Below, piece after piece: positions 1 to 64,000 of a stretch of DNA of 64,000 nt (positions are counted from its first letter, which is position 1; each line of letters starts with the position of its first letter). Origin of the DNA: Pristiophorus japonicus (Eukaryota); contig NC_091979.1 of assembly GCF_044704955.1 (NCBI RefSeq), forward strand, positions 316,386,001 to 316,450,000. Direction: 5' to 3'. The notes below the pieces were generated by a model that saw only the letters and a list, made by a program, of their open reading frames with translations, was not told the DNA's origin and did not search any database. A program made the translations under genes and the position numbers.

Positions 1-101
1 CCCTTTGCTTTATAGTTCAGGTTGCTTTAGTTTGGATATATGAAAGTGCTGGAAATCACTATTTTACATTAGTAGATCCCTTCTAGATTCCCATGGAACA
101 C

Positions 102-112
102 AAAGTGAAACT
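102..112 (+). promoter_or_regulatory. Possible intronic IRF element AAAGTGAAACT (also at 23314 and 46727)
   Basis: Matches the IRF-E core AANTGAAA, ~360 bp inside intron 1; short motif that could be chance. Confidence 0.35.
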
Positions 113-470
113 TTCTTTCTTCAAACTCTGCATATGACCTGAGGGCACTTACAGAATGCGCCTTTCCACGACAGTATAATATTCAAGTTTAACTTTGTAC
201 TTTCAACAGAGCCCAGTCCAAAATAATTTAAATTGTTGTTTGAGTTATAATCCTATGAACAGGTCTGCCTTTTGCCTCATGTTTACTGACTATCACCAGT
301 CTTGGTCCAGCAGTGTTCCCTTATCTGTGTGTCTCACTGTGAGCCACTAATCCCAGCTCTCTGCATTTCAACTGCTTTGTAATGTAAGCTACTTTATTTC
401 TGAAAACTAGTTCCTTGATCGATAGTCTACATGTAAATTTAAATACAGAAGTTATTATAATGATCTTTAC

Positions 471-475
471 CTCAT
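471..475 (-). CDS. IFIT copy A, coding part of exon 1 (ATG AG); exon 2 lies left of the window
   Basis: Minus strand reads gcattATGAG|GTAAAG, the canonical IFIT first exon and donor, ~100 bp downstream of TATAAAT and ~165 bp downstream of an ISRE. Confidence 0.8.
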
Positions 476-574
476 AATGCTGATCGATGGACAATGTGTT
501 GAATTTTTTCGTCAGCTCCAACTGTCCTTCCAATGGTGAGTTGACCGAATGTTTGGAGTGTTGTTTTTCAGCTC

Positions 575-651
575 ATTTATACCGTTCAGTCATTAATCGC
601 TATGAATCATTTCCTGAAAGTGAATAGAAACTAAACCGAGAAATGGAAACT
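575..651 (-). promoter_or_regulatory. IFIT copy A promoter: TATA box (575-581), GAAA-repeat IRF sites (616-636), ISRE (639-651)
   Basis: Minus strand AGTTTCCATTTCT matches the ISRE consensus AGTTTCNNTTTC. Plus strand has GAAAGTGAATAGAAACTAAA. Minus strand has TATAAAT. Confidence 0.8.
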
Positions 652-799
652 CAGAAGCAACATTCCTGTTCAGGAAATTCTGGTGTCACACAGTAACATT
701 GTGTGCTGACACAGAACCCCATGGAGCCGATTATAAACATAGGCCGGTTCAGCAACTGAAAAAGACCACTTGGCCCAAAAGGTCGAACCTGTTTGATTC

Positions 800-3325
800 C
801 AGGATACATTTCAATACCGATCACCAATCACGTTACATGTAGCACTATGCAGAAAAAACAGTACATGGAACAGATGGGGATACATTTACATTTTTTTACA
901 AGTTACTAAAGAGTGCAGAGACTTTCATTATACATGGCACAACACAGGTGTTTTTCAGTACATGGTGCTCTATGTATACAAGCAGATTAACAAGTACAGC
1001 CCGAGGGGGGTCTGATTTCATACCCTGGGTTTACCATGGCGGAAGGGCCTTAAACTGTGCCTCTTCTCCATCATGTCTTTGCGGCAACTGCACCAATCTT
1101 TAGTGCGTCCCTCAGTACGTACTCCTGGATCTTGGATTGCACCAGTCTGTAACACTTGGCTGTGGACATCTCCTTGCTCTGGAAGACCAGCAAGTTTTGG
1201 GAAGACCAAAGTGCGTCTTTCACCGAGTTAATGGCTCTCCAGCAGCAGATGATGTCTGTCTCGGTGTGTGTCCCGGGGAACAGTCCGTAGAGCACAGAGT
1301 CCTGTGTTACGGAGCTGCTTGCGATGAACCTCGACAGCTACCACTGCATCTCCTTCCAGACCTGCCTTGCAAAGGGGCAATCCCGAAAGAGATGGATGTC
1401 AGTCTCGTCCGTACCACAGCCGACTCAGGGCTAGAGTGCCGTGTCTCTGAAACCCCGGCTGTGTATGAAGGACCTGACGGGTAGGGCCCATCTCACCGTC
1501 AACCAAGCTATGTCTTGGTGCTTGTATGAAAGCTCTGCCGATGAGACATTCTGCCAAACGAGTTCGACAGTCTGCTCGGGGAACCGTCCGACAGGATCCA
1601 TCATCTCCTTCTTTTGTAGGGCGTCCAGGACCTTGCGTGCTGACCACTGCTTTATGGCCTTGTGGTCAAAGGTGTTTTTCTTGAAAACCTTTCCACGAAG
1701 GACAGGTGCTGAGGCATGGTCCAACTGGTCGGAGCGTTCCGTGGCAGCCTGGCCAGACCCATCCTTCGCAACACCGGGGACAGATAGAATCTCAGCACGT
1801 ACTGACACTTGGTGTTTGCGTACGAAGGGTCAATGCACAGCTTAATGCAGCCGCACACAAAGGTGGCCTTCAGGATGAGGGCCACGTTTGGAACGTCCTT
1901 TCCCTCCTTGTCCAGAGATTTGTACATCATGTCTCTGCGGACACGGTCCATTTTCGATCTCCAGATGAAATGGAAGATGACTCGGGTGACTGCCACGGCA
2001 CAGGAGTGGGGTATGGGCCAGACCTGCACCACGTACAACACCGAGAGCACCTCACTCCTCGTGACCAGGTTCTTTCCTGCAATGGAAAGTGAGCACAACT
2101 TTCACCATCCCAGTTTATGTTTGGCTTTAGCGATACGCTCCTTCCAGTTTTTCACGCACGCCCCGTCCGCTCCGAACCATATTCCCAACACCTTCAGGTA
2201 ATCTGACTTCACGGTGAAGGGAATAAAGGATCGGTCAGACCAGCTTCCAAAGAACATGGCCTCGCTTTTGCTGCGACTGACCTTCGCCCCCGAGGCCAGT
2301 TCAAACTGGTCACAGAGTGTGAGCAATCTGCGGACTGACTGCGGATCCGAGCAAAAGATGGTGACGTCGTCCATGTACAGGGAGGTCTTGACCTGAACGC
2401 CTCCGCTGCCTGGGATTGTCACCCGCCTAATGCCCGCATTCTTCCTGATGGACTCGGCAATGGGCTCGATACAACACACAAACAAGACAGAGGAGAGGGG
2501 ACAGCCTTGCCTGACTCCAGACCTGATTGGAAAGCTTCCAGTTTCCCGCCCATTGATTAGAACTGTGCTACTGATGTCTGTGTAGAGCAGTTGGATCCAA
2601 TTGCGGATACCCTCCCCAAACCCCATTTGGAGAGCACGTCCATCACGTACGTGTGCGATATCCTGTCAAAGGCAAGCTGATTAAACAGGTGTCCACCCTC
2701 CTGTCCCGCACGTAGGCGATCGTATCCCTGAGTAGCGCGAGGCTATCAGAGATCTTCCTGCCGGATCACCAGCTCCCGAGCAGACTTGACCCTGTTTGCG
2801 ATGACCTTTGACAGGATCTTGTCGACCACATTGAGCAGCGAAATGGCCGCCAGTTTTTGATTTCCTCCCTCTCCCACTTCTGCTTGTAGATGAGGGTGAT
2901 GATGCCTTTCCTCATCGATTCTGACATGCTGCCGGCCAGAAGCATACCCCCGTACACTTCCAGCAGGCCTGGGCCTATCCAGTCCCACAGAGCCGAATAC
3001 AACTAGACCGGTAAACCGTCGCTTCCGGGAGTTTTACTCATCATGAGGGACGGGACGGCCTTTGGCAGCTCGTCCAGAGTTAGTGGGTGATCGAGACTCT
3101 CCCGCTCGCTGTGGTCTAAGACCTCTGAGATAGACGACAGGAAAGACTGCGAGGCCGCGCGGTCTGTGGGCTTGACGTTGTACAGCCCGGCAGAGAAGGA
3201 TTTGCTGATCCTCAGCATGTCAGGCTGCGAAGACGTCGCTGGTGATCACAGAGCTCCCGCTGTGTACCTTTTGGAAGAAGAAACGCGAACACGTCTCATC
3301 CTGCTCGACGGAGCGGACTCTGTGC
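800..3325 (-). mobile_element. Tx1/L1-clade LINE, 5'-truncated, degraded ORF2 (reverse transcriptase)
   Basis: Fragments KTPGSDGL, MRKGIITLIYKQK, GVRQGCPLS, LYMDDVT, FELASGAKV, LKVLGIWFG and C-terminal WRAINSVKDALW, with frameshifts and stops. Confidence 0.88.
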
Positions 3326-3788
3326 AAAAACACTTAAGAAGCTTGACACCATCCAGGACAAAGCAGCCTGCTTCATTGGCAGCCCTTCCATCACCTTAAA
3401 CATTCACTCCCTCCACCACTAGCTCACCGTGGCTGCAGTTTGTACCATCTACAAGATGCACTGCAGCAACTCGCCAAGGCTTCTTTGGCAGCACCTCCCA
3501 AACACGCGCCCCCAACCATCTAGAAGGACAAGGGCAGCAGGTACATGGGAACACCATCACCTCCAAGTTACACGCCATCCTGACTTGGAAATATATCGCC
3601 GTTCCTTCATCATTGCTGGGTCAAAATCCTGGAACTCACGCCCTAACCACTGTGGGAGCACCTTCATCATAGGGTCTGCGGCGGTTCACGATGGCGGCTC
3701 ACAATAACTTGCTCAAAGGCAAGTAGTGATGGGCAATAAATGCTGGCCTTGCCATCAATGACCACATCCCATGAACGAATAAAAAAAT
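3326..3788 (+). mobile_element. 3' end of a CR1/L2-group LINE
   Basis: KKLDTIQDKAA-like ORF2 end, KSWNS motif, and terminal atgaacgaataaaaaaa tail. Confidence 0.6.
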
Positions 3789-3887
3789 ATATATATGCCC
3801 TGACAAGGATACAAACCAAAGGCACCAGACAAATCCTCGACTCTTCACATTAACTCCTGTCATTTACCGCCCAGTCTATGCCTGAAT

Positions 3888-6105
3888 TCATTGAACCATA
3901 GAATGGTTACAGCACGGAAGAAGACCATTCAGCCCATCGAGCCTGTGGCGACTCTCAGGTAGTCCCACTCCCCTGTCCTTTCCCTGTAGCCCGGCAATTT
4001 GTTTTTCCTTCAGATACTTATCCAATTCCCTTTTGAAAGATAAGATTGAGTCTGCCTCCACCATCCTTTCAGGCAGTGCATTCAGAACCCAACCACTCGC
4101 TGCGTACAAACATTTTTTCTTGCATCACCTTTGGTTCTTTTGCCAATCACATTGAATCTGATTCCTCTGGTTCTCGACTCTTCTGCCTATGGGAACAGTT
4201 TCTCTCTCTCTACTTTGTCCAGACCCCTCATTATTTTGAACACCTCTATCAAAGCTCCATCTCCATCTTCTCTGCTCCAAGGAGAAAGCCCCAGCTTCTC
4301 CAGTCGACCAACATAACTGAAGTTCCTCATTCCTGGAATCATTCTTGTTAATTTTTTCTGCAGCTTCTCTAAGGCCTTCACATCCTTCGTAAAATGTGGT
4401 GCCCAAAATTGGACACAATGCCCCAGTTAGGGCCACACCAGTGCTTTATACACGTTCATCATAATTTACACACTTTTGTACTCTCTACCTTTATTTATGA
4501 AGCCCAGTATCCTGTAAGCCTTTGTTACTGCTTTCTCATCCTGCCCTGCCACCTTCAACAATTTGTGCACACATACCCGCTATTCATTCACATTGTTTCG
4601 GATTGTACCATTTAGTTTATACGTCCTTTCCTCATTTTTGCGACCAAAATGTATCACTTCACATTTTTCTGCATTAAATTTCATCTGCATCGTGTCCGCC
4701 CATTTCACCAGCCCGTCTATGACTTGCTGAAATCGATCACTCTCCTGCTCACTGTTCACTATACTTCCAAATTTTGTGTCGTCTGCAAATTTTGAAATTG
4801 TGCCCTGTGCATCCATGTCCACGTCATTATTATATATCAAGAAAAGCAGTGGTCGCAGAAGTGATCCCCGGGGAACAGCACTGTGTACCTTCCTCCAGTC
4901 CTAAAAACAACCGTTAACCACTAATCTCTGAGGGCCAAATTGCCCATTTTTATAGCTCCATTCGTGCTAATGGACGCTAATGGGACGCAACGAGGTTATC
5001 GCCCGGGGGAAGAGGACGATAGTGCCCCCGTGGAAATTGCCCCGGAGGTTTTGGGGGTGTTGTACCGTTAACGGCGCGGCCCACGATTTGTGCCCCGGGC
5101 TGGCGCATTCACGACGATGATACCATCGGCGTGCACACGGACCCGTCACCACCCCGCGCTGACCCCTTTGCGCCCGGCGGAGGAAAATACTCAGCGGGCG
5201 GCGAGGATGGCGTCGGCCGATATCACCGCCAGCTTCACGAGTCGCGAACCCGCGGACATCCACCGCCGACACTACACCCGAATGGGGAGGCCGTTTGCGC
5301 CGTGGGCCGCTTTATTTTTCTGTTACCCGACTCCCTGTCAGCCCGACAATGGTGGTCCTCGCCTCGACAGAACCGCAATCCTGCAGCCCGCCGCTCTGTT
5401 ATGAGAGCCGCACTGTTGGCCCAGTCGAGGGTGTCCCTGTTGGCCCAGTGGCAGCCACCAACGGGACTGCAGAGCACACAGCAGCCCTCCCCTTTAATTG
5501 AACCTGAGGGACATTCTGCCACATCAGTGCTAACGGAGCAGACACGAGACGCTGATGCTGCCAGCAGGGTGCTGGGCTCCAAAGTCAGGGCCATCCTACT
5601 GCCCCGGGAGCGCCCCTCCATGGACACGAACAATCTCCAATGGCGCTCCACCTCTGTTGAGGGGCGGAAGGGCCAAATTCCACACCCCGGGTGGGACTCC
5701 CGAGCCGGGCACAAGGAGTCCCAGCCCCAGAAGTTTACCGCCCCCAATCAGGACGAGTGGCAATTTTATGGAATCTGTTTCCTGTCCCTTCGCGAATTTT
5801 GTAACCATGCTGCCACTGCCCCTTTTATTCCATGGGCTTCAACGTTCCTGGCAAGTCTATTTTGTGCCAGTTTGTTGAACGCCTTTTGGAAATCGCATTA
5901 CCCTCATCAACGCTCTCTGTCACCTCATCAAAAAACTTAATCAAGTTGATTAAACACTATTTGCCTTTAACAAATCCATGCTGGCTATCTTTAATTAATC
6001 CACACTTATCCAAGTGACTGTCCATTTTGTCCCTGATCACTGTTTCTCAAAGCTTCCCCACTACCGGGGTTAAACTCACTGCCTGTAATTGCTGGGTTTA
6101 TCATT
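3888..6105 (-). mobile_element. CR1 LINE ORF2 fragment, interrupted at ~4931-5772
   Basis: ISKFADDTK, KCEVIHFGRKN, LIEVFKIMRG, NALPERMVEA motifs. Confidence 0.88.
4931..5772. mobile_element. GC/CpG-rich insertion in CR1, probable non-autonomous DNA transposon (Harbinger-like)
   Basis: CR1 sequence ...atctctg resumes as tctgtttcctgtc after the insert; ends share an imperfect inverted aaattgcc / ggcaattt. Confidence 0.45.
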
Positions 6106-6141
6106 TACCAATATGGACCATGACCTCTGGCTGTTCACCCT

Positions 6142-7209
6142 TGTAGGCTCCGTTCCTCCCCCATCACCCCCCAACGGTAAAAATTGGACTATTAAATATA
6201 AAAACTCAGAACTGCATTACAGCCCACAAAAAGAGTTGGGCAGCAAAGGGTTAATTCTAACATTGCAGCAAAACCATGAGACACCATCAGAGACAATGAT
6301 GCAGGCTAACTGCCATTTCATCTAATCAACACAGACAATAGCACCAGAAGAGAGACATTCACACCTTCAATGGTTTCTGTCTGAAAAGATACAGGAACAT
6401 TCACATATTCATTTACCTTCAGGGGTTACATTGTTAAAGAGGCGTACCTTAGACCATGGTCCCAGAAAGGCTGGTATCAGTGCAGGCCGAGACTGGGCCC
6501 TGAACCATTTGAATAAGAATGCGACTGGAAACCAACAATGAAGTCACCTTGGGAAGGTTATATTGTCAGAAAGGACTTCACACTACAGACAGGCGGTGGC
6601 CAGAGTAATCATGGACAATGACCCGAAATGAGGGACAATTAGCCACCAAGAATTCCCTGCGAGAGACATTCACACATTTGATGCTGCCATTGTCTTCACA
6701 GGAGGGAAAGGAAATCTGTTTTGAGGTTGCAAGTTGGTCTTTGGTATAAAGAAGAGCCATTTCCGAGGGGAAAGCCAGTACAGGAACAGTATCGAAACAG
6801 CAACAGACAGCAGTGTGTCTTCGGGACTCAAGCTGCAACTAAGATCTGGGCCTACAGTCAACCTCAGCAGACAGCCGGGGAATTGGTGATTGTACGTTTC
6901 CAGTCAAATCATAGAAGGGTTTTGTGATTTAATCTGGGTAAGTTTACAGGTAACAGTCAAACCGCGGACGGGTTTCACCATGTCATATTGTGCTGATGCA
7001 AATGACCCTTTCATAGGGGTTTGTATTTTGGGGTTAATCCGTCCAATAAAAATCGTAGGGATTTGTACTGGGCAGTAATTGTGTGTATGTTCAATACATG
7101 AACAAATCTTCCTTGATCCAAAACCCTGAGCCGTGTGTATTTTGTTCTTTATAAATCCTGAAGTCAAAGAACTGTGTATAATGGGGAACTAGGTTTAGAA
7201 ATACTTACA
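6142..7209 (+). mobile_element. Solo LTR (1068 bp) with 4-bp TSD CCCT
   Basis: Ends TGTAGG...CTTACA, CCCT on both sides (6138-6141, 7210-7213), internal TATAAA (~6745) and AATAAA (~7046); splits a CR1 ORF1 sequence. Confidence 0.8.
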
Positions 7210-7795
7210 CCCTCCCCTCTCAGAATGTTCTGCAGTCGCTCAGAGACATCCTTAACCCTGACTACAGGGAGGCAACACTTTATCCTGGAGTCCCGCCTGC
7301 AGCCGCAGAAATGCCTCTCTGCTCCTGTAACGATCGAATCCTCTACTACTATTACTCTCCCTCTCTCCTTTCTCCCCCCTGTACAGCTGAGCCACCCGTG
7401 GTGCTGTGTACTTTGCTCTGGAACCCAGAGGAGCCATCGCCCTCACCAGTACTCAGAACAGAACCCAGATTGGAAAGCGAGATGCACACAGGAGACTCCT
7501 GCACTACATGCCTGGTCCTCCTCTTCTGTCTGGCAGTCACCCATTTCCTCCCTGGCTGCTCACTCCAAGGGTGCTGAGTGACCATCTCCTGAAACATGCT
7601 ATTCCCGAAGTTCTCAGCCTAACTGATGCACCGCAGTGATGCCCGTTGCTACTCAAGCTCCAAAACCCGGAGCTCGAGCTCCTCCAGCTGACAACACTTC
7701 CTACACATGTGTTTGTCCAGGACACGGGAAGTGTCCTGGAGTTCCCACATGGCAGAGTGTGCATACCACGGGACTGAGCTGCCCTGTCATGCCTC
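7210..7795 (-). mobile_element. CR1 LINE ORF1-region fragment (continues at 6110-6141)
   Basis: Similar to the CR1 ORF1 segment at 21210-21360 (ggaccatgac...gacatccttaaccctg). Confidence 0.7.
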
Positions 7796-7799
7796 TATT

Positions 7800-10700
7800 G
7801 AGAAAATAGGAGCAATAGTAGGCCATTCGGCCCTTCCAGCCTGCACCACCATTCAATATGATCATGGCTGATCCTCTATCTCAACACCATATTCTCGCTT
7901 TCTCCCCATGCCCCTTGATGCCTTTTGTGTCAAGTGAAGAAATTTCTCCACATCTCAGTCCGAAATTTCCTACCCTGTATCCTGAGACTGTGACCTCTTG
8001 TTCCAGACTTCCCAGCCACCGGAAAGATCCTCCCCGCATCCAGTCTGCCCAACCCCATCAGAATTTTATACGTTTCAATGAAGACAGGCCGAGTTGACCC
8101 AATCTCTCCTCATACGACAGTCCTGCCATCCCAGGAATCAGTCTGGTGAACCTTCGTTGCACTCCCTCTATGGCAAGTATATCCTTTTTTAGGTAAGGAG
8201 ACCAAAACTGCACACAATATTCCAGGTATGGTCTCACCAAGGCTCTGTATAACTGTAGTAAGACATCCTTGCTCCTGTACTCAAATCCTCTTGCAATGAA
8301 GGTCAACATACCATCTTCCTTACTAACTGCTGACTGCACCGGCATGTTTGCTTTCAATGACTGATGTACAAGGACACCCAGGTCCCTTTATACATCGACA
8401 TTTCCCAAGCTATCACCATTTAAATAATACTTTGTCTTTATGTTTTTTCTGCCAAAGTGGATAACTTCACATTTATCCACATTATTCTGCATCTGCCATG
8501 TGTTTGCCCACTCACTCAACCTATCTAAATCACCTTGCAGAGTCTTTGCATCCTCCTCACAACTCACAATCCCACCTAGTTTTGTGTCGTCAGCAAACTT
8601 GGAAATTTTGCAATAGGTTCCCTCATCCAAATCATTTATATATATATTTTGAATAGCTGAGGCCTAAGCACGGATCCTTGTGGTACCCCACTAGTCACTG
8701 CCCGCCACCCCGAAAAAGACCCGTTTATTCCTACTCTCTGTTTCCTGTCAGTTAACCAATTTTCAATCCCATGCCAGTATATTGCCCCCAATCCTATGTG
8801 CTTTAATTTTGCACACTAATGTCTTATGTGGGATTTTATCAAAGGCCTTCTGAAAATCCAAATACACTACATCCACTGGTTCTCCCTTATCTATTCTATC
8901 AGTTACATCCTCAAAAAACTCCAGTAGGTTTGTCAAACTCAATTTTCCTTTCACAAATCCATGTTGATTTTGTCTAATCCTTTTGATAGTTTCTAAGTGT
9001 GCCGTTATCACATCCTACATAATAGACTCTAGCATTTTTTCCTACTATTGTTGTTAGGCTAACCGGTGTGTAGTTCCCTGTTTTCTCTCTCCCTCCTTTT
9101 TTAAATAGTGGGGTTACATTTGCCACCCTCCAATCTGCAGGAACTGTTCCATAATCTATAGAATTTTGGAAAATGACAACCAATGCAGCCACTATTTCCA
9201 TGGCTACCTCTTTTAGTTCTCTGGGATGCAGATTATCAGGCCCTGGGGATTTATCGGCCCTCAGTCCTATTAGTTTCTCCAGCACTATTTTCTTACCAAT
9301 AATCATTTCCTTTAATTCCTCTTGTTCACTAGACCCTTGGTTCCCTAGCATTTCTGGGATGTTATTTGTGTCCTCTTGCGTGAAGACAGAACCAAAGTAT
9401 TTATTTAATTGTTCTGCCATTTCCTTGTTCCCCATTATAAATTCTCCCGTTTCTGACTGTAAAGGATCTAAATTTGTCTTCACTAATCTTTTTCTTTTTA
9501 CATACTTGTAGAAACTTTTGCAGTCGGTTTTTATGTTCCTTGCAAATTTACTCTCATACCTCTATTTTTCCTTTCTTAATCAATCTCTTGGTCCTTTTTT
9601 GCTGAATTCTGAACTGCTCCCAATAATCCTCAGGCTTCCTACTTTTTCTGGCAACTTTGTATGACCCCTCTGTGGATAGAAACATAGAAACATAGAAAGT
9701 AGGTGCAGGAGAAGGCCATTCGGCCCTTCGAGCCTGCACCACCATTCAATATGATCATGGTTGATCATGCAACTTCAGTACCCCATTCCTGCTTTCTCTC
9801 CATACCCCTTGATCCCTTTAGCCATAAGGGCCACATCTCACTCTCTTTTGAATATATCCAACAAACTGGCCTCAACAACTTTCTGTGGTAGAGAATTCCA
9901 CAGGTTCACCACTCTCTGGGTGAAGAGGTTTCTCCTCATCTCGGTCCTAAATGGCTTACTCCTTATCCTTAGACTGTGACCCCTGGTTCTGGACTTCCTC
10001 AACATCGGGAACATTCTTCCTGCATCTAACCTGTCCAATCCCGTCAGAATTTTATATGTTTCTATGAGATCCCCCCTCATACTTCTAAATTCCAGTGAAT
10101 ATAAGCCTAGTCGATATAGTCTTTCTTCATATGTCAGTTCTGCCATCCCGGGAATCAATCTGGTGAACCTTCGCTGCACTCCCTCAATAGCAAGAATGTC
10201 CTTCCTCAGATTAGGAGACCAAAACTGCACACAATACTCAAGGTGTGGTCTCACCAAGGCCCTGTACAACTGTAGTAAGACCTCCCTGCTCCTATACTCA
10301 AATGCCATTTGCCTTCTTTACTGCCTGCTGTACCTGCATGCCGACCTTCAATGACTGATGTACCATGATACCCAGGTCTCGTTGCACCTACCCTTTTCTT
10401 AATCTGTCACCATTCAGATAATAATCTGCCTTCCTGTTTTTGCAACCAAAGTGGATAACCTCACTTATTACTATCCTTAATTTCTTTTGCTAGCCATGGT
10501 CGAGCCACTTTTCCTTTTGTGTTTTTGCACCAGAAAGGAATGTATAACTGTTGCATTTCATGCATTCGTTCCTTAAATGTTAGCCATTGCCTATCCACCA
10601 TCATGCCTTTTAATGAATCTTCCCAATCTATCATAGCCAATTCTTTCCTCATACCTTCATAGTTTCCTGTGTTTAGATTTAGGATACTAGTTTTGGATTG

Positions 10701-10880
10701 GACTACTTCACTTTCTATCTTAATAAAGAATTCTATCATGTTATGGTCACTCTTCCCTGAAGGACCGCGCACAACAAGACTATTAATTAATGTCATCTCA
10801 TTGCAGAATATTCAATCTAGGATAGCCTGTTCCCTCATAGACTGCTCAACATACTGGTCTAAAAAATCATCTTGTACAGA
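7800..10880 (-). mobile_element. CR1 LINE ORF2 (endonuclease to RT to 3' end) with a younger CR1 3' fragment nested at ~9676-10465
   Basis: SDHNMIEF, KSPGPDNLHPR, QHGFVKGK, YLDFQKAFDK, KFADDTKL, LVRPYLEYCVQFW; the nested copy begins with the gaaacatagaaacatagaaa tail. Confidence 0.92.
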
Positions 10881-11119
10881 CATATTTAATAGACTATGAA
10901 CTAACCTGGGAGAAATAAACTTTAAATTTAAAAAAAACACTCACCAGCTACTCACCAATCAGCTGCTTCCTTTGTGCCGACGTCATTTTGGCTTTTTTAC
11001 TCTGACGTCACTATTTCAAATTCAGCCTGTGTTGAGTTGCTCAGCACTCGCTCTCGCTCTCGCTCTGGTCCGCCTCAGCTCCAATCATTTACCAGCTGTC
11101 CTGTGATGTCACTGCTGGA

Positions 11120-11351
11120 TCTTTCTCCTCTCTGCTCCTCCAATGCTGCTGCTGATTAGGTCTACACTGGTCTCTCCTCTGCTGTTTAAATCTTGTCCCT
11201 CCTCCAATGCTGCTGCTGATTAGGTCTACACTGGTCTCTCCTCTGCTGTTTAAATCTTGCCCCTCCTCCAATGCTGCTGCTGATTAGGTCTACACTGGTC
11301 TCTCCTCTGCTGTTTAAATCTTGCCCCTCCTCCAATGCTGCTGCTGATTAG
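11120..11351. repeat. 64-bp minisatellite, ~3.5 copies
   Basis: caatgctgctgctgatt recurs at 11141, 11205, 11269 and 11333. Confidence 0.9.
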
Positions 11352-11559
11352 AATTTAACTCACAAAACTAACATTAACCAGTTCAGGATGAATTAGCATT
11401 TACATTATCAACCTCCAATGAGGATCTGCATGAGCTATTGAGTGAATGAATTAATTCTTGACAATTATGAAAGAGGAAGTCAGACAATAAAGTCTACATA
11501 ATAGGATCCCAATTAACATTCGTTTAAGAGGCTATCACCTGAGACGGGGTGCGGGGGGA

Positions 11560-12900
11560 GTATAGTCAGGATGTTCTGGGGTCTTTGTGGGCCCGATCAG
11601 AGGCCGGTTAGTTGGCTGCAGAGTTCAGAGGATGGGTGGCTGCTTGTGCTGCAATGGAAATGGTGACACTGGCCATCAGATGCTGCATCATGGTTGGGTC
11701 CACAAGTGTGCGAACAGAGTTTGCCACCACTTCCATGCCCTGTGCCAAGCTGGTGAAGACTCCTCCATGCTCCGTGACATTGACCACAGGCTTTCTGGCA
11801 GGCCTGCCAATGCACCAAGCCTTCATTGTGCAAACCCGTCAGCGTTCCTCTGTCGGCTGCCCCATCGAACTCCGTATCTGAGTCCTCGGCAATGAAACCT
11901 GTCTGTGCCCTCGCCCTCCGGTGAGCTGGCACCTGTGCTATCCTTGCCACCTGCCCTGGCTGCAACCCACTCGTGCTCGGTGTCTCACCACGTGCAGATC
12001 CCGCCTCTAATCTATCCTCTAACATAGCAGTGTCAGTATCTGAGCCGGTGGCTGTGAGTGTGAAATCAAGTGACGGTCACTCTCTTCTTGCTGTTCCTCC
12101 ACTGCCTGGGCAGATTGCAACTCTTGTGTATCTGAAAGGAAAAAGGCACAAGAATAAGTTGTGGTGCAAGGAAGTGAGGGGAAAGTAAGAGGTACGTGCT
12201 TACACCATCTGCAGCTTGTAAATCAGCTTGTGGGATGAGAGGAAAATGGGATGGTTTTAGCCCTGTCGCTGGCCACTTGTTCAACTTTGGGCATCTCAAT
12301 AAAGGCCAGCACCATCTCCTCCACGGGTGTGAGGACATGCAGACGCGCCTGTCCCCTCCAGTTAGCACCTGCTGCATTTGGTTGTATGCCACCTTGTCCA
12401 GTGAGAGAGAGGGAAGCGTGTCAGTGACTTTCGTGCAAACTGTTTGGCTGATGTGGCTGTCATGGTTGAATAGCTGGCTGAGTGTGCAAGCTGTGAGATG
12501 TCGGAGTTCAGTGTGTGAGGGCGAAGTGAAGCTACGGATGTGAGGTATGGGGCCTGTTGGTTGTTGTAGAGATTGTTGGTAGGTGAGCGATGGGGATGTG
12601 GTGAATTGAGCAGTGGGTGTGGCTCGTGTTGCAGTTGGGAAGACATGGCATTTGAAGATGCATTCACTGACCTTGACCACTCATGTGAGGTCATTGAACT
12701 TCTTGCAGCACTGTATCCAGGTCCTCGGGGCTTGACTCCGGGCACTGACCACCACGGCTATCTACTTCCACTTCCTTTTGACCGTGTGTCTGGAGGGCCT
12801 CCGGCCCCACTGTGGATACAGAACATCTCGCCTCCTTTCCACCTCCTCCAGCAAGACCTCCAGTTCTCCATCCGACAAACTTGGTGCCCGCTAGCTCCCC
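11560..12900 (-). pseudogene. Harbinger-type Myb/SANT-like DNA-binding protein gene remnant (spliced)
   Basis: ELEVLLEEVERRRDVLY...W..IAVVVSA...RTWIQC.KKFNDL, then a downstream segment DKVAYNQ...TGG; in-frame stops (TAG in this copy, TGA after KKFNDLT in all copies). Confidence 0.72.
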
Positions 12901-13032
12901 TGTTGTGTGGTTAGCACTAGTTGGATACACAGATCATTCAAATGAGCAGGCAGCACAAAGTTGACTTGCTGCCTGCATTGCAATCAACAGCCACGGGTTC
13001 ATTGCATTTCATGATCCCTGCACCCATCTTTT

Positions 13033-14310
13033 ATGAATGGGAAATTGTATTTGACAAATCTGTTTGAGTTTTTTGAAGATGTAACTTGCAGGATGGATAA
13101 GGGGGAAACCAGTGGGTGTAGTGTATTTTGATTTTCAAAAAACATTCGATAAGGTGTCACACAAGAGGTTATTACACAAAATTACGTCTCATGGTATTGG
13201 GGGTAATATATTAGCATGGATTGAAACTGGTTAATGGACAGAAAACAGAGAGTAGGAATAAACAAGAATGTTTAAGTTTGGCAGGCTGTGACTAGAGGGG
13301 TACCTCAAGGTTCAGTGCTTGGGCCTCAGCTATTTACAATCTATATTAATGACTTCGATGAAGGGACAGTGTAAAACGTATCCAACTTTGCTGATGTTAC
13401 AAAGTTAGGTGGGAAAGTAAGCTGAGAGGAGCACACAAAGAGGCTGCAGAGAGATAAAGGCCCCTATTTTCTACTTGCTGGATTTTTGGTGCCCACACAT
13501 GTTAATGTATGATTTTTTTCTGTACGTTTGCGGCAGAGAAAAAAAATTGGGACTTTCGTCAAATAAATATTTGAATTTGCCGTAATGCTCTCCGAAGTTA
13601 GTTTGGGGCGGAGCTACAAGTCTACGGTAAAAACTCTCTGGGCATGCGCGAAAAGCTGAAGTTGCCAGGACAACCAGAGATGCTGATGCAAGCTAAAACC
13701 CGCTCCCCTGAAAGGACTACTCCCCACCGGCGGGACCCGCTGCAATCTCCGGCCGAATGGCCCTCCCGCTCCTGAACTTCAACTCGCAGGGTGACCGGGG
13801 GGGGCCATTCAGTCCGGGATTGTAGTGGGTCCAGCCGGTGATGAACAGTCCTTTCGGGAGATTGTAGTGGGTCCAGCCGGTGGGGAACAGTCCTTTCAGG
13901 GGATTGTAGTGGGTCCAGCCGGTGAGGAACAGTCCTTTCGGGGGATTGTAGTGGGTCCAGCCGGTGAGGAACAGTTCTTTCGGCCGGGGATTGTAGCGGG
14001 TCCAGCCAGTGGGGAACAGTCCTTTCGGCCGGGGATTGTAGCGGGAGGAGCAGTCCTTTCGACCGGAAATATTCTTCCCTTGCTCCAAAAAGAGTTCCCC
14101 GTGAAAAAAATGAGGAGAAATATCTTCACTCAAAGGGGTGTGAACCTTGGCAATTCTCTACCCCAGAGAGCTGTGGATGCTCAGTCGTTGAGTATATTCA
14201 AGACAGAGGCCGATAAAATTTTGGGAATAAAGGGAATTAAAGGATATGGGGATAGTGCGGGAAGGTGGAATTGAGGTCCTCCTGCTCTGATTTTGAATGT
14301 TCTTATGTCT
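13033..14310 (+). mobile_element. Plus-strand CR1 LINE fragments interrupted by a GC-rich insert (~13458-14100)
   Basis: [25 protein letters not shown] and FAD-like motifs, then MRRNIFTQRGVNLGNSLPQRAV 3' end. Confidence 0.8.
13816..14060. repeat. ~43-bp minisatellite, 5 units plus a partial
   Basis: Unit gggattgtagtgggtccagccggtg(a/g)ggaacagtcctttc(g/a)g, contiguous with no spacers. Confidence 0.95.
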
Positions 14311-14581
14311 TCGGGGCTGTCCAATTTAGCCCCCCGCCCCACCGCCCTCCCACACACAGGTGTCTGTGCAGCCCCTCCAATACCTTAAAACTAGTTTCCA
14401 GCATTGCACAGACCTGGGACAATACCTCCACAGAAAAGCTGAACCCTTCCAGGGGCTGCTTTTCCAATAGGTCTAAATATGATGTGAGGCGTCTGCAGCC
14501 TCTCCCAATGTTAGATTCTTCCATTGTCCCATTCCTCTGGATCTTCCCAACCATTCCTCCCTCATCTTTCTCTAATAGCAC
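14303..14581 (-). pseudogene. Possible Harbinger (HARBI1-like) transposase N-terminal remnant
   Basis: RRLTSYLDLLEKQPLEGFSFSVEVLSQVCAMLE resembles the R.SYLDLSE.QC..RLRF..EV..EIC..L segment of Harbinger transposases (recalled, not aligned). Confidence 0.4.
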
Positions 14582-14780
14582 TAGCAGCTAGCAGTGTAAG
14601 GGCCATGTTTCACTCCACAATCAACAGCTGTTCAGTTTACTGCCTGTGTTAAAGGCTGGTCTGAATGTTCCTTACAGAGCTGGTACAGTTCACCATCACA
14701 AAGTGTGGATTATGAGTGACACTTACTGTCAGCATTAGCACAGATCAATGACACAAATAAAATTGTAGTTATAGTATCTT

Positions 14781-14786
14781 TTTATT
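14781..14786 (-). terminator. Candidate IFIT polyadenylation signal AATAAA (alternatives at ~14867 and ~15179)
   Basis: tttatt on the plus strand, followed on the minus strand by a T/GT-rich tract; would give a ~1.3 kb 3' UTR. Confidence 0.4.
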
Positions 14787-14930
14787 GGTTATTTTAACAC
14801 TCAATCTCTGATATTACAGCAAATTAACATTTCTCATTGGGAAATCTGTATCTGCAACTATAAAGCTTTATTATTTTTCATCATTTTAACTTATTTTTAT
14901 ATCCCTTAGCCGTGGTGGAAATTAACCGCT

Positions 14931-15334
14931 TCCATTGAAGAGGCAGGAAATCAGGGAGCTGCGGGCGGCTCGTTACAGGGAGAGAGAGAACATAATCTTT
15001 CTTCAGGCGTGATACCGACCATCCCGTTTTAACAATGTCAATGACTGAGGCTCCTTGTCAGCAGTGGGATGAATAAAATTAAGCCCACATTATTCTGAAG
15101 GAGCACTGGCACTCATCCTGTCCCCCACCAAACAATAATTCATCTCTTATTCAGGACTCTGATGCTGTCCCGCCAGGTTTTATTGAGCAAAGGGCCCGCG
15201 GTTGTTGCTTCACCCGACAGGCTGTTGTTCCCCATCCATTGAAGAGGCTGCAAATCAGGGAGCTGCGGGCGGCTCGTTACACAGAGAGAGAGAGAAATTA
15301 ATCTTTCTTCAGGCATGATACCGGCCATCCCGTG
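14931..15334. repeat. ~97-bp direct repeat pair (14931-15027 and 15235-15334)
   Basis: tccattgaagaggc...aaatcagggagctgcgggcggctcgttaca...taatctttcttcaggc.tgatacc...catcccgt occurs twice. Confidence 0.85.
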
Positions 15335-16057
15335 TAGCAGGGAAATTGCACAATCCGGGTGAAATCGGCCGAACCAGTGTAAAAGATCGCAGAAACTCGA
15401 GCATAAGTTCTGTCAAGCATCAACCGAGATTTCCGGGATCTTTAACCCTGGTTTAAAAAGCTTTCTGTCCGAAGCTGGCGCCGCCCACAAAACTGGTCAC
15501 ACCCCCAGATAGAAATAACGAGGATGGTGAGTTTCCGCCCATTGCGTCCATTTGCAACCTTTCGAGGAGCGTTTTCAAATTGAGCTGGTTTTCTGAGGTG
15601 CCCAGGCACTAGTAGGCACAATTTAATAGGTTTTACATCTTAAAAATATTTAAATTATTAAAAGTCTGACTAGTGTACAACAATAAAACTTATAACTGGT
15701 TCAGTATAGATTTTAAAGCCATTTACATCACCTTAAATCAGGTAAAGCACAGCTGAAAGACTGACTAAAAATATTTAATTTTGCAGATTACATCCATTTT
15801 CAGCTGTATCAATAAAGCTGCACCAATTGCCACTCTTAAATATATCAATGAATATTTTTAATGCAAAAAATAACTGATTATATTCTGTTACACTGACTGA
15901 CTGCACTGGTTCTTGGAAGATTTTACGTTTGTAATTAAGCAAATGCATTTAGTGGAAACTTAAACTGTAAGCTAACCAGCGTAACTTCAAGTGCAATTTG
16001 CACCCAAAGCAGAAACTCTACCCGCTGTGTTTAGTTTTAGCTGGGAGAGTCGTTGAT

Positions 16058-17510
16058 TTAGATAGAAAGGCGTAATTCACAAAGAGCACTTAGATATTCT
16101 TCATTGTCACAATCAAACTCCAAGGCCTTTTCAAAGCACTCAATAGCTTCACACTTCTCCCCATCCAGCTGGTGCAGTAACCCAAGAACACCAAAGGCCT
16201 TGCTGTCTCTGGGATTCCTGTCAATTTGTTTTGTTGCAATCTTTCTCAAGTTTTCGCGACACAATTGCCATTCCACTGTGTCACGTTGGATTTTAAGTCC
16301 TTCCAGAAAATAGCTGATGGCATTTGATTCAGATCTTTTGTGATGCAGTTCAAATAACCCAAACTGCGCATATACTGCCTGCTTATTATCAGGATGAAAA
16401 TCATCTAATTTCAGTAGATTACTGTAAATCTCCTCTGCTTTGAGATATTCTCCATTTAATGAACAGATTTCTGCAAAATCCAGTTGTGCACAAATAAATG
16501 TTAATGGGCGGGGCTCAAATGCCTTTTCAAAATGGTACTTGCATAGTTTGATCAACTCAGCTTTCTGTTGAAAAGCAGCATTGCGAGGGTCTTTGCTGCC
16601 TGGATATTTGATCAGTTGAAATAGTTTTTTTCTGTAACACAGACCTATTTGGTGGTGTATGAAGGTTGAGTTTGGGCTAATTTCTAATGCTTTCTTCAAT
16701 AGCTCCACAGCTTTTTCCACATTTCCTTCTCTTCTGTAAAATTTTGCTGCGTAACGAGTTACATATGGAAGATCAGGGGACTTCTGCAATGCTTGTTCAA
16801 CTAATTTCAGTGCTTCCTCCTTTTGATTGAACTCTTGTAGTTTTAGAGCCAACATTACCATGGCTACAGAGTCATCTGGATCAAGTTCCAGCACACGTTG
16901 TAACCGCTTCACTGATTGGCTGCGGTCACCACTCTCTGGGGTACTAGAAAACCCTTCCAGACGGAACAGAACAGTCGCATAGCCAACGTTCCATTCAGTG
17001 TCATCAGGATCTTCCTCCAGAGCCTTCTCAAAACATTCCTTTGCCTCTTCATAATATTTCCTGGAAGATTTCAACAGTGACCAACCCTTCTCCCCGTATA
17101 CTTCAGGTATCAGTGCTGTATACCGAGAGCCATCAGTAAATTGTTTACAGATCATCTCCAGCTTGTCGAGGTAGGACTGGGCCTCTGTCAGTTGGCCCAT
17201 GTGATAATATACCCAGGCATAGTTTCCACAGGTGATGATGCTTCTTCTTTCAAATTCATGTTCATGGTTCTCCCTCAGAATCTTTTCAGCTTCCTTTAAG
17301 TTTTGAATTGCCTCTTCACAGTTGCCTTGCAGACAGTTTACAAAAGCGAGGTGGTTGTAAGACCTGGCCTGATATTTCACACCAGCCTGTATTGAATCTT
17401 GCAATCTATACTTCATGTCGTCCAAGTCAATGTTTTCTTTCTGTGGGCCCCATGTGAAGTGACATTGAAGCCAATCGAGACTCACTTTCAACAAATCCTT
17501 CTGTGTGTTG
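16058..17510 (-). CDS. IFIT5: IFIT copy B exon 2: interferon-induced protein with tetratricopeptide repeats, IFIT5-like (485 aa with exon 1 at 23683-23687)
   Basis: CHFTW, GNYAWVYYHMG, GWSLLK, YVTRYAAKFYRR, HHQIGLCYR motifs, TPR repeats and C-terminal ALCELRLSI; acceptor ttttgttctcttgcAG|C completes Ser2. Symbol means IFIT5-like; orthology not established. Confidence 0.93.
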
Positions 17511-17784
17511 CTGCAAGAGAACAAAATTCATCAAAACCCGTCTCAGACTGGCTGTGTCACCCCCTCCCCTCTCTCCGGTTTCTTTAACTAAAGCCTTCTC
17601 CCGACTCCTGGACCCACTGACCATGAAATCTCTGCAAAAACCACTGCTAACGGTAAAGGGATGACTGCAAATCTCAGCTGTACTTACACTGGTCTCCTTC
17701 ATGCTGGCTGATGTACCAGCTCGTGGCCATTTAGACTTCTCACCCAATGTGCAGCATCACCTCAAACACCTCCACTCCCAATGA

Positions 17785-20100
17785 TACAAGAACATAACAA
17801 ATAGGAGCAGTAGTAGGCCACCTGTCCCCTTGAGCCTGCTCCAACATTTAATAAGATCATGGCTGATCTGATCATGGACTCAGCTCCACTTCCCTGCCAA
17901 CTGCCCATAAACCTTTATTCTCTTATCGCTCAAAAATCTGTCTATCTCCATCTTAAATATATTCAATGACCCAGCCTCTACAGCTCTCTGGTGTAGAGAA
18001 TTCCATAGATTTCCAACCCTCTGAGAAGAAATTCCTCCTCATCTCTGTTTTAAATGGGCGGCCCCTTATTCTGAGACTATGTCCCCTAGTTTTAGTTTCC
18101 CCGAAGAGTGAAAATATCCTCTCTGCATCCATCTTGTCGAGCCCCCTCATGATCTTACATGTTTCGATATGATCACCTCTCATTCTTCTGAACTCCAATG
18201 TGTATAGGCCCGACCTATTCAACCTTTCTTCATAAGTCAGCCCCCTCATCTCCAGAATCAACCGAGTGAACCTTCTCTGAACAACCTCCAATGCAAGTAT
18301 ATCCTTCCTTAAATACGGAGACCAAAATTGCACTCCAGTACTCCAAGTATGGCCTTACCAATACCTGTACATCCATAGCAGGACTTCTCTGCTTTTATAC
18401 TCTATCCCCCCTGCAATAAAGGCCAACATTCCATTTGCCTTCCTGATTACTTGCTGTATCTGCATACTAACTTTTTGTGTTTCATGCACAAGGACCCCCA
18501 GATCCCCCTGTTCTGCAGCACTTTGCAATTGTTCTCCATTTAAATTATAATTTGCTTTTCCATTTTTTCTGCCAAAGTGGATAACCTCACATTTTTCCAC
18601 ATTATACTCGATCTGCAAAATTTTTGCCCACTTCTTTTAAGACCCTAGGCTGTAAGCTATCAGGTCCAGGGGACTTGTCTGCCTTTAGTCCCATTATTTT
18701 ACCAAGTACTACTTCATTAGTGATAGTGATTGTATTAAGTTCCTCCCTCCCTATAGCCCCTTGATTATCCAATATTGGGATGTTTTTAGTGTCTTCTACC
18801 TTGAATACCAATACAAAATATTTGTTCAACGTCTCTGCCATTTCCCTGTTCTCCATTATTAATTCCCCCGTCTCATCTTCTAGGGGACCAACATTTACTT
18901 TAGCCATTCTTTTCCTTTTTATGGTCCTGTAGAAACTCTTACCATCTGTTTTTATGTTTCGTGCTATTTTACTTTCATAATCTATCTTCCCTCTCTTTAT
19001 CATTTTTTTAGACCTTCTTTGCTGGATTTTAAAAGTTTCCCAGTCCTCTGGCCTCCCACTAATCTTGGCCACATTGTATGCCCTTCTTTTCAATTTGATA
19101 CCATTCCTTATTTCCTTAGTTAGCCACGGATGGTTACCCCTTCTCTTACAGTCTTTCCTTCTCATTGGGATATATTTTTGTTGCATGTTATGAAATATCT
19201 CCTTAAATGTCTGCCACTGCTCATCAACTGTCCCATACTTTAATCTATTTTCCCAGTCCACTTTAGCCAACTCTGCCTTCATACCTTTGTAGTCTCCTTT
19301 ATTTATGCTAAGGACTCTGGTTTGAGAACCAACTTTCTCACCCTCCAACTGAATTTGAAATTCAATTGATTGATGGTCACTCATTCCTAGAGGATCCTTT
19401 ACTATGAGATCATTTATTAATCATGTCTCATTACACAGTACCAGAACTAAGATAGCCTGCTCCCTGGTTGGTTCCGCAATGTACTGTTCAAGGAAACCAT
19501 CCTGGATACACTCTATGAACTCTATCTCTAGGCTACCCTGGCCAATTTGCTTTGTCCAATCAATATGAACTTTAAAATCACCCATGATTATTGCCGTTCC
19601 TTTATTACAAGCCTCCATTATTTCTTGATTTATGCTGCATCCAACAGTGTAGCTACTGTTAGGGGGCCTATAGACTACACCCACCAGCGACTTTTTCTCC
19701 TTATTATTCCTTCTCTCCACCCAAACTGATTCAATACCTTGATCTTCTGTGCCAATATCGTTTCTCACTAATGCACTGATCTCAGCCTTTATTAATAGAG
19801 CCACTCTACGGCTTTTTCCTTTCTGTCTATCCTTCCGAATTGTCAAATACCCCTGAATATCTAGTTCCCAGACTTGGTCACCTTGCAACCACGGTTTTGA
19901 AATGGCTATCATATCATATGCATTTGTATCTATTTATGCCATCACCCCATCTCTTTTGTTAAATTACCATTTTTTCCAACTTTGACCCCACTTTCTGATA
20001 CACCTTTATGTTTATGCATTCTGTCCCTTCCTGGCACTCTCTGGTTTTCATTTCCCCCAGTGCAACTTTGATCTATTGCCTTTTCCTTATTCTTTGACTT
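17785..20100 (-). mobile_element. CR1 LINE in IFIT intron (endonuclease and partial ORF2, internal RT deletion)
   Basis: GVVYRPPN, IIMGDF, SDHQSIEF, KSPGPD joined directly to KCEVIHFGRKN and the 3' end. Confidence 0.9.
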
Positions 20101-20109
20101 TTTAAATTT

Positions 20110-21600
20110 TCGCTCACCCGAATCAGCTTCAAGCCCTCTCTACAGCCCTAGTTATTTGATTTGCCAGGACCCTAGTCCCAGCACAGTCTAAGTGTGGAGC
20201 CCGTCCCAATGGAACAGCTCCCTCTGACCACTGTACTGGTGCCAGTGTCCCATGAACCAAAACCCATTTCTCCCATACCAGTCTTTGAGCCACGTGTTTA
20301 ACTCGCTGATCTTATTTACCCTATATAAATTTGCTCATGGCTCGGGTAGGAATAGAAACATAGAAACATAGAAAATAAGTGCAGGAGTAGGTCATTCAGC
20401 CCTTCGAGCCTGCACCACCATTCAATAAGATCATGGCTGATCATTCACCTCAGTACCCCTTTCCTGCTTTCTCTCCATACCCCTTGATCCCTTTAATTGT
20501 AAGGGCTATATCTAACTCCCTCTTGAATATATCCAATGAACTGGCCTCAACAACTCTCTGCGGTAGGGAATTCTACAGGTTAACAACTCTCTGAGTAAAG
20601 AAGTTTCTTCTCATCTCAGTCCTAAATGGCTTACCCCTTATCCTTAGACTGTGACCCCTGGTTCTGGACTTCCCCAACATCGGGGACATTCTTCCTGCAT
20701 CTAACCTGTCCAATCCCGTCAGAATTTTATATGTTTCTATGAGATCCCCTCTCAATCTTCTAAATGCCAGTGAATACAGGCCCAATTGATCCAGTCTCTC
20801 CTCATATGTCAGTCCTGCCATCCCTGGAATCAGTCTGGTGAACCTTTGTTGCACTCCCTCAATAGCAAGAACGTCCTTCCTCAGATTAGGAGACCAAAAC
20901 TGAACACAATATTCCAGGTGAGGCCTCACCAAGGCCCTGTACAACTGCAGTAAGACCTCCCTGCCCCTGTACTCAAATCCCCTCGCTATGAAGGCCAACA
21001 TACCATTTGCCTTCTTCACCGCCTGCTGTACCTGCATGCCAACTTTCAATGACTGACGTACCATGACACCCAGGTCTCGTTGCACCTCCCCTTTTCCTAA
21101 TCCAGAGATTATTACCTTTGTGGTTCTGCTTTTTAATTTGGCCCCTAGCTGCTCATACTCTCTCAGCAGAACCTCTGTCTTGGTCCTATCTATGTCGTTG
21201 GTACCCAAGTGGACCATGACAACTGGATCTTCCCCCTCCCACTCCAAATTCCTCTCCAGCCCTGAGGAGATGTCATTAACCCTGACACCGGGCCGGCAAC
21301 ACAGCCTTCGGGACTCACGCTCTTGGCTGCAGTGAACCTTATCTGTCCCCCTAATGATACTGTCCCCACCACTACAACATTTCTTTTACTCCCCCTGTAC
21401 CACGGTGCTGTAGTCAGTTTGCTCATTCTTCCTGCAGTCCCTGCTCATGTCCATACAGGGAGTAAGAGCCTCGAACCTGTTGGAAAAGAGCATGGGCTGA
21501 TGCTCCTCCATCACTCCATCCTGAGTCCTCATACCTTCCTCACTCGTAGTCACATCCTCCTGTACCTGACCACGGATCGAATTTGAATTAATTACTGCAA
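20110..21600 (-). mobile_element. CR1 ORF1 (esterase-like) fragment with a younger CR1 3' end nested at ~20352-21097
   Basis: SNRFEAL, VVMVHLGTNDI, VIISGL; nested part has LVRPHLEYCVQFW and a gaaacatagaaacatagaaa tail. Confidence 0.85.
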
Positions 21601-21964
21601 CAAACAGTAGGATTGGTTGAACTACTCGGTCTGCCTCTTGGTTCACCAATTACATCTCCTTCTCATTCTAGTATTCCATTCCACAATTGGACTCACCTCA
21701 CTAAAAAGGTCAGTGCTAATTCTAAAACGCTCTCCCTCTCACATTGGCAGTCCAATAATTCACTACTAAATAGGATCTCTAACCTGGTCCTCCACAGGGA
21801 CCCTGCTGTCTCTGACCTAGATCATTCCTCACTCCAACATGCAGAAACTGAAAAGCAGGCCCATTACAATGGTATTTTCAGCATTGACTCTTACCCTGCT
21901 GCAAATCTTCCACTACACCATCGTCCAGGCAAGATGTTAAACCAAGGCAGCATCTGCCTGTCCC

Positions 21965-22866
21965 AGTGGTTCAGGGGGACATTAAGGATTCTATGGCACT
22001 ATTTGAAGAAAGGCAGGGAGTTGTATTTTCCAATATTCTTCCCTGGAGCAACACCACCAGAAACAGATTGGGTGGTCTTTCATCTTGTTGCTATTTTTGG
22101 GAACATGCTGTGTGCTGAGCTTCCGAGCCCAAAACCTCTCCATCGCAAAGACCGTCTACATCCACCCAATCACCTGATCCACCCGTGGCTCATCCATTTA
22201 ATTTCACCACCTGACTCGGATACTCCAATGTTTTCCTGGCCGGATTCCCAACTTCCACCCTTCATAAATGTCAGCCCATCTAAAACTCTGCTAGCTGCAC
22301 CAGTCCCGCTCACCCATCCATGTGTTCGCTGACCTACATTGGGTCCTGATCCACCAATGTCTCACATTTAAAATTCTCATCCTGGTGTTCAAATCCCTTC
22401 ACAGCCTCACCCCTCCGTATCCCCGTAACCTCCTTCAGTTCTATAATCCTCTGTGAATTCTGTGTTCCTCTAACTCGGGCTCGTGTCCATCCCCCACTGC
22501 ACCCACCGATGGTGGCTGAGCCATCAGCCCAGACAGGCCCGGTACTCTGGAATTCCCTCGCTGAACCTCTCCACCTCATTCTCCTCCTTTAAGATCTCCT
22601 TAAAATCTACCCCACCCTCTAAGTATCTCCTTCTTTACCTCGGTGTCCATTGTTGTCTGATTACGTTGCTGTGAAGCGCCTTGGAATGTTTTCCGAGGTT
22701 AAAGGCGCTACATAAATGCCAGTTGTTGTTATTGTGCAAACTGAGCTGTCACATTTCCCGACAAAACAACTGACTACACTGCAAAATAATTCACTGAATG
22801 TGAACTACTTTGGGACATTTCTGAGAGGTGTGATAAGGTGTTACATCAACACAAATTCTTTCTTCC
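21965..22866 (+). mobile_element. DeuSINE (SacSINE1/AmnSINE1-like) split by an L2-type LINE 3' end (~22117-22732)
   Basis: Deu-domain-like atggcactatttgaagaa...gcagggagtt; SINE resumes with gactacact...ctttgggac; insert ends aaaggcgctacataaatgccagttgttgtt; tgtgc on both sides. Confidence 0.65.
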
Positions 22867-23682
22867 TTGCTGTTAAACTCACGTCGATACATTTCATCCC
22901 CCAGCCATTCCAGCTTCTCCTTGCAATCTACTCCGCCTGCCTCTTGTTCCTGTTGGCTCTCGTCTCCCTCCCCCCACAATCCAAGCTGTCATTCTTACCC
23001 CTGCCCCAGTTCATGGTGGCTTTCCTCCCTTTGCTGCTCCGTTCAAACTGCTGCACCTGTCCTTTCCCCCAGTTCATGTCAGCACTCTTCTCCCCCGCCC
23101 CCATTCTCAATGTAAGTCAGCACTTTTCCTTCTCCTACACACTTTAAGCTGGCACTCTCCTCCTGCATTTCATGCTGTGTCCATCCCCCCATCCCAGTCC
23201 ATGCTGTACTCTCCCTTTGCTTTATAGTTCAGGTTGCTTTAGTTTGGATATATGAAAGTGCTGGAAATCACTATTTTACATTAGTAGATCCCTTCTAGAT
23301 TCCCATGGAACACAAAGTGAAACTTTCTTTCTTCAAACTCTGGATATGACCTGAGGGCACTTACAGAATACGCCTTTCCACGACAGTATAATATTCAAGT
23401 TTAACTTTGTACTTTCAACAGAGCCAAGTCAAAAATAATGTAAATTGTTGTTTGAGTTATAATCCTATGAACAGGTCTGCCTTTTGCCTCATGTTTACTG
23501 ACTATCACCAGTCTTGGTGCAGCAGTGTTCCCTTATCTGTGTGTCTCACTGTCAGCCACTAATCCCAGCTCTCTGCATTTCAACTGCTTTGTAATGTAAG
23601 CTACTTTATTTCTGAAAACTAGTTCCTTGATCGATAGTCTACATGTAAAATTAAATACAGAAGTTATTATAATGATCTTTAC

Positions 23683-23687
23683 CTCAT
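23683..23687 (-). CDS. IFIT copy B, coding part of exon 1 (ATG AG); intron 17511-23682
   Basis: ATGAG|GTAAAG donor is in phase with acceptor AG|C AAC ACA, giving MSNTQKD. Confidence 0.85.
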
Positions 23688-23786
23688 AATGCTGATCGAT
23701 GGACAATGTGTTGAATTTTTTCGTCAGCTCCAACTGTCCTTCCAATGGTGAGTTGACCGAATGTTTGGAGTGTTGTTTTTCAGCTC

Positions 23787-23863
23787 ATTTATACCGTTCA
23801 GTCATTAATCGCTATGAATCATTTCCTGAAAGTGAATAGAAACTAAACCGAGAAATGGAAACT
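23787..23863 (-). promoter_or_regulatory. IFIT copy B promoter: TATA, IRF sites, ISRE (23851-23863)
   Basis: Same motifs as copy A. Confidence 0.8.
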
Positions 23864-24009
23864 CAGAAGCAACATTCCTGTTCAGGAAATTCTGGTGTCA
23901 CACAGTAACATTGTGTGCTGACACAGAACCCCATGGAGCCTATTATAAACATAGGCCGGTTCAGCAACTGAAAAAGACCACTTGGCCCAAAAGGTCGAAC
24001 CTGTTTGAT

Positions 24010-26536
24010 TCCAGGATACATTTCAATACCGATCACCAATCACGTTACATGTAGCACTATGCAGAAAAAACAGTACATGGAACGGATGGGGATACATTTA
24101 CATTTTTTTACAAGTTACTAAAGAGTGCAGAGACTTTCATTATACATGGCACAACACAGGTGTTTTTCAGTCCATGATGCTCTGTGTATACAAGCAGATT
24201 AACAAGTACAGCCCGAGGGGGGTCTGATTTCATACCCTGGGTTTACCGTGGCGGAAGGGCCTTAAACTGTGCCTCTTCTCCATCATGTCTTTGCGGCAAC
24301 TGCACCAATCTTTAGTGTGACCCTCAGTACGTACTCCTGGATCTTGGATTGGGCCAGTCTGTAACACTTGGCCGTGGACATCTCCTTGCTCTGGAAGACC
24401 AGCAAGTTTTGGGAAGACCAAAGTGCGTCTTTCACCGAGTTAATGGCTCTCCAGCAGCAGATGATGTCTGTCTCGGTGTGTGTCCCGGGGAACAGTCCGT
24501 AGAGCACAGAGTCCTGTGTTACGGAGCTGCTTGCGATGAACCTCGACAGCTACCACTGCATCTCCTTCCAGACCTGCCTTGCAAAGGGGCAATCCCGAAA
24601 GAGATGGATGTCAGTCTCGTCCGCACCACAGCCGGCTCAGGGCTAGAGTGCCGTGTCTCTGAAACCCCGGCTGTGTATGAAGGACCTGACGGGTAGGGCC
24701 CATCTCACCGTCAACCAAGCTATGTCTTGGTGCTTGTATGAAAGCTCTGCCGATGAGACATTCTGCCAAACGAGTTCGACAGCCTGCTCGGGGAACCGTC
24801 CGACAGGATCCATCATCTCCTTCTTTTGTAGGGCGTCCAGGACCTTGCGTGCTGACCACTGCTTTATGGCCTTGTGGTCAAAGGTGTTTTTCTTGAAAAC
24901 CTTTCCACGAAGGACAGGTGCTGAGGCATGGTCCAACTGGTCGGAGCGTTCCGTGGCAGCCTGGCCAGACCCATCCTTCGCAACACCAGGGACAGATAGA
25001 ATCTCAGCACGTACTGACACTTGGTGTTTGCGTACGAAGGGTCAATGCACAGCTTAATGCAGCCGCACACAAAGGTGGCCATCAGGATGAGGGCCACGTT
25101 TGGAACGTCCTTTCCCTCCTTGTCTAGAGATTTGTACATCATGTCTCTGCGGACACGGTCCATTTTCGATCTCCAGATGAAATGGAAGATGACTCGGGTG
25201 ACTGCCACGGCACAGGAGTGGGGTATGGGCCAGACCTGCACCACGTACAACACCGAGAGCACCTCACTCCTCGTGACCAGGTTCTTTCCTGCAATGGAAA
25301 GTGAGCACAACTTTCACCATCCCAGTTTATGTTTGGCTTTAGCGATATGCTCCTTCCAGTTTTTCACGCACGCCCCGTCCGCTCCGAACCATATTCCCAA
25401 CACCTTCAGGTAATCTGACTTCACAGTGAAGGGAATAAAGGATCGGTCAGACCAGCTTCCAAAGAACATGGCCTCGCTTTTGCTGCGATTGACCTTCGCC
25501 CCCGAGGCCAGTTCAAACTGGTCACAGATTGTGAGCAATCCGCGGACTGACTGCGGATCCGAGCAAAAGATGGTGACGTCGTCCATGTACAGGGAGGTCT
25601 TGACCTGAACGCCTCCGCTGCCTGGGATTGTCACCCCCTAATGCCCGCATCCTTCCTGATGGACTCGGCAATGGGCTCGATACAACACACAAACAAGACA
25701 GAGGAGAGGGGACAGCCTTGCCTGACTCCAGACCTGATCGGAAAGCTTCCAGTTTCCCGCCCATTGATTAGAACTGTGCTACTGATGTCTGTGTAGAGCA
25801 GTTGGATCCAATTGCGGATACCCTCCCCAAACCCCATTTGGAGAGCACGTCCATCAGGTACGTGTGCGATATCCTGTCAAAGGCAAGCTGATTAAACAGG
25901 TGTCCACCCTCCTGTCCCGCACGTAGGCGATCGTATCCCTGAGTAGCGCGAGGCTATCAGAGATCTTCCTGCCGGATCACCAGCTCCCGAGCAGACTTGA
26001 CCCTGTTTGCGATGACCTTTGACAGGATCTTGTCGACCACATTGAGCAGCGAAATGGCCGCCAGTTTTTGATTTCCTCCCTCTCCCACTTCTGCTTGTAG
26101 ATGAGGGTGATGATGCCTTTCCTCATTGATTCTGACATGCTGCCAGCCAGAAGCATACCCCCGTACACTTCCAGCAGGCCTGGGCCTATCCAGTCCCACA
26201 GAGCCGAATACAACTAGACCGCTAAACCGTCGCTTCCGGGAGTTTTACTCATCATGAGGGACGGGACGGCCTTTGTCAGCTCGTCCAGAGTTAGTGGGTG
26301 ATCGAGACTCTCCCGCTCGCTGTGGTCTAAGACCTCTGAGATAGACGACAGGAAAGACTGCGAGGCCGCGCGGTCTGTGGGCTTGACGTTGTACAGCCCG
26401 GCAGAGAAGGATTTGCTGATCCTCAGCATGTCAGGCTGCGAAGACGTCGCTGGTGATCACAGAGCTCCCGCTGTGTACCTTTTGGAAGAAGAAACGCGAA
26501 CACGTCTCATCCTGCTCGACGGAGCGGACTCTGTGC
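24010..26536 (-). mobile_element. Tx1/L1-clade LINE remnant (unit 2)
   Basis: Same RT motifs; extra 1-bp frameshift near 25635. Confidence 0.88.
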
Positions 26537-26999
26537 AAAAACACTTAAGAAGCTTGACACCATCCAGGACAAAGCAGCCTGCTTCATTGGCAGCCCTTCC
26601 ATCACCTTAAACATTCACTCCCTCCACCACTAGCTCACCGTGGCTGCAGTGTGTACCATCTACAAGATGCACTGCAGCAACTCGCCAAGGCTTCTTTGGC
26701 AGCACCTCCCAAACACGCGCCCCCAACCATCTAGAAAGACAAGGGCAGCAGGTACATGGGAACACCATCATCTCCAAGTTACACGCCATCCTGACTTGGA
26801 AATATATCGCCGTTCCTTCATCATTGCTGGGTCAAAATCCTGGAACTCACGCCCTAACCACTGTGGGAGCACCTTCATCATAGGGTCTGCGGCGGTTCAC
26901 GATGGCGGCTCACAATAACCTGCTCAAGAGCAAGTAGTGATGGGCAATAAATGCTGGCCTTGCCAGCAATGCCCACATCCCATGAACGAATAAAAAAAT
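26537..26999 (+). mobile_element. CR1/L2-group LINE 3' end (unit 2)
   Basis: Copy of 3326-3788. Confidence 0.6.
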
Positions 27000-27098
27000 A
27001 TATATATACCCTGACAGGGATACGAACCAAAGGCACCAGACAAATCCTCGACTCTTCACATTAACTCCTGTCATTTACCACCCAGTCTATGCCTGAAT

Positions 27099-29319
27099 TC
27101 ATTGAACCATAGAATGGTTACAGCATGGAAGAAGGCCATTCAGCCCGTCGAGCCTGTGGCGACTCTCAGGTAGTCCCACTCCCCTGCCCTTTCCCGGTAT
27201 AACCGTCAATTTGTTTTTCCTTCAGATACTTATCCAATTCCCTTTTGAAAGATAAGATTGAGTCTGCCTCCACCACCCTTTCAGGCAGTGCATTCAGAAC
27301 CCAACCACTCGCTGCGTACAAACATTTTTTCTTACATCACCTTTGGTTCTTTTGCCAATCACGTTGAATCTGATTCCTCTGGTTCTTGACTCTTCTGCCT
27401 ATGGGAACAGTTTCTCTCTCTAGCTACTTTGTCCAGACCCCTCATTATTTTGAACACCTCTATCAAAGCTCCATCTCCATCTTCTCTGCTCCAAGGAGAA
27501 AGCCCCAGCTTCTCCAGTTGACCAACATAACTGAAGTTCCTCATTCCTGGAATCATTCTTGTTCATTTTTTCTGCAGCTTCTCTAAGGCCTTCACATCCT
27601 TCGTAATGTGTGGTGCCCAAAATTGGACACAATGCCCCAGTTGGGGCCACACCAGTGTTTTATACACGTTCATCATAATTTACACACTTTTGTACTCTCT
27701 ACCTTTATTTATGAAGCCCAGGATCCCATAAGCCTTTGTAACTGCTTTCTCATCCTGCCCTGCCACCTTCAACAATTTGTGCACACATACCCACTATTCA
27801 TTCACCCTGTTTCGGATTGTACCATTTAGTTTATATGTCCTTTCCTCATTCTTGCGACCAAAATGTATCACTTCACACTTTTCTGCATTAAATTTCATCT
27901 GCATCGTGTCCGCCCATTTCACCAGCCCGTCTATGACTTGCTGAAATCGATCACTCTCCTGCTCACTGTTCACTATACTTCCAAATTTTGTCTCATCTGC
28001 AAATTTTGAAATTGTGCCCTGTGCATCCATGTCCACGTCATTATTATATATCAAGAAAAGCAGTGGTCGCAGAAGTGATCCCCGGGGAACAGCACTGTGT
28101 ACCTACCTCCAGTCCTAAAAACAACCGTTAACCACTAATCTCTGAGGGCCAAATTGACCATTTTTATAGCTCCATTCGCGCTAATGGACACTAATGGGAC
28201 GCAACGAGGTTATCGCCCGGGGGAAGAGGACGATAGTGCCCCCGTGGAAATTGCCCCGGAGGTTTTGGGGGTGTTGTACCGTTAACGCCGCACCCCACGA
28301 TTTGTGCCCCGGGCTGGCGCATTCACGACGATGATACCATCGGCGTGCACACGGACCCGTCACCACCCCGCGCTGACCCCTTTGCGCCCGGCGGAGGAAA
28401 ATACTCAGCGGGCGGCGAGGATGGCGTCGGCCGATATCACCGCCAGCTTCACGAGTCGCGAACCCGCGGACATCCACCGCCGACACTACACCCGAATGGG
28501 GAGGCCGTTTGCGCCGTGGGCCGCTTTATTTTTCTGTTACCCGACTCCCTGTCAGCCCGACAATGGTGGTCCTCGCCTCGACAGAACCGCAATCCTGCAG
28601 CCCGGCACTCTGTTATGAGAGCAGCACTGTTGGCCCAGTCGAGGGTGTCCCTGTTGGCCCAGTGGCAGCCACCAACGGGACTGCAGAGCACACAGCAGCC
28701 CTCCCCTTTAATTGAACCTGAGGGACATTCTGCCACATCAGTGCTAACGGAGCAGACATGAGACGCTGATGCTGCCAGCAGTGCGCTGGGCTCCGAAGTC
28801 AGGGCCATCCTACTGCCCCGGGAGCGCCCCTCCACGGACACGAACAATCTCCAATGGCGCTCCACCTCTGTTGAGGGGCGGAAGGGCCAAATTCCACACC
28901 CCGGGTGGGACTCCCGAGCCGGGCACAAGGAGTCCCAGCCCCAGAAGTTTACCGCCCCCAATCAGGACGAGTGGCAATTTTATGGAATCTGTTTCCTGTC
29001 CCTTCGCGAATTTTGTAACCATGCTGCCACTGCCCCTTTTATTCCATGGGCTTCAACGTTCCTGGCAAGTCTATTTTGAGCCAGTTTGTCGAACGCCTTT
29101 TGGAAATCGCATTACCCTCATCAACGCTCTCTGTCACCTCATCAAAAAACTTAATCAAGTTAATGAAACACTATTTGCCTTTAACAAATCCATGCTGGCT
29201 ATCTTTAATTAATCCACACTTATCCAAGTGACTGTTCATTTTGTCCCTGATCACTGTTTCTCAAAGCTTCCCCACTACCGGGGTTAAACTCACTGCCTGT
29301 AATTGCTGGGTTTATCATT
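27099..29319 (-). mobile_element. CR1 fragment with GC-rich insert at ~28145-28986 (unit 2)
   Basis: Copy of 3888-6105. Confidence 0.85.
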
Positions 29320-29355
29320 TACCAATATGGACCATGACCTCTGGCTGTTCACCCT

Positions 29356-30423
29356 TGTAGGCTCCGTTCCTCCCCCATCACCCCCCAACGGTAAAAATTG
29401 GACTATTAAATATAAAAACTCAGAACTGCATTACAGCCCACAAAAAGAGTTGGGCAGCAAAGGGTTAATTCTAACATTGCAGCAAAACCATGAGACACCA
29501 TCAGAGACAATGATGCAGGCTAACTGCCATTTCATCTAATCAACACAGACAATAGCACCAGAAGAGAGACATTCACACCTTCAATGGTTTCTGTCTGAAA
29601 AGATACAGGACCATTCACATATTCATTTACCTTCAGGGGTTACATTGTTAAAGAGGCGTACCTTAGACCATGGTCCCAGAAAGGCTGGTATCAGTGCAGG
29701 CCGAGACTGGGCTCTGAACCATTTGAATAAGAATGCGACTGGAAACCAACAATGAAGTCACCTAGGGAAGGTTATATTGTCAGAAAGGACTTCACATGAC
29801 AGACAGGCGGTGGCCAGAGTAATCATGGACAATGACCCTAAATGAGGGACAATTAGCCACCAAGAATTCCCTGCGAGAGACATTCACACATTTGATGCTG
29901 CCATTGTCTTCACAGGAGGGAAAGGAAATCTGTTTTGAGGTTGCAAGTTGGTCTTTGGTATAAAGAAGAGCCATTTCCGAGGGGAAAGCCAGTACAGGAA
30001 CAGTATCGAAACAGCAACAGACAGCAGTGTGTCTTCGGGACTCAAGCTGCAACTAAGATCTGGGCCTACAGTCAACCTCAGCAGACAGCCGGGGAATTGG
30101 TGATTGTACGTTTCCAGTCAAATCATAGAAGGGTTTTGTGATTTAATCTGGGTAAGTTTACAGGTAACAGTCAAACCGCGGACGGGTTTAACCATGTCAT
30201 ATTGTGCTGATGCAAATGACCCTTTCATAGGGGTTTGTATTTTGGGGTTAATCCGTCCAATAAAAATCGTAGGGATTTGTACTGGGCAGTAATTGTGTGT
30301 ATGTTCAATACATGAACAAATCTTCATTGATCCAAAACCCTGAGCCGTGTGTATTTTGTTCTTTATAAATCCTGAAGTCAAAGAACTGTGTATAATGGGG
30401 AACTAGATTTAGAAATACTTACA
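29356..30423 (+). mobile_element. Solo LTR with CCCT TSD (unit 2)
   Basis: ccct|tgtagg...cttaca|ccct. Confidence 0.8.
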
Positions 30424-33400
30424 CCCTCCCCTCTCAGAATGTTCTGCAGTCGCTCAGAGACATCCTTAACCCTGGCTACAGAGGCAACACTTTATCCTGG
30501 AGTCCCGCCTGCAGCCGCAGAAATGCCTCTCTGCTCCTGTAATGATCGAATCCTCTACTACTATTACTCTCCCTCTCTCCTTTCTCCCCCCTGTACAGCT
30601 GAGCCACCCGTGGTGCTGTGTACTTTGCTCTGGAACCCAGAGGAGCCATCGCCCTCACCAGTACTCAGAACAGAACCCAGATTGGAAAGCGAGATGCACA
30701 CAGGAGAGTCCTGCACTACATGCCTGGTCCTCCTCTTCTGTCTGGCAGTCACCCATTTCCTCCCTGGCTGCTCACTCCTAGGGTGCTGAGTGACCATCTC
30801 CTGAAACATGCTATTCCCGAAGTTCTCAGCCTAATGGATGCACCGCAGTGATGCCCGTTGCTACTCAAGCTCCAAAACCCGGAGCTCGAGCTCCTCCAGC
30901 TGACGACACTTCCTACACATGTGTTTGTCCAGGACACGGGAAGTGTCCTGGAGTTCCCACATGGCAGAGTGTGCATACCACGGGACTGAGCTGCCCTGTC
31001 ATGCCTCTATTGAGAAAATAGGAGCAATAGTAGGCCATTCGGCCCTTCGAGCCTGCACCACCATTCAATATGATCATGGCTGATCCTCTATCTCAACACC
31101 ATATTCTCGCTTTCTCCCCATGCCCCTTGATGCCTTTTGTGTCAAGTGAAGAAATTTCTCCACATCTCAGTCCGAAATTTCCTACCCTGTATCCTGAGAC
31201 TGTGACCTCTTGTTCCAGACTTCCCAGCCACCGGAAAGATCCTCCCCGCATCCAGTCTGCCCAACCCCATCAGAATTTTATACATTTCAATGAAGACAGG
31301 CCGAGTTGACCCAATCTCTCCTCATACGACAGTCCTGCCATCCCAGGAATCAGTCTGGTGAACCTTCGTTGCACTCCCTCTATGGCAAGTATATCCTTTC
31401 TTCGGTAAGGAGACCAAAACTGCACACAATATTCCAGGTATGGTCTCACCAAGGCTCTGTATAACTGTAGTAAGACATCCTTGCTCCTGTACTCAAATCC
31501 TCTTGCAATGAAGGTCAACATACCATCTTCCTTACTAACTGCTGACTGCACCGGCATGTTTGCTTTCAATGACTGATGTACAAGGACACCCAGGTCCCTT
31601 TATACATCGACATTTCCCAAGCTATCACCATTTAAATAATACTTTGTCTTTATGTTTTTTCTGCCAAAGTGGATAACTTCACATTTATCCACATTATTCT
31701 GCATCTGCCATGTGTTTGCCCACTCACTCAACCTATCTAAATCACCTTGCAGAGTCTTTGCATCCTCCTCACAACTCACAATCCCACCTAGTTTTGTGTC
31801 GTCAGCAAACTTGGAAATTTTGCAATAGGTTCCCTCATCCAAATCATTTATATATATATTTTGAATAGCTGAGGCCTAAGCACGGATCCTTGTGGTACCC
31901 CACTAGTCACTGCCCGCCACCCCGAAAAAGACCCGTTTATTCCTACTCTCTGTTTCCTGTCAGTTAACCAATTTTCAATCCCATGCCAGTATATTGCCCC
32001 CAATCCTATGTGCTTTAATTTTGCACACTAATGTCTTATGTGGGATTTTATCAAAGGCCTTCTGAAAATCCAAATACACTACATCCACTGGTTCTCCCTT
32101 ATCTATTCTATCAGTTACATCCTCAAAAAACTCCAGTAGGTTTGTCAAACTCAATTTTCCTTTCACAAATCCATGTTGATTTTGTCTAATCCTTTTGATA
32201 GTTTCTAAGTGTGCCGTTATCACATCCTACATAATAGACTCTAGCATTTTTTCCTACTATTGTTGTTAGGCTAACCGGTGTGTAGTTCCCTGTTTTCTCG
32301 CTCCCTCCTTTTTTAAATAGTGGGGTTACATTTGCCACCCTCCAATCTGCAGGAACTGTTCCATAATCTATAGAATTTTGGAAAATGACAACCAATGCAG
32401 CCACTATTTCCATGGCTACCTCTTTTAGTTCTCTGGGATGCAGATTATCAGGCCCTGGGGATTTATCGGCCCTCAGTCCTATTAGTTTCTCCAGCACTAT
32501 TTTCTTACCAATAATCATTTCCTTTAATTCCTCTTGCTCACTAGACCCTTGGTTCCCTAGCATTTCTGGGATGTTATTTGTGTCGTCTTGCGTGAAGACA
32601 GAACCAAAGTATTTATTTAATTGTTCTGCCATTTCCTTGTTCCCCATTATAAATTCTCCCATTTCTGACTGTAAAGGATCTACATTTGTCTTCACTAATC
32701 TTTTTCTTTTTACATACTTGTAGAAACTTTTGCAGTCGGTTTTTATGTTTCTTGCAAGTTTACTCTCATACTCTATTTTTCCTTTCTTAATCAATCTCTT
32801 GGTCCTTTTTTGCTGAATTCTGAACTGCTCCCAATAATCCTCAGGCTTCCTACTTTTTCTGGCAACTTTGTATGACCCCTCTGTGAATAGAAACATAGAA
32901 ACATAGAAAGTAGGTGCAGGAGTAGGCCATTCGGCCCTTCGAGCCTGCACCACCATTCAATATGATCATGGTTGATCATGCAACTTCAGTACCCCATTCC
33001 TGCTTTCTCTCCATACCCCTTGATCCCTTTAGCCATAAGGGCCACATCTAACTCTCTTTTGAATATATCTAACAAACTGGCCTCAACAACTTTCTGTGGT
33101 AGAGAATTCCAGAGGTTCACCACTCTCTGGGTGAAGAGGTTTCTCCTCATCTCGGTCCTAAATGGCTTAATCCTTATCCTTAGAATGTGACCCCTGGTTC
33201 TGGACTTCCTCAACATCGGGAACATTCTTCCTGCATCTAACCTGTCCAATCCCGTCAGAATTTTATATGTTTCTATGAGATCCCCCCTCATACTTCTAAA
33301 TTCCAGTGAATATAAGCCTAGTCGATACAGTCTTTCTTCATATGTCAGTTCTGCCATCCCGGGAATCAAGCTGGTGAACCTTCACTGCACTCCCTCAATA

Positions 33401-34114
33401 GCAAGAATGTTCTTCCTCAGATTAGGAGACCAAAACTGCACACAATACTCAAGGTGTGGTTTCACCAAGGCCCTGTACAACTGTAGTAAGACCTCCCTGC
33501 TCCTATACTCAAATCCCCTTGCTATGAAGGCCAGCATGCCATTTGCCTTCTTTACTGCCTGCTGTACCTGCATGCCGACCTTCAATGACTGATGTACCAT
33601 GATACCCAGGTCTCGTTGCACCTACCCTTTTCTTAATCTGTCACCATTCAGATAATATTCTGCCTTCCTGTTTTTGCAACCAAAGTGGATAACCTCACTT
33701 ATTACTATCCTTAATTTCTTTTGCTAGCCATGGTCGGGCCACTTTTCCTTTTGTGTTTTTGCACCAGAAAGGAATGTATAACTGTTGCATTTCATGCATT
33801 CGTTCCTTAAATGTTAGATATTGCCTATCCACCATCATGCCTTTTAATGAATCTTCTCAATCTATCATAGCCAATTCATTCCTCATACCTTCGTAGTTTC
33901 CTGTGTTTAGATTTAGGATACTTGTTTTGGATTGGACTACTTCACTTTCTATCTTAATAAAGAATTCTATCATGTTATGGTCACTCTTCCCTGAAGGACC
34001 GCGCGCAACAAGACTATTAATTAATGTCATCTCATTGCAGAATATTCAATCTAGGATAGCCTGTTCCCTCATAGACTGCTCAACATACTGGTCTAAAAAA
34101 CCATCTTGTACAGA
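30424..34114 (-). mobile_element. CR1 ORF1 fragment plus nested CR1 ORF2 elements (unit 2)
   Basis: Copy of 7210-10880. Confidence 0.9.
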
Positions 34115-34339
34115 CATATTTAATAGACTATGAACTAACCTGGGAGAAATAAACTTTAAATTAAAAAAAAACACTCACCAGCTACTCACCTTTGTGCCGA
34201 TGTCATTTTGGCTTTTTTACTCTGACGTCACTATTTCAAATTCAGCCTGTGTTGAGTTGCTCAGCACTCGCTCTCGCTCTCGCTCTGGTCCGCCTCAGCT
34301 CCAATCATTTACCAGCTGTCCTGTGATGTCACTGCTGGA

Positions 34340-34572
34340 TTTTTCTCCTCTCTGTTCCTCCAATGCTGCTGCTGATTAGGTTTACGCTGGTCTCTCCTCT
34401 GCTGATCAAATCTTGTCCCTCCTCCAATGCTGCTGCTGATTAGGTCTACACTGGTCTCTCCTCTGCTGATCAAATCTTGCCCCTCCTCCAATGCTGCTGC
34501 TGATTCGGTCTACACTGGTCTCTCCTCTGCTGTTTAAATCTTGCCACCTCCTCCAATGCTGCTGCTGATTAG
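34340..34572. repeat. 64-bp minisatellite (unit 2)
   Basis: Copy of 11120-11351. Confidence 0.88.
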
Positions 34573-34707
34573 AATTTAACTCACAAAACTAACATTAACC
34601 AGTTCAGAATGTATTAGCATTTACACTATCAACCTCCAATGAGGATCTGCATGAGCTATTGAGTGAATGAATTAATTCTTGACAATTATGAAAGAGGAAG
34701 TCAGACA

Positions 34708-34817
34708 TAGACATAGAAACATAGAAAATAGGTGCAGGAGTAGGCCATTCGGCCCTTCTAGCCTGCACCGCCATTCAATGAGTTCATGGCTGAACATGCA
34801 ACTTCAGTACCCCATTC
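34708..34817 (-). mobile_element. Young 110-bp CR1 3'-end insertion with TSD CAGACA
   Basis: cagaca at 34702-34707 and 34818-34823; unit 1 has a single cagaca (11481-11486). Confidence 0.88.
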
Positions 34818-34899
34818 CAGACAATAAAGACTACATAATAGGATCCCAATTAACATTCATTTAGGAGGCTATCACCTGAGACAGGGTGCGGGAGGAGTA

Positions 34900-36270
34900 T
34901 AGTCAGGATGTTCTGGGGTCTTTGTGGGCCCGAGCAGAGGCGGGTTAGTTGGCTGCACAGTTCAGAGGATGGATGGCTGCTTCTGCTGCAATGGAAATGG
35001 TGACACTGGCCATCAGATGCTGCATCATGGTTGGGTCCACAAGTGTGCGAACAGAGTTTGCCACCACTTCCATGCCGGAAAGGATGGGCTCCAAACTCTG
35101 CTCAAATCCCTGTGCCAAGCTGGTGAAGACCCCTCCATGCTCCGTGACATTGACTGCAGGCTTTCTGGCAGGCCTGCCAATGCACCAACCTTCATTGTGC
35201 AAACCCGTCAGCGTTCCTCTGTCGGCTGCCCCATCGAATTCCGTATCTGAGTCCTCGGCAACGAAACCTGTCTGTGCCCTCGCCCTCCGGTGAGCTGGCA
35301 CCTGTCCTATCCTTGCCACCTGCCCTGGCTGCAACCCACTCGTGCCCGGTGTCTCACCACGTGCAGATCCCGCCTCTAATCTATCCTCTAACATAGCAGT
35401 GTCAGTGTCTGAGCCGGTGGCTGTGAGTGTGAAATCAAGTGACGGTCACTCTCTTCTTGCTGTTCCTCCACTGCCTGGGCAGATTGCAACACTTGTGTAT
35501 CTGAAAGGAAAAAGGCACAAGAATAAGTTGTGGTGCAAGGAAGTGAGGGGAAAGTAAGAGGTACATGCTTACACCATCTGCAGCTTGTAAATCAGCTTGT
35601 GGGATGAGAGGAAAATGGGATGGTTTTAGCCCTGTCGCTGGCCACTTGTTCAACTTTGGGCATCTCAATAAAGGCCAGCACCATCTCCTCCACGGGTGTG
35701 AGGACATGCAGACGCGCCTGTCCCCTCCAGTTAGCACCTGCTGCATTTGGTTGTATGCCACCTTGTCCAGTGAGAGAGAGGGAAGCGTGTCAGTGACTTT
35801 CGTGCAAACTGTTTGGCTGATGTGGCTGTCATGGTTGAATAGCTGGCTGAGTGTGCAAGCTGTGAGATGTCGGAGTTCAGTGTGTGAGGGCGAAGTGAAG
35901 CTACGGATGTGAGGTATGGGGCCTGTTGGTTGTTGTAGAGATTGTTGGTAGGTGAGCGATGGGGATGTGGTGAATTGAGCAGTGGGTGTGGCTCGTGTTG
36001 CAGTTGGGAAGACATGGCATTTGAAGATGCATTCACTGACCTTGACCACTCATGTGAGGTCATTGAACTTCTTGCAGCACTGTATCCAGGTCCTCGGGGC
36101 TTGACTCCGGGCACTGACCACCACGGCTATCTGCTTCCACTTCCTTTTGACCGTGTGTCTGGAGGGCCTCCGGCCCCACTGTGGATACAGAACATCTCGC
36201 CTCCTTTCCACCTCCTCCAACAAGACCTCCAGTTCTCCATCCGACAAACTTGGTGCCCGCTAGCTCCCCT
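34900..36270 (-). pseudogene. Harbinger Myb/SANT-like gene remnant (unit 2)
   Basis: ORF 36050-36247 encodes the Myb/SANT-like domain and ends at a premature TGA. Confidence 0.72.
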
Positions 36271-36401
36271 GTTGTGTGGTTAGCACTAGTTGGATACACA
36301 GATCATTCAAATGAGCAGGCAGCACAAAGTTGACTTGCTGCCTGCATTGCAATCAACAGCCACAGGTTAATCGCACTTCATGATCCCTGCATCCATCTTT
36401 T

Positions 36402-37730
36402 ATGAATGGGAAATTGTATTTGACAAATCTGTTTGAGTTTTTTGAAGATGTAACTTGCAGGATGGATAAGGGGGAAACCAGTGGGTGTAGTGTATTTTGA
36501 TTTTCAAAAAACATTCGATAAGGTGTCACACAAGAGGTTATTACACAAAATTACGTCTCATGGTATTGGGGGTAATATATTAGCATGGATTGAAACTGGT
36601 TAATGGACAGAAAACAGAGAGTAGGAATAAACAAGAATGTTGAAGTTTGGCAGGCTGTGACTACAGGGGTACCTCAAGGTTCAGTGCTTGGGCCTCAGCT
36701 ATTTACAATCTATATTAATGAATTCGATGAAGGGACAGTGTAAAACGTATCCAACTTTGCTGATGTTACAAAGTTAGGTGGGAAAGTAAGCTGAGAGGAG
36801 CACACAAAGAGGCTGCAGAGAGATAAAGGCCCCTATTTTCTACTTGCTGGATTTTTGGTGCCCACACATGTTAATGTATGATTTTTTTCTGTGCGTTTGC
36901 GGCAGAGAAAAAAAATTGGGACTTTCGTCAAATAAATATTTGAATTTGCCGTAATGCTCTCCGAAGTTAGTTTGGGGCGGAGCTACAAGTCTACGGTAAA
37001 AACTCTCTGGGCATGCGCGAAAAGCTGAAGTTGCCAGGACAACCAGAGACGCTGATGCAAGCTGAAACCCACTCCCCTGAAAGGACTGCTCCCCACCGGC
37101 GGGACCCGCTGCAATCTCCGGCCGAATGGCCCTCCGGCTCCTGAACTTCAACTCGCAGGGAGACCGGGGGGGCCATTCAGTCCGGGATTGTAGTGGGTCC
37201 AGCCGGTGGGGAACAGTCCTTTCAGGGGATTGTAGTGGGTCCAGCCGGTGAGGAACAGTCCTTTCAGGGGGGATTGTAGTGGGTCCAGCCGGTGGGGAAC
37301 AGTCCTTTCGGGGGATTGTAGTGGGTCCAGCCGGTGAGGAACAGTCCTTTCAGGGGATTGTAGTGGGTCCAGCCGGTGGGGAACAGTCCTTTCGGCCGGG
37401 GATTGTAGCGGGAGGAGCAGTCCTTTCGACCGGAAATTTCTTCCCTTGCTCCAAAAAGAGTTCCCCGTGAAAAAAATGAGGAGAAATATCTTCACTCAAA
37501 GGGGTGTGAACCTTGTCAATTCTCTACCCCAGAGAGCTGTGGATACTCAGTCGTTGAGTATATTGAAGACAGAGGCCGATAAAATTTTGGGAACAAATGG
37601 AATTAAAGGATATGGGGATAGGGCGGGAAGGTGGAGTTGAGGTACATCAGTCATGATCTCATTGAATGGCGGAGCAGGCTCGAAGGGCCAAATGGCCTCC
37701 TCCTGCTCTGATTTTGAATGTTCTTATGTC
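36402..37730 (+). mobile_element. Plus-strand CR1 fragments with GC-rich insert (unit 2)
   Basis: Copy of 13033-14310. Confidence 0.8.
37184..37428. repeat. ~43-bp minisatellite, 5 units plus a partial
   Basis: Same unit as at 13816. Confidence 0.95.
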
Positions 37731-39484
37731 TTCGGGGCTGTCCAATTTACCGCCCCCCCTCCGCCCTCCCACACACAGGTGTCTGTGCAGCCCCTCCAAT
37801 ACCTTAAAACTAGTTTCCAGCATTGCACAGACCTGGGACAATACCTCCACAGAAAAGCTGAACCCTTCCAGGGGCTGCTTTTCCAATAGGTCTAAATATG
37901 ATGTGAGGCGTCTGCAGCCTCTCCCAATGTTAGATTCTTCCATTGTCCCATTCCTCTGGATCTTCCCAACCATTCCTCCCTCAGCTTTCTCTAATAGCAC
38001 TGTGGCTACAGCTAGCAGTGTAAGGGCCATGTTTCACTCCACAATCAACAGCTGTTTAGTTTACTGCCTGTGTTAAAGGCTGGTCTGAATGTTCCTTACA
38101 GAGCTGGTACAGTTCACCATCACAAAGTGTGGATTATGAGTGACACTTACTGTCAGCATTAGCACAGATCAATGACACAAATAAAATTGTAGTTATAGTA
38201 TCTTTTTATTGGTTATTTTAACACTCAATCTCTGATATTACAGCAAATTAACATTTCTCATTGGGAAATCTGTATCTGCAACTATAAAGCTTTATTATTT
38301 TTCATCATTTTAACTTATTTTTATATCCCTTAGCCGTGGTGGAAATTAACCGCTTCCATTGAAGAGGCAGGAAATCAGGGAGCTGCGGGCGGCTCGTTAC
38401 AGGGAGAGAGAGAACATAATCTTTCTTCAGGCGTGATACCGACCATCCCGTTTTAACAATGTCAATGACTGAGGCTCCTTGTCAGCAGTGGGATGAATAA
38501 AATTAAGCCCACATTATTCTGAAGGAGCACTGGCACTCATCCTGTCCCCCACCAAACAATAATTCATCTCTTATTCGGGACTCTGATGCTGTCCCGCCAG
38601 GTTTTATTGAGCAAAGGGCCCGCGGTTGTTGCTTCACCCGACAGGCTGTTGTTCCCCATCCATTGAAGAGGCTGCAAATCAGGGAGCTGCGGGCGGCTCG
38701 TTACACAGAGAGAGAGAGAAATTAATCTTTCTTCAGGCATGATACCGGCCATCCCGTGTAGCAGGGAAATTGCACAATCCGGGTGAAATCGGCCGAACCA
38801 GTGTAAAAGATCGCAGAAACTCGAGCATAAGTTCTGTCAAGCTTCAACCGAGATTTCCGGGATCTTTAGCTCTGGTTTAAAAAGCTTTCTGTCCGAAGCT
38901 GGCGCCGCCCACAAAACTGGTCACACCCCCAGATAGAAATAACGAGGATGGTGAGTTTCCGCCCATTGCGTCCATTTGCAACCTTTCGAGGAGCGTTTTC
39001 AAATTGAGCTGGTTTTCTGAGGTGCCCAGGCACTAGTAGGCACAATTTAATAGGTTTTACATCTTAAAAATATTTAAATTATTAAAAGTCTGACTAGTGT
39101 ACAACAATAAAACTTATAACTGGTTCAGTATAGATTTTAAAGCCATTTTCATCATCTTAAATCAGGTAAAGCACAGCTGAAAGACTTACTAAAAATATTT
39201 AATTTTGCAGGTTACATCCATTTTCAGCTGTATCAATAAAGCTGCACCAATTGCCACTCTTAAATATATCAATGAATATTTTGAATGCAAAAAATAACTG
39301 ATTATATTCTGTTACACTGACTGACTGCACTGGTTCTTGGAAGATTTTACGTTTGTAATTAAGCAAATGCATTTAGTGGAAACTTAAACTGTAAGCTAAC
39401 CAGCGTAACTTCAAGTGCAATTTGCACCCAAAGCAGAAACTCTACCCGCTGTGTTTAGTTTTAGCTGGGAGAGTCGTCGTTGAT

Positions 39485-40937
39485 TTAGATAGAAAGACGT
39501 AATTCACAAAGAGCACTTAGATATTCTTCATTGTCACAATCAAACTCCAAGGCCTTTTCAAAGCACTCAATAGCTTCACACTTCTCCCCATCCAGCTGGT
39601 GCAGTAACCCAAGAACACCAAAGGCCTTGCTGTCTCTGGGATTCCTGTCAATTTGTTTTGTTGCAATCTTTCTCAAGTTTTCGCGACACAATTGCCATTC
39701 CACTGTGTCACGTTGGATTTTAAGTCCTTCCAGAAAATAGCTGATGGCATTTGATTCAGATCTTTTGTGATGCATTTCATATAACCCAAACTGCGCATAT
39801 ACTGCCTGCTTATTATCAGGATGAAAATCATCTAATTTCAGTAGATTACTGTAAATCTCCTCTGCTTTGAGATATTCTCCATTTAATGAACAGATTTCTG
39901 CAAAATCCAGTTGTGCACAAATAAATGTTAATGGGCGGGGCTCAAATGCCTTTTCAAAATGGTACTTGCATAGTTTGATCAACTCAGCTTTCTGTTGAAA
40001 AGCAGCATTGCGAGGGTCTTTGCTGCCTGGATATTTGATCAGTTGAAATAGTTTTTTTCTGTAACACAGACCTATTTGGTGGTGTATGAAGGTTGAGTTT
40101 GGGCTAATTTCTAATGCTTTCTTCAATAGCTCCACAGCTTTTTCCACATCTCCTTCTCTTCTGTAAAATTTTGCTGCGTAACGAGTTACATATAGAAGAT
40201 CAGGGGACTTCTGCAATGCTTGTTCAACTAATTTCAGTGCTTCCTCCTTTTGATTGAACTCTTGTAGTTTTAGAGCCAACATCACCATGGCTACAGAGTC
40301 ATCTGGATCAAGTTCCAGCACACGTTGTAACCGCTTCACTGATTGGCTGCGGTCACCACTCTCTGGGGTACTAGAAAACCCTTCCAGACGGAACAGAACA
40401 GTCGCATAGCCAACGTTCCATTCAGTGTCATCAGGATCTTCCTCCAGAGCCTTCTCAAAACATTCCTTTGCCTCTTCATAATATTTCCTGGAAGATTTCA
40501 ACAGTGACCAACCCTTCTCCCCGTATACTTCAGGTATCAGTGCTGTATACCGAGAGCCATCAGTAAATTGTTTACAGATCATCTCCAGCTTGTCGAGGTA
40601 GGACTGGGCCTCTGTCAGTTGGCCCATGTGATAATATACCCAGGCATAGTTTCCATAGGTGATGATGCTTCTTCTTTCAAATTCATGTTCATGGTTCTCC
40701 CTCAGAATCTTTTCAGCTTCCTTTAAGTTTTGAATTGCCTCTTCACAGTTGCCTTGCAGACAGTTTACAAAAGCGAGGTGGTTGTAAGACCTGGCCTGAT
40801 ATTTCACACCAGCCTGTATTGAATCTTGCAATCTATACTTCATGTCGTCCAAGTCAATGTTTTCTTTCTGTGGGTCCCATGTGAAGTGACATTGAAGCCA
40901 ATCGAGCTTCACTTTCAACAAATCCTTCTGTGTGTTG
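39485..40937 (-). CDS. IFIT5: IFIT copy C exon 2, IFIT5-like (485 aa with exon 1 at 47096-47100)
   Basis: Intact ORF with the same motifs and acceptor; 7 aa differences from copy B. Symbol means IFIT5-like. Confidence 0.93.
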
Positions 40938-41211
40938 CTGCAAGAGAACAAAATTCATCAAAACCCGTCTCAGACTGGCTGTGTCACCCCCTCCCCTCTC
41001 TCCGGTTTCTTTAACTAAAGCCTTCTCCCGACTCCTGGACCCACTGACCATGAAATCTCTGCAAAAACCACTGCTAACGGTAAAGGGATGACTGCAAATC
41101 TCAGCTGTACTTACACTGGTCTCCTTCATGCTGGCTGATGTACCAGCTCGTGGCCATTTAGACTTCTCACCCAATGTGCAGCATCACCTCAAACACCTCC
41201 ACTCCCAATGA

Positions 41212-43526
41212 TACAAGAACATAACAAATAGGAGCAGTAGTAGGCCACCTGTCCCCTTGAGCCTGCTCCAACATTTAATAAGATCATGGCTGATCTGATC
41301 ATGGACTCAGCTCCACTTCCCTGCCAACTGCCCATAAACCTTTATTCTCTTATCGCTCAAAAATCTGTCTATCTCCATCTTAAATATATTCAATGACCCA
41401 GCCTCTACAGCTCTCTGGTGTAGAGAATTCCATAGATTTCCAACCCTCTGAGAAGAAATTCCTCCTCATCTCTGTTTTAAATGGGCGGCCCCTTATTCTG
41501 AGACTATGTCCCCTAGTTTTAGTTTCCCCGAAGAGTGAAAATATCCTCTCTGCATCCATCTTGTCGAGCCCCCTCATGATCTTACATGTTTCGATATGAT
41601 CACCTCTCATTCTTCTGAACTCCAATGTGTATAGGCCCGACCTATTCAACCTTTCTTCATAAGTCAGCCCCCTCATCTCCAGAATCAACCGAGTGAACCT
41701 TCTCTGAACAACCTCCAATGCAAGTATATCCTTCCTTAAATACGGAGACCAAAATTGCACTCCAGTACTCCAAGTATGGCCTTACCAATACCTGTACATC
41801 CATAGCAGGACTTCTCTGCTTTTATACTCTATCCCCCCTGCAATAAAGGCCAACATTCCATTTGCCTTCCTGATTACTTGCTGTATCTGCATACTAACTT
41901 TTTGTGTTTCATGCACAAGGACCCCCAGATCCCCCTGTTCTGCAGCACTTTGCAATTGTTCTCCATTTAAATTATAATTTGCTTTTCCATTTTTCTGCCA
42001 AAGTGGATAACCTCACATTTTTCCACATTATACTCGATCTGCAAAATTTTTGCCCACTTCTTTTAAGACCCTAGGCTGTAAGCTATCAGGTCCAGGGGAC
42101 TTGTCTGCCTTTAGTCCCATTATTTTACCAAGTACTACTTCATTAGTGATAGTGATTGTATTAAGTTCCTCCCTCCCTATAGCCCCTTGATTATCCAATA
42201 TTGGGATGTTTTTAGTGTCTTCTACCTTGAATACCAATACAAAATATTTGTTCAACGTCTCTGCCATTTCCCTGTTCTCCATTATTAATTCCCCCGTCTC
42301 ATCTTCTAGGGGACCAACATTTACTTTAGCCATTCTTTTCCTTTTTATGGTCCTGTAGAAACTCTTACTATCTGTTTTTATGTATCGTGCTATTTTACTT
42401 TCATAATCTATCTTCCCTCTCTTTATCATTTTTTTAGACCTTCTTTGCTGGATTTTAAAAGTTTCCCAGTCCTCTGGCCTCCCACTAACCTTGGCCACAT
42501 TGTATGCCCTTCTTTTCAATTTGATACCATTCCTTATTTCCTTAGTTAGCCACGGATGGTTACCCCTTCTCTTACAGTCTTTCCTTCTCATTGGGATATA
42601 TTTTTGTTGCATGTTATGAAATATCTCCTTAAATGTCTGCCACTGCACATCAACTGTCCCATACTTTAATCTATTTTCCCAGTCCACTTTAGCCAACTCT
42701 GCCTTCATACCTTTGTAGTCTCCTTTATTTATGCTAAGGACTCTGGTTTGAGAACCAACTTTCTCACCCTCCAACTGAATTTGAAATTCAATTGATTGAT
42801 GGTCACTCATTCCTAGAGGATCCTTTACTATGAGATCATTTATTAATCATGTCTCATTACACAGTACCAGAACTAAGATAGCCTGCTCCCTGGTTGGTTC
42901 CGCAATGTACTGTTCAAGGAAACCATCCTGGATACACTCTATGAACTCTATCTCTAGGCTACCCTGGCCAATTTGCTTTGTCCAATCAATATGAACTTTA
43001 AAATCACCCATGATTATTGCCGTTCCTTTATTACAAGCCTCCATTATTTCTTGATTTATGCTGCATCCAACAGTGTAGCTACTGTTAGGGGGCCTATAGA
43101 CTACACCCACCAGCGACTTTTTCTCCTTATTATTCCTTCTCTCCACCCAAACTGATTCAATACCTTGATCTTCTGTGCCAATATCGTTTCTCACTAATGC
43201 ACTGATCTCAGCCTTTATTAATAGAGCCACTCTACGGCTTTTTCCTTTCTGTCTATCCTTACGAATTGTCAAATACCCCTGAATATCTAGTTCCCAGTCT
43301 TGGTCACCTTGCAACCACGGTTTTGAAATGGCTATCATATCATATGCATTTGTATCTATTTATGCCATCACCCCATCTCTTTTGTTAAATTACCATTTTT
43401 TCCAACTTTGACCCCACTTTCTGATACACCTTTATGTTTATGCATTCTGTCCCTTCCTGGCACTCTCTGGTTTTCATTTCCCCCAGTGCAACTTTGATCT
43501 ATTGCCTTTTCCTTATTCTTTGACTT
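41212..43526 (-). mobile_element. Intronic CR1 LINE (unit 2)
   Basis: Copy of 17785-20100. Confidence 0.9.
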
Positions 43527-43535
43527 TTTTAATTT

Positions 43536-45013
43536 TCGCTCACCCGAATCAGCTTCAAGCCCTCTCTACAGCCCTAGTTATTTGATTTGCCAGGACCCTA
43601 GTCCCAGCACAGTCTAAGTGTGGAGCCCGTCCCAATGGAACAGCTCCCTCTGACCACTGTACTGGTGCCAGTGTCCCATGAACCAAAACCCATTTCTCCC
43701 ATACCAGTCTTTGAGCCACGTGTTTAACTCGCTGATCTTATTTACCCTATATAAATTTGCTCATGGCTCGGGTAGGAATAGAAACATAGAAACATAGAAA
43801 ATAAGTGCAGGAGTAGGCCATTCAGCCCTTCGAACCTGCACCACCATTCAATAAGATCATGGCTGATCATTCACCTCAGTACCCCTTTCCTGCTTTCTCT
43901 CCATACCCCTTGATCCCTTTAATTGTAAGGGCTATATCTAACTCCCTCTTGAATATATCCAATGAACTGGCCTCAACAACTCTCTGCGGTAGGGAATTCT
44001 ACAGGTTAACAACTCTCTGAGTAAAGAAGTTTCTCCTCATCTCAGTCCTAAATGGCTTACCCCTTATCCTTAGACTGTGACCCCTGGTTCTGGACTTCCC
44101 CAACATCGGGGACATTCTTCCTGCATCTAACCTGTCCAATCCCGTCAGAATTTTATATGTTTCTATGAGATCCCCTCTCAATCTTCTAAATGCCAGTGAA
44201 TACAGGCCCAATTGATCCAGTCTCTCCTCATATGTCAGTCCTGCCATCCCTGGAATCAGTCTGGTGAACCTTTGTTGCACTCCCTCAATAGCAAGAACGT
44301 CCTTCCTCAGATTAGGAGACCAAAACTGAACACAATATTCCAGGTGAGGCCTCACCAAGGCCCTGTACAACTGCAGTAAGACCTCCCTGCCCCTGTACTC
44401 AAATCCCCTCGCTATGAAGGCCAACATACCACCGCCTGCTGTACCTGCATGCCAACTTTCAATGACTGACGTACCATGACACCCAGGTCTCGTTGCACCT
44501 CCCCTTTTCCTAATCCAGAGATTATTACCTTTGTGGTTCTGCTTTTTAATTTGGCCCCTAGCTGCTCATACTCTCTCAGCAGAACCTCTGTCTTGGTCCT
44601 ATCTATGTCGTTGGTACCCAAGTGGACCATGACAACTGGATCTTCCCCCTCCCACTCCAAATTCCTCTCCAGCCCTGAGGAGATGTCATTAACCCTGACA
44701 CCGGGCCGGCAACACAGCCTTCGGGACTCACGCTCTTGGCTGCAGTGAACCTTATCTGTCCCCCTAATGATACTGTCCCCACCACTACAACATTTCTTTT
44801 ACTCCCCCTGTACCACGGTGCTGTAGTCAGTTTGCTCATTCTTCCTGCAGTCCCTGCTCATGTCCATACAGGGAGTAAGAGCCTCGAACCTGTTGGAAAA
44901 GAGCATGGGCTGATGCTCCTCCATCACTCCATCCTGAGTCCTCATACCTTCCTCACTCGTAGTCACATCCTCCTGTACCTGACCACGGATCGAATTTGAA
45001 TTAATTACTGCAA
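43536..45013 (-). mobile_element. CR1 ORF1 fragment with nested CR1 3' end (unit 2)
   Basis: Copy of 20110-21600 with a 13-bp deletion near 44430. Confidence 0.85.
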
Positions 45014-45377
45014 CAAACAGTAGGATTGGTTGAACTACTCGGTCTGCCTCTTGGTTCACCAATTACATCTCCTTCTCATTCTAGTATTCCATTCCACAAT
45101 TGGACTCACCTCACTAAAAAGGTCAGTGCTAATTCTAAAACGCTCTCCCTCTCACATTGGCAGTCCAATAATTCACTACTAAATAGGATCTCTAACCTGG
45201 TCCTCCACAGGGACCCTGCTGTCTCTGACCTAGATCATTCCTCACTCCAACATGCAGAAACTGAAAAGCAGGCCCATTACAATGGTATTTTCAGCATTGA
45301 CTCTTACCCTGCTGCAAATCTTCCACTACACCATCGTCCAGGCAAGATGTTAAACCAAGGCAGCATCTGCCTGTCCC

Positions 45378-46279
45378 AGTGGTTCAGGGGGACATTAAGG
45401 ATTCTATGGCACTATTTGAAGAAAGGCAGGGAGTTGTATTTTCCAATATTCTTCCCTGGAGCAACACCACCAGAAACAGATTGGGTGGTCTTTCATCTTG
45501 TTGCTATTTTTGGGAACATGCTGTGTGCTGAGCTTCCGAGCCCAAAACCTCTCCATCGCAAAGACCGTCTACATCCACCCAATCACCTGATCCACCCCTG
45601 GCTCATCCATTTAATTTCACCACCTGACTCGGATACTCCAATGTTTTCCTGGCCGGATTCCCAACTTCCACCCTTCATAAATGTCAGCCCATCTAAAACT
45701 CTGCTAGCTGCACCAGTCCCGCTCACCCATCCATGTGTTCGCTGACCTACATTGGGTCCTGATCCACCAATGTCTCACATTTAAAATTCTCATCCTGGTG
45801 TTCAAATCCCTTCACAGCCTCACCCCTCCGTATCCCCGTAACCTCCTTCAGTTCTATAATCCTCTGTGAATTCTGTGTTCCTCTAACTCGGGCTCGTGTC
45901 CATCCCCCACTGCACCCACCGATGGTGGCTGAGCCATCAGCCCAGACAGGCCCGGTACTCTGGAATTCCCTCGCTGAACCTCTCCACCTCATTCTCCTCC
46001 TTTAAGATCTCCTTAAAATCTACCCCACCCTCTAAGTATCTCCTTCTTTACCTCGGTGTCCATTGTTGTCTGATTACGTTGCTGTGAAGCGCCTTGGAAT
46101 GTTTTCCGAGGTTAAAGGCGCTATATAAATGCCAGTTGTTGTTATTGTGCAAACTGAGCTGTCACATTTCCCGACAAAACAACTGACTACACTGCAAAAT
46201 AATTCACTGAATGTGAACTACTTTGGGACATTTCTGAGAGGTGTGATAAGGTGTTACATCAACACAAATTCTTTCTTCC
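45378..46279 (+). mobile_element. DeuSINE split by L2 tail (unit 2)
   Basis: Copy of 21965-22866. Confidence 0.65.
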
Positions 46280-47095
46280 TTGCTGTTAAACTCACGTCGA
46301 TACATTTCATCCCCCAGCCATTCCAGCTTCTCCTTGCACTCTACTCCGCCTGCCTCTTGTTCCTGTTGGCTCTCGTCTCCCTCCCCCCACAATCCAAGCT
46401 GTCATTCTTACCCCTGCCCCAGTTCATGGTGGCTTTCCTCCCTTTGCTGCTCCGTTCAAACTGCTGCACCTGTCCTTTCCCCCAGTTCATGTCAGCACTC
46501 TTCTCCCCCGCCCCCATTCTCAATGTAAGTCAGCACTTTTCCTTCTCCTACACACTTTAAGCTGGCACTCTCCTCCTGCATTTCATGCTGTGTCCATCCC
46601 CCCATCCCAGTCCATGCTGTACTCTCCCTTTGCTTTATAGTTCAGGTTGCTTTAGTTTGGATATATGAAAGTGCTGGAAATCACTATTTTACATTAGTAG
46701 ATCCCTTCTAGATTCCCATGGAACACAAAGTGAAACTTTCTTTCTTCAAACTCTGGATATGACCTGAGGGCACTTACAGAATACGCCTTTCCACGACAGT
46801 ATAATATTCAAGTTTAACTTTGTACTTTCAACAGAGCCAAGTCAAAAATAATGTAAATTGTTGTTTGAGTTATAATCCTATGAACAGGTCTGCCTTTTGC
46901 CTCATGTTTACTGACTATCACCAGTCTTGGTGCAGCAGTGTTCCCTTATATGTGTGTCTCACTGTGAGCCACTAATCCCAGCTCTCTGCATTTCAACTGC
47001 TTTGTAATGTAAGCTACTTTATTTCTGAAAACTAGTTCCTTGATCGATAGTCTACATGTAAAATTAAATACAGAAGTTATTATAATGATCTTTAC

Positions 47096-47100
47096 CTCAT
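47096..47100 (-). CDS. IFIT copy C, coding part of exon 1; intron 40938-47095
   Basis: ATGAG|GTAAAG. Confidence 0.85.
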
Positions 47101-47199
47101 AATGCTGATCGATGGACAATGTGTTGAATTTTTTCGTCAGCTCCAACTGTCCTTCCAATGGTGAGTTGACCGAATGTTTGGAGTGTTGTTTTTCAGCTC

Positions 47200-47276
47200 A
47201 TTTATACCGTTCAGTCATTAATCGCTATGAATCATTTCCTGAAAGTGAATAGAAACTAAACCGAGAAATGGAAACT
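47200..47276 (-). promoter_or_regulatory. IFIT copy C promoter: TATA, IRF sites, ISRE (47264-47276)
   Basis: Same motifs as copy A. Confidence 0.8.
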
Positions 47277-47424
47277 CAGAAGCAACATTCCTGTTCAGGA
47301 AATTCTGGTGTCACACAGTAACATTGTGTGCTGACACAGAACCCCATGGAGCCTATTATAAACATAGGCCGGTTCAGCAACTGAAAAAGACCACTTGGCC
47401 CAAAAGGTCGAACCTGTTTGATTC

Positions 47425-49950
47425 CAGGATACATTTCAATACCGATCACCAATCACGTTACATGTAGCACTATGCAGAAAAAACAGTACATGGAACGGAT
47501 GGGGATACATTTACATTTTTTTACAAGTTACTAAAGAGTGCAGAGACTTTCATTATACATGGCACAACACAGGTGTTTTTCAGTCCATGATGCTCTGTGT
47601 ATACAAGCAGATTAACAAGTACAGCCCGAGGGGGGTCTGATTTCATACCCTGGGTTTACCGTGGCGGAAGGGCCTTAAACTGTGCCTCTTCTCCATCATG
47701 TCTTTGCGGCAACTGCACCAATCTTTAGTGTGACCCTCAGTACGTACTCCTGGATCTTGGATTGGGCCAGTCTGTAACACTTGGCCGTGGACATCTCCTT
47801 GCTCTGGAAGACCAGCAAGTTTTGGGAAGACCAAAGTGCGTCTTTCACCGAGTTAATGGCTCTCCAGCAGCAGATGATGTCTGTCTCGGTGTGTGTCCCG
47901 GGGAACAGTCCGTAGAGCACAGAGTCCTGTGTTACGGAGCTGCTTGCGATGAACCTCGACAGCTACCACTGCATCTCCTTCCAGACCTGCCTTGCAAAGG
48001 GGCAATCCCGAAAGAGATGGATGTCAGTCTCGTCCGCACCACAGCCGGCTCAGGGCTAGAGTGCCGTGTCTCTGAAACCCCGGCTGTGTATGAAGGACCT
48101 GACGGGTAGGGCCCATCTCACCGTCAACCAAGCTATGTCTTGGTGCTTGTATGAAAGCTCTGCCGATGAGACATTCTGCCAAACGAGTTCGACAGCCTGC
48201 TCGGGGAACCGTCCGACAGGATCCATCATCTCCTTCTTTTGTAGGGCGTCCAGGACCTTGCGTGCTGACCACTGCTTTATGGCCTTGTGGTCAAAGGTGT
48301 TTTTCTTGAAAACCTTTCCACGAAGGACAGGTGCTGAGGCATGGTCCAACTGGTCGGAGCGTTCCGTGGCAGCCTGGCCAGACCCATCCTTCGCAACACC
48401 GGGGACAGATAGAATCTCAGCACGTACTGACACTTGGTGTTTGCGTACGAAGGGTCAATGCACAGCTTAATGCAGCCGCACACAAAGGTGGCCATCAGGA
48501 TGAGGGCCACGTTTGGAACGTCCTTTCCCTCCTTGTCTAGAGATTTGTACATCATGTCTCTGCGGACACGGTCCATTTTCGATCTCCAGATGAAATGGAA
48601 GATGACTCGGGTGACTGCCACGGCACAGGAGTGGGGTATGGGGCAGACCTGCACCACGTACAACACCGAGAGCTCCTCACTCCTCGTGACCAGGTTCTTT
48701 CCTGCAATGGAAAGTGAGCACAGCTTTCACCATCCCAGTTTATGTTTGGCTTTAGCGATACGCTCCTTCCAGTTTTTCACGCACGACCCGTCCGCTCCGA
48801 ACCATATTCCCAACACCTTCAGGTAATCTGACTTCACGGTGAAGGGAATAAAGGATCGGTCAGACCAGCTTCCAAAGAACATGGCCTCGCTTTTGCTGCG
48901 ACTGACCTTCGCCCCCGAGGCCAGTTCAAACTGGTCACAGATTGTGAGCAATCCGCGGACTGACTGCGGATCCGAGCAAAAGATGGTGACGTCGTCCATG
49001 TACAGGGAGGTCTTGACCTGAACGCCTCCGCTGCCTGGGATTGTCACCCGCCTAATGCCCGCATCCTTCCTGATGGACTCGGCAATGGGCTCGATACAAC
49101 ACACAAACAAGACAGAGGAGAGGGGACAGCCTTGCCTGACTCCAGACCTGATTGGAAAGCTTCCAGTTTCCCGCCCATTGATTAGAACTGTGCTACTGAT
49201 GTCTGTGTAGAGCAGTTGGATCCAATTGCGGATACCCTCCCCAAACCCCATTTGGAGAGCACGTCCATCAGGTACGTGTGCGATATCCTGTCAAAGGCAA
49301 GCTGATTAAACAGGTGTCCACCCTCCTGTCCCGCACGTAGGCGATCGTATCCCTGAGTAGCGCGAGGCTATCAGAGATCTTCCTGCCGGATCACCAGCTC
49401 CCGAGCAGACTTGACCCTGTTTGCGATGACCTTTGACAGGATCTTGTCGACCACATTGAGCAGCGAAATGGCCGCCAGTTTTTGATTTCCTCCCTCTCCC
49501 ACTTCTGCTTGTAGATGAGGGTGATGATGCCTTTCCTCATTGATTCTGACATGCTGCCAGCCAGAAGCATACCCCCGTACACTTCCAGCAGGCCTGGGCC
49601 TATCCAGTCCCACAGAGCCGAATACAACTAGACCGCTAAACCGTCGCTTCCGGGAGTTTTACTCATCATGAGGGACGGGACGGCCTTTGTCAGCTCGTCC
49701 AGAGTTAGTGGGTGATCGAGACTCTCCCGCTCGCTGTGGTCTAAGACCTCTGAGATAGACGACAGGAAAGACTGCGAGGCCGCGCGGTCTGTGGGCTTGA
49801 CGTTGTACAGCCCGGCAGAGAAGGATTTGCTGATCCTCAGCATGTCAGGCTGCGAAGACGTCGCTGGTGATCACAGAGCTCCCCCTGTGTACCTTTTGGA
49901 AGAAGAAACGCGAACACGTCTCATCCTGCTCGACGGAGCGGACTCTGTGC
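47425..49950 (-). mobile_element. Tx1/L1-clade LINE remnant (unit 3)
   Basis: GVRQGCPLS, LYMDDVT and other RT motifs. Confidence 0.88.
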
Positions 49951-50413
49951 AAAAACACTTAAGAAGCTTGACACCATCCAGGACAAAGCAGCCTGCTTCA
50001 TTGGCAGCCCTTCCATCACCTTAAACATTCACTCCCTCCACCACTAGCTCACCGTGGCTGCAGTGTGTACCATCTACAAGATGCACTGCAGCAACTCGCC
50101 AAGGCTTCTTTGGCAGCACCTCCCAAACACGCGCCCCCAACCATCTAGAAAGACAAGGGCAGCAGGTACATGGGAACACCATCATCTCCAAGTTACACGC
50201 CATCCTGACTTGGAAATATATCGTCGTTCCTTCATCATTGCTGGGTCAAAATCCTGGAACTCACGCCCTAACCACTGTGGGAGCACCTTCATCATAGGGT
50301 CTGCGGCGGTTCACGATGGCGGCTCACAATAACCTGCTCAAGAGCAAGTAGTGATGGGCAATAAATGCTGGCCTTGCCAGCAATGCCCACATCCCATGAA
50401 CGAATAAAAAAAT
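49951..50413 (+). mobile_element. CR1/L2-group LINE 3' end (unit 3)
   Basis: Copy of 3326-3788. Confidence 0.6.
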
Positions 50414-50512
50414 ATATATATACCCTGACAGGGATACGAACCAAAGGCACCAGACAAATCCTCGACTCTTCACATTAACTCCTGTCATTTACCACCCAGT
50501 CTATGCCTGAAT

Positions 50513-52732
50513 TCATTGAACCATAGAATGGTTACAGCATGGAAGAAGGCCATTCAGCCCGTCGAGCCTGTGGCGACTCTCAGGTAGTCCCACTCCCCTG
50601 CCCTTTCCCGGTATAACCGTCAATTTGTTTTTCCTTCAGATACTTATCCAATTCCCTTTTGAAAGATAAGATTGAGTCTGCCTCCACCACCCTTTCAGGC
50701 AGTGCATTCAGAACCCAACCACTGCTGCGTACAAACATTTTTTCTTACATCACCTTTGGTTCTTTTGCCAATCACGTTGAATCTGATTCCTCTGGTTCTT
50801 GACTCTTCTGCCTATGGGAACAGTTTCTCTCTCTAGCTACTTTGTCCAGACCCCTCATTATTTTGAACACCTCTATCAAAGCTCCATCTCCATCTTCTCT
50901 GCTCCAAGGAGAAAGCCCCAGCTTCTCCAGTTGACCAACATAACTGAAGTTCCTCATTCCTGGAATCATTCTTGTTCATTTTTTCTGCAGCTTCTCTAAG
51001 GCCTTCACATCCTTCGTAATGTGTGGTGCCCAAAATTGGACACAATGCCCCAGTTGGGGCCACACCAGTGTTTTATACACGTTCATCATAATTTACACAC
51101 TTTTGTACTCTCTACCTTTATTTATGAAGCCCAGGATCCCATAAGCCTTTGTAACTGCTTTCTCATCCTGCCCTGCCACCTTCAACAATTTGTGCACACA
51201 TACCCACTATTCATTCACCCTGTTTCGGATTGTACCATTTAGTTTATATGTCCTTTCCTCATTCTTGCGACCAAAATGTATCACTTCACACTTTTCTGCA
51301 TTAAATTTCATCTGCATCGTGTCCGCCCATTTCACCAGCCCGTCTATGACTTGCTGAAATCGATCACTCTCCTGCTCACTGTTCACTATACTTCCAAATT
51401 TTGTCTCATCTGCAAATTTTGAAATTGTGCCCTGTGCATCCATGTCCACGTCATTATTATATATCAAGAAAAGCAGTGGTCGCAGAAGTGATCCCCGGGG
51501 AACAGCACTGTGTACCTACCTCCAGTCCTAAAAACAACCGTTAACCACTAATCTCTGAGGGCCAAATTGACCAATTTTATAGCTCCATTCGCGCTAATGG
51601 ACACTAATGGGACGCAACGAGGTTATCGCCCGGGGGAAGAGGACGATAGTGCCCCCGTGGAAATTGCCCCGGAGGTTTTGGGGGTGTTGTACCGTTAACG
51701 CCGCACCCCACGATTTGTGCCCCGGGCTGGCGCATTCACGACGATGATACCATCGGCGTGCACACGGACCCGTCACCACCCCGCGCTGACCCCTTTGCGC
51801 CCGGCGGAGGAAAATACTCAGCGGGCGGCGAGGATGGCGTCGGCCGATATCACCGCCAGCTTCACGAGTCGCGAACCCGCGGACATCCACCGCCGACACT
51901 ACACCCGAATGGGGAGGCCGTTTGCGCCGTGGGCCGCTTTATTTTTCTGTTACCCGACTCCCTGTCAGCCCGACAATGGTGGTCCTCGCCTCGACAGAAC
52001 CGCAATCCTGCAGCCCGGCGCTCTGTTATGAGAGCCGCACTGTTGGCCCAGTCGAGGGTGTCCCTGTTGGCCCAGTGGCAGCCACCAACGGGACTGCAGA
52101 GCACACAGCAGCCCTCCCCTTTAATTGAACCTGAGGGACATTCTGCCACATCAGTGCTAACGGAGCAGACATGAGACGCTGATGCTGCCAGCAGTGCGCT
52201 GGGCTCCGAAGTCAGGGCCATCCTACTGCCCCGGGAGCGCCCCTCCACGGACACGAACAATCTCCAATGGCGCTCCACCTCTGTTGAGGGGCGGAAGGGC
52301 CAAATTCCACACCCCGGGTGGGACTCCCGAGCCGGGCACAAGGAGTCCCAGCCCCAGAAGTTTACCGCCCCCAATCAGGACGAGTGGCAATTTTATGGAA
52401 TCTGTTTCCTGTCCCTTCGCGAATTTTGTAACCATGCTGCCACTGCCCCTTTTATTCCATGGGCTTCAACGTTCCTGGCAAGTCTATTTTGAGCCAGTTT
52501 GTCGAACGCCTTTTGGAAATCGCATTACCCTCATCAACGCTCTCTGTCACCTCATCAAAAAACTTAATCAAGTTAATGAAACACTATTTGCCTTTAAAAA
52601 ATCCATGCTGGCTATCTTTAATTAATCCACACTTATCCAAGTGACTGTTCATTTTGTCCCTGATCACTGTTTCTCAAAGCTTCACACTACCGGGGTTAAA
52701 CTCACTGGCCTGTAATTGCTGGGTTTATCATT
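50513..52732 (-). mobile_element. CR1 fragment with GC-rich insert at ~51558-52399 (unit 3)
   Basis: Copy of 3888-6105. Confidence 0.85.
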
Positions 52733-52768
52733 TACCAATATGGACCATGACCTCTGGCTGTTCACCCT

Positions 52769-53759
52769 TGTAGGCTCCGTTCCTCCCCCCTCACCCCCCA
52801 ACGCTAAAAATTGGACTATTAAATATAAAAACTCAGAACTGCATTACAGCCCACAAAAAGAGTTGGGCAGCAAAGGGTTAATTCTAACATTGCAGCAAAA
52901 CCATGAGACACCATCAGAGACAATGATGCAGGCTAACTGCCATTTCATCTAATCAACACAGACAATAGCACCAGAAGAGAGACATTCACACCTTCAATGG
53001 TTTCTGTCTGAAAAGATACAGGACCATTCACATATTCATTTACCTTCAGGGGTTACATTGTTAAAGAGGCGTACCTTAGACCATGGTCCCAGAAAGGCTG
53101 GTATCAGTGCAGGCCGAGACTGGGCCCTGAACCATTTGAATAAGAATGCGACTGGAAACCAACAATGAAGTCACCTTGGGAAGGTTATATTGTCAGAAAG
53201 GACTTCACACGACAGACAGGCGGTGGCCAGAGTAATCATGGACAATGACCCTAAATGAGGGACAATTAGCCACCAAGAATTCCCTGCGAGAGACATTCAC
53301 ACATTTGATGCTGCCATTGTCTTCACAGGAGGGAAAGGAAATCTGTTTTGAGGTTGCAAGTTGGTCTTTGGTATAAAGAAGAGCCATTTCCGAGGGGAAA
53401 GCCAGTACAGGAACAGTATCGAAACAGCAACAGACAGCAGTGTGTCTTCGGGACTCAAGCTGCAACTAAGATCTGGGCCTACAGTCAACCTCAGCAGACA
53501 GCCGGGGAATTGGTGATTGTACGTTTCCAGTCAAATCATGTGCTGATGCAAATTACCCTTTCATAGGGGTTTGTATTTTGGGGTTAATCCGTCCAATAAA
53601 AATCGTAGGGATTTATACTGGGCAGTAATTGTGTGTATGTTCAATAAACGAACAAATCTTCGTTGATCCAAAACCCTGAGCCGTGTGTATTTTGTTCTTT
53701 ATAAATCCTGAAGTCAAAGAACTGTGTATAATGGGGAACTAGATTTAGAAATACTTACA
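52769..53759 (+). mobile_element. Solo LTR with CCCT TSD and an internal ~77-bp deletion (unit 3)
   Basis: ccct|tgtagg...cttaca|ccct; junction aaatcat/gtgctgatg at ~53539. Confidence 0.8.
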
Positions 53760-56700
53760 CCCTCCCCTCTCAGAATGTTCTGCAGTCGCTCAGAGACATC
53801 CTTAACTCTGGCTACAGGGAGGCAACACTTTATCCTGGAGTCCCGCCTGCAGCCGCAGAAATGCCTCTCTGCTCCTGTAATGATCGAATCCTCTACTACT
53901 ATTACTCTCCCTCTCTCCTTTCTCCCCCCTGTACAGCTGAGCCACCCGTGGTGCTGTGTACTTTGCTCTGGAACCCAGAGGAGCCATCGCCCTCACCAGT
54001 ACTCAGAACAGAACCCAGATTGGAAAGCGAGATGCACACAGGAGAGTCCTGCACTACATGCCTGGTCCTCCTCTTCTGTCTGGCAGTCACCCATTTCCTC
54101 CCTGGCTGCTCACTCCTAGGGTGCTGAGTGACCATCTCCTGAAACATGCTATTCCCGAAGTTCTCAGCCTAACGGATGCACCGCAGTGATGCCCGTTGCT
54201 ACTCAAGCTCCAAAACCCGGAGCTCGAGCTCCTCCAGCTGACGACACTTCCTACACATGTGTTTGTCCAGGACACGGGAAGTATCCTGGAGTTCCCACAT
54301 GGCAGAGTGTGCATACCACGGGACTGAGCTGCCCTGTCATGCCTCTATTGAGAAAATAGGAGCAATAGTAGGCCATTCGGCCCTTCCAGCCTGCACCACC
54401 ATTCAATATGATCATGGCTGATCCTCTATCTCAACACCATATTCTCGCTTTCTCCCCATGCCCCTTGATGCCTTTTGTGTCAAGTGAAGAAATTTCTCCA
54501 CATCTCAGTCCGAAATTTCCTACCCTGTATCCTGAGACTGTGACCTCTTGTTCCAGACTTCCCAGTCACCGGAAAGATCCTCCCCGCATCCAGTCTGCCC
54601 AACCCCATCAGAATTTTATACGTTTCAATGAAGACAGGCCGAGTTGACCCAATCTCTCCTCATACGACAGTCCTGCCATCCCAGGAATCAGTCTGGTGAA
54701 CCTTCGCTGCACTCTCTCTATGGCAAGTATATCCTTTCTTAGGTAAGGAGCCCAAAACTGCACACAATATTCCAGGTATGGTCTCACCAAGGCTCTGTAT
54801 AACTGTAGTAAGACATCCTTGCTCCTGTACTCAAATCCTCTTGCAATGAAGGCCAACATACCATTTCCCTTACTAACTGCTGACTGCACCGGCATGTTTG
54901 CTTTCAATGACTGGTGTACAAGGACACCCAGGTCTCTTTGTACATCGACATTTCCCAAGCTATCACCATTTAAATAATACTTTGTCTTTATGTTTTTTCT
55001 ACCAAAGTGGATAACTTCACATTTATCCACGTTATTCTGCATCTGCCATGTGTTTGCCCACTCACTCAACCTATCTAAATCACCTTGCAGAGTCTTTGCA
55101 TCCTCCTCACAACTCACAATCCCACCTAGTTTTGTGTCGTCAGCAAACTTGGAAATATTACATTAGGTTCCCTCATCCAAATCATTTATATATATATTTT
55201 GAATAGCTGAGGCCTAAGCACGGATCCTTATGGTACCCCACTAGTCACTGCCCGCCACCCCGAAAAAGACCCGTTTATTCCTACTCTCTGTTTCCTGTCA
55301 GTTAACCAATTTTCAATCCCATGCCAGTATATTGCCCCCAATCCTATGTGCTTTAATTTTGCACACTAATGTCTTATGTGGGATTTTACCAAAGGCCTTC
55401 TGAAAATCCAAATACACTACATCCACTGGTTCTCCCTTATCTATTCTATCAGTTACATCCTCAAAAATCTCCAGTAAGTTTGTCAAACACAATTTTCCTT
55501 TCACAAATCCATGTTGATTTTGTCTAATCCTTTTGATAGTTTCTAAGTGTGCCGTTATCACATCCTACATAATAGACTCTAGCATTTTTCCTGCTACTGA
55601 TGTTAGGCTAACCGGTGTGTAGTTCCCTGTTTTCTCGCTCCCTCCTTTTTTAAATAATGGGGTTACATTTGCCACCCTCCAATCTGCAGGAACTGTTCCA
55701 TAATCTATAGAATTTTGGAAAATGACAACCAATGCAGCCACTATTTCCATGGCTACCTCTTTTAGTTCTCTGGGATGCAGATTATCAGGCCCTGGGGATT
55801 TATCGGCCCTCAGTCCTAGTAGTTTCTCCAGCACTATTTTCTTACCAATAATCATTTCCTTTAATTCCTCTTGCTCACTCGACCCTTGGTTCCCTCGCAT
55901 TTCTGGGATGTTATTTGTGTCGTCTTGCGTGAAGACAGAACCAAAGTATTTATTTAATTGTTCTGCCATTTCCTTGTTCCCCATTATAAATTCTCCTGTT
56001 TCTGACTGTAAAGGATCTACATTTGTCTTCACTAATCTTTTTCTTTTTACATACTTGTAGAAACTTTTGCAATCGGTTTTTATGTTCCTTGCAAGTTTAC
56101 TCTCGTACTCTATTTTTCCTTTCTTAATCAATCTCTTGGTCCTTTTTTGCTGAATTCTGAACTGCTCCCAATAATCCTCAGGCTTCCTACTTTTTCTGGC
56201 AACTTTGTATGACCCCTCTGTGAATAGAAACATAGAAACATAGAAAGTAGGTGCAGGAGTAGGCCATTCGGCCCTTCGAGCCTGCACCACCATTCAATAT
56301 GATCATGGTTGATCATGCAACTTCAGTACCCCATTCCTGCTTTCTCTCCATACCTCTTGATCCCTTTAGCCATAAGGGCCACATCTAACTCTCTTTTGAA
56401 TATATCTAACAAACTGGCCTCAACAACTTTCTGTGGTAGAGAATTCCACAGGTTCACCACTCTCTGGGTGAAGAGGTTTCTCCTCATCTCGGTCCTAAAT
56501 GGCTTAATCCTTATCCTTAGACTGTGATCCCTGGTTCTGGACTTCCTCAACATTGGGAACATTCTTCCTGCATCTAACCTGTTCAATCCCGTCAGAATTT
56601 TATATGTTTCTATGAGATCCCCCCTCATACTTCTAAATTCCAGTGAATATAAGCCTAGTCGATATAGTCTTTCTTCATATGTCAGTTCTGCCATCCCGGG

Positions 56701-57450
56701 AATCAAGCTGGTGAACCTTCGCTGCACTCCCTCAATAGCAAGAATGTCCTTCCTCAGATTAGGAGACCAAAACTGCACACAATACTCAAGGTGTGGTTTC
56801 ACCAAGGCCCTGTACAACTGTAGTAAGACCTCCCTGCTCCTATACTCAAATCCCCTTGCTATGAAGGCCAGCATGCCATTTGCCTTCTTTACTGCCTGCT
56901 GTACCTGCATGCCGACCTTCAGTGACTGATGTACCATGATACCCAGGTCTCGTTGCACCTACCCTTTTCTTAATCTGTCACCATTCAGATAATATTCTGC
57001 CTTCCTGTTTTTGCAACCAAAGTGGATAACCTCACTTATTACTATCCTTAATTTCTTTTGCTAGCCATGGTCGGGCCACTTTTCCTTTTGTGTTTTTGCA
57101 CCAGAAAGGAATGTATAACTGTTGCATTTCATGCATTCGTTCCTTAAATGTTAGCTATTGCCTATCCACCATCATGCCTTTTAATGAATCTTCTCAATCT
57201 ATCATAGCCAATTCATTCCTCATACCTTCGTAGTTTCCTGTGTTTAGATTTAGGATACTTGTTTTGGATTGGACTACTTCACTTTCTATCTTAATAAAGA
57301 ATTCTACATGTTATGGTCACTCTTCCCTGAAGGACCGCGCACAACAAGACTATTAATTAATGTCATCTCATTGCAGAATATTCAATCTAGGATAGCCTGT
57401 TCCCTCATAGACTGCTCAACATACTGGTCTAAAAAACCATCTTGTACAGA
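53760..57450 (-). mobile_element. CR1 ORF1 fragment plus nested CR1 ORF2 elements (unit 3)
   Basis: Copy of 7210-10880. Confidence 0.9.
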
Positions 57451-57677
57451 CATATTTAATAGACTATGAACTAACCTGGGAGAAATAAACTTTAAATTTA
57501 AAAAAAACACTCACCAGCTACTCACCTTTGTGCCGATGTCATTTTGGCTTTTTTACTCTGACGTCACTATTTCAAATTCAGCCTGTGTTGAGTTGCTCAG
57601 CACTCGCTCTCGCTCTCGCTCTGGTCCGCCTCAGCTCCAATCATTTACCAGCTGTCCTGTGATGTCACTGCTGGATC

Positions 57678-57908
57678 TTTCTCCTCTCTGCTCCTCCAAT
57701 GCTGCTGCTGATTCGGTCTACACTGGTCTCTCCTCTGCTGTTTAAATCTTGCCCCTCCTCCAATGCTGCTGCTGATTAGGTCTACACTGGTCTCTCCTCT
57801 GCTGATCAAATCTTGCCTCTCCTCCAATGCTGCTGCTGATTAGGTCTACACTGGTCTCTCCTCTGCTGTTTAAATCTTGCCACCTCCTCCAATGCTGCTG
57901 CTGATTAG
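57678..57908. repeat. 64-bp minisatellite (unit 3)
   Basis: Copy of 11120-11351. Confidence 0.88.
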
Positions 57909-58043
57909 AATTTAACTCACAAAACTAACATTAACCAGTTCAGAATGTATTAGCATTTACACTATCAACCTCCAATGAGGATCTGCATGAGCTATTGAGT
58001 GAATGAATTAATTCTTGACAATTATGAAAGAGGAAGTCAGACA

Positions 58044-58153
58044 TAGACATAGAAACATAGAAAATAGGTGCAGGAGTAGGCCATTCGGCCCTTCTAGCCT
58101 GCACCGCCATTCAATGAGTTCATGGCTGAACATGCAACTTCAGTACCCCATTC
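58044..58153 (-). mobile_element. Young 110-bp CR1 3'-end insertion with TSD CAGACA (unit 3)
   Basis: cagaca at 58038-58043 and 58154-58159. Confidence 0.88.
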
Positions 58154-58239
58154 CAGACAATAAAGTCTACATAATAGGATCCCAATTAACATTCATTTAG
58201 GAGGCTATCACCTGAGACAGGGTGCGGGAGGAGTATAGT

Positions 58240-59610
58240 CAGCATGTTCTGGGGTCTTTGTGGGCCCGAGCAGAGGCGGGTTAGTTGGCTGCACAGTTCA
58301 GAGGATGGATGGCTGCTTCTGCTGCAATGGAAATGGTGACACTGGCCATCAGATGCTGCATCATGGTTGGGTCCACAAGTGTGCGAACAGAGTTTGCCAC
58401 CACTTCCATGCCGGAAAGGATGGGCTCCAAACTCTGCTCAAAGCCCTGTGCCAAGCTGGTGAAGACTCCTCCATGCTCCGTGACATTGACTGCAGGCTTT
58501 CTGGCAGGCCTGCCAATGCACCAAGCCTTCATTGTGCAAACCCATCAGCGTTCCTCTGTAGGCTGCCCCATCGAACTCCGTATCTGAGTCCTCGGCAATG
58601 AAACCTGTCTGTGCCCTCGCCCTCCGGTGAGCTGGCACCTGTGCTATCCTTGCCACCTGCCCTGGCTGCAACCCACACGTGCCCGGTGTCTCACCACGTG
58701 CAGATCCCGCCTCTAATCTATCCTCTAACATAGCAGTGTCAGTGTCTGAGCCGGTGGCTGTGAGTGTGAAATCAAGTGACGGTCACTCTCTTCTTGCTGT
58801 TCCTCCACTGTCTGGGCAGATTGCAACTCTTGTGTATCTGAAAGGAAAAAGGCACAAGAATAAGTTGTGGTGCAAGGAAGTGAGGGGAAAGTAAGAGGTA
58901 CGTGCTTACACCATCTGCAGCTTGTAAATCAGCTTGTGGGATGAGAGGAAAATGGGATGGTTTTAGCCCTGTCGCTGGCCACTTGTTCAACTTTGGGCAT
59001 CTCAATAAAGGCCAGCACCATCTCCTCCACGGGTGTGAGGACATGTAGACGCGCCTGTCCCCTCCAGTTAGCACCTGCTGCATTTGGTTGTATGCCACCT
59101 TGTCCAGTGAGAGAGAGGGAAGCGTGTCAGTGACTTTCGTGCAAACTGTTTGGCTGATGTGGCTGTCATGGTTGAATAGCTGGCTGAGTGTGCAAGCTGT
59201 GAGATGTCGGAGTTCAGTGTGTGAGGGCGAAGTGAAGCTATGGATGTGAGGTATGAGGCCTGTTGGTTGTTGTAGAGATTGTTGGTAGGTGAGTGATGGG
59301 GATGTGGTGAATTGAGCAGTGGGTGTGGCTCGTGTTGCAGTTGGGAAGACATGGCATTTGAAGATGCATTCACTGACCTTGACCACTCATGTGAGGTCAT
59401 TGAACTTCTTGCGGCACTGTATCCAGGTCCTCGGGGCTTGACTCCGGGCACTGACTGCCACGACTATCTGCTTCCACTTCCTTTTGACCGTGTGTCTGGA
59501 GGGCCTCCGGCCCCAATGTGGATACAGAACATCTCGCCTCCTTTCCACCTCCTCCAATAAGACCTCCAGTTCTCCATCCGACAAACTTGGTGCCCGCTAG
59601 CTCCCCTGTT
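58240..59610 (-). pseudogene. Harbinger Myb/SANT-like gene remnant (unit 3)
   Basis: ORF 59387-59584 ends ...RTWIQCRKKFNDLT then stop. Confidence 0.72.
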
Positions 59611-59738
59611 GTGTGGTTAGCACTAGTTGGATACACAGATCATTCAAATGAGCAGGCAGCACAAAGTTGACTTGCTGCCTGCATTGCAATTAACAGCCAC
59701 AGGTTAATCGCACTTCATGATCCCTGCATCCATCTTTT

Positions 59739-61833
59739 ATGAATGGGAAATCGTGTTTGACAAATCTGTTTTGAGTTTTTTGAAGATGTAACTTGCAGGA
59801 TGGATAAGGGGAAAACCAGTGGGTGTAGTGTATTTGGATTTTCAAAAAACATTCGATAAGGTGTCACACAAGAGGTTATTACACAAAATTACGTCTCATG
59901 GTATTAGGGGTAATATATTAGCATGGATTGAAACTGGTTAATGGACAGAAAACAGAGAGTAGGAATAAACAAGAATGTTTAAGTTTGGCAGGCTGTGACT
60001 AGAGGGGTACCTCAAGGTTCAGTGCTTGGGCCTCAGCTATTTACAATCTATATTAATGACTTCGATGAAGGGACGGTGTAAAACGTATCCAACTTTGCTG
60101 ATGATACAAAGTTAGGTGGGAAAGCAAGCTGAGAGGAGCACACAAAGAGGCTGCAGAGAGATAAAGACCCCTATTTTCTACTTGCTGGATTTTTGGTGCC
60201 CACACATGTTAATGTATGATTTTTTTCTGTGCGTTTGCGGCAGAGAAAAAAATTGGGACTTGCGTCAAAGAAATATTTGAATTTGGTGCAACGCTCTCCG
60301 AAGTTAGTTTGGGGCGGAGCTACAAGTCTACGGTAAAAACTCTCTGGGCATGCGCGAAAAGCTGAAGTTGCCAGGACAACCAGAGACGCTGATGCAAGCT
60401 GAAACACACTCCCCTGAAAGGACTGCTCCCCACCGGCGGGACCCGGTGCAATCTCCGGCCGAATGGCCCTCCGGCTCCTGAACTTCAACTCGCAGGGTGA
60501 CCGGGGGGGCCATTCAGTCCGGGATTGTAGTGGGTCCAGCCGGTGATGAACAGTCCTTTCAGGGGATTGTAGTGGGTCCAGCCGGTGAGGAACAGTCCTT
60601 TCGGGGGGATTGTAGTGGGTCCAGCCGGTGGGGAACAGTCCTTTCGGGGAGATTGTAGTGGGTCCAGCCGGTGAGGAACAGTCCTTTCGGGGGGATTGTA
60701 GTGGGTCCAGCCGGTGGGGAACAGTCCTTTCGGGGAGATTGTAGTGGGTCCAGCCGGTGAGGAACAGTCCTTTCGGAGGATTGTACTGGGTCCAGCCGGT
60801 GAGGAACAGTCCTTTCGGAGGGATTGTAGTGGGTCCAGCCGGTGAGGAACAGTCCTTTCGGGGGGATTGTAGTGGGTCCAGCCGGTGAGGAACAGTCCTT
60901 TCGGGGGGATTGTAGTGGGTCCAGCCGGTGAGGAACAGTCCTTTCGGGGAGATTGTAGTGGGTCCAGCCGGTGAGGAACAGTCCTTTCGGGGGGATTGTA
61001 CTGGGTCCAGCCGGTGAGGAACAGTCCTTTCGGGGGGATTGTAGTGGGTCCAGCCGGTGGGGAACAGTCCTTTCAGGGGATTGTACTGGGTCCAGCCGGT
61101 GAGGAACAGTCCTTTCAGGGGATTGTAGTGGGTCCAGCCGGTGGGGAACAGTCCTTTCAGGGGATTGTAGTGGGTCCAGCCGGTGGGGGAAGTGTCCTTT
61201 CGGGGGGATTGTAGTGGGTCCAGCTGGTGAGGAACAGTCCTTTCGGGGGATTGTAGTGGGTCCAGCCGGTGGGGAACAGTCCTTTCGGGGGATTGTACTG
61301 GGTCCAGCCAGTGGGGAACAGTCCTTTCGGCCGGGGATTGTAGCGGGAGGAGCAGTCCTTTTGACCGGAAATGTTCTTCCCTTGCTCCAAAAAGAGTTCC
61401 CCGTGAAAAAAAGATAATTTGTTTTAACACAATTGAAAAATTGAAAGATATAAAATTCTTACGGGGCTTGACAGGGTTAATGCTGGGGGGTTAATGCTGG
61501 GTAAATGTTTTCCCTGTCTGGGGAATTTAGAACACAGGGTCACAGTCACAGAATAAGGGATAGGCAATTTAGGACTGAGATGAGGAGAAATGTCTTCACT
61601 CAAAGGGGTGTGAACCTTGGCAATTCTCTACCCCAGAGAGCTGTGGATGCTCAGTCGTTGAGTATATTCAAGACAGAGGCCGATAAAATTTTGGGAACAA
61701 AGGGAATTAAAGGATATGGGGATAGTGCGGGAAGGTGGAATTGAGGTACATCAGTCATGGTCTCATTGAATGGCGGAGCAGGCTCGAAGGGCCAAATGGC
61801 CTCCTCCTGCTCTGATTTTGAATGTTCTTATGT
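59739..61833 (+). mobile_element. Plus-strand CR1 fragments with GC-rich insert (unit 3; keeps ~167 bp absent from units 1 and 2)
   Basis: Extra gataatttg...gactgag at ~61413-61579. Confidence 0.8.
60521..61361. repeat. Expanded ~43-bp minisatellite, ~19 units plus a partial
   Basis: Counted by eye from recurrences of ggattgta(g/c)tgggtccagc. Confidence 0.95.
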
Positions 61834-63588
61834 CTTCGGGGCTGTCCAATTTACCCCCCCCACCTCCGCCCTCCCACACACAGGTGTCTGTGCAGCCCCT
61901 CCAATACCTTAAAACTAGTTTCCAGCATTGCACAGACCTGGGACAATACCTCCACAGAAAAGCTGAACCCTTCCAGGGGCTGCTTTTCCAATAGGTCTAA
62001 ATATGATGTGAGGCGTCTGCAGCCTCTCCCAATGTTAGATTCTTCCATTGTCCCATTCCTCTGGATCTTCCCAACCATTCCTCCCTCACCTTTCTTTAAT
62101 AGCACTGTGGCTACAGCTAGCAGTGTAAGGGCCATGTTTCACTCCACAATCAACAGCTGTTTAGTTTACTGCCTGTGTTAAAGGCTGGTCTGAATGTTCC
62201 TTACAGAGCTGGTACAGTTCACCATCACAAAGTGTGGATTATGAGTGACACTTACTGTCAGCATTAGCACAGATCAATGACACAAATAAAATTGTAGTTA
62301 TAGTATCTTTTTATTGGTTATTTTAACACTCAATCTCTGATATTACAGCAAATTAACATTTCTCATTGGGAAATCTGTATCTGCAACTATAAAGCTTTAT
62401 TATTTTTCATCATTTTAACTTATTTTTATATCCCTTAGCCGTGGTGGAAATTAACCGCTTCCATTGAAGAGGCAGGATATCAGGGAGCTGTGGGCGGCTC
62501 GTTACAGGGAGAGAGAGAACATAATCTTTCTTCAGGCGTGATACCGACCATCCCGTTTTAACAATGTCAGTGACTGAGGCTCCTTGTCAGCAGTGGGATG
62601 AATAAAATTAAGCCCACATTATTCTGAAGGAGCACTGGCACTCATCCTGTCCCCCACCAAAAAATAATTCATCTCTTATTCGGGACTCTGATGCTGTCCC
62701 GCCAGGTTTTATTGAGCAAAGGGCCCGCGGTTGTTGCTTCACCCGACAGGCTGTTGTTCCCCATCCATTGAAGAGGCTGCAAATCAGGGAGCTGCGGGCG
62801 GCTCGTTACACAGAGAGAGAGAGAAATTAATCTTTCTTCAGGCATGATACCGGCCATCCCGTGTAGCAGGGAAATTGCACAATCGGGTGAAATCGGCCGA
62901 ACCAGTGTAAAAGATCGCAGAAACTCGAGCATAAGTTCTGTCAAGCTTCAACCGAGATTTCCGGGATCTTTAGCCCTGGTTTAAAAAGCTTTCTGTCCGA
63001 AGCTGGCGCCGCCCACAAAACTGGCCACACCCCCAGATAGAAATAACGAGGATGGTGAGTTTCCGCCCATTGCGTCCATTTGCAACCTTTCGAGGAGCGT
63101 TTTCAAATTGAGCTGGTTTTCTGAGGTGCCCAGGCACTAGTAGGCACAATTTAATAGGTTTTACATCTTAAAAATATTTAAATTATTAAAAGTCTGACTA
63201 GTGTACAACAATAAAACTTATAACTGGTTCAGTATAGATTTTAAAGCCATTTACATCACCTGAAATCAGGTAAAGCACAGCTGAAAGACTGACTAAAAAT
63301 ATTTAATTTTGCAGGTTACATCCATTTTCAGCTGTATCAATAAAGCTGCACCAATTGCCACTCTTAAATATATCAATGAATATTTTTAATGCAAAAAATA
63401 ACTGATTATATTCTGTTACACTGACTGACTGCACTGGTTCTTGGAAGATTTTACATTTGTAATTAAGCAAATGCATTTAGTGGAAACTTAAACTGTAAGC
63501 TAACCAGCGTAACTTCAAGTGCAATTTGCACCCAAAGCAGAAACTCTACCCGCTGTGTTTAGTTTTAGCTGGGAGAGTCGTCGTTGAT

Positions 63589-64000
63589 TTAGATAGAAAG
63601 ACGTAATTCACAAAGAGCACTTAGATATTCTTCATTGTCACAATCAAACTCCAAGGCCTTTTCAAAGCACTCAATAGCTTCACACTTCTCCCCATCCAGC
63701 TGGTGCAGTAACCCAAGAACACCAAAGGCCTTGCTGTCTCTGGGATTCCTGTCAATTTGTTTTGTTGCAATCTTTCTCAAGTTTTCGCGACACAATTGCC
63801 ATTCCACTGTGTCACGTTGGATTTTAAGTCCTTCCAGAAAATAGCTGATGGCATTTGATTCAGATCTTTTGTGATGCAGTTCATATAACCCAAACTGCGC
63901 ATATACTGCCTGCTTATTATCAGGATGAAAATCATCTAATTTCAGTAGATTACTGTAAATCTCCTCTACTTTGAGATATTCTCCATTTAATGAACAGATT
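63589..64000 (-). CDS. IFIT5: IFIT copy D, 3' part of exon 2 (continues beyond window)
   Basis: Reads ...EYLKVEEIY...GLYELHHKRS...ALCELRLSI stop. Symbol means IFIT5-like. Confidence 0.9.
   Translation of the reverse strand, partial: ICSLNGEYLKVEEIYSNLLKLDDFHPDNKQAVYAQFGLYELHHKRSESNAISYFLEGLKIQRDTVEWQLCRENLRKIATKQIDRNPRDSKAFGVLGLLHQLDGEKCEAIECFEKALEFDCDNEEYLSALCELRLSI

Follow-up and report, generated by a model that had tools for sequence, protein, structure and literature searches.

A mosaic tandem array of 23-kb units carrying whole IFIT genes in the sawshark Pristiophorus japonicus

Introduction

How did one IFIT gene come to stand in near-identical head-to-tail copies in a sawshark, and have these copies since diverged independently or kept exchanging sequence? 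We analysed a 64,000-nucleotide stretch of Pristiophorus japonicus DNA (the window), which a preliminary description had presented as a very young array of at least four copies of one IFIT gene in a probable shark, and as birth-and-death evolution caught early. IFIT specificity for RNA caps has been worked out almost only in mammals. The window proteins are already in public annotation, and arrays of this sort are a known phenomenon; in a search of mostly open literature, no paper came up on an IFIT array from a sawshark or another elasmobranch, and the tandem-cluster lists that supplement the Squalomix preprint may name IFIT.

Results

The window comprises 2.75 head-to-tail units of 23.2–23.4 kb each, in agreement with the copies of about 23.3 kb that had been described. 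Self-BLAST returned alignments of 7–19 kb with 98.2–98.7% identity at offsets of 23.2–23.3 kb and 46.6 kb, and the inter-unit substitutions amounted to 249/23,172, 168/15,950 and 271/15,715. Four minus-strand IFIT genes (Z, A, B and C) are touched by the window, so that 'at least four copies' holds as a count of genes, but only two of the 2.75 units, and only genes A and B, are complete; the window edges truncate Z, which keeps its promoter and exon 1, and C, which keeps the last 411 nt of its CDS. The units, with lengths taken from anchor to anchor, are:

652..23863, no strand, repeat unit 1 (23,212 bp), holding gene A; the cut at the ISRE is arbitrary with respect to the true duplication junction
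23864..47276, no strand, repeat unit 2 (23,413 bp), holding gene B
47277..64000, no strand, repeat unit 3, partial (16.7 kb), stopping within gene C

The window holds only the interior of the array; LINE ends on the same strand, 88–90% alike, are candidates for the duplication junction.

The genes and their promoters lie as follows, the remainder of gene Z being left of the window:

1..652, minus strand, gene Z, 5' part (ISRE/IRF-site cluster 616-652, TATA 575-581, exon 1 coding bases 471-475, intron start 1-470)
16058..17510, minus strand, gene A exon 2 CDS; the spliced product of 485 aa is the same as record P0125
17511..23682, minus strand, gene A intron (6,172 bp, GT-AG, LINE remnants inside)
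23683..23687, minus strand, gene A exon 1 coding part (ATG and two bases, then the GT donor)
23828..23864, minus strand, gene A promoter (exact ISRE consensus 23852-23863, TATA 23787-23793)
39485..40937, minus strand, gene B exon 2 CDS (485 aa, of which residues 34-485 are the same as record P0130)
40938..47095, minus strand, gene B intron (6,158 bp; 15 substitutions and two indels relative to the gene A intron)
47096..47100, minus strand, gene B exon 1 coding part
47241..47277, minus strand, gene B promoter ISRE cluster (TATA 47200-47206)
63589..64000, minus strand, gene C, 3' end (411 nt of CDS, open; V360 distinguishes C from A and B)

Each 23-kb unit bears a whole transcription unit with ISRE, TATA, exon 1, intron and exon 2, and the coding sequences are intact, as had been reported: with GT-AG splicing A and B both yield open 485-aa frames, which differ by seven amino acids. 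The two-exon structure is predicted from splice signals, and the product of copy A is identical to a record (P0125) from a UniRef cluster, the named members of which are Pristiophorus japonicus; this supports the shark origin that had been proposed. The three visible promoters (Z, A and B) are identical across 233 bp through the ATG, each with a single exact ISRE consensus ~60 bp upstream of its TATA box. The gene A ISRE is followed by repeats, spotted by eye, that we take to be IRF-site-like. As the count of ISREs with one mismatch (15 versus 6.7) is inflated by the repeat structure, the evidence for the ISRE is its position, inside the ~200 bp next to the TATA box that is usual for IFIT genes.

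The assignment to IFIT stood up as well. A phmmer comparison matched human IFIT5 over the full length (E 4e-115), and the protein has TPR Pfam matches and is of the all-helical TPR type, ~480 aa long. An AlphaFold2 model (pLDDT 88.1, pTM 0.84) adopts the predicted clamp fold of IFIT1 and IFIT5, its best Foldseek match being human IFIT5 with ppp-RNA (4hor_A, TM 0.88, E 5e-28). Counterparts of IFIT1 R38, W147, L150, K151, R187, R255, K259 and R262 are present, as counted by hand on alignments; the available extracts of PMC3950709 and PMC13197388 describe the functional roles of these residues. The basic channel of IFIT5 (K150, R186, R253, K257, R260, Q288) corresponds to K149, R185, R254, K258, R261 and Q289 in A and B, while in the pocket Q41 is replaced by S and T37 by R. 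As for the residues that contact the cap in IFIT1, R37 and W145 are present; however, Y218 is replaced by V, L46 by A, and F45 has no counterpart, and cap binding, judged from these non-conserved positions, is therefore uncertain.

Besides the genes, the units contain retrotransposon remnants and minisatellites:

11481..11486, no strand, empty target site of the 116-bp LINE insertion, unit 1
13816..14045, no strand, 42-bp minisatellite, unit 1 (5.3 copies)
25317..25876, minus strand, broken non-LTR retrotransposon reverse transcriptase, upstream of the promoter
31013..33698, minus strand, two LINE remnants with RVT_1 matches, common to all units
34702..34823, minus strand, LINE 3' end (116 bp, 5'-truncated), unit 2, flanked by 6-bp direct repeats (target-site duplication)
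37184..37393, no strand, 42-bp minisatellite, unit 2 (5.0 copies)
58038..58159, minus strand, the same 116-bp LINE insertion in unit 3, 116/116 bp identical to that of unit 2
60521..61347, no strand, 42/43-bp minisatellite, unit 3, expanded (19.3 copies)

The paired LINE remnants are presumably of CR1/L2 type. The broken reverse transcriptase lies upstream of the promoter in all three units, with extra stops in unit 2 only, and the dead elements do recur between units, as previously noted; at least 29% of the unit consists of internal repeats. Further host genes were rejected on a Pfam scan of 78 of 94 stop-to-stop frames of at least 75 aa in unit 2 (a set without the IFIT frame, those of the minisatellite and several that overlap LINE or IFIT frames), in which seven frames matched, every one retrotransposon-type: five RVT_1, one endonuclease and one GDSL esterase, the last of which we take to be a CR1 ORF1 domain. 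Across the window there were no Rfam matches and no tRNAs, and tblastn found just the three known exon-2 matches and no additional or decayed IFIT copy.

Identity between the units is high overall, but divergence is not uniform, as one tract is far closer to its counterpart in the next unit (about 38,075-52,580):

14651..29165, no strand, low-divergence tract, 48/14,500 differences

Divergence is 0.33% within this 14.5-kb tract and 1.4–1.5% elsewhere (354/24,600 differences outside; LLR 65, permutation maximum 12.3, n=200), and three-way site patterns fall into 128 runs, compared to a minimum of 160 among 10,000 shuffles. Adjoining units are mosaics, made up of tracts whose ancestry differs. 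The low-divergence tract takes in gene A or B along with 5 kb upstream of it; that it covers the gene is not significant (~1 in 4 by chance). The LINE insertion with its target-site duplication in two of the three units indicates that amplification proceeded in several steps. The array is 'very young' in sequence terms only: the LINE inserted after the first duplication, and 1.4% divergence corresponds to about 7–45 My on borrowed shark rates. At the protein level, the four-gamete test was failed by 4/15 informative site pairs among the nine near-identical proteins and by 56/253 site pairs among all 14, although these are amino-acid sites, where recurrent mutation can mimic exchange; 24 of 39 minor states reappear in other sawshark subfamilies.

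At least 35 distinct sawshark IFIT proteins are public, of which nine are near-identical to the window genes and many differ by 1–2 residues; they are automatic gene models without coordinates, and some may be alleles on unplaced contigs. One model (P0121) appears to extend into a partial neighbouring copy and is possibly a dead gene. Consistent with the proposed amplification of one gene lineage, the orthologue of the window gene seems to occupy a single locus in seven other shark species. Three sawshark subfamilies show amplification, as does the same lineage in Heptranchias, and near-identical IFIT pairs are also found in six other elasmobranchs examined, so that young IFIT duplicates are not peculiar to the sawshark.

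The two parts of these proteins have different histories. Gene B is 92–96% identical to five cluster-2 proteins over residues 34–315 and 67–69% over residues 316–478 (p at most 4e-10), the boundary at residue 315 having been chosen, like the lineage group, after the first identity comparisons; versus the hornshark orthologue, the values are 84% and 81% (p=0.43). The best single change-points are scattered over 259–340 and the diverged block starts near 354: residues ~354–433 stay lineage-specific, while the N-terminal two-thirds are common to anciently diverged sawshark subfamilies. In the C-part tree, sawshark monophyly was rejected (p-AU 0.0002) and a cross-shark lineage was supported at 100/99, whereas the N-part tree gave a sawshark clade at 68/69 and the lineage-based alternative was not rejected (p-AU 0.33). 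All nine protein quartets, which share sequences, shift from species to lineage grouping (p 0.0009–0.04). Five relatives carry the window-type C-terminus behind an N-terminus whose pocket motif, in four of the five, is without the triphosphate-binding lysine. The position of IFIT5 K150 is K in only 35/164 cartilaginous-fish sequences, the others having S, T, R, N, G or I, and position 149 ranks within the top 30 of 445 positions by entropy. A hypervariable loop 149–153 as a whole was rejected, as positions 150–153 rank 219, 55, 59 and 53 of 445.

Discussion

Our results are, in our judgement, probably explained by a multi-step tandem amplification of one putatively interferon-inducible IFIT in the sawshark, which unequal crossing-over and gene conversion have maintained. 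An assembly artefact, in which haplotypes or reads of a single-copy locus were stacked in tandem, is very improbable. The 0.33% of the 14.5-kb tract is close to the allelic diversity of another shark (pi 0.002 in the accessible portion of PMC10587355), and one unit could be a false duplication; however, a haplotype join predicts allele-level identity over the full 23.3-kb unit, nine distinct near-identical proteins exist, and one 15.8-kb stretch is present in three distinct versions, 1.05–1.72% apart, so that the array is not merely two stacked alleles. Moreover, the inter-unit differences resemble germline mutation, given the excess of transitions (254, to 163 transversions), their CpG-type context (96/254, versus 20% of sites) and the few one-base indels in homopolymers (6/19). 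The model of the preliminary description, one very recent burst after which copies diverged independently or were lost (classical birth-and-death), strikes us as distinctly unlikely. It would suit units that are 98–99% identical, an orthologue that looks single-locus in other sharks and a gene model such as P0121, yet it predicts even divergence and a star-like pattern where the window has tracts and switching affinities, the LINE inserted between duplications, and the borrowed clocks give ages of millions of years. In its strict form the single burst is already contradicted by the mosaic divergence, and birth-and-death 'caught early' gives way to exchange between copies and with older subfamilies, with no dead copy in the window.

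The driving force is a separate matter. We regard it as somewhat unlikely that the expansion was neutral, non-allelic recombination in repeat-rich shark DNA having carried the IFIT along in copies that were tolerated rather than selected. The repeat content of the unit, the copying of the entire 23 kb, dead elements included, and coding differences that fit neutrality (pN/pS of A versus B 1.1–1.6, not significant; binomial p 0.42–0.63) are in keeping with it, as is the growth of tandem clusters with elasmobranch genome size reported in the available part of 10.1101/2025.06.08.657570; but both complete copies, the partial copy and all three promoters are intact, amplification recurs across subfamilies and in Heptranchias, and, as in mammals, the C-terminal block has withstood homogenisation, a hint of selection. 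That positive selection is already driving the neighbours A and B apart in function is unlikely, although inside the low-divergence tract differences are denser in the CDS than in non-coding sequence (10/1,453 versus 38/13,047, p=0.025), with eight non-synonymous changes versus ~3.2 expected (p 0.013–0.02). There are only 10 changes, two of them in one codon; 6/7 amino-acid differences reappear in other paralogues, a pattern expected of short conversion tracts, and none of the seven is at a mapped 5'-end contact residue. With pN/pS null and the weaker background test alone nominally significant, we rejected positive selection between A and B.

Under multi-step amplification with continuing exchange, interferon or IRFs would switch on all copies jointly via their identical promoters, and additional copies would raise the dose. 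The protein would fold as an IFIT1/IFIT5-type clamp and, as its conserved basic residues suggest, bind the 5' end of single-stranded RNA, thereby blocking translation or sequestering viral RNA. Exchange with sister subfamilies would recombine 5'-end-pocket variants with the window C-terminus, which would widen the range of RNA ends recognised. More tentatively, and we hold this possible rather than probable, sawsharks and perhaps elasmobranchs generally have a recombination-driven IFIT repertoire: dozens of genes would stand in tandem and be induced together, and conversion would move alternative RNA-5'-end pockets onto C-terminal modules that predate the main shark lineages. If true, the mammalian IFIT1/IFIT1B arrangement would have been replayed independently and on a much larger scale, yielding a copy-number-variable receptor panel for different viral RNA ends. 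The locus offers natural chimeras, with a different 5'-end pocket on a common C-terminus and the reverse, which can test whether a 'homogenised front, divergent back' is a general constraint of the IFIT fold, and what takes the place of the triphosphate-binding lysine. A further suggestion from the locus is that sharks, which evolve slowly, may use copy number and recombination, not point mutation, to diversify their innate antiviral genes.

The array is unusually large for a familiar kind of immune-gene array. Near-identical tandem arrays under unequal crossover are found in the amylase, beta-defensin and interferon-alpha clusters, which likewise consist of head-to-tail units measuring tens of kb, with identity that is mosaic and a copy number that is likely variable; in the sawshark, copy number may vary between individuals. 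Lineage-specific expansions of IFITs (elephant shark 8, zebrafish 10, frog 11; extracts of PMC3688568) also arose by species-specific tandem duplication of ISRE-driven genes, but the sawshark has at least 35 distinct proteins and entire 23-kb units were copied. According to the same extracts, zebrafish IFITs with an ISRE are interferon-inducible, and those of PMC4065003 describe them as protective. The two exons, an exon 1 of ATG and two bases and an ISRE near the TATA box are shared with human IFIT5 and IFIT1 (PMC3688568, extracts). The window protein is 41–42% identical to IFIT5 (TM 0.88), with the same last residues at the C-terminus, and 39% identical to IFIT1 (TM 0.86), but by the tests made its gene is orthologous to neither. 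Its pocket is mixed, with IFIT1-like D33/R37 (E33/T37 in IFIT5), S41 for Q and V217 for IFIT1 Y218, its cap loop is one residue shorter, and the window copies are 98.6% identical rather than diverged paralogues. The closest parallel to the N/C split is mammalian IFIT1/IFIT1B, for which the consulted portion of Daugherty et al. (2016, PMC4887208) reports recurrent gene conversion: there too the N-terminal two-thirds are homogenised within species while the old lineage is preserved in the C-terminal third (cat, 96% versus 46%; sawshark, 92–96% versus 67–69%). In mammals this concerns one pair, with a breakpoint near codon 302–316 and a C-terminus shown to set specificity, whereas in the sawshark, as far as the aligned proteins indicate, it would involve many genes of several subfamilies, with change-points at 259–340, a diverged block at 354–433 that begins beyond the breakpoint of mammals, and a pocket lysine that varies.

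A tandem array of intact IFIT genes

The window holds a real tandem array of intact IFIT genes with identical promoters and mosaic ancestry. As the preliminary description had claimed, head-to-tail units fill it: self-BLAST shows direct repetition over the whole length, with alignments of 18.7, 11.5 and 7.2 kb (98.2-98.7% identity) shifted by 23.2-23.3 kb, and a second-order shift of 46.6 kb. It contains 2.75 units, with pairwise substitutions of 249/23,172, 168/15,950 and 271/15,715.

Repeat units and the repeats that they carry
652-23,863: unit 1, cut at promoter
23,864-47,276: unit 2, cut at promoter
47,277-64,000: unit 3, partial, cut at promoter
11135-11351, 34356-34572, 57691-57908: 64-bp tandem repeat, 3.4 copies, each unit
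13816-14045 (5.3 copies), 37184-37393 (5.0), 60521-61347 (19.3): 42-bp GC-rich minisatellite
34702-34823 (unit 2), 58038-58159 (unit 3): 116-bp LINE end flanked by a target-site duplication

The window reaches into four genes, all on the minus strand (Z, A, B and C, left to right): A and B are complete, Z is present as promoter and exon 1, and C as its final 411 coding bases. Exon 1 contributes an ATG and two bases to the coding sequence; the introns (6,172 and 6,158 bp) are GT-AG, and the spliced frames of A and B are open over 485 aa. In all three copies visible, 233 bp of promoter are identical, and the exact ISRE consensus has three matches in the whole window, each preceding a TATA box by ~60 bp. 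A one-mismatch ISRE ~360 bp inside intron 1 of every copy (101-112, 23313-23324 and 46726-46737, minus strand) is a possible candidate for an intronic enhancer. No further host gene emerged from the 78 frames scanned, the Pfam matches (7 frames) all being retrotransposon-type, and Rfam and tRNA scans of the window returned nothing.

Degraded minus-strand frames at ~34900-36130 and 37659-38033, with equivalents in the other units and no Pfam match, resemble, by eye, what is left of a PIF/Harbinger DNA transposon, with Myb-like and nuclease parts. An inverted copy of the minisatellite lies directly upstream of it (37070-37140), and the minisatellite may be part of a transposon end. The 3' flank of each gene carries a ~100-bp direct duplication, 305 bp apart (38350-38451 and 38654-38757). 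GC skew is strongly negative throughout, because the genes and nearly all LINE remnants lie on the minus strand.

Stacked alleles are contradicted as the origin of the units by a 15.8-kb stretch present in three differing versions, of which two alleles cannot be the source, by the germline spectrum of inter-unit differences (254 transitions, 163 transversions; 96/254 transitions in CpG-type context, vs 20% of sites), by the few one-base indels in homopolymers (only 6/19) and by unit-specific features: minisatellite copy number differs by unit and, beyond it, unit-specific indels reach 168 bp. An assembly error could have added or removed one unit of the real array, and is conceivable, one tract being as alike between units as alleles would be.

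The product and its predicted RNA-binding residues

The earlier assignments to IFIT and to a shark hold. The product matches human IFIT5 over its length (E 4e-115), and its predicted fold (pLDDT 88) resembles the IFIT5-ppp-RNA structure (TM 0.88). The top database match, at 98%, is an IFIT5-like protein of Pristiophorus japonicus in UniRef (other sharks <=83%). In its cluster one record equals copy A throughout and another equals copy B over residues 34-485, and through the named members of this cluster the window is attributed to that sawshark.

By hand count on alignments, A and B retain equivalents of the triphosphate-binding channel residues named for IFIT1 (R38, K151, R187, R255, K259, R262; PMC3950709, PMC13197388) and of W147 and L150, and lack Y218, F45 and L46. 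Among 164 cartilaginous-fish cores (distinct protein sequences, after one record was dropped), R37, W145, Y155, R185, R254, R261 and Q289 are conserved in 155-164, and the IFIT5-K150 position is lysine in 35. Judged from the residues that A and B retain, the window protein likely binds RNA 5' ends. In both copies, residue 191 corresponds in the alignment to human IFIT1 L193, a loop position at the exit of the RNA tunnel that is reported to evolve fast (PMC12543323); it is S in the window type and G in 5/14 cluster-1 proteins (the UniRef 90% cluster holding the window gene) and most relatives. Exon 2 of copy A carries Y96C, at a site nearly invariant among 70 relatives (one protein of cluster 2, another sawshark subfamily, has the same change), which may weaken this copy.

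A mosaic history

Compared with the following unit, positions 1-14,650 differ by 1.48%, 14,651-29,165 by 0.33% and those beyond by 1.38% (LLR 65; 200 permutations reached at most 12.3). Three-way site patterns are clustered (128 runs vs a minimum of 160 in 10,000 shuffles), and inter-unit affinities change along the unit. The truncated 116-bp LINE end, flanked by 6-bp direct repeats and 93% like an older LINE copy within the same unit, occurs without a single difference in units 2 and 3; unit 1 lacks it and has the empty site at 11481-11486. On the simplest reading it inserted after the first duplication and was spread by a later one; it is a ready PCR marker of unit type.

At rates borrowed from other sharks (1.6e-10 to 1.1e-9 per year, 4/6 species used; PMC9826928), 1.44% corresponds to 6.7-45 My and 0.29% to 1.4-9.1 My, and at the pedigree rate reported for another shark (PMC10587355) to about 10 and 2 million generations, dates that conversion distorts in both directions. 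As 0.3% is close to the diversity of 0.002 reported in that shark (PMC10587355), copies may have exchanged sequence very recently in an array that is itself older. A very young array, with birth-and-death evolution caught early, thus proved too simple a picture, given the mosaic divergence, the LINE inserted between duplications and borrowed dates of millions of years. In the mechanism we propose, unequal crossover would alter copy number and conversion would homogenise and reshuffle the copies, all of which would be induced by interferon and encode proteins that would bind viral RNA 5' ends.

Of the coding bases that separate A from B, 8 are non-synonymous and 2 synonymous (pN/pS 1.1-1.6, not significant), and within the low-divergence tract the CDS differs more than non-coding DNA (p=0.025). 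Since 6/7 of their amino-acid differences recur in other paralogues, shuffling accounts for this excess as well as selection does.

Related genes in sharks

Cluster 1 comprises at least 14 distinct cores, from the 15 of its 19 members listed: eight are <=5 residues apart, one is 8-11 away and five are 14-27 from those. With five more clusters, the sawshark has at least 35 distinct cores in 40 rows, a lower bound because the best 120 of 1,158 matches were listed, and one in which alleles may be counted, the proteins being automatic gene models without coordinates. Judged from isoform names, the window-gene lineage appears to be a single locus in Heterodontus, two Scyliorhinus, two Chiloscyllium, Hemiscyllium and Stegostoma; white shark has two cores, and Heptranchias at least 8 among 13 listed. 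In Heptranchias perlo (P0006, P0007 and cluster members) the same lineage is amplified separately, and each listed protein is placed on a 53.4-Mb contig. IFIT pairs 1-5 residues apart occur in 6/6 other species checked, and close pairs are far commoner in the sawshark than in these six (nearest neighbour <=2 residues in 10/14, 6/6 and 4/11 proteins of three clusters). A second very tight sawshark subfamily (records P0008 and P0148-P0152; 6 distinct proteins, 1-8 residues apart) is probably another young array. The gene model P0121 (753 aa), a complete pocket-variant IFIT that continues into the back portion of a window-type gene, suggests that the two types adjoin and that a partial copy exists.

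Probable module exchange between subfamilies

Copy B is 92-96% identical to five cluster-2 proteins over residues 34-315 and 67-69% over 316-478 (p <=4e-10), with the diverged block at residues 354-433 (~50%), vs 84% and 81% for the N- and C-parts of the hornshark orthologue; the cut at 315 was set post hoc, after the cluster comparison and the mammalian breakpoint. In the C-part tree (28 representative rows) the window cluster joins other sharks' orthologues (100/99) and sawshark monophyly is rejected (p-AU 0.0002); in the N-part tree sawshark genes group at only 68/69, and lineage grouping is not rejected (p-AU 0.33). All nine quartets, which are not independent, change from species to lineage pattern (p 0.0009-0.04). 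Five cluster-1 proteins combine a window-type C-terminus with N-terminal states of other subfamilies; in four of them the motif at 149-153 differs (NSPSQ in three; TSADQ, also in cluster 2, in one), so that these have no counterpart of the IFIT5 K150 lysine. Four-gamete failures (4/15 and 56/253) and minor states common to other clusters (24/39) point the same way.

Lineage-specific IFIT expansion has been published (PMC3688568, PMC4065003), as has IFIT gene conversion in mammals (PMC4887208). Our literature search found no description of a sawshark or elasmobranch IFIT array, and the Squalomix preprint, which deals with tandem clusters in elasmobranchs, mentions neither interferon, tetratricopeptide nor sawshark in its main text. 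With its N-part alike and its C-part diverged, the sawshark pattern resembles the mammalian IFIT1/IFIT1B conversion, for which specificity is reported to be set by the C-terminus (PMC4887208).
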